A DNA stretch of 63,819 bases from Candidatus Omnitrophota bacterium (GTDB lineage: Bacteria; Omnitrophota; Gorgyraeia; Gygaellales; Profunditerraquicolaceae), in NCBI GenBank assembly GCA_041653955.1, contig JBAZEH010000006.1, positions 764-64,582 on the forward strand, written 5' to 3'. A program made the position numbers and the translations under genes. The notes beneath the pieces were generated by a model, which had not been told where the DNA came from, made no database searches, and saw nothing but the letters and a program-made list of their open reading frames with translations. Shown one piece after another: positions 1 to 63,819 of the stretch (position 1 is its first letter; each line of letters opens with the position of its first letter).

Positions 1-2
1 TG

Positions 3-1013
3 CCTATATTGGCTAACATATTAATTGATGCGCAGCAGGATAAGCTTAAATTAACGGCAACCGACCTGGATATAGGTATAAGCTGTGTAATTCCTGTGGA
101 TACGCAGGAGCCCGGGATGATAACTATCCCGGCAAAAAGATTTGCCGATATAATAAAAGAGTTACCGGATGAAAATGCAAGCATAACCACCAAAAAGAAC
201 AACCTGGTTACTATTGACACAAAATCCTGCCAGTTTAAAATTATGGGGCTGCCCTACGAGGATTTCCCCAAATTGCCCGAATTTAAAGATGGCGGGGTGG
301 TGCAGCTTGAGCAGCAGGTATTAAAAGAAATGTTGACATTAACATCTTTTGCTGTATCTTTAGATGAAACAAGATATATACTAAACGGGATATTATTCCA
401 AATACGGCAAAACAAGATTACTCTTGTAGCGACGGACGGAAAGCGCCTGGCGGTTATTGAACGTAAATTAAAACAAAGTACCGAGAGGGATATAAGGATG
501 ATCGTCCCTCTCAAAACAATCCACGAACTAAACCGCAACCTTCGGGAAGACGGAGACCTTTCAATATTACTGGGTAATAACCAGGCGCTTTTTGATCTGG
601 GGGGCGCCGTAGTCATCTCCCGCCTGATCGAAGGGGAGTTTCCGGATTACCAGCAGGTGGTCCCGCCTCCGTCTAACAATAAGATCGGTGTTGACAGGGA
701 GGGTTTTTTGCTCGCGGTTAAAAGGGCGGCCTTATTGTCCACTCCCGACTACCAGGCGATAAAGCTGGAGGCGTTTAAAAATAAACTGGTTATCTCTAAG
801 TCCACTCCGGATATAGGGGAGTCCCGGGAGGAACTCGCCATAGAGTATGGCGGTAAAGAGCTTGCGATAGGTTTTAACCCCACCTATCTGACAGATGTCT
901 TAAAAAATCTGGCGGAAGAAAAAATAGAGTTTGAGTTGACAGACAGCGAGAAGCCGGGGGTTATACGCATCAATGGTTATGTTTATATAGTGTTGCCGAT
1001 GCGCTTGAGTTAA
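3..1013 (+). CDS. dnaN: DNA polymerase III beta sliding clamp (5' partial; reading frame open to window start)
   Basis: Frame is open from nt 3, so the TTG at 9 in the ORF track is probably not the real start. Beta-clamp-like sequence with typical C-terminal ...VLPMRLS, and a position upstream of gyrB. Confidence 0.9.
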   Translation, partial: PILANILIDAQQDKLKLTATDLDIGISCVIPVDTQEPGMITIPAKRFADIIKELPDENASITTKKNNLVTIDTKSCQFKIMGLPYEDFPKLPEFKDGGVVQLEQQVLKEMLTLTSFAVSLDETRYILNGILFQIRQNKITLVATDGKRLAVIERKLKQSTERDIRMIVPLKTIHELNRNLREDGDLSILLGNNQALFDLGGAVVISRLIEGEFPDYQQVVPPPSNNKIGVDREGFLLAVKRAALLSTPDYQAIKLEAFKNKLVISKSTPDIGESREELAIEYGGKELAIGFNPTYLTDVLKNLAEEKIEFELTDSEKPGVIRINGYVYIVLPMRLS

Positions 1014-3772
<2,759 letters not shown>

Positions 3773-3773
3773 A

Positions 3774-6206
3774 ATGTATACGAGAAACGAAAAAATAATA
3801 CCGGTTTATATTGAAGAAGAGGTTAAGGATTCATATTTGAATTACGCGATGAGCGTCATTGTCGGCCGCGCCCTGCCGGATATACGCGACGGGCTCAAGC
3901 CCGTGCACCGGCGTATTCTGTACGCCATGCAGGAGCTCAATCTTGAGCACAGCAAGCCTTATAAGAAATGCGCGCGTATCGTCGGAGAGGTGCTGGGCAA
4001 ATACCATCCCCACGGGGATGTCGCGGTCTATGATACCCTGGTGAGGATGGCCCAGGATTTCGCCTTGCGCTATCCGCTGGTTGACGGCCAGGGGAACTTT
4101 GGTTCTGTGGACGGGGATACCGCCGCCGCTATGCGTTATACGGAAGCGCGCCTGGCATCTATTAGCGATGAGATGCTAACCGATATAGATAAAGATACCG
4201 TGGATTTCGGGCCTAATTTTGACGCTTCTTTAAAGGAGCCTCTTCTATTGCCTGCCAGCCTCCCCAATCTCCTTGTCAACGGCTCAAGCGGGATCGCCGT
4301 GGGCATGGCTACCAATATACCGCCGCATAACTTAAATGAGGTCGCTGACGCCATTATCTATTTATTAGACCACCCTGAGGCGCAGATAAAGGACCTGATG
4401 AAGTATATAAAAGGCCCTGATTTCCCGACGGGCGGCATAATATGCGGCAAAGGCGGGATCAAGGATGCGTATACGACGGGAAAAGGCAAACTGCTGGTGC
4501 GGGCGCGGGCAACGGTCGAGCACCAAAAGAACGGCAAAGACCTGATAGTCGTTACGGAGATACCTTATCAGATACAGAAGGCTTCTCTTATAGAATCTAT
4601 TGCTTCCTTGGTGGATGATAAAAAAATAGAAGGGATATCCGATATCCGCGATGAGTCTGATAAGGACGGGATGCGGATCGTTGTAGAGCTAAAACGCGAC
4701 GTAGAGGCGCAGATCATCCTGAACCAGCTCTTTAAACATACCCAGCTTGAGACTACATTCGGGATCATAATGCTCGCCCTGGTGGATAACCGACCTCGGG
4801 TACTGACGCTGCTTCAGGTCCTGGAACATTATATAGGGCACCGGAAGGTCATCATACGCCGCAGGACGCAGTTTGAATTAGATAAGGCCCTGAAGAGGGC
4901 GCATATCCTGGAGGGCTTAAAGATAGCCCTGAAATATATAGACCGTATCATAAAGACGATCAAGACTTCTAAGAATACGGATAACGCCAGGGACCGCCTT
5001 ATGAAAGAGTTTGGCTTAAGCGAAGTTCAGGCCCAGGCGATACTGGAGATGCAGCTGCAGCGGCTTACCGCCCTGGAGCGCGATAAGATAGACGCTGAAT
5101 ACGCCGAACTGCTGAAGAAGATCGAATTATGCAAGGCAATACTCGCCTCCGAAAAAAAGATAGAGGGGATCATTAAGGATGAGCTGGAGGCCTTAAAGAA
5201 AAAATATGGCGATGAGCGCAGGACCGATATCGTAGGAGAAGTAGAGGAACTTGAGGTGGAGGACCTGATAGCCGAAGAGGATGTTGTGGTAACGATAAGC
5301 CACGGCGGCTATATCAAGCGCCTGCCTGTAAGCGCCTATCGTAAACAGAAGCGCGGGGGCAGAGGCGTTACCGGCGCGGAGGTTAAGGAAGAGGATTTTG
5401 TAGAACATCTTTTTGTTGCTTCCACTAAAGATTATCTTTTAATATTCACGGGCAAAGGCCAGGTGCACTGGCTGAAGGTTTACGAGATTCCGCAGGCGAG
5501 CCGTACCTCTAAAGGCAAGGCGATAGTCAATCTTGTCCAGATGGAACCGGGCTCCAAGATCAGCTCTACCGTTCCTGTTAAGGAGTTCTCCGAAGATAAA
5601 TACCTGGTAATGGCGACGAAACTCGGCCAGGTCAAAAAGACCAGGCTCGGCGCCTACGGTAACCCCCGCAAAGCAGGGATTATCGGTATAAGCCTGGATA
5701 AAGGGGATGAGCTTATCAGCGTCATCCTCACCGACGGGAAACAGGAGATACTTATGGGTACCAGGCAGGGCAAGGCGATAAGATTTTCCGAAACCAAGGT
5801 GCGGGATATGGGCAGGCAGGCAGGCGGCGTGCGAGCCATATCGCTTGAAAAGAAAGACGAGGTCATAGGCATGGTCCTCGCGCAGAAAGACACCACAGTA
5901 TTGACTGTTACCGAGCTTGGTTTCGCCAAGCGCACCCCCGCGGAGGAATACCGCCTGACCAGCCGCGGCGGTAAAGGGATAATTAATATAAAGGTTACGG
6001 ATAAAAACTCCGAGGCAGTGAGCCTCAAGACTGTCAATGACCAAGATGAGCTGATGGTTATCACGCAAGCCGGCATGTTCCTGCGTTGCGCCGTAAAAGA
6101 TATACGCGCTACCGGAAGATCGGCGCAGGGTGTGCGCCTGATAAAGCTGCAGGGTAAAGACCATGTTTCCTGCGTCGCCCACGTGATAGCGGAAGAAGAG
6201 GCATAA
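3774..6206 (+). CDS. gyrA: DNA gyrase subunit A
   Basis: 810 aa with [16 protein letters not shown] (catalytic Tyr region), GKYHPHGD and C-terminal beta-pinwheel repeats. Confidence 0.97.
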
Positions 6207-6212
6207 TCCATA

Positions 6213-6287
6213 GTCCCCATCGTCTAGCCTGGTCTAGGACAAGAGCTTTTCAAGCTCTCGACACCGGTTCAAATCCGGTTGGGGACG
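6213..6287 (+). tRNA. tRNA-Glu (anticodon UUC)
   Basis: Cloverleaf folded by hand: acceptor GTCCCCA/TGGGGAC, T arm ACCGG-TTCAAAT-CCGGT, anticodon loop TTTTCAA. No encoded CCA. Confidence 0.9.
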
Positions 6288-6415
6288 TTAAATTTAATCA
6301 CCCTGAATTTTTTATTAATGAAACATCCTCCTTTTATTACTATTTATAAGGAAGGGTGTAAATTAATCCAAACAACTTATTCACATTAACGTGTTCGTAA
6401 GTTGTGGGCTCATTT

Positions 6416-8257
6416 ATGTGTGGGATAATCGGATATATAGGTTCAAGGTCAGCCCCGGATATTTTGCTGAATGGCCTAAAACGCCTGGAGTACCGCGGAT
6501 ACGATTCAAGCGGTATGGCTGTCCTCCTTGCGGATAAATGCGTCCTCTCCATAAGAAAATGCCAGGGTAAGATCAGTTCCCTGGAAAACCTCCTGCGTAA
6601 AAAACCACTTCATGGCACCTTTGGGATAGCCCACACGCGCTGGGCGACGCACGGCGTGCCGAATCAGATCAATGCCCATCCTCACAGAGATTGCACGGGG
6701 GCTATTGCCATCGCGCATAATGGCATCATTGAAAACTACCTTAAATTAAAGGGGGGCCTGGTAAAGGAAGGGCATAAGTTTGTCAGCCAGACCGATACAG
6801 AGGTTATCGCCCACCTTATAGAAAAATTCTATAGTAACGGCACTCCTTTAGAGGCGGCTGTAATGAAGGCGCTTCCAAAGCTGGAAGGGTCATTCGCGCT
6901 GGTTGTTATATCCCAGAAAGAGCCGGGAAAGCTGGTAGGAGCGCGTTTTGGAAGCCCATTGATTGCGGGATTAGGAAAGGGGGAGAATTTTCTTGCCTCG
7001 GACGCGCCTGCTATCCTGGATTCTACCAGAGAAATCATCTTCCTGGATGACGAAGAGATGGTTGTTATGGATAAAGATTCCTGCAATGTAACTGACTTTA
7101 AGGGCAGAAGTATCCGTAAAGAGCCGGTGCGCCTTGACTGGGATATAAATCAGGCCGAGAAGCAGGGGTATGAGCATTTTATGTTGAAAGAGATCAATGA
7201 GCAGCCTGCGATAGCGGAGAAACTGCTGAATACGCTGATCTCGCGGGAGACCGGCAGGGTATCTTTCAGCGGCTTAAGCATCAAGGAAGAGGAGTTAAGA
7301 AATAAGGATAATATCGTTATCATAGCCTGCGGTACCGCGTATCACGCGGGGTTATGCGCTAAATATATGCTTGAGGAAACATGCAAGATCCCCGCGAGGG
7401 CCGATCTTTCCAGCGAATTCCGCTATAGCGATCCCCTGGTGGATAAGGATACGCTGGTGATCGCTATCAGCCAGTCAGGGGAGACCGCCGATACCCTGGC
7501 AGCCGCGCGCGAGGCGCGCAAAAAAGGAGCGCTTACGCTTGCTATATGCAATGTGCTGGGTTCTACGCTGGTGCGCGAATGTGACGGAGTCATCTATACT
7601 TACGCCGGCCCGGAGATAGGGGTGGCCTCTACTAAAGCCTATACGGCGCAACTGCTGGTTTTATACCTTTTTGCCTTATATCTGGCGGGGCTGAAAGATA
7701 CCATAGACTGGGAAGAGATCAACAAATTATTGGCTGCCCTGAAAACCTTGCCCCAGCTGCAAAGGAGGATTTTAGAAGGACAGAAAGATATCAGGCGCCT
7801 AGCCCATAGGCATTCGCATTTCGGTTCCTTCCTTTTCTTAGGAAGGAATGTAAATTATCCTTCGGCCCTGGAAGGGGCTTTGAAATTAAAGGAGATATCT
7901 TATATACCCGCAGAGGGATATGCCGCAGGCGAGATGAAACACGGGCCTATCGCGCTGATCGATGAATACAGGGCAGTGGTCTGCATCGCGCCCCAATCAA
8001 AGATATATGAGAAGATGGTCTCCAATATCCAGGAGATACACAGCCGCCGGGGCAAGATCATCGCTATCGCCAGCGAGGATGATGAAGAGATAACAGAACT
8101 GACTAAGCATGTAATATATGTCCCGCGCATAAACGAATTGTTATCTCCGCTAATAGTGGCCCTGCCCCTTCAGTTATTAGCCTACTACATTGCCGCCAAA
8201 AGGGGTTGTAATGTGGACCAGCCGCGCAATTTAGCAAAGTCCGTAACCGTGGAATAA
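6416..8257 (+). CDS. glmS: Glutamine--fructose-6-phosphate aminotransferase
   Basis: Start moved to the ATG giving MCGIIGY, because an N-terminal Cys is required for Ntn amidotransferases. Two SIS domains and C-terminal ...KSVTVE. Confidence 0.95.
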   Translation: MCGIIGYIGSRSAPDILLNGLKRLEYRGYDSSGMAVLLADKCVLSIRKCQGKISSLENLLRKKPLHGTFGIAHTRWATHGVPNQINAHPHRDCTGAIAIAHNGIIENYLKLKGGLVKEGHKFVSQTDTEVIAHLIEKFYSNGTPLEAAVMKALPKLEGSFALVVISQKEPGKLVGARFGSPLIAGLGKGENFLASDAPAILDSTREIIFLDDEEMVVMDKDSCNVTDFKGRSIRKEPVRLDWDINQAEKQGYEHFMLKEINEQPAIAEKLLNTLISRETGRVSFSGLSIKEEELRNKDNIVIIACGTAYHAGLCAKYMLEETCKIPARADLSSEFRYSDPLVDKDTLVIAISQSGETADTLAAAREARKKGALTLAICNVLGSTLVRECDGVIYTYAGPEIGVASTKAYTAQLLVLYLFALYLAGLKDTIDWEEINKLLAALKTLPQLQRRILEGQKDIRRLAHRHSHFGSFLFLGRNVNYPSALEGALKLKEISYIPAEGYAAGEMKHGPIALIDEYRAVVCIAPQSKIYEKMVSNIQEIHSRRGKIIAIASEDDEEITELTKHVIYVPRINELLSPLIVALPLQLLAYYIAAKRGCNVDQPRNLAKSVTVE

Positions 8258-8910
8258 TGTTATATATAGTCGCCACACCTATCGGTAACCTGAAAGATAT
8301 TACGCTGCGCGCCTTAGAGGTTTTAAAATCCGTAGACTTGGTCGCCTGCGAGGATACGCGCCGCACCAGGATACTGCTTAATCATTACGGAATAACAGTC
8401 CCGACCACAAGCTATTTCCAGCATAACAGGGTAACCAAGGGGGCGTATCTCATACGCATGTTAAAGGAGGGAAAATCTATTGCCCTGGTTTCTGATGCAG
8501 GAACGCCTGGTATTCTGGACCCCGGGTACCATATCATCAATTTAGCGATACAAAATAATATAGGTATGACCCTTATCCCCGGGCCGGCGGCCCTGGTAAA
8601 TGCCCTGGTTCTTTCCGGAAAACCCGCGCATAAGTTTTTATTCGAAGGGTTCCTGCCGCGGGGGCCCCTGGCGCGCAAGAACCGGCTAAAAGAGATCGTC
8701 AGACTTGGTTGCACGGCGGTATTTTATGAATCCAGCCATAGGATAATAAAGACCCTTGAGGATGTGCGGGATATTGCAGGGGATAAGCATATAGTGTGCG
8801 CGCGTGAGCTGACGAAGAAATTTGAAGAGATCGGGAGGGGCAGCGCCCAGGAGCTCTTGGATGCTTTTAAGCGCGAAAGGCCGCGCGGGGAGTTTGTGGT
8901 GGTGGTATAG
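8257..8910 (+). CDS. rsmI: 16S rRNA 2'-O-ribose C1402 methyltransferase RsmI family
   Basis: LYIVATPIGNLKDITLRALEVLK..ACEDTRRT, typical of the tetrapyrrole-methylase-fold RsmI. The ATG overlaps the glmS stop. Confidence 0.85.
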   Translation: MLYIVATPIGNLKDITLRALEVLKSVDLVACEDTRRTRILLNHYGITVPTTSYFQHNRVTKGAYLIRMLKEGKSIALVSDAGTPGILDPGYHIINLAIQNNIGMTLIPGPAALVNALVLSGKPAHKFLFEGFLPRGPLARKNRLKEIVRLGCTAVFYESSHRIIKTLEDVRDIAGDKHIVCARELTKKFEEIGRGSAQELLDAFKRERPRGEFVVVV

Positions 8911-8932
8911 TTTTTGCTGTTGGAACTTTCCC

Positions 8933-8961
8933 TTGACAAGCCCCCTGATGGATGGTATAGT
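8933..8961 (+). promoter_or_regulatory. Sigma70-like promoter TTGACA-N17-TATAGT for the pyr operon
   Basis: TTGACA at 8933-8938 and TATAGT at 8956-8961 with a 17-nt spacer, in the rsmI-pyrR intergenic region. Confidence 0.5.
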
Positions 8962-8979
8962 TTAACAGATAAATAAAAA

Positions 8980-9012
8980 CCTTTAAGCCGGTTCTTGAGA
9001 AACTGGCAAGGG
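8980..9012 (+). promoter_or_regulatory. Leader stem-loop, possible PyrR-binding loop
   Basis: GCCGGTT (8987-8993) pairs with AACTGGC (9001-9007) around loop CTTGAGA. Outer CCTT/AAGG pairing and a purine-rich 3' flank GCAAGGGAAGAG. It resembles known PyrR binding loops but does not match them exactly. Confidence 0.4.
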
Positions 9013-9046
9013 AAGAGAAAAATGACCTATAAAACTACAATTATGA

Positions 9047-9077
9047 CCCCGACAAATATATGTCGGGGTATTTTTTT
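9047..9077 (+). terminator. Intrinsic terminator / attenuator hairpin in the pyrR leader
   Basis: CCCCGACA-AATATA-TGTCGGGG followed by TA+T7, ending 6 nt before the pyrR ATG. Confidence 0.65.
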
Positions 9078-9083
9078 GTAATT

Positions 9084-9623
9084 ATGAAAGAAAAAACTAA
9101 ACTTTTAGACCGGGAAGGGCTTAACCGCGTGCTCACGCGTATTGCCCACGAAATATTAGAGAAAAATAAAGGCACGCGTGATCTTTGTCTTGTGGGAATA
9201 CGCAATCGCGGGGCGCACCTGGCGAAGCGTTTAAGCGGATGCATTGGGGCGATAGACAGGGTGGAGGTCCCCGTGGGGATACTTGATATCACATTATACC
9301 GGGATGATCTTACCCTTATTTCACAGCAGCCTCTCGTGCATAAGACCGAGATAGGATTTGATATCACCGAAAAAAGTATTGTGCTGGTAGATGACGTATT
9401 GTATAGCGGCAGGACTGTCAGGGCTGCCCTGGATGCACTTATTGACCTGGGCCGGCCCAGATCCATACAGCTGGCTGTGCTGGTTGACAGGGGGCACAGG
9501 GAACTCCCTATCCGCGCGGATTATGTAGGCAAGAATATTCCTACTTCCCAAAAAGAGACCGTAGAGGTGCGTCTGGCCGAATCAGACGGTTGTGACGAAA
9601 TAGTAATAGTAGAAAAGGATTAA
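9084..9623 (+). CDS. pyrR: Bifunctional pyrimidine operon regulator / uracil phosphoribosyltransferase PyrR
   Basis: From ATG 9084 the protein ([17 protein letters not shown]..) aligns end to end with my recollection of Bacillus PyrR. PRTase motif [16 protein letters not shown]. The track start at 9060 lies inside the terminator hairpin. Confidence 0.93.
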
Positions 9624-9625
9624 AT

Positions 9626-10579
9626 ATGCCTGTAGCCTGGACCAGAAAAGACCTTTTGGGCCTGCGAGAGTTAAGCCGGGAAGAGATAGGGCTGATCCTT
9701 TCCACCGCGGAATCTTTTAAGGAGGTCTCAACCCGCGAGATTAAAAAGGTGCCGGCTTTGCGCGGAAGGACAGTGGTGAATATGTTTTATGAGCCCTCTA
9801 CGCGGACAAGGGTATCTTTTGAGATCGCGGCAAAGCGCTTGTCCGCGGATGTTATAAATATAGCTTCCGAAACCTCAAGTGTGCGTAAAGGGGAGACCCT
9901 GATAGATACTGGGAAAAATATAGAAGCCCTTAAAGTGGATATCATTGTGGTAAGGCATAATTATTCCGGGGCAGCCGCTATGCTGGCGCGTAATCTGCGG
10001 GCGAGCGTGATCAACGCCGGCGATGGCTGGCATGAACACCCTACGCAAGCCCTTCTTGATATGTTCACGTTGAAAGAGAAGCTGGGCAGGATAGAGGGCT
10101 TGAACGTGAGTATCGTAGGGGATATAGCGCATTCACGCGTGGCGCGTTCTAATATATGGGGCCTGACTAAGCTGGGTGCCAGGGTTATGGTCTGCGCGCC
10201 AAAAATGCTTATACCCGCGGCTATCGAGGAGATGGGGGTTAAGGCTACAGATGATATAGATGAGGCCTTAAGTAATGCCGACGCGGTCAATGTCCTGAGG
10301 ATGCAATTTGAACGCGATGGCGAGAGCGCCTTCCCCAGGCAGCTTGAGTATTTTAAAAAGTTCGGGATCACCAGGGAGAGGCTGGAGAAGGCCAAAAAAG
10401 ATATTATTGTTATGCATCCCGGGCCCTTGAACCGCGGCATTGAAATAGCAAGCGATATAGCGGATGGGGGAAATTCAGTGATATTAGAGCAGGTAACCAA
10501 TGGTATCGCCGTCAGGATGGCGGCTCTTTTCCTGGTGGCGCAGGCCAACGAGAATATTACTCATGACAATATTGATTAA
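9626..10579 (+). CDS. pyrB: Aspartate carbamoyltransferase catalytic subunit
   Basis: Motifs FYEPSTRTRVSFE, HPTQALLD and HPGP. Confidence 0.95.
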   Translation: MPVAWTRKDLLGLRELSREEIGLILSTAESFKEVSTREIKKVPALRGRTVVNMFYEPSTRTRVSFEIAAKRLSADVINIASETSSVRKGETLIDTGKNIEALKVDIIVVRHNYSGAAAMLARNLRASVINAGDGWHEHPTQALLDMFTLKEKLGRIEGLNVSIVGDIAHSRVARSNIWGLTKLGARVMVCAPKMLIPAAIEEMGVKATDDIDEALSNADAVNVLRMQFERDGESAFPRQLEYFKKFGITRERLEKAKKDIIVMHPGPLNRGIEIASDIADGGNSVILEQVTNGIAVRMAALFLVAQANENITHDNID

Positions 10580-11849
10580 GAACGGGCGTTTGATAGATCC
10601 AGGAAACAATATAGATGGGGTTTATGATATTTTAACGGAAGGCGCCAAGATCTCGCGGGTAGCCAAAAAGATATCCGGCAGCGCCGATAACATGATCGAC
10701 GCTTCGGGCAAGATCGTTATGCCCGGGATCGTAGATATGCATGTCCATCTAAGGGAGCCCGGCAGGGAAGACAAGGAGACTATTGTTACCGGTACCAGGG
10801 CAGCCTTAAAAGGGGGGGTTACAAGCCTTTTGGCTATGCCGAACACGCAGCCGGCCATAGATTGCGCGGAGAATATCAAGGGCTTAAAGAGGATCATTGA
10901 TAAGAGCGCGGCGGTAAATGTATTGATTTGCGCGGCGATAACGATAGGGCGTAACGGGAAAGAGCTCTCAGGTATTGCCAGGCTGAAAAAAGAAGGGGTA
11001 TCGGCGATATCCGATGACGGGGCTTCGGTAGATGATGAACAGCTTATGTCAGAGGCTATGAAGATCGCAGCCAGGGAGGGGCTTCTGGTAATCTCTCATT
11101 GCGAAGATAAGGCGCTTGCCTCCGGAGGCGTAGTAAACCTGGGGGCCATATCTACCATGCTGGGTTTACGCGGTATAAGCCGGGAGTCAGAGTATAGGCG
11201 CGTAGAAAGAGACCTGAGATTGGCCAAAAAATCCCGTGCGCGCCTTCATATCGCCCATGTTAGCTGCAAACAGTCTGTGGAATTAATAGCCAGGGCGAAA
11301 GCAGAGGGCGTTAAAGTTACCGCGGAGGCCGCGCCGCATCATCTCCTGTTGACCGAAGATGAGTTATTAGGTTTTGATACTAATTTGAAGATGAATCCGC
11401 CTTTGCGCAGCCGCGAAGACAGGGACGCTTTAAAGGAAGGACTGATCAACGGGGTAATAGATGTTATTGCCTCGGATCACGCTCCCCATACGGAGAATGA
11501 AAAAGCGATTGAATTTGAGCGCGCGGAGTTCGGGGTGATTGGCCTGGAAACCGAATTAGCCGCAACTATTACAGGGCTGCTTAAAAGCGGCTCTATGGAT
11601 TGGCCACTTTTAGCGGCAAAGCTATCGCTTAATCCGTCTAAGATATTAGGAATAGACAAGGGGGCGCTCGGGGTTGGGATGGACGCGGATATTATCGTTA
11701 TCTCCGCGGATACCGAATGGGCGGTTGAGAAGGACGGGTTCGTGTCTAAATCAAAAAACTCGGCGTTTCTGGGAAAAAGATTGAGCGGAGTAGTCGAATA
11801 CACCATAGTTAACGGCAATCTCGCGTATAGGAATCCCGGCCATGCATAA
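10563..11849 (+). CDS. pyrC: Dihydroorotase
   Basis: Start taken at the ATG giving MTILIKNGRLIDPG. DMHVHLREPG metal-binding motif. Overlaps the pyrB end by 17 nt. Confidence 0.92.
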   Translation: MTILIKNGRLIDPGNNIDGVYDILTEGAKISRVAKKISGSADNMIDASGKIVMPGIVDMHVHLREPGREDKETIVTGTRAALKGGVTSLLAMPNTQPAIDCAENIKGLKRIIDKSAAVNVLICAAITIGRNGKELSGIARLKKEGVSAISDDGASVDDEQLMSEAMKIAAREGLLVISHCEDKALASGGVVNLGAISTMLGLRGISRESEYRRVERDLRLAKKSRARLHIAHVSCKQSVELIARAKAEGVKVTAEAAPHHLLLTEDELLGFDTNLKMNPPLRSREDRDALKEGLINGVIDVIASDHAPHTENEKAIEFERAEFGVIGLETELAATITGLLKSGSMDWPLLAAKLSLNPSKILGIDKGALGVGMDADIIVISADTEWAVEKDGFVSKSKNSAFLGKRLSGVVEYTIVNGNLAYRNPGHA

Positions 11850-11858
11850 GGAGTTATC

Positions 11859-13097
11859 GTGGAATTTATAGCCGATTTTCATATCCACTCAAAATACAGC
11901 AGGGCGACAAGCAAAGATATGGATGTAGCCCATATATCGGAATGGGCGAAGTTAAAAGGCATATCCCTCATGGGCACGGGAGATTTTACCCATCACCTTT
12001 GGCTTGAGGAGTTAAAAGGGAATCTGGAGGATATGGGGAACGGGTTGTTTAAATATAAAGGTATATATTTTATCCTTAGCTCCGAGATCAGCAGTATTTA
12101 TTCAAAGAATGGCAGGACTTATCGTATACACAATATTGTCTTGAGCCCATCCTTTAAGACGACCGATAAGATAAATGAGACGCTTTCGCGCCACGGCAAC
12201 CTTGCTTCTGACGGAAGGCCGATACTCGGGATGGATGCCGCGGAACTGGCGCGCATAGTTTTTGATATAGATGAAAACTGTATGGTTATTCCGGGCCATA
12301 TATGGACGCCGTGGTTCAGCCTTTTCGGCTCTATGTCGGGATTTGACAGGATAGAGGATTGTTTTGAAGAGCAGACTTCGCGTATATTTGCCCTGGAGAC
12401 CGGATTGTCATCTGATCCGGCGATGAACTGGCGTTTAAGCGCCCTGGACAGGTTCACCCTGATTTCCAACAGCGACTCCCATTCTCCTTCTAAAATAGGC
12501 CGCGAAGCCAATATATTTAATTGCGATATGGATTATAAGACCATACGAGAGGTCTTAAAGAGCAAGGATAAAAAAAGGTTTTTATATACAGTGGAATTTT
12601 TCCCGGAAGAGGGTAAATACCATTATGACGGCCACCGGCTTTGCGGCACGCGGTTATCTCCCGGACAGACAAAAGACAATAAGGGCAGATGCCCTAAATG
12701 CGGCAAGCCCGTAACTGTAGGCGTGATGAACAGGATAGAGCAATTAGCTGACAGGCAGGAGGGGTTTGTGCCTTCAAACAGTATCCCTTTCAAGAACCTT
12801 ATACCTTTGGATGAGATCATCGCGGAGGCAAAAGGCATAGGTAAGGCTTCGCAGGGGGTAGATAGGGAGTATCGCAGTTGTATTGCCAAGCTTGGCAGCG
12901 AGTTTGAGATCCTGGCAAAAGCGCCTAAGGATATCTTATCCAAATCCCTGCCTCCCAGGATCGCCGAAGGTATTTTGAGGGTGAGAGAAGGTAAGGTAAA
13001 TATCCAGGCCGGTTATGACGGGGAATACGGCAAGGTCTCTGTTTTCTCCGGCGAAGACAGGCATGATAAACAGGAAGAACAATTAAAGCTATTTTGA
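11859..13097 (+). CDS. PHP-domain endonuclease Q (EndoQ)-like protein with CPKCG zinc ribbon
   Basis: DFHIHSKYSRATSKDM, GTGDF, HIWTPWFSLFG, SNSDSHSPSKIGREAN, GKYHYDGH, CPKCGKPVTVGVMNRI and GYDGEYGKV occur in the same order as I remember them in archaeal EndoQ. GTG start. Confidence 0.7.
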   Translation: MEFIADFHIHSKYSRATSKDMDVAHISEWAKLKGISLMGTGDFTHHLWLEELKGNLEDMGNGLFKYKGIYFILSSEISSIYSKNGRTYRIHNIVLSPSFKTTDKINETLSRHGNLASDGRPILGMDAAELARIVFDIDENCMVIPGHIWTPWFSLFGSMSGFDRIEDCFEEQTSRIFALETGLSSDPAMNWRLSALDRFTLISNSDSHSPSKIGREANIFNCDMDYKTIREVLKSKDKKRFLYTVEFFPEEGKYHYDGHRLCGTRLSPGQTKDNKGRCPKCGKPVTVGVMNRIEQLADRQEGFVPSNSIPFKNLIPLDEIIAEAKGIGKASQGVDREYRSCIAKLGSEFEILAKAPKDILSKSLPPRIAEGILRVREGKVNIQAGYDGEYGKVSVFSGEDRHDKQEEQLKLF

Positions 13098-13579
13098 TGC
13101 AGAGCGCAATTATATATTATTCTTACAGCGGGAATACCAGGAGGGTGGCGCAGGCCTTAGGCGGGATATTGCAGGCGCGGGGCCCCGTTGATATGATAGA
13201 GCTTGAAGGCCTGGATGAGTCAAAGAGCTTTTTTCTGCAGGCAGCGCGGGCATTCAGGCGCAAAAGGGCCCTCATCAACCCGGTTAATTTTGATTTGAGC
13301 CGTTACGACTTTATATGTGTGGGTACCCCGGTCTGGGCATTCGGCCCGGCACCGGCGGTCAATACTTATATGGACAGGGTTGCCGGCCTTGAAGGCAAAG
13401 ATATACTTATTTTTACTACTTATGGCAGCGGGGCCGGTAAAGAGCGCTGCGCGGATTATATGCGGGAGATCCTTTCTAAGAAGGGCGCTAAAAGTTTTAA
13501 GAAAGTTTCCGTGCAGCAGTTCAAGGCGGGCGATAAAGATTTTGTAGCCTCCGCTATTAAAAGCGCCTTAGCGCCTTAG
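13097..13579 (+). CDS. Flavodoxin-like protein
   Basis: N-terminal IIYYSYSGNTRRVA FMN phosphate-binding loop. The ATG shares one nucleotide (A) with the EndoQ-like stop codon (TGATG). Confidence 0.7.
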   Translation: MQSAIIYYSYSGNTRRVAQALGGILQARGPVDMIELEGLDESKSFFLQAARAFRRKRALINPVNFDLSRYDFICVGTPVWAFGPAPAVNTYMDRVAGLEGKDILIFTTYGSGAGKERCADYMREILSKKGAKSFKKVSVQQFKAGDKDFVASAIKSALAP

Positions 13580-13596
13580 CGTCCCATAACCCAAAT

Positions 13597-13875
13597 ATGT
13601 TTACTTACAGGAATATTGAATTCAAAAAACACCCTAAAGAGAGCTATGCCGTTGCGAAGGGCGACATCTATAATAATTCCGGGACAAATTATAACTCCGT
13701 GGCTTTTCGTATGGTTATATTTGTTAAGGGCGCGCAGGTCATTAATACGGTTATAACCGTACATGGTATGGGCGCGGGCTGCAAAAAGGTTTTTGAGAAG
13801 CCGATACGCGACCTGGACGGCAAATTAATAAATAATATAGTGAGATATGAGATAATCCCGGAGGGTGCTTATTAA
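13597..13875 (+). CDS. Hypothetical protein (92 aa)
   Basis: ORF only. No recognisable motif and no clear RBS. Confidence 0.3.
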   Translation: MFTYRNIEFKKHPKESYAVAKGDIYNNSGTNYNSVAFRMVIFVKGAQVINTVITVHGMGAGCKKVFEKPIRDLDGKLINNIVRYEIIPEGAY

Positions 13876-13888
13876 TCTTTAAATATAT

Positions 13889-13960
13889 GCGCCTGTGGCC
13901 CAATGGATAGGGCACTAGCCTCCGGAGCTGGTGGTACAGGTTCGACTCCTGTCAGGCGCA
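13889..13960 (+). tRNA. tRNA-Arg (anticodon CCG)
   Basis: Acceptor GCGCCTG/CAGGCGC, D stem GCCC/GGGC, T arm ACAGG-TTCGACT-CCTGT, anticodon loop CTCCGGA. Followed by a T5 run. Confidence 0.9.
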
Positions 13961-14048
13961 TTTTTCAAGACAATAATAGAAGTATAGCTAGTAGAGGGCG
14001 TTCCCGTAGAGGGCTGCCCCACGATAAGCTAAGTTATAAAAGCTAGAT

Positions 14049-14513
14049 ATGTACAAAAAAGTTGTCAGCGTCATAGGTGGGCGGAATTGCACAGTTGAAG
14101 TGGAGCAATTAGCCCAAGAATTAGGCAAAAAACTGACAAAAGTGGCGGATATACTTGTTTCAGGAGGCCTAAGTGGGACAATGAAGGCTGTTTGCCAAGG
14201 CTTTAAGGCTTCCGGAGGCTTAACTATAGGCATTCTACCAGGTTACGACAAAAATGACGCTAATGATTATGTAGATATAATTATACCTACGGGTATGGGT
14301 TTAGCCAGGAATCTTTTGGTAGTAAAAAGCGCGGAGGTAGTGGTAGCCCTTCCCGGTGAAGCCGGGACCCTTTCTGAGATAGCTTATTGCCTGCAATTCG
14401 GCATACCGGTAATAAGTTTTAACTCCTGGGATATAAAGGGCGTGATAAAGGCAGCAACAGTGGAGGAGACAGTTAATAAAGTAAATGAGTTGTTAAAGGA
14501 GAATAAAGCATGA
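14049..14513 (+). CDS. LOG / TIGR00725-type (SLOG) family protein
   Basis: Rossmann-like VSVIGG, SGGLSGTMKA and PGEAGTLSEI motifs typical of the LOG/lysine-decarboxylase-like family. Confidence 0.7.
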   Translation: MYKKVVSVIGGRNCTVEVEQLAQELGKKLTKVADILVSGGLSGTMKAVCQGFKASGGLTIGILPGYDKNDANDYVDIIIPTGMGLARNLLVVKSAEVVVALPGEAGTLSEIAYCLQFGIPVISFNSWDIKGVIKAATVEETVNKVNELLKENKA

Positions 14514-15592
14514 AGGCTATCTTGATGCTGGAGGATGGTAAGAGCTTTACGGGTGAGGGGTTTGGCGCCGGGGGGGAAAGGGTGGGCGAGGTGATCTTGA
14601 ATAGTTCCGTGGTAGGCTATCAGGAGATGATGACTGATCCCGCCAACGCAGGGAAAATACTTGTGCTTACTTATCCTTTGATAGGCAATTACGGAGTAGC
14701 CCCCAAATTTAATGAATCCCGGGGAGTCTGGATCGCGGGTCTTGCGATTAAAGAAAGTTCGCGCACATATTCAAACTGGCAGGCGAAGGCGAGCTTTGAT
14801 AGTTTTATAAAAGAGCGCAATATTCTTGCGGCCCGTGCGGTAGATACACGCAGCCTCGCTGTTTATTTAAGGCAAAAGGGAGAGATGCTAGGGGTTATTT
14901 CAACGAAGGAGTTTGGATCTAAAGAGTTATTGTCCAGAATACAGGAGTTCAAGAAGGGGGCTCCCGGCAGCGCCCTCCCCAGGATATCTGTATCAAAGGC
15001 CACGCGCGCGGGAAAGGGCAGCGGAAAATACAGGATAGCCATAGTTGACCTTGGGGTAGCCAACAGCACAATAGAACAGCTGGAGAGGCTGGGGTGCTCG
15101 ATCACGCTTTTGCCTTACAATAGTTCAGCCTCGGAGATAATGCGCCTTAAACCTGCGGGGCTGGTTATTTCAAATGGCCCGGAGGATGATCCCGGATTAA
15201 AAGAGGTTACCGGCAATATAAAATCCCTGCTCGGCAAATTGCCTATATTGGGTATTTCTACCGGCCACCAGGTCCTGGCCGGGGCATTAGGCGCGAAGTT
15301 AACTAAGTTAAAATTAGGCCATAGGGGAGTGAACCAGCCTATACATAATCCGGCTTCTTATAAAGGAGAGATCACGGTCCAAAACCACGGTTATATTGTG
15401 GACGCGGATTCGCTCAATAAAATAAAGGGTGTAAAAGTTACGGCTTACAATCTGAATGACCGCACCGTGGAGGGGATAGAGAGCAAGAGATTAAAGGCCA
15501 TGGGTATACAGTATTATCCCGCGAGCCCCGGGTTTAATGAGGTAAACGGCGCGTTAAAGAAATTCATAAAAATGTTAAAAAGGAGCAGGTAG
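14510..15592 (+). CDS. carA: Carbamoyl-phosphate synthase small (glutaminase) subunit
   Basis: CPSase small-subunit N-domain plus a class I GATase region (GISTGHQ), immediately upstream of carB. Confidence 0.95.
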   Translation: MKAILMLEDGKSFTGEGFGAGGERVGEVILNSSVVGYQEMMTDPANAGKILVLTYPLIGNYGVAPKFNESRGVWIAGLAIKESSRTYSNWQAKASFDSFIKERNILAARAVDTRSLAVYLRQKGEMLGVISTKEFGSKELLSRIQEFKKGAPGSALPRISVSKATRAGKGSGKYRIAIVDLGVANSTIEQLERLGCSITLLPYNSSASEIMRLKPAGLVISNGPEDDPGLKEVTGNIKSLLGKLPILGISTGHQVLAGALGAKLTKLKLGHRGVNQPIHNPASYKGEITVQNHGYIVDADSLNKIKGVKVTAYNLNDRTVEGIESKRLKAMGIQYYPASPGFNEVNGALKKFIKMLKRSR

Positions 15593-18500
15593 ATGCCAAG
15601 ACGCAAAGATATCAAAAAGGTTCTAATGATCGGATCCGGGCCCATAGTGATCGGCCAGGCCTGTGAATTTGATTATTCCGGCTCCCAGGCCTGCAAGGCC
15701 TTAAGAGAAGAGGGTTATTTTACTATATTGGTAAATTCTAATCCCGCCACGATAATGACCGATCCGGGCATGGCAGATGTCACTTATGTAGAACCGCTGA
15801 CTGTTGAGGCGGTAACCAGCATTATCGCGAAAGAGCGCCCGGACGCGATATTGCCTACTCTCGGAGGGCAGACCGGCTTGAATCTCGCCTTCTTTTTGAT
15901 GAAAAAAGGGATCCTGAAGAAATATGGTGTAGAATCGATCGGCGCGCCGGTCGGGGCTATTGCCTGCGCGGAGGACAGGGACCTTTTCAAGAAGGCGATG
16001 CAGGAGATCGGCGTGGATGTGCCTAAGAGCGGAATAGCAACTACCGTTGGAGAAGGTATGCGTATCGGCCTGAATATCGGTTTTCCCTTGATCTTACGGC
16101 CCGCGTATTGTCTGGGGGGTAGCGGCAGCTCTACGGTATACAATAAAGAGGAACTTGAAAGGTTTCTCAGCAAAGGTATTGAAACCAGCCCCGTGCATCA
16201 GGTGCTTGTAGAGCAGTCGGTCATGGGGTGGAAAGAGATAGAATTTGAAGTAATGAGGGATTCGGCTGATAACGTGATCATGATCACATCTATGGAGAAT
16301 GTTGACCCGATGGGCGTGCATACGGGAGATAGTATAGTGGTCGCTCCCAGCCAGACATTGACCGCGGAGGAATATACAGATTTCGTGAATTTATCCAAAA
16401 GGATAATACGGCGCATAGGGATTACCGGAGGCGGGGCGAATATCCAGTATGCCCAGAACCCCGATAACGGGCATATTGTTATAATAGAGGTAAACCCCAG
16501 GCTCTCCCGTTCATCGGCATTGGCCTCTAAGGCGACCGGCTTCCCGATCGCAAGGGTCGCAACAAAATTAGCCGTAGGCCTTACCCTGCCGGAAGTAATG
16601 AACCAGATCACCGGCAAGACCACTTCTTTCTTTGAACCCACGGTAGACTACTGTGTTTTTAAGATATGCAGGTTTACCTTTGAGAAGTTCTCCCGATCAG
16701 AGCGCGTGTTGAATACTTCTATGAAGGCGGTAGGAGAAGCGATGTCCATAGGCCGTAATTTTAAAGAGGCCTTGCAGAAAGGTATACGTTCTACCGAGAC
16801 CTCCCGCTACGGTTTTGGAGCAGACGGGAAAGACAAGATCACCGACGATATGCTTGTCAGGCCCGATAACGGCCTGATGAAGCTCATAAGGGATAAGATC
16901 CGCGTGCCAAACGACGAGAGGTTATTTTATATAAGATATGGCCTGAAGGCAGGGTTATCAATAGATGATATTTACAGCCTTTCTAGGATAGACCGCTGGT
17001 TTTTAAGTGAGATGAAGGAATTGACCCAGATAGAGGAGCGTATAAAAAAATTCAGAGGCAATGACCCCGCCAAAGAGATCGGGATCCCGCCGGACATGCT
17101 GAAAGAGGCGAAGGCAAACGGTTTTTCCGACCGGCAGCTGGCGTATCTGTTAAATTCCAAGGAGGATAAGGTGCGAGAGTTCCGCAAAAAACAGGGTATT
17201 AAAGCAGTCTACAAGCTGGTGGATACCTGCGCGGGCGAGTTTCCGGCCAAACAGCCGTATTTTTATTCCACCCACGAGACGCAGGATGAGGCCAGGCCCG
17301 GGAAAAATAAGAAAGTAGTTATATTGGGGGGAGGCCCGAATCGTATCGGCCAGGGAATAGAGTTTGATTATTGCTGTTGCCACGCCGCCTACGCCCTTAA
17401 GGAGAAGGGGATAGACAGCATAATGGTGAATTGTAACCCCGAGACGGTTTCAACCGACTACGACACTTCGGACCGTTTATATTTTGAGCCGCTCACCCAG
17501 GAGGATATCCTTAATATAATAGACCTGGAGAAACCCGCCGGAGTAATAGTCCAGTTTGGAGGGCAGACCCCCCTTAATCTTGCCGTCCCTTTACGCAAGG
17601 CGGGTGTTAATATATTGGGCACCAGCGCGGATAATATAGATATCGCCGAAGACAGGAAAAGGTTCAAAGAGATGCTTAACAAATTAAACCTGCTTCAGCC
17701 TGATAACGGGACCGCCTTTAACTTCCAGGAAGCGAAAGAAGCAGCAAAAAAGATAGGCTATCCTGTCCTGGTCCGTCCTTCTTATGTGCTTGGCGGGAGG
17801 GCTATGGAGATCGTATATGATGAATCTACCCTGGAGCGTTTTATAAAAGAAGCGGCAGAGGTTTCCGGGGAACACCCTGTGCTTATAGATAAGTTCCTTG
17901 AAGACGCCATAGAGGTGGATGTGGATACCATAGGGGATGGCGAGACCTTTGTTATCGGCGGGATAATGGAGCATATTGAAGAGGCCGGGATACATTCAGG
18001 GGATTCGGCGATGGCGCTTCCCCCTTATACATTATCGCAGGAGATACTGGATAAAGTGAGAGAAGCGACCTATAAGATGGCTAAAGAGCTGAATGTGGTC
18101 GGGCTGATGAACGTGCAATACGCGATAAGGGATAATAAGGTGTATGTTCTGGAGGTGAACCCGCGCGCCTCAAGGACGGTGCCATTTGTTTCCAAGGTAA
18201 TAGGTATCCCGCTGGCTAAACTCGCCACAAAGGTTATGCTGGGCGCGAAGCTGAAAGACCTGGGATTTACAAAAGAGATTATCCCTAAGCATGTGGCGGT
18301 GAAGGAATCCGTATTTCCGTTCGGGCGGTTCCCGGGGGTTGATATTATCCTGGGCCCGGAGATGAAATCTACCGGAGAGGTAATGGGCATAGATTCTGAT
18401 TTCGGGCGCGCCTATATCAAAAGCCAGATTGCGGCCGGGCAGCGCCTGCCGCGCAAAGGGAATGTGTTTGTCTCAGTCAGAGATAAAGATAAAAGGGCGG

Positions 18501-18895
18501 TGGTATTTATCGCGAAGAAATTACGCGACTTAGGGTTTAAGATCTATGCTACTGCCGGGACAGCAAGCACGTTAGAGAAGAGCGATATCCCGGTTAAGTC
18601 TATGGTCAAAATCGCCGAGGGCAGGCCCAATATCCTGGATTTGATGAAAGACGGCAAGATCCAGTTAGTGATCAACACGCCTTCGGGCAGGATACCCCGG
18701 CAGGATGAGATCAAGATACGCTCGCAGGTCATACTTTACAATATACCTTATACTACTACAATATCCGGGGCCCAGGCGACCGTCAACGGGATAGAGGCCC
18801 TGGTTAAGAAAGGGCTTGGGGTTAAATCGTTACAGGAGTATCATAGGAAAACAGGGAATGCAAAAAATAAAGATAAAAAGCGCAAGCCGCGTTGA
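15593..18895 (+). CDS. carB: Carbamoyl-phosphate synthase large subunit
   Basis: 1100 aa with duplicated ATP-grasp halves ([17 protein letters not shown] and [16 protein letters not shown]) and a C-terminal MGS-like domain. Confidence 0.97.
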
Positions 18896-19256
18896 ATTGT
18901 TAGATATTACCGACAAGATAGCAGGCATTGTCTCGCAGGGCAGCGTTAAGGACGGTGTTTGCGTTTTGTTCTGCCCGCATACCACCGCCGGCCTGACTAT
19001 TAATGAGAATGCCGATCCCTCCGTCAGGAAGGATATAATCAATGCGTTGAATAAAATGGTGCCCGCGGATGCCGGCTATACGCATAGCGAAGGGAACTCC
19101 GACAGCCATATAAAATCTTCACTTTTTGGCCCGTCTTTAACCGTTATTATTGAAGGCGGGAGATTGGCGCTGGGCACCTGGCAGGGGATATATTTTTGCG
19201 AAGGGGACGGCCCCCGCTCAAGAGAGATCTGGATCAGGTTGATAGGGGGTAAGTGA
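18858..19256 (+). CDS. YjbQ/UPF0047 family (secondary thiamine-phosphate synthase-like) protein
   Basis: [21 protein letters not shown] and HIKSSL motifs. Start set at the ATG giving MQKIKIKS. Overlaps the carB end. Confidence 0.8.
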
Positions 19257-20056
19257 TGCCGGAATTGCCCGAAGTAGAGACTGTAAAGAGGGAATTGGAG
19301 AAAGCGGTTTTAGGCAAAAAGATCGTTGAGGTTTGCGTGCATCATGCGGCTGTAATACGCGAACCCTCAGTGGGTAAGTTCAAAAAAGGTTTAAGAGGCG
19401 CGGTCATTAAAAAGGTTTTACGCATAGCCAAACTTTTGATCCTGGAGTTATCCGGTGGCAACTCCCTGGTGATCCATTTAAAGATGACCGGGCAACTGGT
19501 TTACCCGGGAGACGGCAGGAAAAGCCGTGTCAGTTTCAGGTTTTCAGACGGCACAGCGCTTGATCTTAATGACAGGCGTTTATTTGCCGAGCTTCGTCTT
19601 TTGGGTGACTGGCGCGCTCTAAAATTTATCCGGGGGCTTGGGCCTGAGCCTTTTGATTTATCCAGCGGCAGGTTTAAAGAGGTTTTGGGCCGTAAAAAGG
19701 GCAAGATCAAGCCTTTGCTCATGGACCAGTCTTTTATCTCCGGCATAGGGAATCTGTATGCTGCTGAGGCGCTTTTCAGGGCCGGCATAGACCCGGCGAG
19801 GAGCGCGCAGGGCCTATCAGATAAAGAAAAAGAGCGTCTTTTGAAAGAGATAAAGGATACTTTAAGGGAGGCTATCCGGCATAAAGGTTCTTCCATAGAT
19901 CAGTATGTTCAACTATCAGGCAGACCCGGAGGCTACCTTAAATACCATAAGGTATATGGCCGTCAGGGTAAGCCTTGTCCGGTATGCAAGGGGTTAATAA
20001 GGAGGGTCTCATTGGGTGGCCGCGGCACATATTTCTGCCCGCGCTGCCAGAAATAA
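19256..20056 (+). CDS. mutM: Formamidopyrimidine-DNA glycosylase
   Basis: MPELPEVE N-terminus (catalytic Pro2) and C-terminal zinc finger CPVC...CPRC. Confidence 0.92.
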   Translation: MPELPEVETVKRELEKAVLGKKIVEVCVHHAAVIREPSVGKFKKGLRGAVIKKVLRIAKLLILELSGGNSLVIHLKMTGQLVYPGDGRKSRVSFRFSDGTALDLNDRRLFAELRLLGDWRALKFIRGLGPEPFDLSSGRFKEVLGRKKGKIKPLLMDQSFISGIGNLYAAEALFRAGIDPARSAQGLSDKEKERLLKEIKDTLREAIRHKGSSIDQYVQLSGRPGGYLKYHKVYGRQGKPCPVCKGLIRRVSLGGRGTYFCPRCQK

Positions 20057-20059
20057 AAA

Positions 20060-20779
20060 ATGAAAAGAAGGCTTAAGGTAAACGGATTACTTATAGTTTT
20101 AGCTTTCGCAATACTTGTTTTATTCCCGGCCGTATTCTTGCGCAGGGCAAAGGATCCTTCCTTGGATGCGGTTGCGCAGATATCCGGGATCGTTTTTATT
20201 CTTCTGGGCCAGCTATTACGGACATCGGCCCGCGGTTATAAATCCGAATACTCAAGAAACGGCCATATGCTGATACAGGGCGGCCCGTACTCCTTAAGCC
20301 GCAACCCGATGTATTTAGGTATACTATGCGTAGGCCTTGGTGTCGTGCTGGTGTTATTTGATTGGTGGATAGTCGCGGTTTTCCTTGCCATATTTATATG
20401 GCGGTATATATTCCTTATATTCAAGGAAGAGAAAAAGCTTTTGGTCATGTTTCCCGGAACATACCAGGCCTATATCAAGAAAGTGCCTCGTCTTTTTCCT
20501 TCGCTTTCCGAGATGCTGCAACGGGAGGTTTATGAATACCTGCCGTTAAAGATGGAGTGGCTAAAAAGAGAGATCGGCTCTATCTTGTTCTCGTTGCTTA
20601 TTGTGCTTTTTTTGCGCGGCTGGAGGGATATCAGGCGTGAAGGTATAATGGCTTATGCGCAGGAAGCGGAATTATTTATCGGGGTAATTATATTATTCCT
20701 GTTTTTGGCCGCCTATCTGGTAAAACGCACGAATAACCACAAAAAAGATGCTTCAATTAACCGCAAAGATACTTTATAA
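20060..20779 (+). CDS. Isoprenylcysteine carboxyl / phospholipid methyltransferase-family membrane protein
   Basis: Multi-TM protein with GGPYSLSRNPMYLG, characteristic of the ICMT/PEMT family. Confidence 0.65.
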   Translation: MKRRLKVNGLLIVLAFAILVLFPAVFLRRAKDPSLDAVAQISGIVFILLGQLLRTSARGYKSEYSRNGHMLIQGGPYSLSRNPMYLGILCVGLGVVLVLFDWWIVAVFLAIFIWRYIFLIFKEEKKLLVMFPGTYQAYIKKVPRLFPSLSEMLQREVYEYLPLKMEWLKREIGSILFSLLIVLFLRGWRDIRREGIMAYAQEAELFIGVIILFLFLAAYLVKRTNNHKKDASINRKDTL

Positions 20780-21524
20780 TAAGAAAGTTAAGGGCGATTA
20801 TTTCTGTTTAGCTATGCGGGCTCCCTGGATAGCAAAGGAATCTGTCCCCGGGCAATTCCTTAATATTAAGGTAAGCGGGAGTTATGAGCCTTTATTGCGC
20901 AGGCCTTTTAGCATCCATAAGGCAGGAGGCCCGGATATATGGATTCTTTATGAGGTGGTAGGTGAGGCTACCCGGATCTTGTCCGGACGTAAACCGGGAG
21001 AATATATAAACGTTATCGGACCCCTTGGCAAAGGTTTTGATTATACGTTGTCCGTTGCGGGCGATAGATTGTCTATTCTGACATCCGGAGGAATGGGTGT
21101 GGCGCCATTGCTTTTTCTGGCTGAAAAGCTTTCCAAGAGCAGGAAGTTGGCCCTGATCGGAGCGCGCGATAAGGAACATTTGTTATGTGAAAAAGAGCTT
21201 AAAGATTTAGGGTGCGCGGTCAGGGTCTCTACCGATGACGGTTCAAGAGGATTCAAGGGTTATGTCGGAGATCTTTTAGAGAAAGAGCTATCGGATATGG
21301 GAGATACCCAGAGAGCCGTTATATATGCCTGCGGCCCGAGGCCCTTATTAAAGGAGATAAGCCGGGTCTCTAAAAAGCACGGGATCGCGGCGCAAATCTC
21401 CATGGAAGAGCATATGGCTTGCGGTATAGGCGCCTGTCTTGGCTGTGTGGTAAATACAAAAGAGGGATTCAAAAGGGCCTGCAAGGAAGGGCCTGTGTTT
21501 AATGCCGGAGAGGTCATCTGGTAG
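20748..21524 (+). CDS. pyrK: Dihydroorotate dehydrogenase B electron-transfer subunit
   Basis: FAD/NAD-binding fold (RRPFSI) and C-terminal 2Fe-2S motif CGIGACLGCVV. Confidence 0.85.
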   Translation: MLQLTAKILYNKKVKGDYFCLAMRAPWIAKESVPGQFLNIKVSGSYEPLLRRPFSIHKAGGPDIWILYEVVGEATRILSGRKPGEYINVIGPLGKGFDYTLSVAGDRLSILTSGGMGVAPLLFLAEKLSKSRKLALIGARDKEHLLCEKELKDLGCAVRVSTDDGSRGFKGYVGDLLEKELSDMGDTQRAVIYACGPRPLLKEISRVSKKHGIAAQISMEEHMACGIGACLGCVVNTKEGFKRACKEGPVFNAGEVIW

Positions 21525-21542
21525 GTAAAAATAGGAGGCACA

Positions 21543-22694
21543 ATGGCGTTCCCCAATCCTTTTGTCTCAATAATTATCCCGGTAAAGAACTTTGAGCGCA
21601 CTATAGAGAAAACATTTGAATACCTGCTTGGCGTGGATTACCCCCGTGATTCCTGGGAGTGGGTGATCGCCGATGGAGGGTCTATCGACAAGACCATAGA
21701 GATCATAAAAGACTGGCAAAAGAGATACCCCTTTATAAAATTGGTTGAGGTCCCTAACTGCCCTTCTCCGGGATTCGCGCGCAACAAGGCCCTTGAAGAG
21801 GTAAAAGGGGAGTTCCTCTTTTTTACCGATGCGGATTGCGCCCCTGATAAGAATTGGATCAGCGAGATGCTAAAGCATTTCGCCCGCGACCCCAAGATCG
21901 CCTGCGTAGGCGGAGAGGTATTTACGCTTAAAGTTGATCCGGATAATTTAGTAGAAGCCTGGTGCCAGCATTTTCGCTTCAATATGGTTTCTCCCCGTTA
22001 TGGCTTTATACGGGAAGGGTATTATCCTGATTTTCCGAAAGAGCCCGTGCCTTCCGATATCGGAGGGCATAAGGCGTATTTTTTCGGTACCTGCAATGTT
22101 GCCTATAGAAGGAGCGCGATGAAGGATATAGGCGCCAGGTTCTGGGATAGGCCCACAGGAGAGGATATGGACCTTAGCTATCAGCACAGGAGTAAAGGCT
22201 GGAAGTTTTATTTCGCGCCTCTCGCTAAAGTAGACCATATGCACCGGGCGGATCTTAAGGCGCTAAGGAAGGTGTGGGTTACCTACGGGCAGGCACACCT
22301 TCCTTTAATAGATAAATACGTTAAGAAGAATGGATTGGAGATAATCCTGCAGTTTCTTAAGGGGAACCCTTCTTTTATGCTGCCTTTTCCCCTAAGGGGA
22401 TTTATTTATCTGGGCAACTTCCATCTTATGCATATTTTTGCTTTCTTTTTTATCCTAGGGCTGATATTCAGCGTCGCCTGGGCAAGCCCTTTTTGGGTGA
22501 TCTTTACCGTCGCCTCCCTGCTGCTTTCGGCCTACACCGCTTATCAATACGTAAAATGGAACTTTGCGATGGAGCCAAAAAATGAATTCCCCAACTGGTG
22601 CAAGATGAAATACCTGACAAACCTTAGTTTTATCCAGGGCGGCCTGAAGGATTTTAAAAAATACAAGATACTGTGTATCGAACCCAGTTTTTAG
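21543..22694 (+). CDS. Family 2 glycosyltransferase with C-terminal TM segments
   Basis: VSIIIPVKN start of the GT-A fold, FTDADC (DxD) and a hydrophobic C-terminal third. Confidence 0.8.
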   Translation: MAFPNPFVSIIIPVKNFERTIEKTFEYLLGVDYPRDSWEWVIADGGSIDKTIEIIKDWQKRYPFIKLVEVPNCPSPGFARNKALEEVKGEFLFFTDADCAPDKNWISEMLKHFARDPKIACVGGEVFTLKVDPDNLVEAWCQHFRFNMVSPRYGFIREGYYPDFPKEPVPSDIGGHKAYFFGTCNVAYRRSAMKDIGARFWDRPTGEDMDLSYQHRSKGWKFYFAPLAKVDHMHRADLKALRKVWVTYGQAHLPLIDKYVKKNGLEIILQFLKGNPSFMLPFPLRGFIYLGNFHLMHIFAFFFILGLIFSVAWASPFWVIFTVASLLLSAYTAYQYVKWNFAMEPKNEFPNWCKMKYLTNLSFIQGGLKDFKKYKILCIEPSF

Positions 22695-22705
22695 GAGGGG
22701 ATAAT

Positions 22706-23065
22706 ATGAATCCAGCATTATATATTATTGTGGGTTTAGCCGCGGGCGTATTCGCAGGGATGTTCGGCATAGGCGGGGGGACAGTGTTGATTCCTGCTCT
22801 GGTATACTTTTTTGGCCTGACGCAACACCAGGCGCAGGGGACTACATTGGCGATCATGATTCCTCCTATAGGGTTACTGGCGGCTATGCGTTATTATTAT
22901 AGCGGTAATGTAAAACTGGGGATGGCGGGTTTTATCTGCCTGGGGTTTTTTGTGGGCGGTCTCTTGGGAGCGCATATGATCCAGGGGGTATCCGAGCTTG
23001 CCCTTAAAAGATTGTTCGGAGTTTTTCTCGCCTTTATCGCCATAAGGATGATCCTGGGCAAATAA
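22706..23065 (+). CDS. Half-size (4-TM, 119 aa) TauE/SafE (TSUP) family membrane protein
   Basis: GMFGIGGGTVLIPALV motif. Start set at the ATG behind the AGGAGGGG RBS. About half the usual TSUP length. Confidence 0.7.
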   Translation: MNPALYIIVGLAAGVFAGMFGIGGGTVLIPALVYFFGLTQHQAQGTTLAIMIPPIGLLAAMRYYYSGNVKLGMAGFICLGFFVGGLLGAHMIQGVSELALKRLFGVFLAFIAIRMILGK

Positions 23066-23067
23066 AA

Positions 23068-23991
23068 ATGGCTGACTTAAATGTATCTATTGGCAACCTG
23101 GAACTGGAGAACCCGGTAATGGTCGCCTCGGGCACCTTCGGGTATGCCGGGGAATTCCGGGATTTTATGGAGCTGAAATCACTCGGGGCTATCGTTACCA
23201 AAACTATTACATTAGAATCCCGTCAGGGCAATCTGCCCCCGCGTACCTGCGAAACCCCGTCCGGCATGCTTAATTCCATAGGCCTTGAGAACCCGGGGAT
23301 AGAGGGTTTCATCCGGGATAAACTTCCGGAATTGATAAGGATTGGCCCTCCTGTTATTGTTAGCATATCATCCGAGAACGACCCTAAAGAGTTTGTTGAG
23401 CTCGCAAGAAAATTAGAGAAAATAAAGGGTGTGGCTGCTTTAGAGCTGAATATATCCTGTCCCAATATTAAAAGCGCAAGGCGTAATGCGAGGTTGATAT
23501 CCCAGGATCCTGCCGCTGCGTTTGCCGTGGTCAAGAGCGTGCGCAAGGCGACCAGGAAAACCATAATTACTAAACTATCACCGAACGTTACGGATATCGC
23601 GGAGATCGCCAAGGCGTGCGAAGATGCCGGGACAGATGCCGTCAGCCTGGTTAACACTTTTTATGGCATGAGCATCAACATAAGGTCCGGAAGGCCCAGA
23701 TTAGGCAGCGTGTCCGGGGGGTTAAGCGGCCCGGCGATCAGGCCGATCGCGGTAAGGATGGTATGGGAGGCTTACCAGAAAATTAAAATCCCCATTATAG
23801 GGATGGGTGGTATAATGAATAGTGCCGACGCCATTGAATTCTTCCTTGCAGGGGCATCCGCTATCAGCGTGGGCACGGCGAATTTTATTAATCCTGCCGC
23901 GAGTATCGAGGTCCTGGAAGGGATAAAAAAATATTTAAACAGGAACAAAGTCAAAGGTATAAAAGATCTTACGGGCAGCATTAAGATATGA
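23068..23991 (+). CDS. pyrD: Dihydroorotate dehydrogenase B catalytic subunit
   Basis: Class 1B DHODase motifs (NPVMVASGTFG, LELNISCPN, SVGTANF). Confidence 0.93.
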   Translation: MADLNVSIGNLELENPVMVASGTFGYAGEFRDFMELKSLGAIVTKTITLESRQGNLPPRTCETPSGMLNSIGLENPGIEGFIRDKLPELIRIGPPVIVSISSENDPKEFVELARKLEKIKGVAALELNISCPNIKSARRNARLISQDPAAAFAVVKSVRKATRKTIITKLSPNVTDIAEIAKACEDAGTDAVSLVNTFYGMSINIRSGRPRLGSVSGGLSGPAIRPIAVRMVWEAYQKIKIPIIGMGGIMNSADAIEFFLAGASAISVGTANFINPAASIEVLEGIKKYLNRNKVKGIKDLTGSIKI

Positions 23992-24668
23992 AATGCCGAA
24001 ATAAAATAATCCTCGCCCTGGACGTAGATAACCGTAAAGAGGCGATGCGTTGGGTGAACCTGCTTTATCCTAAGGTCTCTGTTTTTAAGGTTGGCCTGAA
24101 ACTATATACTGCCTGTGGGCCAGAGATCATAACGGCTATCCGCAAGAAGGGCGCGCAGGTATTCCTGGACCTGAAATTCAATGATATACCGAACACGATG
24201 GCAGGCGCGGTCAAGGAGGCCTTAAAATACAGGGTTGGCATGCTCACAGTTCATGCCCTGGCAGGCCCGGAGGCGCTTAAGGCGGTAGCTGCTGTTGCCC
24301 GCGGCAGCAGGACAAAGATATTGGGCGTAACTCTACTTACCAGCATATGCGGACATTTTTTAAAGGGCCTGGGGATCATGAGGAGCGTATCGGATGAGGT
24401 CTTGTATCTGGCGAAAATGGCGAAAAGGTGCGGGCTAGACGGCATAGTATCATCTGCGCAGGAAGCGAAGATGGTCAGAAGTTCTTTAGGGAAGAATTTT
24501 ATTATAGTTACTCCCGGGATAAGGCCCGGTAAATTTTCCAGCGGCGACCAGAAGAGGGTTACGACCCCGCAAGAAGCAATTAAAGCCGGGGCTGATTTTT
24601 TAGTAATAGGTAGGCCTGTTTTAGAGGCCAGGGATCCAGTTGCTGTACTGAAAGAATTATCCGGTTGA
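23988..24668 (+). CDS. pyrF: Orotidine 5'-phosphate decarboxylase
   Basis: ILALDV, DLKFNDIPNT and FLVIGRP motifs. ATGA overlap with pyrD. Confidence 0.93.
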   Translation: MKCRNKIILALDVDNRKEAMRWVNLLYPKVSVFKVGLKLYTACGPEIITAIRKKGAQVFLDLKFNDIPNTMAGAVKEALKYRVGMLTVHALAGPEALKAVAAVARGSRTKILGVTLLTSICGHFLKGLGIMRSVSDEVLYLAKMAKRCGLDGIVSSAQEAKMVRSSLGKNFIIVTPGIRPGKFSSGDQKRVTTPQEAIKAGADFLVIGRPVLEARDPVAVLKELSG

Positions 24669-24700
24669 ATTCCAATCAACATATTAAGCGGGAGATAGAG

Positions 24701-25291
24701 ATGGGAGAAGAGATAAAGGCATTGATAGCTAAGATACAGCAGGAGGGCATCCAGGCTGCTGAAAAGAAAGCCAAAGATATAGAAGAGCAGGCACAAGCCC
24801 GGGCCGTGAAGATAATAGATAAGGCGAAGAAAGACGCGGAAAAGATCATAATACAGGCAAAAGAGCAGATATCCAGAATGGAAGATGCCGCGTCAGCCTC
24901 CTTGAAACAGGCAGGGCGCGATATGATCATTACCCTTAAGGGAGAGATTTCCGCTATGCTGGGTAAATTTATTATTTCTGATGTGCGGGAGGCGCTCGGG
25001 CCCCAGGAGCTGGCGAAGATCATAGGGGAGCTCGTCAAAAAGCACGGGGATAAAGATATCGTGATCTCTCTCGGCAAGGAAGATAAAGAGGCATTAGAGA
25101 AGGGGTTCTTTAGCAAGTTAAAGGAAGCGGCCAAGGGGAGGATAGAGCTTAAATCCTCGGAAGATATCAGCGGAGGTTTTATCATCAGCTATGATTCGGG
25201 TAAATCCCATTATGATTTCACCGACAAGGCCCTGGCAGAATATATCGGTTCCTCTTTAAACCCCAGATTAAAAGAGATATTAGAGGCATAA
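24701..25291 (+). CDS. ntpE: V-type ATPase subunit E
   Basis: Long N-terminal charged helix (EGIQAAEKKAKDIEEQAQ...) plus a globular C-terminus, as first gene of the V-ATPase operon. Start set at ATG 24701. Confidence 0.75.
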   Translation: MGEEIKALIAKIQQEGIQAAEKKAKDIEEQAQARAVKIIDKAKKDAEKIIIQAKEQISRMEDAASASLKQAGRDMIITLKGEISAMLGKFIISDVREALGPQELAKIIGELVKKHGDKDIVISLGKEDKEALEKGFFSKLKEAAKGRIELKSSEDISGGFIISYDSGKSHYDFTDKALAEYIGSSLNPRLKEILEA

Positions 25292-25296
25292 CAGGG

Positions 25297-25824
25297 ATGG
25301 CGTCGTACTATACATATCTGATCTCCAGCCTTCCGGTATTATCTTTCGGAGAGAAACCCCCTTTTTCAAAAGAGGAGTTTCTCAGGCGCTGCGAGGGGGC
25401 AATTTGCGGCAAAGAAATCAGGCTTCTTGCTTCCGTCATGAACGGTGAGCAGGCAGCAAAGTCAAACAGTATTGTTTTAAAAGGGGCCTATCATTTTGAT
25501 AGCGCGTTAAGAAATGAACTGGTCAGGTTAAGGGCGGTGCGCAAAAAGATAGACCCGCACAGATACCTGCGCGGAGAAGATACCCACGACGCGCATATTG
25601 CCGGTATTGCCACCTCCGCTATCAGGAACCCTTCCATCCTTGAAGCAGAGAAGGCGCTGGATCTGGCAAGGTGGCAGTCTATAGATGATCTTGCCAGGAG
25701 GCGCTATTTTGATTTAGAGGTATTATTAGCCTACGCGTTGAAACTATCTATAATGCTGCGCTGGGACAAAATATTATCCGCGGACAAGGGCGCAGCCCTT
25801 GCCAGGGCGGTTTCGGACAATTGA
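25297..25824 (+). CDS. DUF2764-like V-ATPase operon protein
   Basis: Lies between the E and A subunits, as in Bacteroidetes-type V-ATPase operons. N-terminal YYTYLISSLP. Assignment is from position and memory only. Confidence 0.5.
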   Translation: MASYYTYLISSLPVLSFGEKPPFSKEEFLRRCEGAICGKEIRLLASVMNGEQAAKSNSIVLKGAYHFDSALRNELVRLRAVRKKIDPHRYLRGEDTHDAHIAGIATSAIRNPSILEAEKALDLARWQSIDDLARRRYFDLEVLLAYALKLSIMLRWDKILSADKGAALARAVSDN

Positions 25825-25825
25825 T

Positions 25826-27565
25826 ATGAGAAAAGGATATATCACCAGGATAAACGGGAATATGGTTTCTGCTGCGTTTGATTCCTTTGTCACGCAGAAT
25901 GAAGTGGCTTATATCATTCACGGGACAGAGCGCCTTAAATCCGAAGTAATACGTATAAGAGGCAAGAACGCGGAGATGCAGGTGTATGAGAGCACTACCG
26001 GACTTAAAGTGGGAGATCAGGTAGAGTTTAGCAATGAACTTTTGTCTGTGGAGCTAGGGCCGGGTTTATTAGGGCAGATATTCGACGGCCTGCAGAATCC
26101 TCTTCCCGACCTTGCCGAGAAGTGCGGGTTTTTCTTGAAACGCGGGGTATACCTTGAGGCGCTTAAGGATGAAACAGAGTGGCAGTTTACCCCTGAAAAG
26201 AAGGCCGGGGATAATGTGCGGGCAGGAGAAAAGCTCGGTTTTGTCCCGGAGAAGATATTCAAACATTACATTATGGTGCCTTTTGCGCTTCGCGGCCGCC
26301 TTGAGATCCTGGAGATAGCTAAAGAAGGTAAATATAACCTGAAACAGGTTATCGCCAGGTTAAAGGATGAACAGGGCAAAGAGCATGAGGTTTTTTTGCA
26401 GCAGTTATGGCCGGTAAAGATACCTATCCAGGCGTATGCAGAAAAATTGAAGCCATCGCAGCCGCTTATCACCAAGATGCGGCTCATAGATTCATTTTTT
26501 CCGGTTGCCCTCGGAGGCACATATTGCATCCCGGGTCCGTTCGGAGCGGGGAAAACGGTTTTGCAGCAGCTTACCAGCCGTCACGCCGAAGTGGATATCG
26601 TTATTATCGCTGCCTGCGGTGAGCGCGCAGGAGAGGTGGTTGAAACGCTTAAGACCTTCCCAGATATAATAGACCCGAGAGTTGGCCGGCCATTAATGGA
26701 GCGCACAGTCATAATTTGTAATACGAGTTCTATGCCTGTGGCAGCGCGAGAATCCAGCGTTTATACCGCGGTGACTATCGCGGAGTATTACCGCCAGATG
26801 GGCCTGAATATCCTTCTTCTTGCCGATTCTACTTCGCGTTGGGCGCAGGCAATGAGGGAGATGTCCGGGAGGCTTGAAGAGATACCCGGAGAAGAAGCAT
26901 TTCCCGCGTACCTTGAATCGCGTATCGCATCTTTTTATGAGCGCGCCGGGTTAGTCAGGCTGCATGACGGCTCAACAGGTTCAGTCACTATCGGCGGGAC
27001 GATCAGCCCCGCGGGAGGTAACTTTGAGGAGCCGGTAACGCAAGCCACGCTAAAGGTAGTAGGGACTTTTCACGGTTTATCGCGGGAGCGTTCGGATGCC
27101 CGCAGGTATCCGGCAATAGATCCTCTGATAAGCTGGAGTAAATATAGAAGCTTTATAGACGCCGAGCACGTCAAAAGGGGCCATGGCGCCTTACGCAGGA
27201 GTAATGATGTGGCCCAGATGATGAAGGTTATCGGTGAAGAGGGGGTTTCGGTTGCCGACTACGTAGATTATCTTAAGGGAGAATTCCTGGACTTTGTTTA
27301 TTTACAGCAGAATGCCTTTGACCCGGTTGATGAAGCAACTGCCTCCGATCGCCAGGGTTACGTGTACGGGTTCATATATAATATCTTAGAGTCCGAGTTT
27401 ACTTTTGAAGATAAGGAGAAGGCGTTACGCTTCTTTCAGGAGTTGAGGCAGCTGTTCAGGGGATGGAACTCCATGGCCTATAAGAGCGCGGAGTTTGCCG
27501 GTGTTGAAAAAGAGATAACGGAATTGACAGAGAGGCACCTTTCTCGCACGAAAAAAGATGTATAA
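25826..27565 (+). CDS. ntpA: V-type ATPase catalytic subunit A
   Basis: Walker [10 protein letters not shown], the non-homologous insert region, and [10 protein letters not shown]. Confidence 0.95.
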
Positions 27566-28853
27566 AGTATATACCGATATTATACAAATCGCAGGGGATG
27601 TTATTACCGTTGAGGCGGAAGGGATAGGTTATTCTGATATCGCCGAGGTTTCTACGCGCCGCGGGGTATCGCTTGCCCAGGTAATCCGCATGGACGCGGG
27701 TAAGGTCTCTCTGCAGATATTCGCGGGCAGCCGCGGGGTATCAACCGGGGATAAGGTGAGGTTTTTAGGCCACCCCATGCGCGTTTCAACAGGAGATAAT
27801 CTTCTTGGGCGCATATTCAACGGCAGCGGAACGCCCCTGGATAACGGGCCCGCGCTCTCCGAGAATATCTCCGATATCGGAGGCCCGCCGGTCAATCCGG
27901 TTAAAAGGGTTATTCCGAATAAGATGATCCATACCGGCATTCCAATGATAGATGTTTTCAATTCTCTCGTTGAATCACAGAAGTTGCCTGTATTTTCCAT
28001 AGCCGGCGAGCCGTACAATGGCCTTTTAGCAAGGATCGCGGTACAGGCAAAGGTTGATATTATTATCCTGGGAGGGATGGGCCTGAAATACGACGACTAT
28101 CTTTTCTTCCGTGACACTCTCCAGAAGCAGGGGGCGCTTTCCCGCTGCGTATTCTTTATACATACAGCATCCGATCCTACGGTTGAGTGCTTGCTCGTGC
28201 CTGATATAAGCCTCGCGGTTGCCGAACAGTTCGCACTCTCCGGAAAAAGAGTGTTGGTATTACTTACCGATATGACTAATTTCTGCGACGCATTAAAAGA
28301 GGTATCTATAACTATGGAGCAGGTCCCATCAAACCGCGGCTACCCCGGAGACCTTTACAGCCAGCTGGCAGCGCGCTACGAAAAGGCAGTGGATTTGGAC
28401 GGCGCAGGCTCAATCACTATCCTTGCGGCGACTACTATGCCCGGGGATGACGTGACCCATCCTATCCCGGACAATACCGGTTATATTACCGAAGGGCAAT
28501 TCTACCTGAAGAACGGGGTTGTTGAGCCTTTCGGTTCATTAAGCCGCCTTAAACAGCAGGTCAACGGCAAGACCCGTTCTGACCATAGAGCTATAATGGA
28601 TACGATGATTCAACTGTTCGCCGGGTACAGGGAGACCCTGGAGAAGCGGGCGATGGGATTCCAGATGAGCGCCTGGGATAATAAGCTGTTGCGTTACGGC
28701 AGGTTATTTGAGGATGAGCTCATGTCCCTTGAGGTGAATATCCCCCTGGAGAAGGCCCTGGATCTTTGCTGGAAGATACTCGCGGAATGTTTCACTCCCG
28801 AAGAAACAGCTATTAAGAAGTCCGTAGTAGAGGAGTATTGGCCGAAGAAATAA
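27558..28853 (+). CDS. ntpB: V-type ATPase subunit B
   Basis: A/B-family fold without a canonical P-loop. [14 protein letters not shown] and [11 protein letters not shown] motifs. Confidence 0.95.
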
Positions 28854-28855
28854 TT

Positions 28856-29473
28856 ATGGTAAAGATCAAATTTACTAAGGGCGAACTCAAAAGACAGAGG
28901 GGTGCGTTAAAGCAGTACGAGAGGTACCTCCCGACGTTGCAATTGAAAAAACAGCAATTGCAGATGGAGATCCTCACGCAGCATAATATAGAGGGTGATA
29001 GAAAACGCGCCCTGGAGGCCAAGATGCGCTCCGCCGAAGCGTGGGCAGGGCTGTTATGCGACCCTGGAGTAGATACGAGCGGACTGGCCAGGATAAAGGA
29101 AGTTTTGCGGGCTACAAAGAATATTTCAGGGGTGGATATCCCTGTTTTTGAAAGGTTGGAATTTGAAAGTTTTGAATATGACTTTTTCTTTTCTCCTTTA
29201 TGGGTTGATACGGCAATGGAAACCATAAGGCAGATGGTCTCACTGAAAGAGGAGATTAAGACGATCGAGGAAGGGATAGTTGTTTTAAGGCATGAACTTA
29301 TGATCACCACGCAGCGCGTTAACCTCTTTGAGAAGGTCAAGATACCGGAAGCCCGGGATATTATACGCAAGATAAAGATCTATATAGGAGACCAGATGGC
29401 TAATGCCGTCGGACGCAGCAAGGTGGCTAAGAGGAAGATACAAGAGTATATATTGGAAGGGGTGGCTGCATGA
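28856..29473 (+). CDS. ntpD: V-type ATPase subunit D
   Basis: PT..EL..LK-like N-terminus (KFTKGELKRQRGALKQYERYLPTLQLK), coiled-coil central stalk, operon position. Confidence 0.85.
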   Translation: MVKIKFTKGELKRQRGALKQYERYLPTLQLKKQQLQMEILTQHNIEGDRKRALEAKMRSAEAWAGLLCDPGVDTSGLARIKEVLRATKNISGVDIPVFERLEFESFEYDFFFSPLWVDTAMETIRQMVSLKEEIKTIEEGIVVLRHELMITTQRVNLFEKVKIPEARDIIRKIKIYIGDQMANAVGRSKVAKRKIQEYILEGVAA

Positions 29474-31236
29474 TCGTGCCGATGAAAAAGGCCCATATTA
29501 TCGTGCAGGCCAAAGATGATAATGGCGCGTTGGAGAAGCTGCGGGATATCGGCTTACTGCATATTGAACACCAGCAGGCCCCGGCAGGAAAAGATATCTC
29601 TGCGATCAATGATGACCTGGATCTGTTGGAATCCGCCATAAATATATTATCAGACAGGGAGTTTCAGAATGGCGCGCCTGTGCCGCGGGAAGAAAAGACG
29701 GCTGGCTGGAGGGATATATCCAGGCATATCATAGATTCTGCAAAGAGGCTGGACCATTTAAGGGAGTACTCAGCCAAACTGGAGCAGGATATCTTCCGTT
29801 GGCAGGCCTGGGGGGAGTTTGATCCGCAGGAACTCCATGAGTTAGAGCAGAAGGGTATATATGTCAGGTTATACCAGGTCCCTCAAAAGGAGTTGGGTAA
29901 TTTTCCTGCTGATAGCGCGGTCAAGAAGATATTTACCGCAAAAGGGATGGTAAATTGTGTAGTTGTCTTTAAGCAAAAACCACAGGTCCCCTTTCGCGAG
30001 ATACCCCTGCCTAAGATGGGGCTTTCTAAGATGCGCGCCCGTTTATCCGAAGACAGGCAGGTAGCGGAATTTATTAAGGAAGATATAAAAAAACACACTG
30101 CTTATTTTAAAGGACTTTTAAAGGCTAAATCAGGGCTTGAGAAGGAATTGGAGTTTTTCAGGGCTTTGCGCGGGATGGGGGAAGCAGCGTCCCTTAAATA
30201 TATCTGCGGTTATATACCCTTTGATGCGGCCGATACGCTGCACAAAGAAGCTGCTATGCACGGGTGGGGGGTTGTTATTAATGAACCGTCCGAGGATGAC
30301 CTGGTCCCTACTCTCCTGCGTAATCCGCGATGGGTATCAATTATCAACCCGATCTTTAAGCTGATAGAGGTAGTCCCCGGTTACCACGAGCTTGATATCA
30401 GCCTCTGGTTTCTTATATTTTTCTCCATATTCTTCGGTATGCTTATAGGAGATGCCGGATACGGGGCGATATTGTTCGTCATTACCTTTTTGATCCAGAG
30501 AAAACTGGGCAGGAGGCTACCGAATGCTTCAGCGTTTATACTCTTTTATATTTTAAGTTCATGCGCGATCATCTGGGGCCTGTTAAGCGCGACATTCTTC
30601 GGGCAGGAGTGGCTCCCAAGTTTTGTAAAACCCATACTTCCCGCGCTTCGCGATGATGTGAGAGTGCAATCTTTTTGTTTCTTGCTGGGAGCGCTACAGT
30701 TAAGTATCGCCCATTTATGGAGGTTCATATTAAAACTACCGTCTCTGGCCGCGTGGGCTGATATGGGATGGCTTCTGATCATCTGGGCAGCTTTCTTATT
30801 AGCTAAGCATTTGGTATTGGGTTTTGGCTTTCCGGTTTTTGGTAAATGGCTGATCATGACAGGGGCGCTTCTGGTCCTATTCTTCTCTCATCCCAACAAG
30901 AACCCCCTTAAAGGGGTGGGCCAGGGCTTGGGGACCCTGCTTTTGAACCTGATGAATAATTTCACGGACCTCGTATCTTATATCCGTCTCTTTGCCGTCG
31001 GGTTGGCTACGGTAGCAGTAGCCGATGCCTTCAACAAGATGGCCTTAAGCATCGGCTTTAATAACATTTTTTCCGGTATCGCCACGGCCCTGATCCTTCT
31101 TTTGGGGCATACTTTAAATGTGTTGCTGGGCCCGATGTCTGTCCTTGTGCACGGGGTAAGATTAAATGTGCTTGAATTTTGTAACCATCTTGATATAAAA
31201 TGGAGTGGTTTCAGTTACAGGCCGTTAAAGAATTAA
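29470..31236 (+). CDS. ntpI: V-type ATPase subunit I (a)
   Basis: 588 aa with a cytoplasmic N-half and a polytopic C-half carrying the conserved Arg region SYIRLFAVGLA. Confidence 0.85.
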   Translation: MIVPMKKAHIIVQAKDDNGALEKLRDIGLLHIEHQQAPAGKDISAINDDLDLLESAINILSDREFQNGAPVPREEKTAGWRDISRHIIDSAKRLDHLREYSAKLEQDIFRWQAWGEFDPQELHELEQKGIYVRLYQVPQKELGNFPADSAVKKIFTAKGMVNCVVVFKQKPQVPFREIPLPKMGLSKMRARLSEDRQVAEFIKEDIKKHTAYFKGLLKAKSGLEKELEFFRALRGMGEAASLKYICGYIPFDAADTLHKEAAMHGWGVVINEPSEDDLVPTLLRNPRWVSIINPIFKLIEVVPGYHELDISLWFLIFFSIFFGMLIGDAGYGAILFVITFLIQRKLGRRLPNASAFILFYILSSCAIIWGLLSATFFGQEWLPSFVKPILPALRDDVRVQSFCFLLGALQLSIAHLWRFILKLPSLAAWADMGWLLIIWAAFLLAKHLVLGFGFPVFGKWLIMTGALLVLFFSHPNKNPLKGVGQGLGTLLLNLMNNFTDLVSYIRLFAVGLATVAVADAFNKMALSIGFNNIFSGIATALILLLGHTLNVLLGPMSVLVHGVRLNVLEFCNHLDIKWSGFSYRPLKN

Positions 31237-31264
31237 TAAAGATTTATCTTAAAAGGAGAAAAGA

Positions 31265-31714
31265 ATGGAGCAGACCTTATTAGTGCAATTCAAGGACCTG
31301 GGGGTAGGAGCTGTGTTGGCCCTGTCAGCCGTTGGTTCAGGGCTGGGAGCGGGCGTAGCCGCGATGGCAGCCGTAGGCGCATGGAAGAAGGCGTTCAGTC
31401 AGAATAAGACAGCCAGTTTTATGCTGGTCGCTTTTGTGGGCGCGCCGCTTACGCAGACTATTTACGGAATGATCCTGATGAATAAGCTTGCGGAGCTTTC
31501 CGCCAAGGGGGTCTATCTATGGAGCCTGGGCATACTGTGCGGTATCGCCATGGGTATCTCCGCGCTGATGCAGGGAAAGGCAGCAGCAGTCGCCTGTGAT
31601 GCCATGGGTGAGACAGGCAAGGGTTTCGGTAACTATATAGTAGTGCTCGGTATTATAGAGACGGTCGCGCTTTTTGTAATGGCTTTCGCCTTGGGATTTT
31701 TAGGCAGGCTTTGA
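31265..31714 (+). CDS. ntpK: V-type ATPase proteolipid subunit K (c)
   Basis: 149 aa with 4 TM segments. PLTQTIYG, MQGKAAA and IIETVAL match my recollection of the Na+-site positions of Enterococcus NtpK. Confidence 0.85.
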   Translation: MEQTLLVQFKDLGVGAVLALSAVGSGLGAGVAAMAAVGAWKKAFSQNKTASFMLVAFVGAPLTQTIYGMILMNKLAELSAKGVYLWSLGILCGIAMGISALMQGKAAAVACDAMGETGKGFGNYIVVLGIIETVALFVMAFALGFLGRL

Positions 31715-31726
31715 TAATAAATACGC

Positions 31727-31803
31727 GGGCGCTTAGCTCAGTTGGTTAGAGCGAGTGACTTACATTCACTAGGTCAGGGGTTCAAGTCCTCTAGCGCCCA
31801 CCA
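31727..31803 (+). tRNA. tRNA-Val (anticodon UAC), CCA encoded
   Basis: Acceptor GGGCGCT/AGCGCCC, anticodon loop CTTACAT, T arm AGGGG-TTCAAGT-CCTCT, 3' ACCA. Confidence 0.9.
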
Positions 31804-31832
31804 CTAAATTCCATTAATGGAATTTAGTGGTG
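31799..31832. repeat. Perfect 34-nt palindrome overlapping the tRNA-Val 3' end
   Basis: CACCACTAAATTCCATT|AATGGAATTTAGTGGTG, with 17 nt arms and no mismatch. The first 5 nt are the tRNA discriminator base plus CCA region. Confidence 0.85.
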
Positions 31833-31860
31833 ATGCCGGATTAATGTAATCCGGCCACCA
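31828..31860 (+). other. Stem-loop ending in CCACCA (minihelix-like)
   Basis: GCCGGATTA-ATG-TAATCCGGC (31835-31855), extended by TGGTG/CACCA. Its 5' flank overlaps the 3' arm of the preceding palindrome. Confidence 0.6.
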
Positions 31861-31868
31861 ATAAATCT

Positions 31869-31889
31869 ATTGCCAAGAAGGCAATTTTA
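31869..31889 (+). terminator. Weak terminator-like hairpin
   Basis: ATTGCC-AAGAA-GGCAAT followed by TTTT. Short stem. Confidence 0.3.
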
Positions 31890-31915
31890 GGTTAGAATTG
31901 ACACTTCCGGCTTTT

Positions 31916-31991
31916 GGGGTCGTGGTGTAGCCCGGTCTAACACGTCGCCCTGTCACGGCGAAGATCGCGAGTTCAAATCTCGTCGGCCCCG
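31916..31991 (+). tRNA. tRNA-Asp (anticodon GUC)
   Basis: Acceptor GGGGTCG/CGGCCCC (one G-U pair), anticodon loop CTGTCAC, T arm GCGAG-TTCAAAT-CTCGT. Confidence 0.9.
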
Positions 31992-32123
31992 TATTAAATC
32001 ATTTTAGTATTAATGCAGCCAAATACCGCGAAGGTAATTTTAAGGTTAACAGCCGCGGCCCTCAGGCACGCCCTCTTTGTAACTCAATACCCTGAATATA
32101 AGAAAGACTTGATAAAATAAAAC

Positions 32124-32152
32124 TTGACATAAGGGGGTCTTGCTTGTATACT
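32124..32152 (+). promoter_or_regulatory. Sigma70-like promoter TTGACA-N17-TATACT upstream of the fur-family gene
   Basis: Consensus -35 at 32124-32129 and -10 at 32147-32152. Confidence 0.55.
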
Positions 32153-32154
32153 AT

Positions 32155-32175
32155 TAATGGAAATCATTTTCATTA
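32155..32175. promoter_or_regulatory. Fur-box-like 21-nt palindromic operator (copy 1)
   Basis: TAATGGAAATCATTTTCATTA. The arms match 8 of 10 as an inverted repeat around a central C. AT-rich and Fur-box-like. Begins 3 nt after the -10 element. Confidence 0.55.
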
Positions 32176-32192
32176 ACATATAGGAGAGCAAT

Positions 32193-32663
32193 ATGCGTAA
32201 TAGAGGGGCTTTTGGCCCTCCATGGTGGCACGGTAAGTTCAGGGGATGCGGATACCGGTTGACATCCGGCCGCGAGGCGATCCTTGAACTGTTGTTAAGG
32301 TCTGAAGGCCACCTGAGCGCGGAGGATATTTACGTGAAGATACGCCCCAGATACCCCAACTTGGGCCTTACGACTATTTACCGGACCCTGGATCTTTTGG
32401 CCCATATAGGCATAGTATCCAAGCTTGACTTTGGCGACGGGAGAGCACGGTATGAATTGGCAGAAGGGCCTAAAGGAGCACGCCACCACCATCATCTGGT
32501 ATGCACATCTTGCAACAAGGTGATTGATTACGCCGATTTTATAGACGAAGAGGTAGAATTGTTAAATCAAACCGAAAGGGGCCTGGAGAAAAGATATAAT
32601 TTTAAAATAACTAACCATATTATCCAATTTTACGGTTTATGCCAAAGGTGCAGCAGGAAATAA
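32193..32663 (+). CDS. Fur-family metalloregulator (Fur/Zur/PerR type not resolvable)
   Basis: Winged-helix region (TTIYRTLDLL), HHHHLVC, and CxxC pairs (CTSC, CQRC). Confidence 0.85.
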   Translation: MRNRGAFGPPWWHGKFRGCGYRLTSGREAILELLLRSEGHLSAEDIYVKIRPRYPNLGLTTIYRTLDLLAHIGIVSKLDFGDGRARYELAEGPKGARHHHHLVCTSCNKVIDYADFIDEEVELLNQTERGLEKRYNFKITNHIIQFYGLCQRCSRK

Positions 32664-32686
32664 GCGGCGTATATTTTTTTCTTTAA

Positions 32687-32707
32687 TAATGGAAATGATT
32701 TTCAAAA
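32687..32707. promoter_or_regulatory. Fur-box-like operator (copy 2)
   Basis: TAATGGAAATGATTTTCAAAA, identical to copy 1 at 18 of 21 positions. Lies 20 nt upstream of the first DUF5320 gene. Confidence 0.5.
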
Positions 32708-32727
32708 TATGAAAGGGGGTGTTTGAT

Positions 32728-33096
32728 ATGCCAGGAGGAGATGGAACAGGTCCGATGGGATTAGGTCCTATGACCGGGAGAGCGGCTGGTTATTGCTCCG
32801 GATATTCCGTGCCCGGCTATATAAATCCGATCCCCGGCAGGGGAAGAGGATTTTATGGCCGCGGAGCAGGAAGGGGCCGGCGTAATTGGTATTACGCTAC
32901 CGGGCTTGCGGGTTGGCAAAGGGCTTCAATGGGGATCCCTGCTTTTGGCGGGGCGTATCCTTACGCGCCTGAAATGGATCCGCAACGGGAGGCAGATATC
33001 TTAAAAAGCGAAGCTGACCTTTTAAAAAAGCAGCTGGAAGATATTCAAGCCCGCATTGAGAATTTGGAAAAATCCCAGACAGAGAAGAGTGATTAA
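32728..33096 (+). CDS. DUF5320-like protein (Gly/Arg-rich N-half, coiled-coil C-half)
   Basis: MPGGDGTGPMGLGPMTGR N-terminus, RG-rich segment, C-terminal heptad region EADLLKKQLEDIQARIENLEK. Size fits DUF5320. Confidence 0.65.
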   Translation: MPGGDGTGPMGLGPMTGRAAGYCSGYSVPGYINPIPGRGRGFYGRGAGRGRRNWYYATGLAGWQRASMGIPAFGGAYPYAPEMDPQREADILKSEADLLKKQLEDIQARIENLEKSQTEKSD

Positions 33097-33103
33097 TTGC
33101 TGT

Positions 33104-33144
33104 AGGATGAGGGGGAGGGGAAAGGGACCCTGCCTCCTCATCCT
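33104..33144 (+). other. Intercistronic GC-rich stem-loop
   Basis: AGGATGAGG ... CCTCATCCT (9 bp) with no T-tract. A possible mRNA processing or stability element. Confidence 0.35.
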
Positions 33145-33167
33145 TAGCAAGTTAAAAAGGAGTGGTT

Positions 33168-33566
33168 ATGCGTATAGCTATATCTACAGATGGTGATTTT
33201 GTGTCTGCTCATTTTGGCAGATGCCCTTCTTTTACCCTTGTTGACATTGAAGACGGCAAGGTAATTAAAAGGACGGAAGTGGCAAACCCGGGTCACCAGC
33301 CGGGGGCTATCCCTGAATTTTTGCATAAGAAAGGCGCCAATTGTATCGTTGCCGGGGGGATGGGGATGCGGGCAACTTCATTTTTTGAAGAATATGGCAT
33401 TAAGGCGATTGTAGGAGTGGAAGGCAAAATTGATGAAGTAATTGAACAGCTTAAAAAAGGAGCCCTTGAGGGCGGCGAGAGCCTCTGTCATCCTGGGGCG
33501 GGCAAGGGGTATGGTTTAGATAAAGAAGAGTGTGACCATCCGCACGAAGAGGATTGCGAACATTAG
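33168..33566 (+). CDS. NifX/NifB-C-terminal-like (dinitrogenase FeMo-cofactor biosynthesis domain) protein with Cys/His-rich tail
   Basis: MRIAISTDGDFVSAHFGRCPSF and CIVAGGMG, typical of the NifX_NifB fold. Tail is CHPGAGKGYGLDKEECDHPHEEDCEH. Confidence 0.8.
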   Translation: MRIAISTDGDFVSAHFGRCPSFTLVDIEDGKVIKRTEVANPGHQPGAIPEFLHKKGANCIVAGGMGMRATSFFEEYGIKAIVGVEGKIDEVIEQLKKGALEGGESLCHPGAGKGYGLDKEECDHPHEEDCEH

Positions 33567-33576
33567 GGGGGTAATT

Positions 33577-33957
33577 ATGAAAATATGCGTTACTTCAGAA
33601 GGAGACAATTTAGATTCTAAGGTAGACCCGCGTTTTGGCAGATGCCAGTATTTTATTATTGCCGATACTGAAACTTCAGGATTTGAAGCTATTAAAAATC
33701 CTAATCTTGAATCAATGGGTGGGGCCGGAATTCAGTCTGCCCAATTAGTTGCTTCTAAGCAAGTTGGGGCTGTGGTTACGGGGAATGTAGGGCCTAATGC
33801 CTTTCAAACATTACAGGCGGCAGGCATAGGAATCTTTACCAATGCCTCAGGCACGGTAAAGGAGGCAATTGAGAAATACAAAAAGGGAGGATTTAAGGTA
33901 GTTTCCGGTCCAAGCGTCGGTTCGCATTTTGGTATGCCGGGCAGGAATAAAAAATAA
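33577..33957 (+). CDS. NifX/NifB-C-terminal-like protein (second paralogue)
   Basis: MKICVTSEG..VDPRFGRCQYFII and VVTGNVGPNA motifs. Confidence 0.8.
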   Translation: MKICVTSEGDNLDSKVDPRFGRCQYFIIADTETSGFEAIKNPNLESMGGAGIQSAQLVASKQVGAVVTGNVGPNAFQTLQAAGIGIFTNASGTVKEAIEKYKKGGFKVVSGPSVGSHFGMPGRNKK

Positions 33958-33966
33958 GGAGTGACC

Positions 33967-34134
33967 ATGGCGGCTAGAGTGGATAGAGAGAAGTGCAGCG
34001 GTTGCGGGGCGTGCCGGGAGATCTGCCCTGTTAACGCAATCAAGATAGAGAACGCTAAAGCGGTAATCAGCGATGATTGCGTGGAATGCGGGGCTTGTGT
34101 AAATCAATGCCCGAATGAGGCGATCTCAATTTAG
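33967..34134 (+). CDS. 2x[4Fe-4S] ferredoxin, 55 aa (absent from supplied ORF track)
   Basis: Hand translation: MAARVDREKCSGCGACREICPVNAIKIENAKAVISDDCVECGACVNQCPNEAISI*. Two CxxCxxCxxxCP motifs and an AAGGAG RBS 5-10 nt upstream. Confidence 0.8.
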   Translation: MAARVDREKCSGCGACREICPVNAIKIENAKAVISDDCVECGACVNQCPNEAISI

Positions 34135-34143
34135 GAGGATTTT

Positions 34144-35322
34144 ATGAACAGGCGCAGCTATTTTTTTAGTTCGGAATCAGTAGGAGAAGGCCATCCGGAT
34201 AAATTATGCGACCAGATATCAGATGGTGTGTTAGATGAGGTTTTAAGGCTTGATCCCGGCAAAGAGAGGAGCAGGGTTGCCTGTGAAACTTATGTTACTA
34301 TGGGGCTTTTGATCGTCGGAGGTGAAATTACCACTTCCGCCTATATTAATATCCAGAAACTCGTAAGAGAAATCATCAAGAGTATAGGTTATACACACCC
34401 GAAGTATGGCTTTGATTATAAGACTTGCGCCATCGTAAACACCATTAATAGCCAGTCTCCCGATATCGCGCAGGGGGTAAATACCGGAGGGGCAGGGGAC
34501 CAGGGAATTATGTTTGGTTACGCTTGCAACGAGACGAAAGAATACATGCCTCTTCCGATAACGCTCGCGCATAAACTGGTGAAGCGCATGGCTGATGTGC
34601 GCAGGGCTAATATATTAAAATATTTGGGCCCTGATTGTAAATCGCAGGTTACTATAGAATATCACGATAATAAGCCAAAGCGCGTGGATTCAGTTGTGCT
34701 TGCCTGCCAGCATACCGATAATATTCTGGATAAGACAGGCAGGAATATTACCTCAAAGTCGCGCCACGAGCTTATTGATCTTATTGCCAAACCGGTCTTA
34801 AAGGGATTAGTGGATAAAAATACCAAATATTATGTTAATCAGACTGGTAAATTCTTAATCGGCGGGCCGCAATCCGATACCGGGATGACCGGCAGGAAAA
34901 TTATCGTGGATACTTATGGGGGCACTGTTTCACATGGCGGCGGGGCTTTTTCGGGGAAGGACCCTACAAAGGTTGACCGCTCCGCGGCTTATATGTGCCG
35001 TTATATCGCCAAGAATATGGTTGCCGCGGGCCTTGCCGATAGATTCCTTGTCCAGCTGGCTTATGTTATAGGTTACTCGGAGCCGCTGTCTGTTTATGTG
35101 GATACTTACGGTACGGGGAAGTTGCCTAATGAGCAGTTGGTTAAGCTTATTCGCGATAATTTTAATCTTACGCCTAAAGGAATAATAGATTCCCTTAAAC
35201 TGTTGCTACCGGTATATAGAAAGACGGCTTGTTACGGGCATTTCGGCCGCGATGACGCCGGGTTTAACTGGGAATTAACGGATAAGGCACCTGTTTTAAG
35301 AAAGAAAGCTTCAAGGTTATAA
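34144..35322 (+). CDS. metK: S-adenosylmethionine synthase
   Basis: [16 protein letters not shown] and [16 protein letters not shown] motifs. Confidence 0.97.
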
Positions 35323-35343
35323 TTAAAAAAGGAGGTGGTTTGT

Positions 35344-35595
35344 ATGCCGTTTTTTGAACCATTAGAGAAGATGGACCCTAAGCATGTTGATTTAGAAAGA
35401 GCGAGAAAGTCTTTGCGCGAAGAACTTGAGGCGGTTGATTTTTATCAGGAACGGATTGACGCGACTGAAGATGAATCTTTAAAAAAACTCCTCGCGCATA
35501 ATATGAACGAGGAAAAGGAACACGCGGCTATGCTTATGGAGTGGATCAGGAAGAATGATGCTGTGCAGGATAAGATGTTTCAAGAGCATGATTAG
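35344..35595 (+). CDS. Encapsulated-ferritin (EncFtn)-family ferritin-like protein lacking a C-terminal extension
   Basis: EELEAVDFYQERIDATEDESLKKLLAHNMNEEKEHAAMLMEWIRKNDA closely parallels my recollection of the Rhodospirillum EncFtn core (EELEAVDWYDQRVDAS..ILAHNRDEEKEHAAMTLEWLRRNDA). Start set at the ATG behind GGAGG. Confidence 0.72.
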   Translation: MPFFEPLEKMDPKHVDLERARKSLREELEAVDFYQERIDATEDESLKKLLAHNMNEEKEHAAMLMEWIRKNDAVQDKMFQEHD

Positions 35596-35607
35596 GAGGT
35601 GGTTGCT

Positions 35608-35838
35608 ATGCCAAGAGGAGATGGAACAGGGCCTTTAGGCCAGGGGCCGGGTACAGGAAGGGGAAGAGGAATGGGAAGGGGTGCTGGCATGGGACGGATG
35701 GGAGGAAACCGCCCCGGGGCAGGCCCCGGAGGTGCTTGCGTGTGTCCTGCTTGTGGAGAAAGGGTTCCCCATCAAGCCGGGACGCCATGCGCATTGATTA
35801 ATTGCCCTAAATGCGGGGTAAAAATGGTAAGGGAGTAG
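35608..35838 (+). CDS. DUF5320-like protein with C-terminal zinc ribbon
   Basis: MPRGDGTGPLGQGPGTGRGRG N-terminus, paralogous to the 32728 protein. C-terminal CPACG...CPKCG. Confidence 0.65.
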   Translation: MPRGDGTGPLGQGPGTGRGRGMGRGAGMGRMGGNRPGAGPGGACVCPACGERVPHQAGTPCALINCPKCGVKMVRE

Positions 35839-35848
35839 GGGCTGGATT

Positions 35849-36460
35849 TTGGAGAAAGAAGTTTTTGAAAATCACAAGATATATTTAGAAAGGCTTGAAT
35901 TCTACCGGGGTTTTGGTTACGATTTAGAGAAGGAAAGAGATTTTATCCTTGATAAGTCCCTTCCTGTTTCTGAAGAGATCCTGGAAGTCGGAACCGGCAA
36001 GGGCCATTTTGCCCTTGCCTTGGCAAAACGGGGGTATACTTTTGTAAGCATAGATATCTCCCGGCAAGAGCAAGAGATAGCTGCATTGAATTTGCGATAT
36101 TTTGGCCTGGAAAAACAAGCGGCTCTTAGAATTGAAGACGCGGAGCATTTAAGTTTTTCGGGCCAAAGTTTTAATACCATATTTTCTATTAATGTGTTTC
36201 ATCATCTTGAAAAACCGTTAGTGGTTTTAGATGAGATGATCCGTTTGCTGCGGCCTGCCGGAAAGATTATCCTAAGCGATTTTAGCGCCAGGGGGTTAGA
36301 TATCATTAATGCCTGTCATATGCGTGAAGGGCGCAAGCACGATTATTTTAAACATCGTTTAGATGAGGCAAGAGATTATTTCGTTAATAAAGGTTTCAAT
36401 GTTGGAGAGTGCCAAAGCGAAGTCCAGAAAGTAATTATAGCTGAACGAATACAAGGATAA
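35849..36460 (+). CDS. Class I SAM-dependent methyltransferase
   Basis: ILEVGTGKGHFALALA motif I. TTG start, with no upstream in-frame ATG. Confidence 0.75.
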   Translation: MEKEVFENHKIYLERLEFYRGFGYDLEKERDFILDKSLPVSEEILEVGTGKGHFALALAKRGYTFVSIDISRQEQEIAALNLRYFGLEKQAALRIEDAEHLSFSGQSFNTIFSINVFHHLEKPLVVLDEMIRLLRPAGKIILSDFSARGLDIINACHMREGRKHDYFKHRLDEARDYFVNKGFNVGECQSEVQKVIIAERIQG

Positions 36461-36462
36461 AG

Positions 36463-37317
36463 ATGATTATTTCGGTTGCGAGCGGAAAGGGCGGAACAGG
36501 CAAGACTACCATAGCAGTCAATCTCGCCTTATCTATAGATAATGTGCAGTTCCTTGATTGCGATGTTGAAGAACCCAACGCCCATATTTTTCTTAAACCC
36601 CGGATCAATAAGCAGGCCAAAGCGTATATACCCGTTCCGGAGATTGACGAATCTAAGTGCGTTTATTGCGGTAAATGTGCCAAGGTATGTGTTTATAACG
36701 CGATAGCAGTTTTGCCCGGCCAATCCAGAAAAAAGGGGACGATTTTGGTCTTTGAACAGCTTTGCCATGGCTGTGGGGCTTGCAGCGCTCTTTGTCCGGA
36801 AGGAGCGATAAAAGAGGTGAAGAGGGAAATAGGAGTTGTGGAGTTCGGCAATTTCCAAGATATAGAATTTATCCATGGTAAACTCAATATCGGAGAAGCA
36901 ATGTCTCCACCCCTTATCCGGCAGGTCAAAGAGCATATCAACCCTAAAAAAACCGTTATTATTGACGCTCCCCCCGGCACGTCATGCCCGGTAGTGGCTT
37001 CAGTCAAGGGAAGCGATTTCTGTATATTAGTTACTGAACCGACACCCTTCGGTTTAAATGATCTTGTTTTAGCGGTAGAGGTGATAAGGAAACTGAAAAT
37101 TCCTTTTGGAGTCGTAATAAACCGCGCCGACCTGGGAAATAGAAAAACCGAAGAATACTGCAAACAAGAGAATATTTCTGTTTTGATGAGGATACCTTTT
37201 AAAAAAGAAATAGCCATGGCTTATTCCAGGGGTGAGCCTATGGTTAGGGCGTTCCCGGAGTATAAAAAAGATTTCCATGGTCTTTTTAACGCGATCCAGA
37301 ATGGAAAATTTAGTTAA
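36463..37317 (+). CDS. MinD/CooC-superfamily P-loop ATPase with inserted 2x[4Fe-4S] ferredoxin domain (COG1149-type)
   Basis: Deviant Walker A SGKGGTGKTT, CDVEEPN, CVYCGKCAKVC, CHGCGACSALCP and DAPPGTSCPV. Confidence 0.85.
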   Translation: MIISVASGKGGTGKTTIAVNLALSIDNVQFLDCDVEEPNAHIFLKPRINKQAKAYIPVPEIDESKCVYCGKCAKVCVYNAIAVLPGQSRKKGTILVFEQLCHGCGACSALCPEGAIKEVKREIGVVEFGNFQDIEFIHGKLNIGEAMSPPLIRQVKEHINPKKTVIIDAPPGTSCPVVASVKGSDFCILVTEPTPFGLNDLVLAVEVIRKLKIPFGVVINRADLGNRKTEEYCKQENISVLMRIPFKKEIAMAYSRGEPMVRAFPEYKKDFHGLFNAIQNGKFS

Positions 37318-37702
37318 AGATTTTTTAAAACAGAAACGATTTGCCGTAGCCGGTTCTTTTAGAAGCAGGGAAAAGTTCGCTTATAAAATATTAATCAGTT
37401 TGATTGAAAAAGGTTATATGGTTTTTCCTGTTAATCCGCATATTAATGAAGTCGAAGGCAGGGTTTCTTATAAAACTATAAGCGATATTCCTTTTGAGGT
37501 GGATGTGGTTGATATCGTAACTCCCCCCTCCGTAACCGAAGCCATTTTAAAAGAATGCCTGCAAAAGGGGATAAAAAGGGTATGGCTTCAGCCCGGGGCA
37601 GAGAGCCCGGATGCTATCAAGTTTTGCCAGGATAATGATATTAAGGTAATCCACAGCATGTGCGTAATGCTGGAGTCGCTGAAAGAACGGGGGAACCCAT
37701 GA
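37301..37702 (+). CDS. CoA-binding domain protein (YccU/YneT-like)
   Basis: KRFAVAGSFR..KFAYKIL..GYMVFPVNP, typical of the CoA_binding_2 fold. Start set at the ATG giving MENLVKDF. 17-nt overlap with the upstream gene. Confidence 0.75.
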   Translation: MENLVKDFLKQKRFAVAGSFRSREKFAYKILISLIEKGYMVFPVNPHINEVEGRVSYKTISDIPFEVDVVDIVTPPSVTEAILKECLQKGIKRVWLQPGAESPDAIKFCQDNDIKVIHSMCVMLESLKERGNP

Positions 37703-39048
37703 GTAAGAAAACGGATATTCTTATTATAGGCGCCGGTCCTGCGGGAGTAGTATGCGCCGTGACTGCCAGGAAATATTACCCCTCTAAGAGTATAGTAGTG
37801 ATGAAGGATGTTGCTGACGGGGTTATCCCCTGCGGGATACCCTATATGTTTTCCAGCCTGGATAATCCGGATGAGAATAAGCTGGGTATGGCGTCTTTGG
37901 AAAAGAACAATATAGAGATAGCCGTTGATACAGCCGTGAGTATAAACAGAAAGGAAAAAACAGTAGATTCAACAAGCAAAAACAGGTATTCCTATGAAAA
38001 GTTGGTTTTGGCGGTCGGCTCAACCCCGTTAATTCTGCCTATTAAGGGTATAGATAAAAAAGGGGTCTACCCGATACATAAAGAAATGGGGTATTTGAAG
38101 GAAGTTGTAAGCCAGATCAAGCTCTGTAAGAATATCCTAGTAATCGGGGGAGGGTTTATCGGAGTTGAGTTTGCCGACGAACTTGCCGGATTAAAAGGGG
38201 TAAATGTTACTTTAGTAGAGATGTTACCGCGTTTATTAGCTAATTCATTTGATCCCGAATTCTCACAGATGGCCGAGGAACGTTTAAAGGAAAAAGGGGT
38301 TAATATCCTGGTTAATGCCCGGGTTGAAGAAATAATCGGGCAGGATAAAGTTGAAAAGGTGAGGTTTAGTGATGGCAAAGAGATCCCGGTAGAAGGGGTT
38401 ATACTCGGCGCAGGTTCAAAGCCGAATATAAAAATGGCTATTGAAGCCGGATTGGAGATGGGTTTTTGCAAAGGCATATTAACGGATGAGTATATGAGGA
38501 CTTCAGTCGATCCTGACATCTTCGCGATCGGAGATTGTTCCTGCAAAAGAGATTTTTATACCCGCAAGGCCATACCTGTAATGCTTGCTTCAACAGCGAC
38601 AGCTGAAGCGAGGATCGCGGGCGCTAATCTTTATCAAATAAAAGTTATCCGTGAAAATAAAGGTACGATTGCTATATATTCCACGTATATTGATGGTCTT
38701 GTCTTAGGCTCGGCTGGGCTTACTGAAAAAACCGCCCGTGAAGAAGGTTTTGAAATTATTGTAAGCAGTATAGACGGCGTTGACAAGCACCCCGCTTCTT
38801 TACCGGGAGCCTGTAAGGGGAAGATAAAATTAATCTTTTCTAAACAGTCAGGCATCATTTTGGGAGGCCAGGTAAGTTGCGGGATGTCTTGTGCCCAAAT
38901 GATTAATGTAATAGGTATCGCTATCCAGAAGCGGATGTCTTGTACGGAGCTTGAAACTTTACAGATCGCGACGCATCCTTATCTGACTAGCGCGCCTACG
39001 ATGTATCCTATTATCCTGGCTGCCCAGGATGTGTATGGAAAGATTTAA
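37699..39048 (+). CDS. FAD-dependent pyridine nucleotide-disulfide oxidoreductase, single-Cys NADH oxidase / CoA-disulfide reductase type
   Basis: ILIIGAGPAG FAD motif, candidate redox Cys in GVIPCGIPYMF, second dinucleotide motif VIGGGFIGVEFA. ATGA overlap with the CoA-binding gene. Confidence 0.85.
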   Translation: MSKKTDILIIGAGPAGVVCAVTARKYYPSKSIVVMKDVADGVIPCGIPYMFSSLDNPDENKLGMASLEKNNIEIAVDTAVSINRKEKTVDSTSKNRYSYEKLVLAVGSTPLILPIKGIDKKGVYPIHKEMGYLKEVVSQIKLCKNILVIGGGFIGVEFADELAGLKGVNVTLVEMLPRLLANSFDPEFSQMAEERLKEKGVNILVNARVEEIIGQDKVEKVRFSDGKEIPVEGVILGAGSKPNIKMAIEAGLEMGFCKGILTDEYMRTSVDPDIFAIGDCSCKRDFYTRKAIPVMLASTATAEARIAGANLYQIKVIRENKGTIAIYSTYIDGLVLGSAGLTEKTAREEGFEIIVSSIDGVDKHPASLPGACKGKIKLIFSKQSGIILGGQVSCGMSCAQMINVIGIAIQKRMSCTELETLQIATHPYLTSAPTMYPIILAAQDVYGKI

Positions 39049-39064
39049 CGAAGGGTAAAATTAT

Positions 39065-39916
39065 ATGAAACAAATTGTGGTTATCAGCGGTAAGGGCGGG
39101 ACGGGTAAAACCGTTATTACGGGCGCGTTTGCCGCCTTAGCGAAAAATAAGGTTATGGCGGATTGCGATGTGGATGCCGCTGACCTGCATTTATTATTAC
39201 AGCCGGAAATAAAAGAACGTCATGATTTCAGGAGCGGTTTAAGCGCCTCGATTGATAAGAAAATATGCCGGAAGTGCGGGAAATGTATTGTTGCCTGCAG
39301 ATTTGATGCTATAAGCCAGGATTTTATAATTGACCCTGTTGCCTGCGAAGGATGCGCTTTTTGCAGCCATATTTGCCCGGCAGGGGCTATAAAGATGGAA
39401 GAAAACCTTGCGGGGGAATGGTTTATTTCCGAAACGCGCTTTGGACCTATGGTGCACGCCAAACTTGGGATCGCTGAAGAGAATTCAGGCAAGCTTGTTT
39501 CTTTGGTTAGAAAAAAGGCAAAAGAGCTGGCGCAAAAGAATAACTGTGATTGGGTGATCATTGATGGCGCCCCGGGCATAGGTTGCCCTGTGATTGCGTC
39601 CCTTTCAGGCATTGATTGTGCGTTAGTGGTAACCGAGCCTACGCTATCCGGCATGCACGATGCATTAAGGGTCATAGAAGTAACCGGGCATTTTAATGTT
39701 CCTGCGCGGCTGGTAATTAATAAATACGATTTAAACCCGGATATGTCAAAGATAATAGAAGACCATTGTGCGAAAAGCGGAATCCCGCTGATCGGAAAGA
39801 TCGGGTTTGATAAGGCTGTGGTGGAAGCTATGGTAGAGGGCAAAACTATTATGGAACATAAGGATACGGCAGCTAAGGATGAGATTCGCAGGATTTGGGA
39901 AAAATTGAAGGCTTAA
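39065..39916 (+). CDS. MinD/CooC-superfamily P-loop ATPase with inserted ferredoxin domain (second paralogue)
   Basis: SGKGGTGKT, DCDVDAADL, CRKCGKCIVAC, CEGCAFCSHICP and DGAPGIGCPV. Confidence 0.85.
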   Translation: MKQIVVISGKGGTGKTVITGAFAALAKNKVMADCDVDAADLHLLLQPEIKERHDFRSGLSASIDKKICRKCGKCIVACRFDAISQDFIIDPVACEGCAFCSHICPAGAIKMEENLAGEWFISETRFGPMVHAKLGIAEENSGKLVSLVRKKAKELAQKNNCDWVIIDGAPGIGCPVIASLSGIDCALVVTEPTLSGMHDALRVIEVTGHFNVPARLVINKYDLNPDMSKIIEDHCAKSGIPLIGKIGFDKAVVEAMVEGKTIMEHKDTAAKDEIRRIWEKLKA

Positions 39917-39928
39917 AATATAAGTTTT

Positions 39929-40918
39929 ATGGATAGCCGGGATATTCACGTATTAAAATATTTTTCATCGTTTGTCAGCGTCTCCAACGGGCAAGTAATC
40001 AATATTACCGAGCCGGTAATGACTTTTTGCCCTTTGGCAAAACATTTATATAAGGATTTTGGCGGCATCCGGGGCGATGACAGAGAAGCCATTAAGAGCG
40101 CTGTTAAAAGGGCAATTGAATCAAAAATAAAAGACCACGGTTTTTTTACCGAAAAGAGGAATATTTCATATGGTGGTATTTCAATACCATATGGTGCTTC
40201 GGAGATGATCAGTTTTGCGTTAAGAAAAGGCGTTATAGACGCGGCAGTTGTAGTTTGTGAAGGGGCGGGGACGGTTATCGTAGATAGGCCGGAAATTATC
40301 CAGGGTATAGGCGCCCGGATGAATAGTTTATTGTTAACTTCCCCTATTAAAGGGATTATAAACAGGCTCCGGTCCGCCGGTTGCCGGGTGGTATTTGAAA
40401 ACGCGCTTATTGACCAGGCTTTAGGGGCCAGGGAGGCAGTAAGGGCTGGATATAAGGCTATTGCCGTTACTGTAAGCGGCCATTCTGCGGCAGATTTAAA
40501 GGTATTGCGTTTATTAGAGGCAGAAAGCATAGCTGCAATTACCTCTTTAGCGGTGTGCACGACCGGTATCTCTAAAGATAAGATCGGCATGATACGCGAT
40601 TACGCTGATCTGGCGTGGAGTTGCGCTTCTTTTGATGTGCGCCGGATAATAGGGCCTTTGGCCAGATACCAGCTTTCCCTGCAAATACCCGTTTTTGTTT
40701 TGACTAAAAAAGGGACAGATTTTGTTTCGGCGTATGCTAATGATGAGGAAATTATAAGAAAATTAGACGAAACAAAACAATACCTTTTTTCGAATGATCC
40801 GGGCGGAAAAGCTGTTTATTTAGGGGATTTTAAAGCGTTTATCAGCGAGTCCCGGCTGCCGGTTAAGGCCAACAAAGAGCCCAGCTTCGCGGACGAGAAT
40901 AAATGCGTTCCCGCGTAA
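39929..40918 (+). CDS. Conserved hypothetical protein, possibly DUF2099 / methanogenesis-marker-8-like
   Basis: Clear 329-aa ORF. FCPLAKH, ASEMISFALRKGVIDAAVVVCEGAGTVI and IQGIGARM resemble my memory of DUF2099. The family call is tentative. Confidence 0.45.
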   Translation: MDSRDIHVLKYFSSFVSVSNGQVINITEPVMTFCPLAKHLYKDFGGIRGDDREAIKSAVKRAIESKIKDHGFFTEKRNISYGGISIPYGASEMISFALRKGVIDAAVVVCEGAGTVIVDRPEIIQGIGARMNSLLLTSPIKGIINRLRSAGCRVVFENALIDQALGAREAVRAGYKAIAVTVSGHSAADLKVLRLLEAESIAAITSLAVCTTGISKDKIGMIRDYADLAWSCASFDVRRIIGPLARYQLSLQIPVFVLTKKGTDFVSAYANDEEIIRKLDETKQYLFSNDPGGKAVYLGDFKAFISESRLPVKANKEPSFADENKCVPA

Positions 40919-40945
40919 ATAGGTAATATTTTGGAAAGTATTCAT

Positions 40946-41341
40946 ATGCAAAATTCAAGCAACAAGGAAGATACTGCCGGATATCCTGAAGAGGTTGTCA
41001 GCCTTTTAAATAGTAAAAAGTTTTTTGGTAGAATGAATGACCCTGCAGGCTCATCATATTTAAAGGGGCCTTGCGGTGATTCTATGGAGTTTTACCTGGT
41101 GATAGCGGATAAGAAGATCACCGATATTAAATATTATACGGAAGGGTGCGGAGCCACAAGGGCGTGTGCCGCGATGGTAGCGCATTTGGTTTGCGGGAAA
41201 ACCGTCAATGAGGCTTTGAATATTTCAGCTGGGGATATTATCAAGCGGTTAAAGGGACTACCGGAAGACCATCTGCATTGTTCGATACTTGCAGTAAGCA
41301 CTCTTTACAGGGCGATAGCGGACTACCTGCTTAAAAAATAA
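40946..41341 (+). CDS. IscU/NifU N-terminal-type Fe-S cluster scaffold protein
   Basis: GPCGDSMEFYL, GCGATRAC and HCSILAV supply the three scaffold Cys residues in the expected spacing. Confidence 0.8.
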   Translation: MQNSSNKEDTAGYPEEVVSLLNSKKFFGRMNDPAGSSYLKGPCGDSMEFYLVIADKKITDIKYYTEGCGATRACAAMVAHLVCGKTVNEALNISAGDIIKRLKGLPEDHLHCSILAVSTLYRAIADYLLKK

Positions 41342-41366
41342 GGAAACAGGATAACCTGCGGCTTAA

Positions 41367-42185
41367 ATGGATGAACAAGATCTGACAAAACAGGAAAAAC
41401 GGCTTAAAGAGAGGATATTTAAAATAAGGTATCCTTTGATCGTTATGAGCGGCAAGGGAGGCGTGGGTAAGTCAACGGTGGCGGTAAATCTCGCGTATGC
41501 ATTGTCTTTGGACGGTAAAAGAGTCGGGATATTGGATATTGATCTACACGGGCCTAATATTGCCAAGATGCTTGGTATTGAAAAACATTCGCTTTATGGC
41601 TTTGAGTCCGGGATCCAGCCGGTTGAGGTATCTGATAATTTGAAAGCCGTGAGTGTTGCGCTGTCCGGGTGTGATTCTAATGAGCCGATTATCTGGCGCG
41701 GGCCCATGAAAGCGGCAGTTATAAAACAATTCCTGGCCGATGTGAATTGGGGAGAATTAGATTACCTGGTTATAGATTCTCCGCCGGGTACGGGAGATGA
41801 GCCGTTAAGCGCCTGTCAGTTGATCCCTAATGTCTCCGGGGCCATTATAGTAACTACGCCTCAGGATGTAGCGGTTTTAGACGCGCGTAAAAGCGTTAAA
41901 TTTGCCAAAGAATTAAATATTCCGGTTGTCGGCGTGATTGAAAATATGAGTGGTTTTACATGCCCGCGCTGCGGCAATGAGGTAGATATTTTTAAACGGG
42001 GAGGCGGAGAAAGGGCGGCGGAAGAATTACAGGTTCCATTTTTAGGGAGGGTGCCTTTCCAGCCGGAATTTGTGGAATATTCGGATAAGGGCACTCCTTT
42101 TATGTCTTTTAAGAATAAATCAAAATCCGCCGAAGCGTTTATGGAGATTGTAGTTAAAATAAAAGAATTCGTCGGTGATAAATAA
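41367..42185 (+). CDS. Mrp/ApbC/NBP35-family Fe-S cluster carrier ATPase
   Basis: SGKGGVGKSTVAVNLA, DSPPGTGDE, and CPRCG after ENMSGF. Confidence 0.9.
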   Translation: MDEQDLTKQEKRLKERIFKIRYPLIVMSGKGGVGKSTVAVNLAYALSLDGKRVGILDIDLHGPNIAKMLGIEKHSLYGFESGIQPVEVSDNLKAVSVALSGCDSNEPIIWRGPMKAAVIKQFLADVNWGELDYLVIDSPPGTGDEPLSACQLIPNVSGAIIVTTPQDVAVLDARKSVKFAKELNIPVVGVIENMSGFTCPRCGNEVDIFKRGGGERAAEELQVPFLGRVPFQPEFVEYSDKGTPFMSFKNKSKSAEAFMEIVVKIKEFVGDK

Positions 42186-42985
42186 TGGAGACGGTATTTA
42201 AATATATTTATGGTCCTGTTCCATCATGGAGGCTAGGGAGCTCTATGGGGATAGATCTGCTCTCACAGGATGAAAAAGTCTGTAATTTTGATTGCGTTTA
42301 TTGCCAGATAGGGCCGACTAAGAATTATACATCCGAAAGAAAGATTTATATCCCGGTTGGGGATGTTATTGAAGAATTAAAGAAATTGCCAGATACACGC
42401 ATAGATTATTTTACTTTTTCCGGCAGGGGGGAGCCTGCCCTGGCAGCTAATTTAGGCGAAGCGATAAAAGCGGTAAAGTTGCTGCGCAAGGGGCCGGTGG
42501 CGGTTTTAACGAACAGCTCTTTGATGGCGCAGGATGAAGTAAGAAAAGAGCTTATCCTGGCGGATTTTGTTGTTGCCAAGCTGGATGCCTGTTCCGCGGA
42601 GTCCTTGCAGGGTATTAACAGGAGCGCCGAGGGCGTAGAGTTTGCAGATATCTTGGACGGCATAAAGAAATTCAGGAATGATTACGTTGGGCGGATGGCG
42701 TTGCAGATAATGTTTATTGAGGATAATAAAAATGAAGTTAATAAGTTGATTTATCTGGCAAATTATATCAAGCCGGATGAGGTCCAGATCAATACGCCGT
42801 TAAGAAGATGCGATATTGACCCGCTGTCAAAAGAAACGATCTTAAAGATAAAGGCGAACTTTGCCTCTTCCCTCAAGACGGTTGACGTAGTTTCCGTTTA
42901 TGACGATAAGGCGTTACAGGATATAGTTCCTATCAGTGATGGGGACACCTTAAAAAGAAGAGGCAAAAGATATAAAAAAATATGA
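42185..42985 (+). CDS. Radical SAM protein
   Basis: YGPVPSWRLGSSMGIDL followed by the CNFDCVYCQ (CxxxCxxC) motif. Confidence 0.8.
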   Translation: METVFKYIYGPVPSWRLGSSMGIDLLSQDEKVCNFDCVYCQIGPTKNYTSERKIYIPVGDVIEELKKLPDTRIDYFTFSGRGEPALAANLGEAIKAVKLLRKGPVAVLTNSSLMAQDEVRKELILADFVVAKLDACSAESLQGINRSAEGVEFADILDGIKKFRNDYVGRMALQIMFIEDNKNEVNKLIYLANYIKPDEVQINTPLRRCDIDPLSKETILKIKANFASSLKTVDVVSVYDDKALQDIVPISDGDTLKRRGKRYKKI

Positions 42986-43401
42986 TAGAAAAAACTATTT
43001 ATTATCATGATACTGACGCGATAGGGATCGCGTATTACAGCGCGTATTTGAAGATCCTTGAAGAAGGCAGAACTCATTTTTTCCAATCAAGAGGGTTATC
43101 GGTAAAGGGCCTGCACGAGCAGGGTACTTTCTTTGTTATCAAGGAATTAAACGTTAAATATAAAAGCCCCGCAAGATTTGGGTATATTGTCATATGCGAT
43201 TCTATTGTCAGTAAAATCACGGAAGCGCAAATATTTTTTTCGCAGAAAATATACAACAAAGAAGATAATAGCATTTTAGCAACCGCGGAAATAACTTTAG
43301 TTATTACGGATAAATATTGCCATCCTATCGCGATCCCCGAAACTGTCAGGGCAATATCCGGGGCGCGGAGCCCGAAGGGGAAAAATCCGGTAGTGGCATA
43401 A
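42982..43401 (+). CDS. Acyl-CoA thioesterase, YbgC/4HBT hotdog family
   Basis: YYHDTDAIGIAYYSAYLKILEEGRTHFF, typical of the 4HBT active-site region. ATGA overlap with the upstream gene. Confidence 0.75.
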   Translation: MIEKTIYYHDTDAIGIAYYSAYLKILEEGRTHFFQSRGLSVKGLHEQGTFFVIKELNVKYKSPARFGYIVICDSIVSKITEAQIFFSQKIYNKEDNSILATAEITLVITDKYCHPIAIPETVRAISGARSPKGKNPVVA

Positions 43402-43432
43402 ACCGCAGGCTATTTCATCAAATGATAAGGCT

Positions 43433-44332
43433 ATGAAAACTTATTTGGATTGTGTGCCTTGTTTTTTCAGACAAGCGCTTGAGGGCGCGCGGATCGTTAA
43501 AGCGTCCCCAAAACAACAGAAACAGATTATAGATGATTTTGCCAGAAAAATACCGAAAATTTCTCTTCAATCCAGCCCTCCTGAAATAGCCAGGCTTGGG
43601 TACGCTCTTTTAAAAAATATAAGCCCCGGCGGAGACCCTTATAAAGATATAAAGCAAAAAAGCAACCGCATAGCCTTACGGTTATTGGGAAAGCTGCGGG
43701 ATAAGGTCGGCCGTTCCAGGGACAGGTTATTGACGGCGCTGGAATTAGCCATAGCAGGCAATATCATAGATTTCGGCGTTAAGAATAATTTGGATATAAA
43801 AGCGGAGTTAAAAAGGATACTCGCGCAAGAAGATAAAAATATCCATCAAGAATCCATATTTCATTATGCGGGATTCAGGCGGGCATTAAAAAAAGCAAGA
43901 AATATCTTATATCTGGCCGATAATGCCGGAGAGGTAGTATTTGACCGGGTTTTAATAGAAGAGATCAAAATGGAGTATCCGGATAAAGAGATTTATTACG
44001 CCGTTAAGGCAAGGCCTGTGATAAACGATGCGTTATTTGAAGACGCGAAAGCCTGCGGGATTGATAAGGCGGCACGGGTTATATCTAACGGCACGGGAGC
44101 CCCGGGGACAATACTTACCTTATGTTCCAGAAAGTTTAAGAGGATCTACAGGAGCGCTGATATGATAATCAGTAAGGGGCAGGGTAATTTTGAGTCTTTA
44201 TCGCAAGAAAAAAGGCCTATTTTTTTCTTATTTATGGTGAAATGCCCTGTGGTAGCTAAAGAGACCGGCTGTAAAATCGGGAATATAGTGTTATTTTATA
44301 ATTTAAAAAATAATGGGGACACTAAGAATTAG
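43433..44332 (+). CDS. DUF89 (ARMT1-like damage-control phosphatase) family protein
   Basis: N-terminal LDCVPCFFRQAL, DNAGEVVFD and KGQGNFE motifs. Confidence 0.75.
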   Translation: MKTYLDCVPCFFRQALEGARIVKASPKQQKQIIDDFARKIPKISLQSSPPEIARLGYALLKNISPGGDPYKDIKQKSNRIALRLLGKLRDKVGRSRDRLLTALELAIAGNIIDFGVKNNLDIKAELKRILAQEDKNIHQESIFHYAGFRRALKKARNILYLADNAGEVVFDRVLIEEIKMEYPDKEIYYAVKARPVINDALFEDAKACGIDKAARVISNGTGAPGTILTLCSRKFKRIYRSADMIISKGQGNFESLSQEKRPIFFLFMVKCPVVAKETGCKIGNIVLFYNLKNNGDTKN

Positions 44333-44756
44333 CGAATATCCTGATCCTGTTTTGAGGAATAAAAACGCCTCAATAGAGCGGATCACTGAAAGTGAAATAA
44401 AGCTATTTGAAGAAATGCTGTTTACTATGCGGCATTTTGCGGGAATAGGCTTAGCCGCTCCCCAGGTCGGCATCGCCAGAAAATTGATAGTTGCGGATAT
44501 CGGGGAAGGAGCGGTCAGGCTGGCCAATCCGGTAATCCTTAAGAATAAAGGATCGGATAAAATGGAAGAAGGCTGTTTGAGCATCCCGGGAATAGGTGTT
44601 GTTATAGAGAGGCCGGATGAAGTTATTGTAAGCGGATTAAATGAAGAAGGCAGGGTTATTGAATTCAAGGCGCAGGGGCTTTTCGCAAGAGTACTGCAGC
44701 ATGAAATAGACCACCTGAACGGTAAGTTGATCATAGATTACCGGATCCTGCTATGA
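44313..44756 (+). CDS. def: Peptide deformylase
   Basis: YPDPVLR, GIGLAAPQVG, EGCLSIPG and QHEIDHLNG motifs. Confidence 0.92.
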   Translation: MGTLRISEYPDPVLRNKNASIERITESEIKLFEEMLFTMRHFAGIGLAAPQVGIARKLIVADIGEGAVRLANPVILKNKGSDKMEEGCLSIPGIGVVIERPDEVIVSGLNEEGRVIEFKAQGLFARVLQHEIDHLNGKLIIDYRILL

Positions 44757-44792
44757 AATCTTAAAATTAAGCTTTTACATTCCCCCTAAGAA

Positions 44793-45230
44793 ATGAAATT
44801 AGTCACAAGGAATATACATTATGCTGTTAAATCGCTTATTTATTTTTCCGAGCGCCCCGGTCAAGTGATTACTGTAAGCGAATTGGTAAAAAAACTTAAG
44901 ATGCGCAGGGCTTTTTTAAGAAGGATCCTGCAGGCCTTAAGTAAGCGGGGGATACTTAAATCGTTAAAAGGCCCCAGTGGCGGTTTTATGTTGAATGCCC
45001 CTGCGGATAGGATACGTGTTATAGATATAGTGAGTGTTTTTCGTAATGATATGGATATCTTTGACTGCCTATTTGAGAAAGATATTTGTCCCCGGCCCGG
45101 CCGGTGCCCGTTAATGCGGGAGATGATCGCTATAGAAAAACAATTAAACAGCGTATTAACCCGGCTTACGATAAAAAAATTGCTAAATAGCGTGAATAAG
45201 CAAATTAGACAAGGCGGGATGAATAAATGA
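44793..45230 (+). CDS. Rrf2-family transcriptional regulator
   Basis: N-terminal wHTH (YAVKSLIYF..., LSKRGILKSLKGPSGGF) and three Cys in ...DCLFEKDICPRPGRCPL. Confidence 0.8.
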   Translation: MKLVTRNIHYAVKSLIYFSERPGQVITVSELVKKLKMRRAFLRRILQALSKRGILKSLKGPSGGFMLNAPADRIRVIDIVSVFRNDMDIFDCLFEKDICPRPGRCPLMREMIAIEKQLNSVLTRLTIKKLLNSVNKQIRQGGMNK

Positions 45231-45940
45231 AAATAAAAATACTTTTTGACAAGGTTTCTTTGGATCAAAAACTCCGTACCGGCTGGGGGGTTTCTTTCCT
45301 GATAGATGATAAAATACTATTCGATACCGGAGAAAAAGGGGAGTGGTTGCTTGAAAATATGCGGCTCTTGGGAATTGATATAAATAAAATTGAAGCTGTT
45401 GTGATTTCCCATGACCACTGGGATCATTGGGGAGGGCTGTGGGATCTATTACAGCATAAAAAAGGCATGCGTGTGTATATTTGCCCTAATTTTGGCCGGG
45501 TATTTAAAGATAAAACCAAAGAATCCGGAGCCGGCCTGATAGAGGCAGAGAGATTAACGCAGATAGCCCCAGGCATATTTTCTACAGGCGAGATCGCCGG
45601 AGCCTACCACGGTAAATATATGGCCGAACAGGCGGTTGTATTAAAGACGGTAAACGGCCTTACGATAATCACAGGATGCGCCCATCCCGGGATACTGAAA
45701 ATAGTTGAGAAGGTGAAAGCCAAGTTTTCCAATGAGCCGGTTTATCTGGTCCTGGGAGGATTCCATCTGATGGAATCTGATAAACGGGCGATAGAGATAA
45801 TAGCTGAAAGTTTTAAGAAGATGGGTATAATGAAAGTTGGGCCTACGCATTGTTCAGGAGAAGCCGCAGAGGAGATCTTCAGGAAATATTATAAAGGTGA
45901 TTTTGTGCCGGTTAAAACCGGGCAGGAAATAGAGTTTTAG
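45227..45940 (+). CDS. MBL-fold metallo-hydrolase
   Basis: ISHDHWDHWGG (HxHxDH) motif. ATGA overlap with the Rrf2 gene. Confidence 0.8.
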   Translation: MKIKILFDKVSLDQKLRTGWGVSFLIDDKILFDTGEKGEWLLENMRLLGIDINKIEAVVISHDHWDHWGGLWDLLQHKKGMRVYICPNFGRVFKDKTKESGAGLIEAERLTQIAPGIFSTGEIAGAYHGKYMAEQAVVLKTVNGLTIITGCAHPGILKIVEKVKAKFSNEPVYLVLGGFHLMESDKRAIEIIAESFKKMGIMKVGPTHCSGEAAEEIFRKYYKGDFVPVKTGQEIEF

Positions 45941-45944
45941 TATA

Positions 45945-46604
45945 ATGACAGGAGATATCCTAAGGGAACTAAAGAAGCACGCTCCTTTTACGATATTCGG
46001 CGCGGTCACCGGGATACTTATTATGGCGCTTTCATTCGGGCTTTCTCCCGAGGTATCGTATAATATTTTTTATGTGCTCCATCCTTTGCATGTGTTTTTA
46101 AGCGCTTTAGTAACCGCGGCTGTGTATAGGCTCCATACGTGCCCACATATAAGAAGCAGTTGCATAAAAGGTCAATGTAATTTTTGGGCCCTGGCAATAA
46201 TAGGTTATTTCGGCTCCGTAGGTATTGCTACTATAAGCGATTCATTGATACCTTACTTAGCCGAAATTATGCTCGGTATGCCTAACAGAGGAGTCCACCT
46301 GGGTTTTATAGAGAAATGGTGGTTGGTCAATCCTCTGGCAATTATGGGGATAGCGGCAGCTTATTATAGGCCAGCGACAAAGTTCCCTCATAGTTTGCAT
46401 GTATTGTTAAGCACGTGGGCGTCTTTATTCCATATCCTGATGGCTAAAGCCGCAAATTTAAGCTTTATTGCTTACGCGGTTATTTTTATATTTTTATTCC
46501 TTGCTGTTTGGCTGCCCTGTTGCATAAGCGATATAGCATTTCCCTTGTTGTTTGTGAGAGACGAGAAGATAAATACGCGCGTTCCCTTGAAAATGAAGGA
46601 TTAA
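45945..46604 (+). CDS. Integral membrane protein with conserved His residues (function unknown, possibly metal transport)
   Basis: About 6 hydrophobic segments with several His in or near TM segments. No confident family match by eye. Confidence 0.5.
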   Translation: MTGDILRELKKHAPFTIFGAVTGILIMALSFGLSPEVSYNIFYVLHPLHVFLSALVTAAVYRLHTCPHIRSSCIKGQCNFWALAIIGYFGSVGIATISDSLIPYLAEIMLGMPNRGVHLGFIEKWWLVNPLAIMGIAAAYYRPATKFPHSLHVLLSTWASLFHILMAKAANLSFIAYAVIFIFLFLAVWLPCCISDIAFPLLFVRDEKINTRVPLKMKD

Positions 46605-46637
46605 AGACGCGGTAATTAAGATGGGCGGGGAGAACTT

Positions 46638-46961
46638 ATGAAAAGAAATACTCCTTTCGTTAAGACGCTTAAGAGCGCAAGGCAGTTTAAGCGCTTATTT
46701 GGCAATTCCGGAAAGAAGAAGGGCCTATCTTCAGGGCTGGTATCCCTTAAAAAGGGGCGTTCCGTAGGGACACATAATACAGGCAGGAAAGAAGAGATCC
46801 TGGTTATCTTGCAGGGTAAGGCGCGGGTTGTTATCGCAGGCAGGCGTTTTATTTTAAGGAGCGGTAAGATCCTATATATCCCCCCTGATACTTTACATAA
46901 TGTAGAGAATATGGCTGCGCGGACGCTTAAGTACCTGTATTTTACAGCAGTTGTCATATGA
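46638..46961 (+). CDS. Cupin-domain protein
   Basis: GTHNTGRKEEILVILQG....YIPPDTLHNVEN matches the two cupin motifs. Confidence 0.7.
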   Translation: MKRNTPFVKTLKSARQFKRLFGNSGKKKGLSSGLVSLKKGRSVGTHNTGRKEEILVILQGKARVVIAGRRFILRSGKILYIPPDTLHNVENMAARTLKYLYFTAVVI

Positions 46962-46970
46962 AAGGACACT

Positions 46971-47342
46971 ATGCATGAGATAAGGTTTGCTAATGAGATA
47001 TTATCAGTTTTAAAAGAAAAGCTGGATAAGGATTCCGTTTCAGGCGAGGTTGTGGTTAACGCGCGTTTAAGCCCTTTTAGCCATGTTACTGCCGAATGTT
47101 TGCAGGGTTCTTTTAAAGAGCTTGCCGGGGGAGGGGGCTTTGAGAGCGTGCGGCTTAAAATCATGCCCCTTGAGATTTTATTGGAGTGTAAAGATTGCAA
47201 GCGAACTGCACGGATCACCAAGAAAGTATTCGGTTGCCCTTCTTGCGGCAGCTCTGAAGTTGATATCCGCATGGAGAGGGAATTTTTTGTTGAGTCCATA
47301 GAAATCGAGAATAAAGAGAAAGGGGTAGAAAATGGGGATTAA
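46971..47342 (+). CDS. hypA: Hydrogenase nickel-incorporation protein HypA
   Basis: MHE N-terminus (Ni site) and zinc motif CKDC...CPSCG. Confidence 0.85.
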   Translation: MHEIRFANEILSVLKEKLDKDSVSGEVVVNARLSPFSHVTAECLQGSFKELAGGGGFESVRLKIMPLEILLECKDCKRTARITKKVFGCPSCGSSEVDIRMEREFFVESIEIENKEKGVENGD

Positions 47343-47649
47343 TATAAACGACGACAATTTCAAAAAAGAGGTATTGGAAGAAAACCTGCCTGTTTTGGTG
47401 GATTTCTGGGCTGTGTGGTGCGGCCCCTGCCTTAGGCTCGCGCCGGTGATCGATGAGATCGCCAGGGAGTATAAGGGGAGATTGAAGATCTGCAAATTAA
47501 ACGTCGATGATGCCCCCGGGATAGCTGCCAGTTATGAGATAATGAGCATACCTACGGTAGCGATCTTTAAGAACGGGGAAATTGTAGATAAATTTATCGG
47601 GGCGCTTCCGAAAGAAGAAATTGAGGCGGTGATCAAGAAACAGATTTAA
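47332..47649 (+). CDS. trxA: Thioredoxin
   Basis: VDFWAVWCGPC active site, 105 aa. Confidence 0.9.
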   Translation: MGININDDNFKKEVLEENLPVLVDFWAVWCGPCLRLAPVIDEIAREYKGRLKICKLNVDDAPGIAASYEIMSIPTVAIFKNGEIVDKFIGALPKEEIEAVIKKQI

Positions 47650-47666
47650 GCGATAGGGGGCGTATT

Positions 47667-47984
47667 ATGATCAATTTCAAGCGGATCGATGAAGCCAGGA
47701 AGCTGCTAGGTTTAGCGGAAGAGGCAAGCATAGAAGAGGTTAAAGAAGCCTTCCGGGCCTTAACCCTTAAATATCATCCTGACAGATGCGGCAAGAAAGA
47801 AAAGAAGCAGTGCGAAGATATGCTTAAGAAGATAAACCACGCGAAGGATATTATAGGCGAGTATTGTGCCAATTACCGTTATTCCTTTAAGGAGCAGGAT
47901 GTCAAGAAGAATGCCATATCCAGAGAAGAATACAGGCATCTTAAGAGGTTTTTTGACGGCTGGTTCGGAGACCTTTGCCTATGA
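47667..47984 (+). CDS. J-domain-only protein
   Basis: LKYHPDR (HPD motif) inside a 70-aa J-domain. No Gly/Phe or zinc-finger regions. Confidence 0.75.
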   Translation: MINFKRIDEARKLLGLAEEASIEEVKEAFRALTLKYHPDRCGKKEKKQCEDMLKKINHAKDIIGEYCANYRYSFKEQDVKKNAISREEYRHLKRFFDGWFGDLCL

Positions 47985-48601
47985 AGAGTTTGTTTGATCG
48001 TTATTATAAAAAATACGATTCCTGGTATGATAAAAATAAGTTTGCCTATTTGTCGGAACTAAAGGCAATAAAAAATATATTGCCTAAAAAAGCTAAAATC
48101 CTGGAGATCGGAGTGGGTACAGGCAGGTTTGCCGCGCCTTTAAAGATCGGATATGGGGTAGACCCTTCTAAGAAGATGCTGCGATTTGCCAGGAAGAGGG
48201 GGATAAAAACGAAGCTGGGCTTTGGAGAAAAGCTGCCCTTTGGCAGCTCTTTTTTTGACTGTGTTGTTATTATCATCACCATATGTTTCGTTAATGACCC
48301 CGCTTTGGTGCTCCGGGAGGCAAGAAGGGTTTTAAATAAAAACGGGAAGATCATCATAGGCATAATAGATAAAGAGAGTTTTTTAGGAGATTTTTACAAA
48401 AGGAAGAAAAGTGTATTTTACCGCCAGGCGCATTTTTTTAGCGTAAAAGAGATATCGGGATTGCTCCGGGATGCCGGGTTTAAAAGGCTTTCTTATTCAC
48501 AGACATTATTTTCTATGCCGGAAGATATTATTTCCATTGAAAAACCGTTAAGAGGATTTGGCAAGGGGGGATTCGTTATAGTCCGGGGGAGGGCAAAATG
48601 A
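47981..48601 (+). CDS. Class I SAM-dependent methyltransferase
   Basis: ILEIGVGTGRFA motif I. ATG overlaps the upstream stop (ATGA). Confidence 0.75.
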   Translation: MKSLFDRYYKKYDSWYDKNKFAYLSELKAIKNILPKKAKILEIGVGTGRFAAPLKIGYGVDPSKKMLRFARKRGIKTKLGFGEKLPFGSSFFDCVVIIITICFVNDPALVLREARRVLNKNGKIIIGIIDKESFLGDFYKRKKSVFYRQAHFFSVKEISGLLRDAGFKRLSYSQTLFSMPEDIISIEKPLRGFGKGGFVIVRGRAK

Positions 48602-48918
48602 TAATAGGGGTTATTATATCAACCAATGACGCGGAGACCTGCTGGAACGCCCTTAGATACTCAAATTTCTGTCTTGGGCAAAAGGATGAAACAAGAGTAT
48701 TTTTTATGGGCAAGGGCGTTGAGTATCAGAATATAAGCACGGATAAATTCAATACGATCGAGCAGGCGGATGAATTTTTAAGATCCGGCGGTAAAATTTA
48801 CGCCTGTGGTTCTTGTATCAGGTCCCGGGAGCAGGAAAGTTCGGTTATGTGTCCGATTTCCACTATGAAGGATATGTACGAAATTATCAAGGAAAGCGAT
48901 AGGGTTGTCACCTTTTAA
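48598..48918 (+). CDS. DsrE/DsrF-like family protein
   Basis: Small alpha/beta protein with KIYACGSC near the conserved Cys position. Confidence 0.6.
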   Translation: MIIGVIISTNDAETCWNALRYSNFCLGQKDETRVFFMGKGVEYQNISTDKFNTIEQADEFLRSGGKIYACGSCIRSREQESSVMCPISTMKDMYEIIKESDRVVTF

Positions 48919-48919
48919 T

Positions 48920-49396
48920 ATGAAACGAGAGATCAAATTTAAACCTATAGGGATAATCCGGACACCGTATAAAGACCCCGGAAGCGTTCCCATCCAGGGG
49001 AAGTTTGGAAAAGGTGCGAAAGGGATAATAGAGATATTCCCGGAATATAAAAAAGGGCTTAAGGATATTGAAGGGTTTTCGCACCTTATTTTAATTTATT
49101 ATTTTGATCGTTCAGGAAAAGAGTCGCTTATCGGGAAACCGTTTCTTGAAGACAGGGAACGCGGCATATTCGCGATAAGGAGCCCTCATCGGCCAAATCA
49201 TATCGGGTTTACAATCGTGAAACTGGAAAAGGTCGCAGGCAGTAATATTATTTTCTCTGAAGTCGATATGCTTGATGGTACCCCGTTATTGGATATTAAG
49301 CCTTACGTGCAGCATTTTGATTCAAGAAAATACGTAAAGAGCGGCTGGATCGAAAAGCATTATAAAAGAAGCAGATCCCGCAAAGAGGCGCTTTGA
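48920..49396 (+). CDS. trmO: tRNA (t6A37) methyltransferase TrmO (TsaA/YaeB family)
   Basis: PIGIIRTPY, FSHLILIYYF, RSPHRPNHIG and GTPLLDIKPY motifs. Confidence 0.85.
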   Translation: MKREIKFKPIGIIRTPYKDPGSVPIQGKFGKGAKGIIEIFPEYKKGLKDIEGFSHLILIYYFDRSGKESLIGKPFLEDRERGIFAIRSPHRPNHIGFTIVKLEKVAGSNIIFSEVDMLDGTPLLDIKPYVQHFDSRKYVKSGWIEKHYKRSRSRKEAL

Positions 49397-49397
49397 G

Positions 49398-51401
49398 CTA
49401 TTTTTTATGAGGCCTTAATAATTCCCGGAACCGCGGGTCGGGTTTTGCGCCGTATTTTACGGCTTCATCATAGTGGTAGGCCGCTTTTGAGAAGTCTTTC
49501 TTGTGATAATATAGGACAGCCAGGTTATTATGGCAATCCGCGTAACCAGGCTCTAATTCCAGCGCCTTTTTGTATTCTGTGACCGCCTCTTCAAGCATGC
49601 CTTTCATATAATATATATTCCCCAGATTATTATGAGCTATAGCGTCATCCCCTATCATTAATGCTGCCTTATTCTCCGCTTCCGCTTCATCAACCATACC
49701 TTTGCGCAGATAAATGAGGCCCAGCTCAATACGCGCGTTTAAATGGCCAGGGTTTATTTTAAGGGCTTCATGGTAAGACCCGATCGCCTTATCAACCTCT
49801 CCCATAAGGTCATATGCAGCTGCAAGGCCGGCGTACGCGTTGGCATTACGCGGGTTGATCCTGATCGCCTCGTTATATTCCGTAACCGCCCCTCCCAAAT
49901 CATTAAATTCGCGGTAAGTATTCGCCAAGTTTGAGCGCGCCCTTGAAAAATCAGGGTTAATGGCGACAGCCTTCCTGTATTCATTCTGTGCTTCGCGCAG
50001 CAAGCCCTTTTCGTAATACGCATTTCCGAGATTATTATGGTTGGATGCAAAATCCTTTATTTTAAGATACGGGATATTCTGATTTACGAATAAGAAGAGG
50101 GGTATCAAGAGCGCCCAACAGGCCGCCAGCTTTCTCATATCCCTTGACCGCAGCAGGAGCCAGAGGTTGCATAACGCATACGCGGCCATTATTATGATAA
50201 AGGGCGCGGCAGGGAAGCGATAGCGCGAAGAGACAAAGAACGCAAGCAGCGATATAAAATATGAAACAATGAATAGTATTATTATATAAACATTTTTTTC
50301 TTTGCGCCAGAGCGCCCATAGTATGCCGCAAAGCGCGAAGGGCGCGATCATACCGAAAGAAAGAAGGGGGAGCTTAAAGAAGGGGAGATAACCTTTGCAG
50401 AATTCAAAGTTGATATTCATTTCGGTTTCTGTTTTATTCCAGAAAAACCGCGCTTTCCTTCCCAGCAGGTTAAAGAATTTTCCCGGATTGTGTCTGATGA
50501 AGCGTAGCCCCTGGGAGAACCAGTAGTTAGATGACTCAAGGGGTGTAAGTTTTCTGCCCGTTTCGAGTTCCGCCCTCCTGATGGATGTCTTTACCTGTTT
50601 TATGGGCGCATCAGATATCCCGTGTAAAGGAGCATATAACCCTGTGGCATCCGGGTTATTGCCTATATAAAAACTTATTCCGCCGTTCACCGGGAAGGGA
50701 GAGAATATATTGTTGGCAATATACCTTTTTACGGAGAACGGGGTGAAAGTTATAAGCAGACCAGCCAGGAATATGGCAATAGTCAATATTTTTTGTCTTA
50801 TCGGGGAGTGATCGCGTATAAATAGCCAGGTTACTATGAAAGGCAGGCACAAGAGGATATTTCCTTTTAAGACTACCGTTAACCCCATAACCGCCCCGGA
50901 GAATATCCATAGTGCCTTTTTATCCGTTTTATGCGCCATTATAAGCAGGGTTGCCGTGCTTATAAGCAGGAATGAGGCGAGGGTGGCGTCCAGCAGAAAT
51001 CCCGTATAAAATATCGCTATATCGTAGCACGCGTATAAAAAACAGGCTACTAACCCGACATTTCTGCGCGGGAAAACCAGCCGGCATATTATATAAATGC
51101 CAAAACAAGACAGGATGCTAAGGGTGACCTGACAGGCTACGACTGCTGATATGCTATGGCCGGCTGCGCGGTATATTATCGCCAGGAAGAAAGGATAGAC
51201 GCTGTTTAGGTACACGGTATCAGGGGAGAATAGCTTTCCTGAGAGGATCTGTAAGGCGAAGTTGTCGTAGAAATTGGAGTCAAGCGAGAGGAACCCAAAC
51301 AAGGGGCTTGACCTTAACTGCGCGAAATATATGAGCATCAGCGAAAGGGATAAGAGGAGGATCCCCGGGAGATACAGAATGTCTTTTCTATCGCCAAACA
51401 T
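49398..51401 (-). CDS. Polytopic membrane glycosyltransferase-like protein (ArnT/PMT-type) with C-terminal TPR repeats
   Basis: About 430 aa of TM-rich N-terminus, then about 6 TPR units (NLGNAYYEKG..., AIRINPRNANAY...). The only minus-strand gene called. Confidence 0.6.
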   Translation of the reverse strand: MFGDRKDILYLPGILLLSLSLMLIYFAQLRSSPLFGFLSLDSNFYDNFALQILSGKLFSPDTVYLNSVYPFFLAIIYRAAGHSISAVVACQVTLSILSCFGIYIICRLVFPRRNVGLVACFLYACYDIAIFYTGFLLDATLASFLLISTATLLIMAHKTDKKALWIFSGAVMGLTVVLKGNILLCLPFIVTWLFIRDHSPIRQKILTIAIFLAGLLITFTPFSVKRYIANNIFSPFPVNGGISFYIGNNPDATGLYAPLHGISDAPIKQVKTSIRRAELETGRKLTPLESSNYWFSQGLRFIRHNPGKFFNLLGRKARFFWNKTETEMNINFEFCKGYLPFFKLPLLSFGMIAPFALCGILWALWRKEKNVYIIILFIVSYFISLLAFFVSSRYRFPAAPFIIIMAAYALCNLWLLLRSRDMRKLAACWALLIPLFLFVNQNIPYLKIKDFASNHNNLGNAYYEKGLLREAQNEYRKAVAINPDFSRARSNLANTYREFNDLGGAVTEYNEAIRINPRNANAYAGLAAAYDLMGEVDKAIGSYHEALKINPGHLNARIELGLIYLRKGMVDEAEAENKAALMIGDDAIAHNNLGNIYYMKGMLEEAVTEYKKALELEPGYADCHNNLAVLYYHKKDFSKAAYHYDEAVKYGAKPDPRFRELLRPHKK

Positions 51402-51471
51402 AGATGTAAAATACCACAGGCGTAAGCCTTAAGCAATTACTTTCATATGCCCCGTTCCTCCTAAATTATAA

Positions 51472-51500
51472 TTGTCAGAAAAGGCTTGCGGTAGTATACT
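51472..51500 (+). promoter_or_regulatory. Sigma70-like promoter TTGTCA-N17-TATACT
   Basis: Lies in the divergent intergenic region, ending 36 nt upstream of the outer-membrane protein ATG. Confidence 0.45.
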
Positions 51501-51536
51501 AATAAAGAAAAATCCGTCCTTTTATCTGATCCCGGA

Positions 51537-53066
51537 ATGTTTAAAAGACTGGTATTTTTACTGGCGTGGATACTGTTTCTTAAGGGCCTCTCTTACGGTT
51601 TTTCCCTGCTGGAAACAGACAGCACCGGCTTATCCCTGGACCTTTATTTAAGGAATGACCTGGTCTCATTTGACAATGTTATAGACTTAGACAGCCATAA
51701 TCAGGATGACCAAACCACTTATTTTGGCATTGATTACAGCCTGGGTTTAAAGCTGGACCTGAAGGAAAAAAGCCAGCAGTATTATCTTAAACTGGAGCGT
51801 AACGGGCCCTATGATTATGACGCCCCGCTTTTTATACATAATACGCTTATGGTCTCCGGGCCAAGCCATATTGATCCTTATAGGAATGAAGAGCTCCTTC
51901 CGCAGGCCGAGGAGTTTTGGTGCGACCTGCCTGTAGGCAATACTTCTTTGAGGTTTAAGGCAGGGCTTTTCCCTTATGAAGCAGGAAAGGGTTATGCCAT
52001 CGGCAGCGGTAGTTATGAGAATTACGGATTTTCCTTCTACCGTCCTGACGAAAGATTCTCCTGGAGGTTCCATTATTTCCGTCCGGACCTGGTATATAAG
52101 ACGCGTCTCGGGCCGAAGATCCAACAGGAGATAGATGAAGGTATATTATATGAGCCTAACAGCGCCAATTATTTTTCTTTTGACGCGACGATAGCCTCCG
52201 GGGAAAATAAGTTTCAGCCTTTTGTCGGGCTTTTATGGGACCGCACATCGGCAGGCAAAAGGGCCAATACCTTTGCCGCCCCGGTGCATAAAGAATCCCT
52301 TGGGGTAGTGGGGTTAGATTACGATACGAAGATCAAAAACCTTTCTTTAGGGTTTGAGTTGGCCAGGAATTTCGGGAAGGCGCAATCGCAGGACCCGGAT
52401 TTTAAGGATATTGAGCATAAGGGTTATCTGCTATATGCTAATGCCTCTTATGATATCGGGAAGCTCAGCCCCCATTGCCAGTTTCTTTTCAGCTCGGGGA
52501 ATAAAGTTACCACCGATATGGTGGAAAACGGAGATGAGTATTTTCCCGGCAGTTCAAACAGGGCGTTCAGCGTATTCTCCCCGGCCAATATTAATCTATC
52601 CGATTCGCATTCCCCTTCTCTGGATTCAGCTCCTCTTTTATTCTTTGGGTGGGGGTATGGATTAAGTTACGGGTTGGGTCCGGAGCGCCCCAGTACCCAT
52701 GGCGATGACGCGGTATTGGATAACCTTATTATGCCGTCGGCGGGATTTGATTATGACTTTACGGATAAATTTTCCGTAACTGTAGACTACTGGTATATCA
52801 GGGCGAACGAACGGGGGGTCGGCATGTTAGGCGGGGTTGCTAAAGAACTTTCGCGGGACCTCGGCCAGGAGATAGACCTGTCTTTTTATTACGATATGAC
52901 GGAGAATATAAGCTTAAGTTTATGCGCCGGATATTTTTCCCCGGGCAGATATTTTAAAGAAGAAAGGGATGATACCGAAGGCAGCTTGCTTACCCCATTT
53001 GTGCGCGGAGATGGAAACGCTGACGGAGCGTATCAAATAGAGTTATCCGTAGAGTTTAACTTTTAA
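51537..53066 (+). CDS. Predicted outer-membrane beta-barrel protein (alginate-export/porin-like)
   Basis: Signal peptide MFKRLVFLLAWILFLKGLSYG, alternating beta-strand patterns, and a terminal ...SVEFNF aromatic residue. Confidence 0.6.
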   Translation: MFKRLVFLLAWILFLKGLSYGFSLLETDSTGLSLDLYLRNDLVSFDNVIDLDSHNQDDQTTYFGIDYSLGLKLDLKEKSQQYYLKLERNGPYDYDAPLFIHNTLMVSGPSHIDPYRNEELLPQAEEFWCDLPVGNTSLRFKAGLFPYEAGKGYAIGSGSYENYGFSFYRPDERFSWRFHYFRPDLVYKTRLGPKIQQEIDEGILYEPNSANYFSFDATIASGENKFQPFVGLLWDRTSAGKRANTFAAPVHKESLGVVGLDYDTKIKNLSLGFELARNFGKAQSQDPDFKDIEHKGYLLYANASYDIGKLSPHCQFLFSSGNKVTTDMVENGDEYFPGSSNRAFSVFSPANINLSDSHSPSLDSAPLLFFGWGYGLSYGLGPERPSTHGDDAVLDNLIMPSAGFDYDFTDKFSVTVDYWYIRANERGVGMLGGVAKELSRDLGQEIDLSFYYDMTENISLSLCAGYFSPGRYFKEERDDTEGSLLTPFVRGDGNADGAYQIELSVEFNF

Positions 53067-53080
53067 GAAGGAGAACGCTA

Positions 53081-53401
53081 ATGGTTACGATCGAGGAGTT
53101 CAGGAAGTTGGAGTTGAAGGTTGCGAAAATAAAAGATGTCCAGGAGCACCCTAACGCTGATAAGCTTTACGTGATTATTGTGGACCTGGGGGATAAGACA
53201 AAACAGCTTGTAGCCGGAATCAGGGGCTCTTATGCAAAAGAGGAATTGATAGGCAAGCAGGTTGTAGTTGTGGATAACCTTGAGCCGGCGGTTTTGCGGG
53301 GAGTGGAAAGCCATGGGATGATCCTCGCGGCTTCCGATGAGGAGGGGATCGCGGTTATCAGCCCGGGCAGAGAGGTAAGATTGGGGAGCATAGTAAAGTA
53401 A
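53081..53401 (+). CDS. tRNA-binding domain protein (CsaA / MetRS C-terminal-like)
   Basis: F.KLELKVAKI..V.EHPNADKLYV..VDLG...QLVAGI and GVESHGMILAA motifs. Confidence 0.8.
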   Translation: MVTIEEFRKLELKVAKIKDVQEHPNADKLYVIIVDLGDKTKQLVAGIRGSYAKEELIGKQVVVVDNLEPAVLRGVESHGMILAASDEEGIAVISPGREVRLGSIVK

Positions 53402-53901
53402 TGGAACAGATAATACCGCAGGAGTATTGCTTGAAGTGTAAAGGGTGCTGCAGGTTCAAGGAGATGGGTTCTGCCTGGTCACCCTGCCTTTTAGATGAAG
53501 AGATACAGGAGCTGCTGGACAAGAACATACCGCCCGCATGCATTTCTGCGAACAAAAAGCTTCTGCTTATCCCAGGCCCGCAGGGGGAAGGTTTTATCTG
53601 TCCTTTTCTTGAGGCCAAAGATAACAAATGCAAGATATATGGTTTCCGGCCATTTGAGTGCCAGCTTTATCCGTTCCTGATCAATTTGAGGGGAGGTAAG
53701 GCTGTGCTGACGCTGGACCTGAACTGTCCTTATGTGGCAGAACACCTGAATAGCGAAGAATTCAAGAAATATACCGAGCGCCTGGTCCGCTTTCTTAATT
53801 CTCCGGGGCAGCTTGAACTATTGAAGGATAACCCCCAGATCCTGCAGGCCTACGAAGAGGTTTTGGATATTATTGAATTAGATAAACAGGATGGAGCTTA
53901 G
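53401..53901 (+). CDS. YkgJ-family (CxxCxxCC) cysteine-cluster protein
   Basis: CLKCKGCCRF, CPFL and CKIYGFRPFECQLYPF motifs. Confidence 0.75.
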   Translation: MEQIIPQEYCLKCKGCCRFKEMGSAWSPCLLDEEIQELLDKNIPPACISANKKLLLIPGPQGEGFICPFLEAKDNKCKIYGFRPFECQLYPFLINLRGGKAVLTLDLNCPYVAEHLNSEEFKKYTERLVRFLNSPGQLELLKDNPQILQAYEEVLDIIELDKQDGA

Positions 53902-54787
53902 AGGTTTAACCGCGAAGGATAAGGGTGTATTTGATAAGTTCCTGGCGCTCTCCAGGCATGAGCTGTCTGTTTATGCCTTTGAAAATATATATATCTGGAA
54001 GGGGCTCTTCGATATCGGCTGGTCGGTGATAGAAGACAGCCTGTGTGTTTTTTTTAAAGACAGATTCGGTTATTTTTTATACCTGCCCCCTTTATCCGCT
54101 CGGCAAAACCCGCTGGCTGTAAAAAGGTCCTTTGAATTCATGGAAAGGCGCAATAAGAATGAAGAGGTATCCCGTGTGGAGAATATAGAAGGCAAAGATA
54201 CGCCTTTCTATGAAAGGTTGAATTGTGCCTGCAGGGAGAAATCACGCGATTATATATGCCTGCGGAGGGCTCTGGCCGGGCTCTCCGGGAATAAGTTTAA
54301 GTCTAAGCGGGCAAGCGTTAATTATTTTATTAAAAATAACGAATTCCGTTATTTACCGTTTACCGCGCGGCACAGGCTGGGGTGTTTAAGCCTTTATAAT
54401 GAATGGTCAAAGGCGCGCGGGGAGAAAAACAGCGACGCTATTTATCGGGGGATGCTTCAGGACAGCGGCGTATCTTTAAAGAAGGCGCTGGATAATTATG
54501 CCGGCCTGGGGCTGACCGGCAGGGTGGTCCTTATAAATAATAAGGTCACGGGGTTTACCTTCGGATACAGGTTGAACAGGGATACCTTTTGCATACTATA
54601 TGAAATAACGGACCTGTCGGTTAAAGGTCTGGCGCAGTTCATATTCCGTGAATTCTGCCAAGAATTGAAAAGCTGCAGATATATCAATATCATGGATGAT
54701 TCGGGGCTGGAGAATTTGAAGGAGGTAAAGCTTTCATACCACCCCGTAAAATTGGCCCCGGCCTATATCGCTACGAGGAAAAAATGA
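53891..54787 (+). CDS. DUF2156 (lysyl-PG synthase C-terminal-like, GNAT-fold) protein
   Basis: LSVYAFENIYIWKGLF N-terminal signature and a length near 300 aa. Confidence 0.6.
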   Translation: MELRGLTAKDKGVFDKFLALSRHELSVYAFENIYIWKGLFDIGWSVIEDSLCVFFKDRFGYFLYLPPLSARQNPLAVKRSFEFMERRNKNEEVSRVENIEGKDTPFYERLNCACREKSRDYICLRRALAGLSGNKFKSKRASVNYFIKNNEFRYLPFTARHRLGCLSLYNEWSKARGEKNSDAIYRGMLQDSGVSLKKALDNYAGLGLTGRVVLINNKVTGFTFGYRLNRDTFCILYEITDLSVKGLAQFIFREFCQELKSCRYINIMDDSGLENLKEVKLSYHPVKLAPAYIATRKK

Positions 54788-55605
54788 ATAAAAGCATAGA
54801 TGAGGTAGAATTCACTATCTTTGATACCGAAACTACGGGGCTTGATCCGTCTTTGGGAGACAGGATAGTAGAGATTGCCGGGATAAGGTTCAGGGGCCGG
54901 GATAAGATAGCCGATTTTCAAACATTGGTAAATCCGCACCGTCATATATCCAGCGCCGCTTTTGAAGTAAATAAGATAACGCAGGGTATGCTGGAGAGCG
55001 CTCCGGAGACAGCGCAGGTGCTTCCTAAGTTCATGGATTTCGTAAAAGACAGTTGCCTGTGTTCTTATAATTCAGCCTTTGATATGCAGTTCCTGAATAA
55101 TGAATTGCGCCTCGCGGGGCAGGCGTTTCCTCCCGCGAACGCGGTTGCCGATATACTGAAAATGGCCAGGAGGATACTCCCCGGGTTAGAGCGTTACAGC
55201 CTGTGGTTTGTGGCGAGCAAGCTTGGGATAAAGAGCGGACAGAAGCACCGGGCGTTCTCCGACGTAGAGCTTACGCTTGGGGTATTTAACAGGCTCAAAG
55301 AGATGATGGCCGCCAAGGGTATAACTGATTTCACGAGCTTCCTGGGGTTGTTCGGGATGAACCCGCGCCTTTTAGAGGATATAAATAATCAGAAGCTGGC
55401 GAAGATACAGGAAGCGATGGGGCTTGGGGTAAAGCTTAAGATAAAATATATATCCAGTTCCAGCGCCGCGGTGAGCGAGAGGGATATCATACCTAAGGAG
55501 ATCCGGCAGGATAAAGATAAAAGTTACCTGGTAGGTTATTGCTGCCTGCGGAATGAAGAGCGCACATTCAGGATAGATGGGATATTACATATTGAAGTCG
55601 TATAG
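54784..55605 (+). CDS. DnaQ/DEDDh 3'-5' exonuclease with C-terminal WYL-like domain
   Basis: Exo I FDTETTGL, Exo III HRAFSDVELT. C-terminal YLVGYCCLRNEERTFRIDGI resembles the WYL core. Confidence 0.75.
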   Translation: MNKSIDEVEFTIFDTETTGLDPSLGDRIVEIAGIRFRGRDKIADFQTLVNPHRHISSAAFEVNKITQGMLESAPETAQVLPKFMDFVKDSCLCSYNSAFDMQFLNNELRLAGQAFPPANAVADILKMARRILPGLERYSLWFVASKLGIKSGQKHRAFSDVELTLGVFNRLKEMMAAKGITDFTSFLGLFGMNPRLLEDINNQKLAKIQEAMGLGVKLKIKYISSSSAAVSERDIIPKEIRQDKDKSYLVGYCCLRNEERTFRIDGILHIEVV

Positions 55606-56950
55606 ATTAAAAGTTGAACCCTCCCGGGTATTTGAAGCGCTCCGGGCTAAGAAGAGCTGTTTCTTTTTGGATTCAAGCCTTAACAGTAATCCTATGGGCA
55701 GGTACTCTTTTCTTGGTATAGACCCGTTTTATATACTGGAGAGCAGGAATAATGACCCCCTTCCCAGGCTAAGAGAGTTGCTGGACAGTTATAAGCTGCA
55801 TATCCGCGGATGCGATATACCGTTTTTAGGGGGTGCGGTAGGATATATGGGGTATGACCTCGGGTTTATCCTGGAGAAAAAGGTAAAAAGCAGGCCTAAG
55901 CCCGGACCGGGGATACCGGATTGCAGCTTCGGATTTTATAACAGTTCCGTTATAATCGATCATCATAAGGGGCTCATTTATATATTCGCCTGCGGGTTAC
56001 CCGAGAAAAGAGAGCGCCTGGCCAGGGCCCTTTCGGAATCGAACTTCAGAAAACTATATAAACTCCTTTGCGGGATGAAGGAGGGCTCATCCGGAAGTAA
56101 AAAAGTATACCATAAAGAATACAGCTCCGAATTAAACTCCAATTTCACCAGGGGAGATTATATCTCGGCGGTAAAAGCGGCCAAGGAGTATATAAGAAGA
56201 GGGGATATCTATCAGGTGAATCTTTCCCAGGGGTTTAGCGCCAAGACAGATATGCCGGCCTTTCATATATATGAGCGCCTGCGCAGGATCAGCCCTTCGT
56301 CTTTTAGCGCCTATCTCGATTGCGGGGAATACCAGATATTAAGCTCTTCTCCCGAGAGCTTTTTGAGGGTGCGGGATAACGCCCTTGTTACTACCCGCCC
56401 TATGAAAGGGACCCGCCCGCGTTCGCGCAACAGGCCCTGCGATATAAAATTAAAAAAAGAACTTTTGGAGAGCGAAAAAGATAAGGCGGAATTAATGATG
56501 ATAGTCGATTTAGAGAGGAATGATTTAGGCAGGGTATGCGATTATGATTCCATAGGCGTAAGCAGGCTAAGGGATATTGAAGAGTACAGCACCGTATTCC
56601 AGACTACCGCTACTATCCGCGGCAGGCTGCATAAAGATAAGGACAGGGTTGACCTGCTGCGCGCGTGCTTCCCCGGAGGGTCTATTACAGGTTGCCCCAA
56701 GATCCGCGCGATGGAGGTGATCGAAGAATTGGAGCCCTCAAGGCGCTCGATCTATACGGGAAGCCTCGGTTACTTAAGTTTCTCCGGGGATATGGATTCA
56801 AATATACTCATACGCACCATATTAAAGAAGGGCAGCTATTTTTATTTTGGAGCGGGAGGCGGGATAGTCGCCGATTCAAGGCCTGAAGATGAATACCGCG
56901 AGACGCTGGTGAAGGCGCGGGCGATGATAAGGGCGATAAAAGGATATTAG
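55577..56950 (+). CDS. pabB: Aminodeoxychorismate synthase component I (chorismate-binding enzyme)
   Basis: FFLDSS, GDIYQVNLS, PGGSITGCPK and GAGGGIVADS motifs. The exact start is uncertain and overlaps the upstream gene. Confidence 0.82.
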   Translation: MGYYILKSYRLKVEPSRVFEALRAKKSCFFLDSSLNSNPMGRYSFLGIDPFYILESRNNDPLPRLRELLDSYKLHIRGCDIPFLGGAVGYMGYDLGFILEKKVKSRPKPGPGIPDCSFGFYNSSVIIDHHKGLIYIFACGLPEKRERLARALSESNFRKLYKLLCGMKEGSSGSKKVYHKEYSSELNSNFTRGDYISAVKAAKEYIRRGDIYQVNLSQGFSAKTDMPAFHIYERLRRISPSSFSAYLDCGEYQILSSSPESFLRVRDNALVTTRPMKGTRPRSRNRPCDIKLKKELLESEKDKAELMMIVDLERNDLGRVCDYDSIGVSRLRDIEEYSTVFQTTATIRGRLHKDKDRVDLLRACFPGGSITGCPKIRAMEVIEELEPSRRSIYTGSLGYLSFSGDMDSNILIRTILKKGSYFYFGAGGGIVADSRPEDEYRETLVKARAMIRAIKGY

Positions 56951-56951
56951 A

Positions 56952-57788
56952 ATGGACGGACATACCATATTCCTGAATGGGAAGTTTATCAAGGAAGGCG
57001 CAGGGCAGCTATCCGTATTTAGCCGGGGATTTTTATCCGGTTTCGGGTTATTTGAGACTATGCGTTATTATAAAAAGAGGATAGTTTATTTTGACGCGCA
57101 TCTTTCGAGGCTAAAAAAATCCGCGCGCTTACTTGGCATAAAATACCCCTATGGCCGGTATAACTTAAGGGCGGCGGTAGATGAGGCGATCCGGGTCAAT
57201 CGTTTCAGTGATGCCCGGGTAAGGATCACTCTCTGGAAGCGCGGACAGGGGACGGATATATTAGTGACGGCAGGCAGGTATCACCCTTACAACCGGCAGA
57301 AATATGATAAAGGGTTTCGCGCCTGCGTTTCCCCTTTTAGGCAGAGTTCGGGGCCTTTCTTGTCGCGCTTGAAAAGCACTAACCGTATCCTGTATACTTT
57401 AGCGTATGAGGATTCCAGGAGAAAGGGATTTGATGATGCTGTCATATTAAATGAGAAGGGCTGCATTGCCGAATCAAGCCGCAGTAATATATTTTTTATA
57501 AAGGAAAGAGAATTGTTTACTCCTTCCCCGGCTTGCGGGTGCCTGGAGGGTATTACCAGGAAGGCGGTATTTGACCTGGCGAAAGAATATAATGCCAGGG
57601 TATACGAAGGGGAATATTCGCTTTCTGATCTATACGCCTGTGACGAGGCGTTCCTTACCGGTTCCCTGATGGGGATTATGCCGCTTTCATCCGTAGGCAA
57701 CTTTCGCCTGGGCGCCAAAAAACGGAGCGGGTTAACACGGTTTTTTATGAAGAAGTATAATTTGTTGCCGGGAGATGGAATTCGATAA
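56952..57788 (+). CDS. pabC: Class IV aminotransferase (aminodeoxychorismate lyase-like)
   Basis: Fold-type IV PLP pattern (GFGLFETMR, ESSRSNIFF, GITR), immediately after pabB. Confidence 0.78.
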   Translation: MDGHTIFLNGKFIKEGAGQLSVFSRGFLSGFGLFETMRYYKKRIVYFDAHLSRLKKSARLLGIKYPYGRYNLRAAVDEAIRVNRFSDARVRITLWKRGQGTDILVTAGRYHPYNRQKYDKGFRACVSPFRQSSGPFLSRLKSTNRILYTLAYEDSRRKGFDDAVILNEKGCIAESSRSNIFFIKERELFTPSPACGCLEGITRKAVFDLAKEYNARVYEGEYSLSDLYACDEAFLTGSLMGIMPLSSVGNFRLGAKKRSGLTRFFMKKYNLLPGDGIR

Positions 57789-58887
57789 AATAAAGCTGCC
57801 TTTTCTGATAAAGAAACCGATTTTAGCGCTGGGGCCCCAGATAAAAAACCGGGTTTGTTTCGCTAAAGGCCGGTTTGCGCATATCAGCGCCCTGAATCCT
57901 GACCTAAGCCATGCGGAGGATCATTCAAACTTTGAGAAAGCCGCAGGCTTCTTTCTTAAAAGCAAACCCGCCATTATCGCTTATGATCTGCATCCCGAAT
58001 ATCATTCCACTAAATATGCTTTAGGGCTGGGGGATGAATATTATACCCTATACCCCGTACAACACCACCACGCCCATATCGCCTCCTGTATGGTTGAGAA
58101 TTGTCTTGGAAATGAGAAGGTAATAGGCGTAGCTTTTGACGGCACAGGTTTTGGGGAAGATAGCCATCTTTGGGGGGCTGAATTCCTTGTCTGCGATTAT
58201 GGGAGTTTCAGAAGGGCCGCCTCTCTTAAAGAGATACCTCTTTTGGGAGGAGAGATGGCGATAAGAGAACCGGCCAGAGTGCTGGCGGCATGGCTTTTTT
58301 CAATGGGCAAAAGCAGTTTCCTTAATAACCGGATCAAGGGCCTCGGTAAAAATAAGCTTAGGGTTTTGAAAAATATGTATTTAACGGGATTCAACTCTCC
58401 TTTATCAAGCAGCATAGGAAGGCTTTTCGACGCGGCAGGGAGCCTGGTGCTTGGCAGGGAGAAGGCGTGTTTTGAGGCTGAACTGGCTATAGAGCTTCAG
58501 GAGCTGGCCTCGCGTTTTACTCTTTATGCCGCCCCGTATAATTTTAATGTCATCAGGGCCAAAGGCAGGTATATTATAGACCCCTCACTTATCATTAACG
58601 GGATGATAATTGATATGCGTTCAGGTGGGCCGCGGGATAAGATAGCTTACAGGTTCCATTTAAGCGTTGCGGATATGGTCAGGAGGATCTGCTTGAAGTT
58701 AAAAATCGAGCATAAAACAGATAAGGTGGTTCTTTCCGGCGGAGTTTTTCAAAATAACCTTTTACTTTCCCTGGTTTTGGATTTATTATATAAAGAAGAT
58801 TTCAGGGTATTAACCCATAAGATATTGCCTCCGAATGATTCCTGCATTGCGTTGGGGCAGGCGGCGGCGGCGAATTTCGCGAGATAG
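57775..58887 (+). CDS. hypF: HypF C-terminal (Kae1/ASKHA-like) domain only; truncated carbamoyltransferase HypF
   Basis: LALGPQIKN, DLHPEYHST, VQHHHAHIAS, AFDGTGFGEDSHLWGAEF, FQNNLL and PPNDSCIALGQ match the C-terminal half of HypF. The ORF has no acylphosphatase, zinc-finger or YrdC-like regions. Confidence 0.8.
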   Translation: MEFDKIKLPFLIKKPILALGPQIKNRVCFAKGRFAHISALNPDLSHAEDHSNFEKAAGFFLKSKPAIIAYDLHPEYHSTKYALGLGDEYYTLYPVQHHHAHIASCMVENCLGNEKVIGVAFDGTGFGEDSHLWGAEFLVCDYGSFRRAASLKEIPLLGGEMAIREPARVLAAWLFSMGKSSFLNNRIKGLGKNKLRVLKNMYLTGFNSPLSSSIGRLFDAAGSLVLGREKACFEAELAIELQELASRFTLYAAPYNFNVIRAKGRYIIDPSLIINGMIIDMRSGGPRDKIAYRFHLSVADMVRRICLKLKIEHKTDKVVLSGGVFQNNLLLSLVLDLLYKEDFRVLTHKILPPNDSCIALGQAAAANFAR

Positions 58888-58889
58888 AC

Positions 58890-59099
58890 ATGTGTTTGGC
58901 AATACCGATGAGGATAATCCAGGCGGCGGGAGATTTCGCTGAAGTGGAGGCAGGCGGGCTTATGCGCACAGTCAATATCCAGATGCTCCCCGGTATACGT
59001 AAGGGGGATTACGTGATGGTGCACGCCGGATTTGCCATAGAGAGGCTGGACCCGGAAAAAGCAAAAGAGACACTAAGAATAATAGATGAGATACGTTGA
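58890..59099 (+). CDS. hypC: Hydrogenase maturation protein HypC
   Basis: MCLAIPMRI N-terminus, 69 aa. Confidence 0.9.
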   Translation: MCLAIPMRIIQAAGDFAEVEAGGLMRTVNIQMLPGIRKGDYVMVHAGFAIERLDPEKAKETLRIIDEIR

Positions 59100-60177
59100 T
59101 GAGTTCCGCGATATCAAGCTGATAAAAAGGATATCCGGGGAGTTAAAAAAGTCCGCTCCCTCATATCCTGTTAATATTATGGAGGTGTGCGGCACCCATA
59201 CGCAGAGTTTCCTTAGGTTCGGCCTGGAGGAATTTATACCTTCCAATCTTAAGCTGATCTCGGGGCCGGGATGCCCGGTATGCGTGACCTCCCAGGGGTA
59301 TATTGATAATGCTGTTAAGCTTAGCCGCGATAAGGATAATATTATTCTTACCTTTGGGGATATGCTGCGTGTACCGGGCACGGATTCTTCCCTGGAAAAA
59401 GAGCGCGCCGGCAGGGGGAATGTCAAAGTCGCCTATTCGCCGCTTGATTCTCTCCTATACGCGCGAGGCAACCCCAAAAAGAAGATAATATTCCTGGCAG
59501 CGGGTTTTGAGACTACCGCCCCCACGATAGCCCTGAGCCTTATCAGGGCGAAGGAGGAGAAGATAAACAACCTGTTTTTTTATTCTTCCCTGAAATTGAT
59601 AACTCCGGCGATGAAAGAGCTGCTTAAAGACAAAAGATTGAACCTCTCGGGGTTCTTATGCCCGGGGCATGTCTCTTGTGTGATCGGTTCATCACCCTAT
59701 GGGTTCATACCGCGTGAATACGGGGTGGGGTGCTGTATCGCCGGATTTGAGCCTATTGATATCCTTGAAGGGCTTTATTTTCTTATATTGCAGGCCGTCA
59801 AAAATAAACCGCGCGTGCAGAACCAGTATGCGAGGGTAGTAGCGCCCCGGGGCAACCTTAAGGCGAAAGAGGCTATCTCAAAGGTGTTTGAAGTCAGCGC
59901 TGCGTGTTGGCGCGGCCTGGGTGATATTGAAAAGAGCGGGCTTAATATAAAAGGCAGGTTCTCCCGCTTTGACGCGCTTAAGGAGTTCTCCATTAAAGAG
60001 CAAGCGCCCGCGGTAAACAAAAGGATACCGCGCTGCAGGTGCGCGGATATACTAAAAGGCCTGATCTCTCCGCAGGAGTGCCCCTTGTTCCGTAAGGTAT
60101 GTAAGCCCGAGCATCCTGTAGGCCCATGTATGGTCTCAAACGAAGGAGCCTGTAATGCATATTATAAATATAAATGA
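59086..60177 (+). CDS. hypD: Hydrogenase maturation protein HypD
   Basis: MEVCGTHT, GPGCPVCV, GFETTAP and PCMVSNEGAC motifs. Confidence 0.93.
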   Translation: MRYVDEFRDIKLIKRISGELKKSAPSYPVNIMEVCGTHTQSFLRFGLEEFIPSNLKLISGPGCPVCVTSQGYIDNAVKLSRDKDNIILTFGDMLRVPGTDSSLEKERAGRGNVKVAYSPLDSLLYARGNPKKKIIFLAAGFETTAPTIALSLIRAKEEKINNLFFYSSLKLITPAMKELLKDKRLNLSGFLCPGHVSCVIGSSPYGFIPREYGVGCCIAGFEPIDILEGLYFLILQAVKNKPRVQNQYARVVAPRGNLKAKEAISKVFEVSAACWRGLGDIEKSGLNIKGRFSRFDALKEFSIKEQAPAVNKRIPRCRCADILKGLISPQECPLFRKVCKPEHPVGPCMVSNEGACNAYYKYK

Positions 60178-62551
60178 TAAGAAGATAGCGGGTTGCCTTT
60201 GCGCCTTCCTTTTAGTATTTCTTGCCTGCGGATGCGCGCAAAAGGACGATCTGGAAGAAGCCCGCGGTTACGCGCATGGATCAGATGCCTATTATCAGCG
60301 CGCGGTGGGGATTTATAAGGAACTGCTCGCTAAAGGAAAAGATATTGACAGGCTGCATTTTGAGCTCGGAGAACTTTACTATAAGAGCGGCAGGTGGAAA
60401 GAAGCGGCCGGAGAACTCCGCGAGTCTGCCGGAGAGAAAGCGAAGAAGCTGCTGGCTATCTCTTATTACCGCTTAGGGAACTTTGCCGAGGCCCTTGAGA
60501 TATTCAACAAGGATGAGGCCCCGGACGACGAATCTCTTTATTATCAAGGATTGACCTGCGAGAAATTAAATCTTTTTGGCCAGGCGATAGCCGCTTATAA
60601 GAAGATAGAGGGAAAGGAGTTCTTTCCCGCGGCCTCCGAACGCCTTGATATGATCGAAAAAGGTTCGGGCCACCTGCAGATCAAAGATATAAACCAGCAG
60701 GTCCATAGCATATTACAGTCGGCTCCCGGTCAGGATAAATACCCCCAGGCGGGAGCGCTCATCCTTCTTTGCGACGAAGAGATAGAGACTACCCCGCAGG
60801 ATAACCAGGTTTATACCCTCCATTATCTGGTAAAGATACTGAACGAGCGCGGTAAAGAGGATTTTTCGGAGACCCGGATTAATTATGATTCTACATATGA
60901 AACGGTAGAGCTGGAGTACGCCCGCACTATCAAGCCCGATGGGACGGTTACTGAAGTAGGGACCCGCCATATCCGCGATGTATCAAAGTACCTGAATTTC
61001 CCCCTTTACAGCAACGCGCGCGTGTATATAATATCCTTCCCCGAAATCACCGAAGGGGCCGCGATAGAATATAAGGTCAGGATACGCCGCAATCAGCTGA
61101 TCAATAAGAATGATTTTGTCGTAAGCTATCCGGTCCAGGCGGGAGACCCGGTTATCTTTGCCAATATGCGCATTATTTTGCCCTCTCCGGAAAGCCTGAT
61201 GTATATAAAGTCATTGAACGAGGAGTATAATTATTTCGGGGCAGAGCTTAAGCCTTTTATTCAGAAGGGGGAGAACGGCGACGAACGCCTCGTCTGCAGT
61301 TGGCAATTCAGGGATATACCCCAGATAATCCCGGAATCAAATATGCCGGAGAGCGTAGAGATAAACCCGACCATACTGACTTCAACGTTCTCTTCCTGGC
61401 AGGAGGTATATGACTGGTGGAGTTCACTCGCCTTTGATAAGATCAAGGCGGATCCCGCCATAAAAGAAAAGGTACGGGAATTGGCCGCCGGAAAGAAATC
61501 CGATGAGGATAAGATAAGCGCGATCTACAACTTTTGCGCCAAAGATATACGTTATGTGGCCGTAGAGTACGGGCAGGCAGGGTATGAGCCGCACCCCGCA
61601 GCCGATATATTCAGGAATAAATACGGAGATTGCAAGGACCAGGCGATACTTTTGGTGGCAATGCTCAGAGAGGCTGGTTTTTCGGCCTGGCCCGTGCTTA
61701 TCCCCACAAAGGGGGTTTATGATCTGAATAAAGATTTTCCCTCCGTGTTCTTTAACCACTGCATTGCCGCCATAGCGGTAAAAGATGGTATTGTTTTCGC
61801 TGACCCCACCGCGGAAACATGTTCTTTTGGGGATCTGCCTGCCGCAGATCAGGGGAGAAATGTCCTGGTTTTCAGGGAGAAAGATTATGAAATACTGCAA
61901 ACCCCTCTATACACCGGAGGGCACAACCTCATAAGGCAGTTTTTAAAGATAAAGATCAGCCCCGATGAGACAATATCGGCTCAAAAGAGCGTAAGCAGTT
62001 TTGGGGTTTATGACCAGGGGCAAAGGTACTGGATGCTGTATACCCCTCCGGAATTGATACGTGAAACACTTAAAGAAAAGATACAGTCGGTCTCCATAGG
62101 CGCCGCCCTTGAGGATTATAATATAGAGAACCTTAATGACTTGAATACCCCCGTGGTATTGAGCTACTCTTTTAAGGGGAGTGAGTATTTTACCGAGGCG
62201 GGCAAAAGCAGGATAATGCCGCAATTAAGCTCCCTGGATACATCGCTGGTCGCGAAAGACAAGCGCCGGTATCCTGTCGCATTCCCGTTCCTGGATACCA
62301 GGGAGACATCTTTTGAGATCGAGCTTCCCCGCGGCCTCTCCGTAAAATATATGCCGCAGAGCGTAAGCGAAGAAACCCCCTGGCTTGATTTTAAGGTTGA
62401 ATATAAACAAAAAAATAATAAAATATACTTTACGGAAACAGCGCGGCTTAAGAAAATACTTATCCCGTTGGATGAGTATTTCCGCTTTAAGGGTTTCTTT
62501 GAGGGGTTGGCCAAAAGGATCAAACAGAGGATAATATTGGAGAAGAGATGA
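60155..62551 (+). CDS. TPR / DUF3857 / transglutaminase-like / DUF3858 envelope protein
   Basis: N-terminal hydrophobic segment with Cys (possible lipoprotein), TPR-like repeats, and the transglutaminase core GDCKDQAILLVAMLR. The DUF3857 and DUF3858 flanks are inferred from architecture. Confidence 0.7.
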   Translation: MHIININDKKIAGCLCAFLLVFLACGCAQKDDLEEARGYAHGSDAYYQRAVGIYKELLAKGKDIDRLHFELGELYYKSGRWKEAAGELRESAGEKAKKLLAISYYRLGNFAEALEIFNKDEAPDDESLYYQGLTCEKLNLFGQAIAAYKKIEGKEFFPAASERLDMIEKGSGHLQIKDINQQVHSILQSAPGQDKYPQAGALILLCDEEIETTPQDNQVYTLHYLVKILNERGKEDFSETRINYDSTYETVELEYARTIKPDGTVTEVGTRHIRDVSKYLNFPLYSNARVYIISFPEITEGAAIEYKVRIRRNQLINKNDFVVSYPVQAGDPVIFANMRIILPSPESLMYIKSLNEEYNYFGAELKPFIQKGENGDERLVCSWQFRDIPQIIPESNMPESVEINPTILTSTFSSWQEVYDWWSSLAFDKIKADPAIKEKVRELAAGKKSDEDKISAIYNFCAKDIRYVAVEYGQAGYEPHPAADIFRNKYGDCKDQAILLVAMLREAGFSAWPVLIPTKGVYDLNKDFPSVFFNHCIAAIAVKDGIVFADPTAETCSFGDLPAADQGRNVLVFREKDYEILQTPLYTGGHNLIRQFLKIKISPDETISAQKSVSSFGVYDQGQRYWMLYTPPELIRETLKEKIQSVSIGAALEDYNIENLNDLNTPVVLSYSFKGSEYFTEAGKSRIMPQLSSLDTSLVAKDKRRYPVAFPFLDTRETSFEIELPRGLSVKYMPQSVSEETPWLDFKVEYKQKNNKIYFTETARLKKILIPLDEYFRFKGFFEGLAKRIKQRIILEKR

Positions 62552-63819
62552 CGGCTATATTCAGGCAGGATTCTTTAGGCGCGGAACGCAGGAAATATAT
62601 AAGGCTTGATTCGGTTTTCCCCGTGCAGTTTTGCATATCGGGGCTGGACGGGAAAACCCAGCTATCAGGCTGGCTGCAGGGGTTTACAAATAATATCGGC
62701 AAAGGCGGCATATGCCTGGCGGTAAATAATCTGGATGCCGGGATAGCCAGGCTTATAAGGGAAAAGCAGGTAAGGCTTTCACTTGAGATAGATATGCCTT
62801 TAGCGGTTTCCTCTATACCCGCCGTGGCTTCTGTGGCCTGGATCCGGGATGTAGCAGGGCATCCGGATAAATATCTGATCGGGTTAAGCTATGAGGAGAT
62901 CTCCCCGGCCGCCAATGCCCGGATCATGCGCTATGCTGTCGCGAAAAAGCTTTTTGTCCCGGTAGTCTCGGTAGTAATTATCGTATTGGGCATAGGATTT
63001 ATAATAGGCAGCTACATAAACGTAAAGTTGATCAAGGGGAACAAGGCCCTTGTTGAACAGTTAGTCGGGATATTGCAGGAATCCAGCGCCGCCAAACAGA
63101 CTATAAAATCCATTAATAAGGAGAGGGCCGGCCTGCAACTTAAGATGCAGGCATTAGAGCTGCGCATAAAAGAGGCAGAAGGAGAAAGGTCAGTTTTAGA
63201 GAAGATAGCCGAAGACGCAGAGAGGTCAAAACTGGAAGAGAAGGCTATGGTGGAAGAGCGCTCGAGGATGGAGGTGGCCCAGACGGCCCAGAAGATAAAT
63301 GAGTTCAACGTGATGATCCAGAAATTGGCACAGGAGAAATTCGCGTTGCAGGAGGAGTTGATAGCCGTGCAGAATAAGGAGAGTTCTATCACCGAAGAGC
63401 TGCTGCGCCTGGATAAGAAGAAATCCACCCTGGAGAAGGCCAATCTCGATAAGATGTATCAGTGGCTTAAGATACACCAGAATCAGCGCACGGGATTGAT
63501 CATGAGCTTTGAAGGGGATGGGGATATCGCTAACTGGGGTTTTCTCTATGACCAATCCCTGGTTGGCCAGGCCTTTACCTATTTCTCTGATTTTGAGCGG
63601 GCGAAGACCATATTGAACTTTTTCGACAAAAAAGCCAAAAGAGCTAATGGTTTATTTTATAATGCCTATTATGTCAATGACGGCGATGTCGCTGAAGGGA
63701 TCGTGCACAGCGGGCCTAATATATGGCTGGGGATAACCGCCCTGCAGTATATCAAGAAGAGCCAGGACCCTCGTTATATGAAAATGGCCGAACAGATAGC
63801 CGACGGCATAATAGGATTG
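62548..63819 (+). CDS. PilZ domain - TM - coiled coil - alpha/alpha-barrel-like protein (3' partial; absent from supplied ORF track)
   Basis: Hand translation from the ATG at 62548 (ATGA overlap) stays open to the window end. RRKYIRLD...NNIGKGGI PilZ motifs, a TM segment VVSVVIIVLGIGFIIGSYI, about 130 aa of heptad-rich sequence, then WGFLYDQSLVGQAF... Confidence 0.7.
   Translation, partial: MTAIFRQDSLGAERRKYIRLDSVFPVQFCISGLDGKTQLSGWLQGFTNNIGKGGICLAVNNLDAGIARLIREKQVRLSLEIDMPLAVSSIPAVASVAWIRDVAGHPDKYLIGLSYEEISPAANARIMRYAVAKKLFVPVVSVVIIVLGIGFIIGSYINVKLIKGNKALVEQLVGILQESSAAKQTIKSINKERAGLQLKMQALELRIKEAEGERSVLEKIAEDAERSKLEEKAMVEERSRMEVAQTAQKINEFNVMIQKLAQEKFALQEELIAVQNKESSITEELLRLDKKKSTLEKANLDKMYQWLKIHQNQRTGLIMSFEGDGDIANWGFLYDQSLVGQAFTYFSDFERAKTILNFFDKKAKRANGLFYNAYYVNDGDVAEGIVHSGPNIWLGITALQYIKKSQDPRYMKMAEQIADGIIGL

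What the first reader, a model, noticed from the sequence alone, without database searches (positions are those of the whole stretch)
32124..44756. Fur-box-fronted 20-ORF array: candidate uncharacterised iron-responsive metallocluster assembly/delivery system
Seen: from the Fur-family gene (32193) to def (44756), 20 ORFs run on one strand with spacings of -20 to +71 nt, which looks operon-like. Motif-recognisable parts:
- two DUF5320-like proteins
- two NifX/NifB-C-terminal-like small proteins
- a 55-aa 2x[4Fe-4S] ferredoxin
- MetK
- an EncFtn-type ferroxidase-like protein
- a SAM methyltransferase
- two MinD/CooC-type ATPases carrying an inserted double CxxCxxCxxxC ferredoxin domain plus a DxPPGxxCP motif
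- a CoA-binding protein and a CoADR/Nox-type flavoprotein
- a DUF2099-like protein
- an IscU-type scaffold
- an Mrp/ApbC carrier
- a radical SAM enzyme
- a thioesterase
- DUF89
Established knowledge and memory: the core trio (DUF5320, NifX-like, ferredoxin-insert ATPase) recurs as a neighbourhood in anaerobic bacteria and archaea. I know of no experimentally defined function for it. Inference: here the trio is physically joined to generic Fe-S scaffold and carrier genes, an iron-handling ferritin-like protein and SAM chemistry, and sits behind iron-regulator-type operators. That suggests a dedicated ATP-driven pathway that builds, holds or inserts an Fe-S or other complex metal cluster. No nitrogenase, hydrogenase structural gene or other obvious client enzyme is in the window.
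Basis: partly seen in the sequence, partly recalled or inferred. Interest (0 to 1): 0.85.

Follow-up and report, generated by a model that had tools for sequence, protein, structure and literature searches.

The report
Fur-controlled orange-protein (ORP) iron-sulfur gene cluster
This gene array is an Omnitrophota version of the "orange protein" (ORP) gene cluster already studied in Desulfovibrio, here placed under an iron-regulator-type repressor and joined to iron-sulfur scaffold genes, which points to iron-sulfur storage or delivery in anaerobes and not to a wholly unknown system.

Summary
All 20 ORFs and every family call were confirmed. A palindromic Fur-family operator occurs twice, after the promoter and between fur and the next gene, with 0.02 matches expected by chance.

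The interpretation needs three corrections.
1. The "core trio" is not unstudied. It is the ORP complex of Desulfovibrio vulgaris: paired ferredoxin-insert ATPases Orp3/4, a small Fe-S protein Orp5, the NifX-like orange protein Orp8, and MrpORP. Its function is still unresolved.
2. One-strand, tight spacing is the norm here. The window starts at dnaN-gyrBA, and the array runs on for ten more genes to 49396.
3. Only part of the array is co-conserved. In 80 loci from more than 15 phyla:
- The ATPase pair is always present.
- NifX-like genes are in 72, DUF5320 in 42, Mrp in 38 and U-type scaffolds in 31.
- MBL, DUF89, a COG0731 radical SAM, TrmO and Fur are each in 8-17.
- MetK, EncFtn, DUF2099 and the thioesterase are in none.

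New leads:
- The Fur operator is conserved in Omnitrophota, WOR-3 and Clostridia.
- NifX-DUF5320 fusions mimic the IssA thioferrate-storage protein.

Most likely function: an iron-regulated, ATP-driven system that holds and delivers Fe-S.

The parts
32124..32152 (+). Sigma-70-type promoter TTGACA-17-TATACT
   Evidence: Best match in 17 kb, 11 of 12 positions. It lies just after two tRNA genes.
32155..32175 (.). Operator 1, a 9-1-9 palindrome TAATGGAAATCATTTTCATTA overlapping the predicted transcription start
   Evidence: 0.02 expected. The same site lies before fur in L001, L002, L021, L084-L086, L013 and L009.
32193..32663 (+). Fur-family repressor with two CxxC pairs and an HHHHLVC motif
   Evidence: PF01475, 110 bits. 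Best solved relative is Fur 9IRE at 5.5e-34, ahead of PerR. NCBIfam Fur scores 137 bits, below its cut-off of 220.
32687..32707 (.). Operator 2, between fur and DUF5320a
   Evidence: A site sits at the same position in L001, L002 (7540, a weak site with 4 mismatches), L013, L021 and L084-L086.
32728..33096 (+). DUF5320a: a Gly/Arg/aromatic-rich cationic N-terminal part followed by an acidic coiled coil
   Evidence: PF17253, 105 bits. Residues 1-80 have pI 10.2, 22 Gly, 8 Arg, 12 aromatic residues and 1 Cys.
33168..33566 (+). NifXa: a free-standing version of the C-terminal Di-Nase domain of MrpORP
   Evidence: PF02579, 81 bits. NCBIfam MrpORP positions 264-360, 98 bits. Closest solved relatives are TM1816 and PH0822. 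The SAHFGRC, PGHQPGAIP and CDH motifs can be read in the sequence.
33577..33957 (+). NifXb: an orange-protein (Orp8) / MTH1175 / IssA-type domain
   Evidence: Best solved relative is D. gigas ORP 2WFB at 7e-23, then MTH1175.
33961..34134 (+). Small 2x[4Fe-4S] ferredoxin
   Evidence: Present in L002, L084 and L086 and in 7-14 of 80 loci.
34144..35322 (+). MetK, probably an insertion and not a dedicated part
   Evidence: TIGR01034, 544 bits. Absent from all other Omnitrophota loci examined and from 80/80 diverse loci.
35335..35595 (+). EncFtn-like ferritin-like protein without a targeting tail, an accessory limited to this lineage
   Evidence: PF22277, 106 bits. The NCBIfam match covers only 1-80 of 114 positions. 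Also in L001 and L086, and in 0 of 80 diverse loci.
35599..35838 (+). DUF5320b: a Gly/Arg-rich N-terminal part plus a 6-Cys C-terminal domain, the candidate Orp5 equivalent
   Evidence: PF17253, 26.9 bits. Cys at 47, 49, 52, 64, 69 and 72. Fused to NifXb in L009.
35849..36460 (+). Class-I SAM methyltransferase
   Evidence: Directly upstream of ATPase1 in most Omnitrophota loci examined (L001, L002, L021, L024, L084, L086, though not the minimal L085 or L005) and in L004, L046 and L065.
36463..37317 (+). ATPase1 (Orp3/4-type): a Mrp/MinD-fold ATPase with an inserted 2x[4Fe-4S] domain
   Evidence: At least 964 50%-identity clusters at E<=1e-30.
37301..37702 (+). CoA-binding protein (accessory)
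   Evidence: PF13380, 115 bits. Found in 4 of 80 loci.
37699..39048 (+). CoADR / NADH oxidase / CoA-persulfide-reductase-type flavoprotein (accessory)
   Evidence: Also in L001 and L084. Found in 4-9 of 80 loci.
39065..39916 (+). ATPase2, the paralogous partner of ATPase1
   Evidence: An ATPase2-type gene accompanies ATPase1 in 80 of 80 loci.
39929..40918 (+). DUF2099 / methanogenesis-marker-8-like protein (accessory)
   Evidence: PF09872, 242 bits. TIGR03275, 213 bits, against a cut-off of 233. Also in L002 and L084, and in 0 of 80 diverse loci.
40931..41341 (+). U-type Fe-S scaffold (NifU_N) with the Cys48/Asp50/Cys73/His116/Cys117 ligand set
   Evidence: Found in 31 of 80 loci.
41367..42185 (+). 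Mrp/ApbC-type carrier, equivalent to the N-terminal domain of MrpORP (Orp9)
   Evidence: NF041136, 360 bits over positions 3-249 of 365. Found in 38 of 80 loci.
42185..42985 (+). COG0731-type radical SAM enzyme, substrate unknown
   Evidence: Found in 14-17 of 80 loci, often directly after ATPase2.
42982..43401 (+). YbgC-type thioesterase, seen only in the window
   Evidence: Absent from all other loci examined.
43433..44332 (+). DUF89/ARMT1-type metal-dependent phosphatase
   Evidence: Found in 15 of 80 loci.
44313..45230 (+). def and an Rrf2-family regulator, probably passengers
   Evidence: Missing in L085 and L086, where MBL follows the cluster directly. Found in 1-2 of 80 loci.
45227..46604 (+).
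   Evidence: MBL is in 17-18 of 80 loci. The membrane protein is in L065 and L080 and in the Omnitrophota loci L001, L002, L005, L024 and L086 (for the unnamed 210-aa ORF after MBL in L086).
47975..49396 (+). Second methyltransferase, a DsrE-like protein and a TrmO-like protein, which end the co-directional array
   Evidence: TrmO is in 8 of 80 loci and lies between the two ATPase genes in L050. In L061 and L065 TrmO sits just upstream of ATPase1, while the radical SAM gene (and in L065 also the methyltransferase) lies between the two ATPases. MTase2 and DsrE follow the minimal cluster in L085.

Best explanation
The array is an expanded Omnitrophota version of the ORP (orange protein) gene cluster, controlled by a dedicated Fur-family repressor.

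Shown:
- The regulator gene is preceded and followed by a conserved palindromic operator. The first copy overlaps the predicted transcription start of a strong sigma-70-type promoter.
- The core genes are two paralogous Mrp/MinD-fold ATPases with inserted 2x[4Fe-4S] domains (Orp3/4-type), an orange-protein-type NifX-like protein (Orp8-type), a second NifX-like protein plus a separate Mrp that together equal a split MrpORP (Orp9), two DUF5320 proteins, and a U-type scaffold.

Inferred mechanism:
- With its metal bound (probably Fe2+), the Fur-like protein sits on the operators and shuts the promoter. When the metal is scarce the cluster is transcribed.
- The NifX-like proteins and the cationic Gly/Arg-rich DUF5320 proteins hold an anionic iron-sulfide species or Fe-S clusters. 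In other lineages these two are fused into one IssA-like protein.
- The U-type scaffold and Mrp build [4Fe-4S] clusters and pass them on. In Desulfovibrio, MrpORP was shown in vitro to load the Orp3-Orp4-Orp8 complex.
- The two ATPases form an ATP-dependent heterodimer that receives clusters and hands them on.

Other genes:
- The radical SAM enzyme, DUF89, MBL hydrolase, methyltransferases, TrmO-like protein and membrane protein are recurrent accessory parts of unknown chemistry.
- EncFtn, CoADR, the CoA-binding protein and DUF2099 are accessories of this lineage.
- MetK, the thioesterase, def and Rrf2 are most likely passengers in a tightly packed leading-strand region.
For: Identity with ORP:
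- NifXb's best solved relative is the D. gigas orange protein 2WFB, at 7e-23.
- Mrp scores 360 bits on NCBIfam MrpORP positions 3-249, and NifXa scores 98 bits on positions 264-360.
- Both ATPases carry 8 ferredoxin-type Cys and the deviant Walker A motif. This matches the published description of Orp3/4 (PMC6345978).

ATPase fold:
- Profile comparison with the window's Mrp gives probability 99.3 and E 2.5e-20 over the full length.
- Comparison with NifH matches only the P-loop.
- Foldseek's top hits are archaeal MinD, ApbC and ATPase-type HypB.

Co-conservation in 80 loci from more than 15 bacterial and archaeal phyla:
- ATPase pair 80, NifX-like 72, DUF5320 42, Mrp 38 and U-type scaffold 31.
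- MBL 17, DUF89 15, radical SAM 14, TrmO 8 and Fur 8.
- Controls: def 1, Rrf2 0-1 and MetK 0.
- All 36 scaffold homologues keep the cluster ligands.

Link to iron:
- The operator is significant and conserved at the same two positions in seven Omnitrophota loci, WOR-3 and Clostridia.
- The regulator is closest to true Fur.
- DtxR-type repressors and FeoB each occur in 4 further loci.

Link to IssA:
- About 20 of 80 loci have NifXb with a (GRGM)n tail.
- 6 of 10 tested proteins pass Pfam cut-offs for both Nitro_FeMo-Co and DUF5320.
- The composition of DUF5320a matches that of the IssA tail.
Against: - No function of the ORP complex has been established. The Desulfovibrio authors lean towards a role in cell division, and they see Mrp as a maturase of the ATPases rather than the ATPases as carriers.
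- A Fur-repressed, iron-starvation-induced operon fits an assembly system better than a storage system.
- The operator is not the canonical Fur box, so the metal sensed is unknown.
- There is no cysteine desulfurase or client enzyme in the window.
- The equivalence of DUF5320b with Orp5 was not tested against a Desulfovibrio sequence.
- The resemblance between DUF5320 and the IssA tail is compositional, not demonstrated homology.
- Co-transcription was not tested.
Confidence: 0.55

Rival explanations
1. One reading: all 20 genes from fur to def form one dedicated, previously unstudied pathway that assembles or inserts a metal cluster.
For: - The genes are tightly packed and co-directional behind one strong promoter, and no terminators stand out above chance.
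- Many of the products bind Fe-S or use SAM.
Against: - The spacing and strand are the same across the whole window, and the array continues for ten more genes.
- MetK, EncFtn, DUF2099 and the thioesterase are in 0 of 80 diverse loci and vary among Omnitrophota.
- The core has been studied as the ORP complex.
Confidence: 0.1
2. The system builds a complex or heterometallic cluster, such as a NifB-co-like or Mo/Cu-sulfide cluster, for an unidentified client. In this view a radical SAM enzyme and methyltransferases supply a SAM-derived ligand. The NifX-like proteins act as carriers and the ATPases as insertases.
For: - It parallels the nitrogenase pathway of NifU, NifB (radical SAM plus a NifX domain), NifX and NifH (established knowledge).
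- The orange protein binds a Mo-Cu-S cluster.
- SAM-related genes recur: the radical SAM enzyme in 14-17 of 80 loci, methyltransferases, TrmO-like proteins, and AdoMet decarboxylase in L001 and L002.
- In L061 and L065 the radical SAM gene sits between the two ATPase genes.
Against: - The radical SAM gene is absent from most loci.
- It gives no NifB family match. Its structural matches are generic, with NifB at rank 27 and TM about 0.55 on a low-confidence model.
- There is no NifEN- or NifDK-like gene and no Mo or W transport gene in the window.
- The ATPases resemble Mrp, not NifH.
Confidence: 0.15
3. The ORP proteins are MinD-like positioning factors used in cell division or polar organisation, and their Fe-S clusters serve only as redox sensors.
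For: - Desulfovibrio orpR mutants have morphological defects, MrpORP localises to a cell pole, and Orp3/4 are reported to have MinD-like C-terminal amphipathic helices.
- Foldseek's top hits are MinD proteins.
Against: - There is no minC or minE in any neighbourhood examined.
- The consistent partners are Fe-S scaffolds, carriers and NifX-like cluster binders.
- The regulators are Fur or DtxR types in 12-13 of 80 loci, and FeoB is adjacent in 4.
Confidence: 0.1

Closest known systems
[quoted passage not shown]
   Same: - Paired MinD/Mrp-type ATPases, each with two [4Fe-4S] ferredoxin motifs.
- An orange-protein-type Di-Nase protein.
- A small Cys-rich Fe-S protein.
- An Mrp carrier plus a Di-Nase domain.
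- Restricted to anaerobes.
   Different: - It is one co-directional array, not two divergent operons.
- It is controlled by a Fur-family repressor and a sigma-70-type promoter, not OrpR and sigma-54.
- MrpORP is split into two genes that lie 8 kb apart.
- It has extra genes: a U-type scaffold, a radical SAM enzyme, DUF89, MBL, methyltransferases, EncFtn, CoADR and DUF2099.
IssA iron-sulfur storage protein of Pyrococcus furiosus (PMC5524996)
   Same: - An IPR003731/NifX-like domain of the MTH1175/ORP clade.
- A cationic, Gly/Arg/aromatic-rich segment of the same composition as the IssA tail.
   Different: - In the window the tail-like segment is on separate DUF5320 proteins, one with a coiled coil and one with a 6-Cys domain. 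It is fused to the NifX-like domain only in other lineages.
- Thioferrate binding has not been tested.
- IssA has not been described together with paired ATPases.
Mrp/ApbC/Nbp35-Cfd1 P-loop Fe-S scaffolds and carriers
   Same: - The same fold, with the deviant Walker A motif (SGKGGTGKT) and DxDxxxPN and DxPPG motifs.
- Two paralogues that probably form a heterodimer, as Nbp35-Cfd1 does.
   Different: - There is no CxxC bridging motif.
- Instead there is an inserted 2x[4Fe-4S] ferredoxin domain and a conserved Cys after the DxPPG motif.
- No structure has been solved for this subfamily.
Nitrogenase cofactor assembly line (NifU, NifB, NifX/NafY, NifH, NifEN)
   Same: The combination of a U-type scaffold, a radical SAM enzyme, NifX-like carriers and a SIMIBI-class ATPase.
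   Different: - The radical SAM enzyme is not NifB-like.
- There is no NifEN or NifDK.
- The ATPases align with NifH only over the P-loop.
Fur-repressed Fe-S assembly operons such as E. coli suf (established knowledge)
   Same: A Fur-family operator overlaps the promoter of an Fe-S handling operon.
   Different: - The operator sequence differs from the Fur consensus, matching at 9 of 19 positions.
- The regulator is encoded as the first gene of the cluster.
- The gene content is unrelated to SufABCDSE.

Membership tests
ORP complex / orp gene cluster | Two paralogous MinD/Mrp-type ATPases, each with two [4Fe-4S] ferredoxin motifs (Orp3, Orp4) | tested here: met
   Pfam CbiA/ParA plus Fer4 in both. 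The 8 Cys, SGKGGTGKT and DxPPGxxC are invariant or nearly so in alignment A1. The two share 34-36% identity.
ORP complex / orp gene cluster | A single-domain orange protein (Orp8) of the Di-Nase/IPR003731 family | tested here: met
   NifXb against D. gigas ORP 2WFB gives E 7e-23 over residues 2-113.
ORP complex / orp gene cluster | A small Fe-S protein (Orp5) that binds [2Fe-2S] | tested here: inconclusive
   DUF5320b is 79 aa with 6 Cys, and it lies next to the ATPases in many loci. No Desulfovibrio Orp5 sequence was available for comparison.
MrpORP (NCBIfam NF041136) | One polypeptide with an Mrp P-loop domain fused to a C-terminal Di-Nase domain, scoring at least 450 bits | tested here: not met
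   Mrp scores 360 bits over positions 3-249 only, and NifXa scores 98 bits over positions 264-360. Both halves are present, but as separate genes.
ORP complex / orp gene cluster | Two divergent operons under sigma-54 and OrpR | tested here: not met
   The window has a single array behind a sigma-70-type promoter with Fur-type operators. Sigma-54 activators are found in 15 of 80 other loci.
ORP complex / orp gene cluster | Physical complex of the Orp proteins | not testable with these tools
   This needs pull-down experiments or multi-chain structure prediction.
IssA-type Fe-S storage protein | An IPR003731 domain of the MTH1175/IssA clade | tested here: met
   NifXb against MTH1175 1EO1 gives E 4e-20.
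IssA-type Fe-S storage protein | A cationic Gly/aromatic-rich tail on the same polypeptide | tested here: not met
   NifXb ends about 15 residues after the domain. A tail-like sequence is on DUF5320a/b instead. Fusions exist in other loci.
IssA-type Fe-S storage protein | Binds thioferrate and forms nanoparticles | not testable with these tools
   This needs Mossbauer or EXAFS spectroscopy, or electron microscopy.
Fur (ferric uptake regulator sensu stricto) | FUR domain with a structural Cys4 site and a His-rich sensing site | tested here: met
   PF01475, 110 bits. CTSC, CQRC and HHHH are read in the sequence and align with Fur 9IRE.
Fur (ferric uptake regulator sensu stricto) | Reaches an NCBIfam equivalog cut-off, and its operator matches the canonical Fur box | tested here: not met
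   The best NCBIfam match is Bacillus-type Fur at 137 bits, below the cut-off of 220. The operator matches 9 of 19 positions of GATAATGATAATCATTATC (my own alignment).
U-type Fe-S scaffold (IscU/NifU N-terminal domain) | Three Cys plus Asp and His cluster ligands | tested here: met
   Cys48, Asp50, Cys73, His116 and Cys117 are kept in 35-36 of 36 homologues. NCBIfam scores are below the equivalog cut-offs, at 96 against 188.
Encapsulated ferritin (EncFtn) | Ferritin-like domain plus a C-terminal targeting peptide and an encapsulin shell gene nearby | tested here: not met
   The domain is present at 106 bits. The match stops at position 80 of 114, at 94 bits against a cut-off of 125. No shell gene was found among the ORFs of the window that were scanned.
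NifB-type cofactor radical SAM | Match to the NifB family | tested here: not met
   NifB is not among the NCBIfam matches. The structural similarity is generic.

The most novel reading that the evidence does not exclude
ORP-type clusters may encode an ATP-driven machine that stores and releases iron sulfide, an anaerobe's counterpart of ferritin, found across anaerobic Bacteria and Archaea including Asgard lineages. They comprise paired ferredoxin-insert ATPases, NifX-like and DUF5320 proteins, a U-type scaffold and Mrp. In this reading the NifX-like domain together with the DUF5320 cationic module forms a split IssA that holds a thioferrate-like polymer. The ATPase heterodimer, with IscU and Mrp, converts that polymer into [4Fe-4S] clusters on demand, under control of Fur, DtxR or redox regulators.
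Probability: 0.25. Interest if true: 0.8.

Novelty: new variant of a known kind. Interest (0 to 1): 0.55.

Why it matters
Fe-S protein biogenesis in strict anaerobes is poorly understood. The ORP system is widespread, with at least 964 protein clusters at 50% identity spread over both prokaryotic domains, and it still has no assigned function.

This analysis contributes three things:
- In several phyla the cluster is wired to a Fur-family regulator with a conserved operator.
- Its least-known component, DUF5320, is the detachable equivalent of the IssA tail.
- It travels with a U-type scaffold and Mrp.

Together these shift the working hypothesis from cell division towards iron-sulfur storage and trafficking, and they give concrete experiments. 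For the window itself the result is sobering. It holds a variant of a known system, not a new one, and several of the 20 genes are probably passengers.

Tried and rejected
- Exact look-up of the window's ATPase found no record.
- The founding ORP paper (PMC3133258) is not held. I therefore could not check which synteny it had already reported, nor obtain Desulfovibrio Orp sequences.
- Literature searches for DUF5320 and DUF2099 returned nothing relevant. A search for COG1149 gave only tangents.
- NifH-like reductase idea: profile comparison matched only the P-loop, so I dropped it in favour of an Mrp-like ATPase.
- Promoter and terminator scans inside the array gave counts no higher than shuffled sequence, so they say nothing about sub-operons.
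- Rfam found only the two tRNAs. There is no SAM riboswitch before metK.
- DUF2099 and the radical SAM enzyme have no solved relatives by sequence.
- The AlphaFold model of the radical SAM enzyme was poor (pLDDT 65) and gave only generic radical SAM matches. The JGI label "wyosine synthetase" is therefore neither supported nor excluded.
- The ATPase model was good (pLDDT 87) but showed only the MinD/ApbC/HypB fold.
- C. difficile CD2169, a single ferredoxin-insert ATPase next to hcp, changes expression in a fur mutant table. It is a different arrangement, and I did not pursue it.

Full report
**What is in the window**

From 32193 to 44756 there are 20 ORFs on the + strand.
- Fur.
- Two DUF5320 proteins. 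The second scores 26.9 bits, against a cut-off of 27.
- Two Nitro_FeMo-Co (NifX-like) proteins.
- A small 2x[4Fe-4S] ferredoxin.
- MetK.
- An EncFtn-like protein.
- A class-I methyltransferase.
- Two CbiA/ParA ATPases with inserted Fer4 domains.
- A CoA_binding_2 protein.
- A CoADR/Nox-type flavoprotein.
- DUF2099.
- A NifU_N scaffold.
- Mrp.
- A radical SAM enzyme.
- A YbgC-type thioesterase.
- DUF89/ARMT1.
- def.

With sensible start codons the gaps run from -20 to +71 nt.

Upstream, after V-type ATPase genes and two tRNA genes, lies the best sigma-70-type promoter match of the region, TTGACA-17-TATACT at 32124-32152. It is followed directly by the palindrome TAATGGAAATCATTTTCATTA at 32155-32175. 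A second copy sits at 32687-32707, between fur and the first DUF5320 gene. Chance predicts 0.02 such matches in the window.

**Context that changes the reading**

The window begins with dnaN, gyrB and gyrA. Almost every gene from position 9 to 49396 is on the + strand, and GC skew is positive throughout. The median gap between the upstream housekeeping genes is -1 nt, against 9 nt in the array. So a single strand with small gaps is simply how this genome is built near its origin.

The array also does not end at def. It continues with Rrf2, an MBL-fold hydrolase, a 219-aa membrane protein, a cupin, HypA, thioredoxin, a DnaJ-domain protein, a second methyltransferase, a DsrE-like protein and a TrmO-like protein. 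It ends at a convergent gene at 49398.

The organism is a member of Candidatus Omnitrophota. The first ATPase is 82-88% identical to proteins of many Omnitrophota MAGs.

**What the core is**

That work exists. [quoted passage not shown]
- Orp3 and Orp4, MinD-like proteins each with two [4Fe-4S] ferredoxin motifs.
- Orp5, related to a small [2Fe-2S] protein.
- Orp8, the orange protein, with a Di-Nase/NifX-like fold.
- Orp9, also called MrpORP, an Mrp domain fused to a Di-Nase domain.

What has been shown for it:
- The proteins co-purify.
- MrpORP binds Fe-S clusters on both of its domains and transfers clusters to apo-Orp3-Orp4-Orp8 in vitro.
- MrpORP sits at a cell pole.
- The genes are switched on by the sigma-54 activator OrpR at low redox potential.

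The function is still described as unclear, with cell division as one hypothesis (PMC6345978; PMC8359166).

Direct tests link the window to this system:
- NifXb's best solved relative is the D. gigas orange protein 2WFB (E 7e-23), followed by MTH1175.
- The window's Mrp scores 360 bits on NCBIfam MrpORP over positions 3-249.
- NifXa scores 98 bits on positions 264-360 of the same model.
- NifXa also carries the PxHxPG and CDH motifs described for that domain.

So the window encodes a split MrpORP. I could not obtain Desulfovibrio Orp3/4/5 sequences, so those equivalences rest on matching descriptions, not on alignment.

**The ATPases**

An alignment of 24 diverse family members shows these invariant or nearly invariant features:
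- The deviant Walker A motif SGKGGTGKT.
- DCDVEEPN.
- Eight ferredoxin-type cysteines.
- DxPPGTSCP.

Profile comparison aligns the family over its full length with the window's Mrp (probability 99.3, E 2.5e-20). With NifH it aligns only over the P-loop.

The AlphaFold model (pLDDT 86.8) is closest to archaeal MinD, ApbC and ATPase-type HypB, with TM about 0.6. No solved structure contains the ferredoxin insert.

The family is large, with 964 clusters at 50% identity at E<=1e-30. It includes fused double ATPases of about 600 residues. That fits an obligate heterodimer of the two paralogues.

**Which genes travel together**

A scan of one genome per species with the ATPase alignment returned 80 loci. 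They come from Planctomycetota, Omnitrophota, Chloroflexota, Desulfobacterota, Bacillota, WOR-3, Zixibacteria, Acidobacteriota, Ignavibacteria, Aminicenantes, Eisenbacteria and Armatimonadota. They also come from Bathyarchaeia, several methanogen orders, ANME-1, Thermoplasmatota, Altiarchaeota, Thor- and Heimdallarchaeota.

I searched the window's proteins against all ORFs of these loci and counted hits on the same strand, within 8 kb and at 40 bits or more:

| Family | Loci out of 80 |
|---|---|
| Second ATPase paralogue | 80 |
| NifX-like | 72 |
| DUF5320 | 42 |
| Mrp | 38 |
| U-type scaffold | 31 |
| MBL hydrolase | 17 |
| DUF89 | 15 |
| Radical SAM | 14 |
| TrmO-like | 8 |
| Fur | 8 |
| Ferredoxin | 7 |
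| Methyltransferase | 5 |
| CoADR | 4 |

Unrelated low-copy genes from the same window serve as controls. def, DnaJ and thioredoxin each appear once, and Rrf2 not at all under these filters (1 of 80 unfiltered). MetK, EncFtn, DUF2099 and the thioesterase do not appear at all. Many contigs are short, so the counts are lower bounds.

All 36 scaffold homologues keep the three Cys, Asp and His ligands.

In one Syntrophobacterales locus (L050) the TrmO-like gene lies between the two ATPase genes. In L061 and in Smithella (L065) the radical SAM gene lies between them, joined in L065 by the methyltransferase. In those two loci the TrmO-like gene, and in L065 the membrane protein too, sit just upstream of ATPase1. 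Gene content is therefore kept although gene order is not.

An unbiased clustering of all ORFs in the 80 loci added further recurrent neighbours:
- A Cys-rich Zn_ribbon_8 protein, in 26 loci.
- DUF134 HTH proteins, in 20.
- Sigma-54 activators, in 15.
- DUF364/DUF4213, in 10.
- CGGC-domain proteins, in 7.
- FeoB, in 4.
- DtxR-type repressors, in 4.

**Within Omnitrophota**

Five long loci fetched with the ATPase (L001, L002, L084, L085, L086) and three from the genome scan (L005, L021, L024) were examined. Those that reach far enough upstream share the core order Fur - DUF5320 - NifX - NifX - ... - ATPase1 - ... - ATPase2.
- The minimal form (L085) continues directly with MBL, the second methyltransferase and DsrE.
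- EncFtn, CoADR, DUF2099, IscU, Mrp, the radical SAM enzyme and DUF89 come and go.
- MetK and the thioesterase are found only in the window.
- def and Rrf2 are missing from L085 and L086.

The functional unit is therefore best described in three layers:
- A core of the regulator, DUF5320, NifX-like proteins, the ATPase pair, the scaffold and Mrp.
- Recurrent accessories: the radical SAM enzyme, DUF89, MBL, methyltransferases, TrmO-like protein and membrane protein.
- Passengers.

**Regulation**

The operator is found before fur in all seven Omnitrophota loci that include the region. A second copy lies between fur and DUF5320, with at most 3 mismatches in six of them and a weaker 4-mismatch site in L002. 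It is also found:
- At both positions in a WOR-3 genome (L013).
- Before fur in a Clostridia genome (L009).
- More weakly, before fur in a Eubacteriales genome (L031).

The regulator is closest to true Fur proteins. Its best solved relative is 9IRE at 5.5e-34, ahead of PerR. The best NCBIfam match is Bacillus-type Fur, though below the cut-off.

By my own alignment the operator shares only 9 of 19 positions with the classical Fur box. It is a Fur-family-type palindrome, and the metal it responds to is not established.

The first operator overlaps the predicted transcription start, which implies repression by the metal-bound protein and expression under scarcity. That step is inferred. Different lineages use Fur, DtxR, sigma-54 activators or DUF134 proteins. 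About one locus in six carries an iron-type regulator or FeoB. This ties the system to iron in lineages far from Desulfovibrio.

**DUF5320 and IssA**

[quoted passage not shown] It consists of an IPR003731 (NifX-like) domain and a 70-residue tail with these properties (PMC5524996):
- It is cationic, glycine- and aromatic-rich.
- It has one Cys.
- Its pI is 10.7.
- It is proposed to wrap the anionic polymer.
- MTH1175 belongs to the same clade.

The window's proteins compare as follows:
- DUF5320a residues 1-80 contain 22 Gly, 8 Arg, 12 aromatic residues, 8 Pro and 1 Cys. The pI is 10.2, and an acidic coiled coil follows.
- DUF5320b has a Gly/Arg-rich half (pI 12) followed by six cysteines.

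In about 20 of the 80 loci the NifXb-type protein carries a (GRGM)n tail, usually with the coiled coil. Of ten such proteins tested, eight match both Nitro_FeMo-Co and DUF5320 in Pfam, six of them above the cut-off. In a Clostridia locus the fused tail is of the Cys-rich DUF5320b type.

DUF5320 is therefore a module that is either fused to the ORP-type NifX-like domain or encoded next to it. The fused form has the architecture of IssA. That it binds an iron-sulfide species is an inference from composition. I found no paper that makes this link or that describes the ATPases as neighbours of IssA homologues.

**Most likely mechanism**

I read the cluster as an iron-regulated system for holding and delivering Fe-S.
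- Holding: the NifX-like and DUF5320 proteins hold Fe-S or iron-sulfide species.
- Building and passing on: the U-type scaffold and Mrp build and pass on [4Fe-4S] clusters.
- Transfer: the Mrp-like ATPase heterodimer, itself loaded with four [4Fe-4S] clusters, couples ATP binding and hydrolysis to receiving or releasing clusters.

Some lineage-specific accessories would fit this, though that is speculation:
- The EncFtn-like protein has ferroxidase residues but no targeting tail, and no shell gene was found among the ORFs scanned.
- The CoADR/CoA-persulfide-reductase-type flavoprotein is closest to Archaeoglobus NoxA-3 and Pyrococcus CoADR.
- They could supply Fe(III) and sulfide. This parallels the sulfur regulon of P. 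furiosus, in which a CoADR-type sulfur reductase and IssA rise together (my own knowledge).

Points against this reading:
- A starvation-induced operon suits assembly better than storage.
- There is no cysteine desulfurase or client enzyme nearby.
- The Desulfovibrio work sees Mrp as a maturase of the ATPases.

**Rivals**

- A pathway for a complex, SAM-derived cluster remains possible because SAM-related genes recur: the radical SAM enzyme, methyltransferases, TrmO-like proteins, and AdoMet decarboxylase in two Omnitrophota loci. However, the radical SAM enzyme is a generic COG0731 member with no NifB signal. It is also absent from most loci.
- A MinD-like role in cell division is not supported by any neighbour.

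**Verdict**

It is wrong that the system is unstudied, wrong on its boundaries, and wrong to count every gene as a member. It is a new variant of a known kind of system whose function is still open. The Fur wiring and the DUF5320-IssA link are the useful new leads.

Noticed in passing
window 9-6206: dnaN, gyrB and gyrA open the window, and nearly all genes up to 49396 are on the + strand with positive GC skew. The window therefore lies next to the replication origin, on the leading strand.
   Followed up: partly
window 46971-47342, 57775-58887, 59086-60177: The hydrogenase maturation genes hypA and hypD are present, along with a HypF protein that has only the C-terminal Kae1-like domains (370 aa). 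No hydrogenase structural gene was seen among the ORFs scanned.
   Followed up: no
window 39929-40918: A bacterial homologue of methanogenesis marker protein 8 (DUF2099) scores 213 bits, against the NCBIfam cut-off of 233. It has no literature and no solved relative. It sits after ATPase2 in three Omnitrophota loci and is replaced by DUF169 in L001.
   Followed up: partly
window 35335-35595: An EncFtn-like protein lacks the C-terminal targeting region, and no encapsulin shell gene was found among the ORFs of the window that were scanned. It may be a free-standing ferroxidase-like decamer.
   Followed up: partly
L004-L083 (for example L061 3963-4220): A small Zn_ribbon_8 protein with a Cys-rich C-terminus occurs in 26 of 80 ORP-type loci. 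It is not part of the described ORP complex. L001 has one after def.
   Followed up: partly
proteins P0122-P0129: Natural proteins of about 600 residues hold two ferredoxin-insert ATPase units in tandem. They would serve as ready-made models of the heterodimer.
   Followed up: no
L084 6005-7770: One Omnitrophota relative has two Fur paralogues separated by a PTPS gene, just upstream of the cluster. This suggests the ORP-linked Fur is a dedicated paralogue.
   Followed up: no
window 45945-46604: A 219-aa membrane protein with several His motifs has no Pfam family. It is conserved next to ORP clusters in Omnitrophota, Smithella (228 bits) and Phycisphaerales (241 bits). It may be a metal permease.
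   Followed up: partly
window 11859-13097 and 51537-53066: Two long ORFs (412 and 509 aa) match no Pfam family at E<=1e-5.
   Followed up: no
L001 8697-9149, L002 17128-17487: AdoMet decarboxylase genes lie inside or near the cluster in two Omnitrophota relatives, where the window has MetK. SAM-related genes are a recurring but variable theme.
   Followed up: no
window 14049-14513: A SLOG cluster4 family protein (136 bits) sits just before the carbamoyl-phosphate synthase genes.
   Followed up: no
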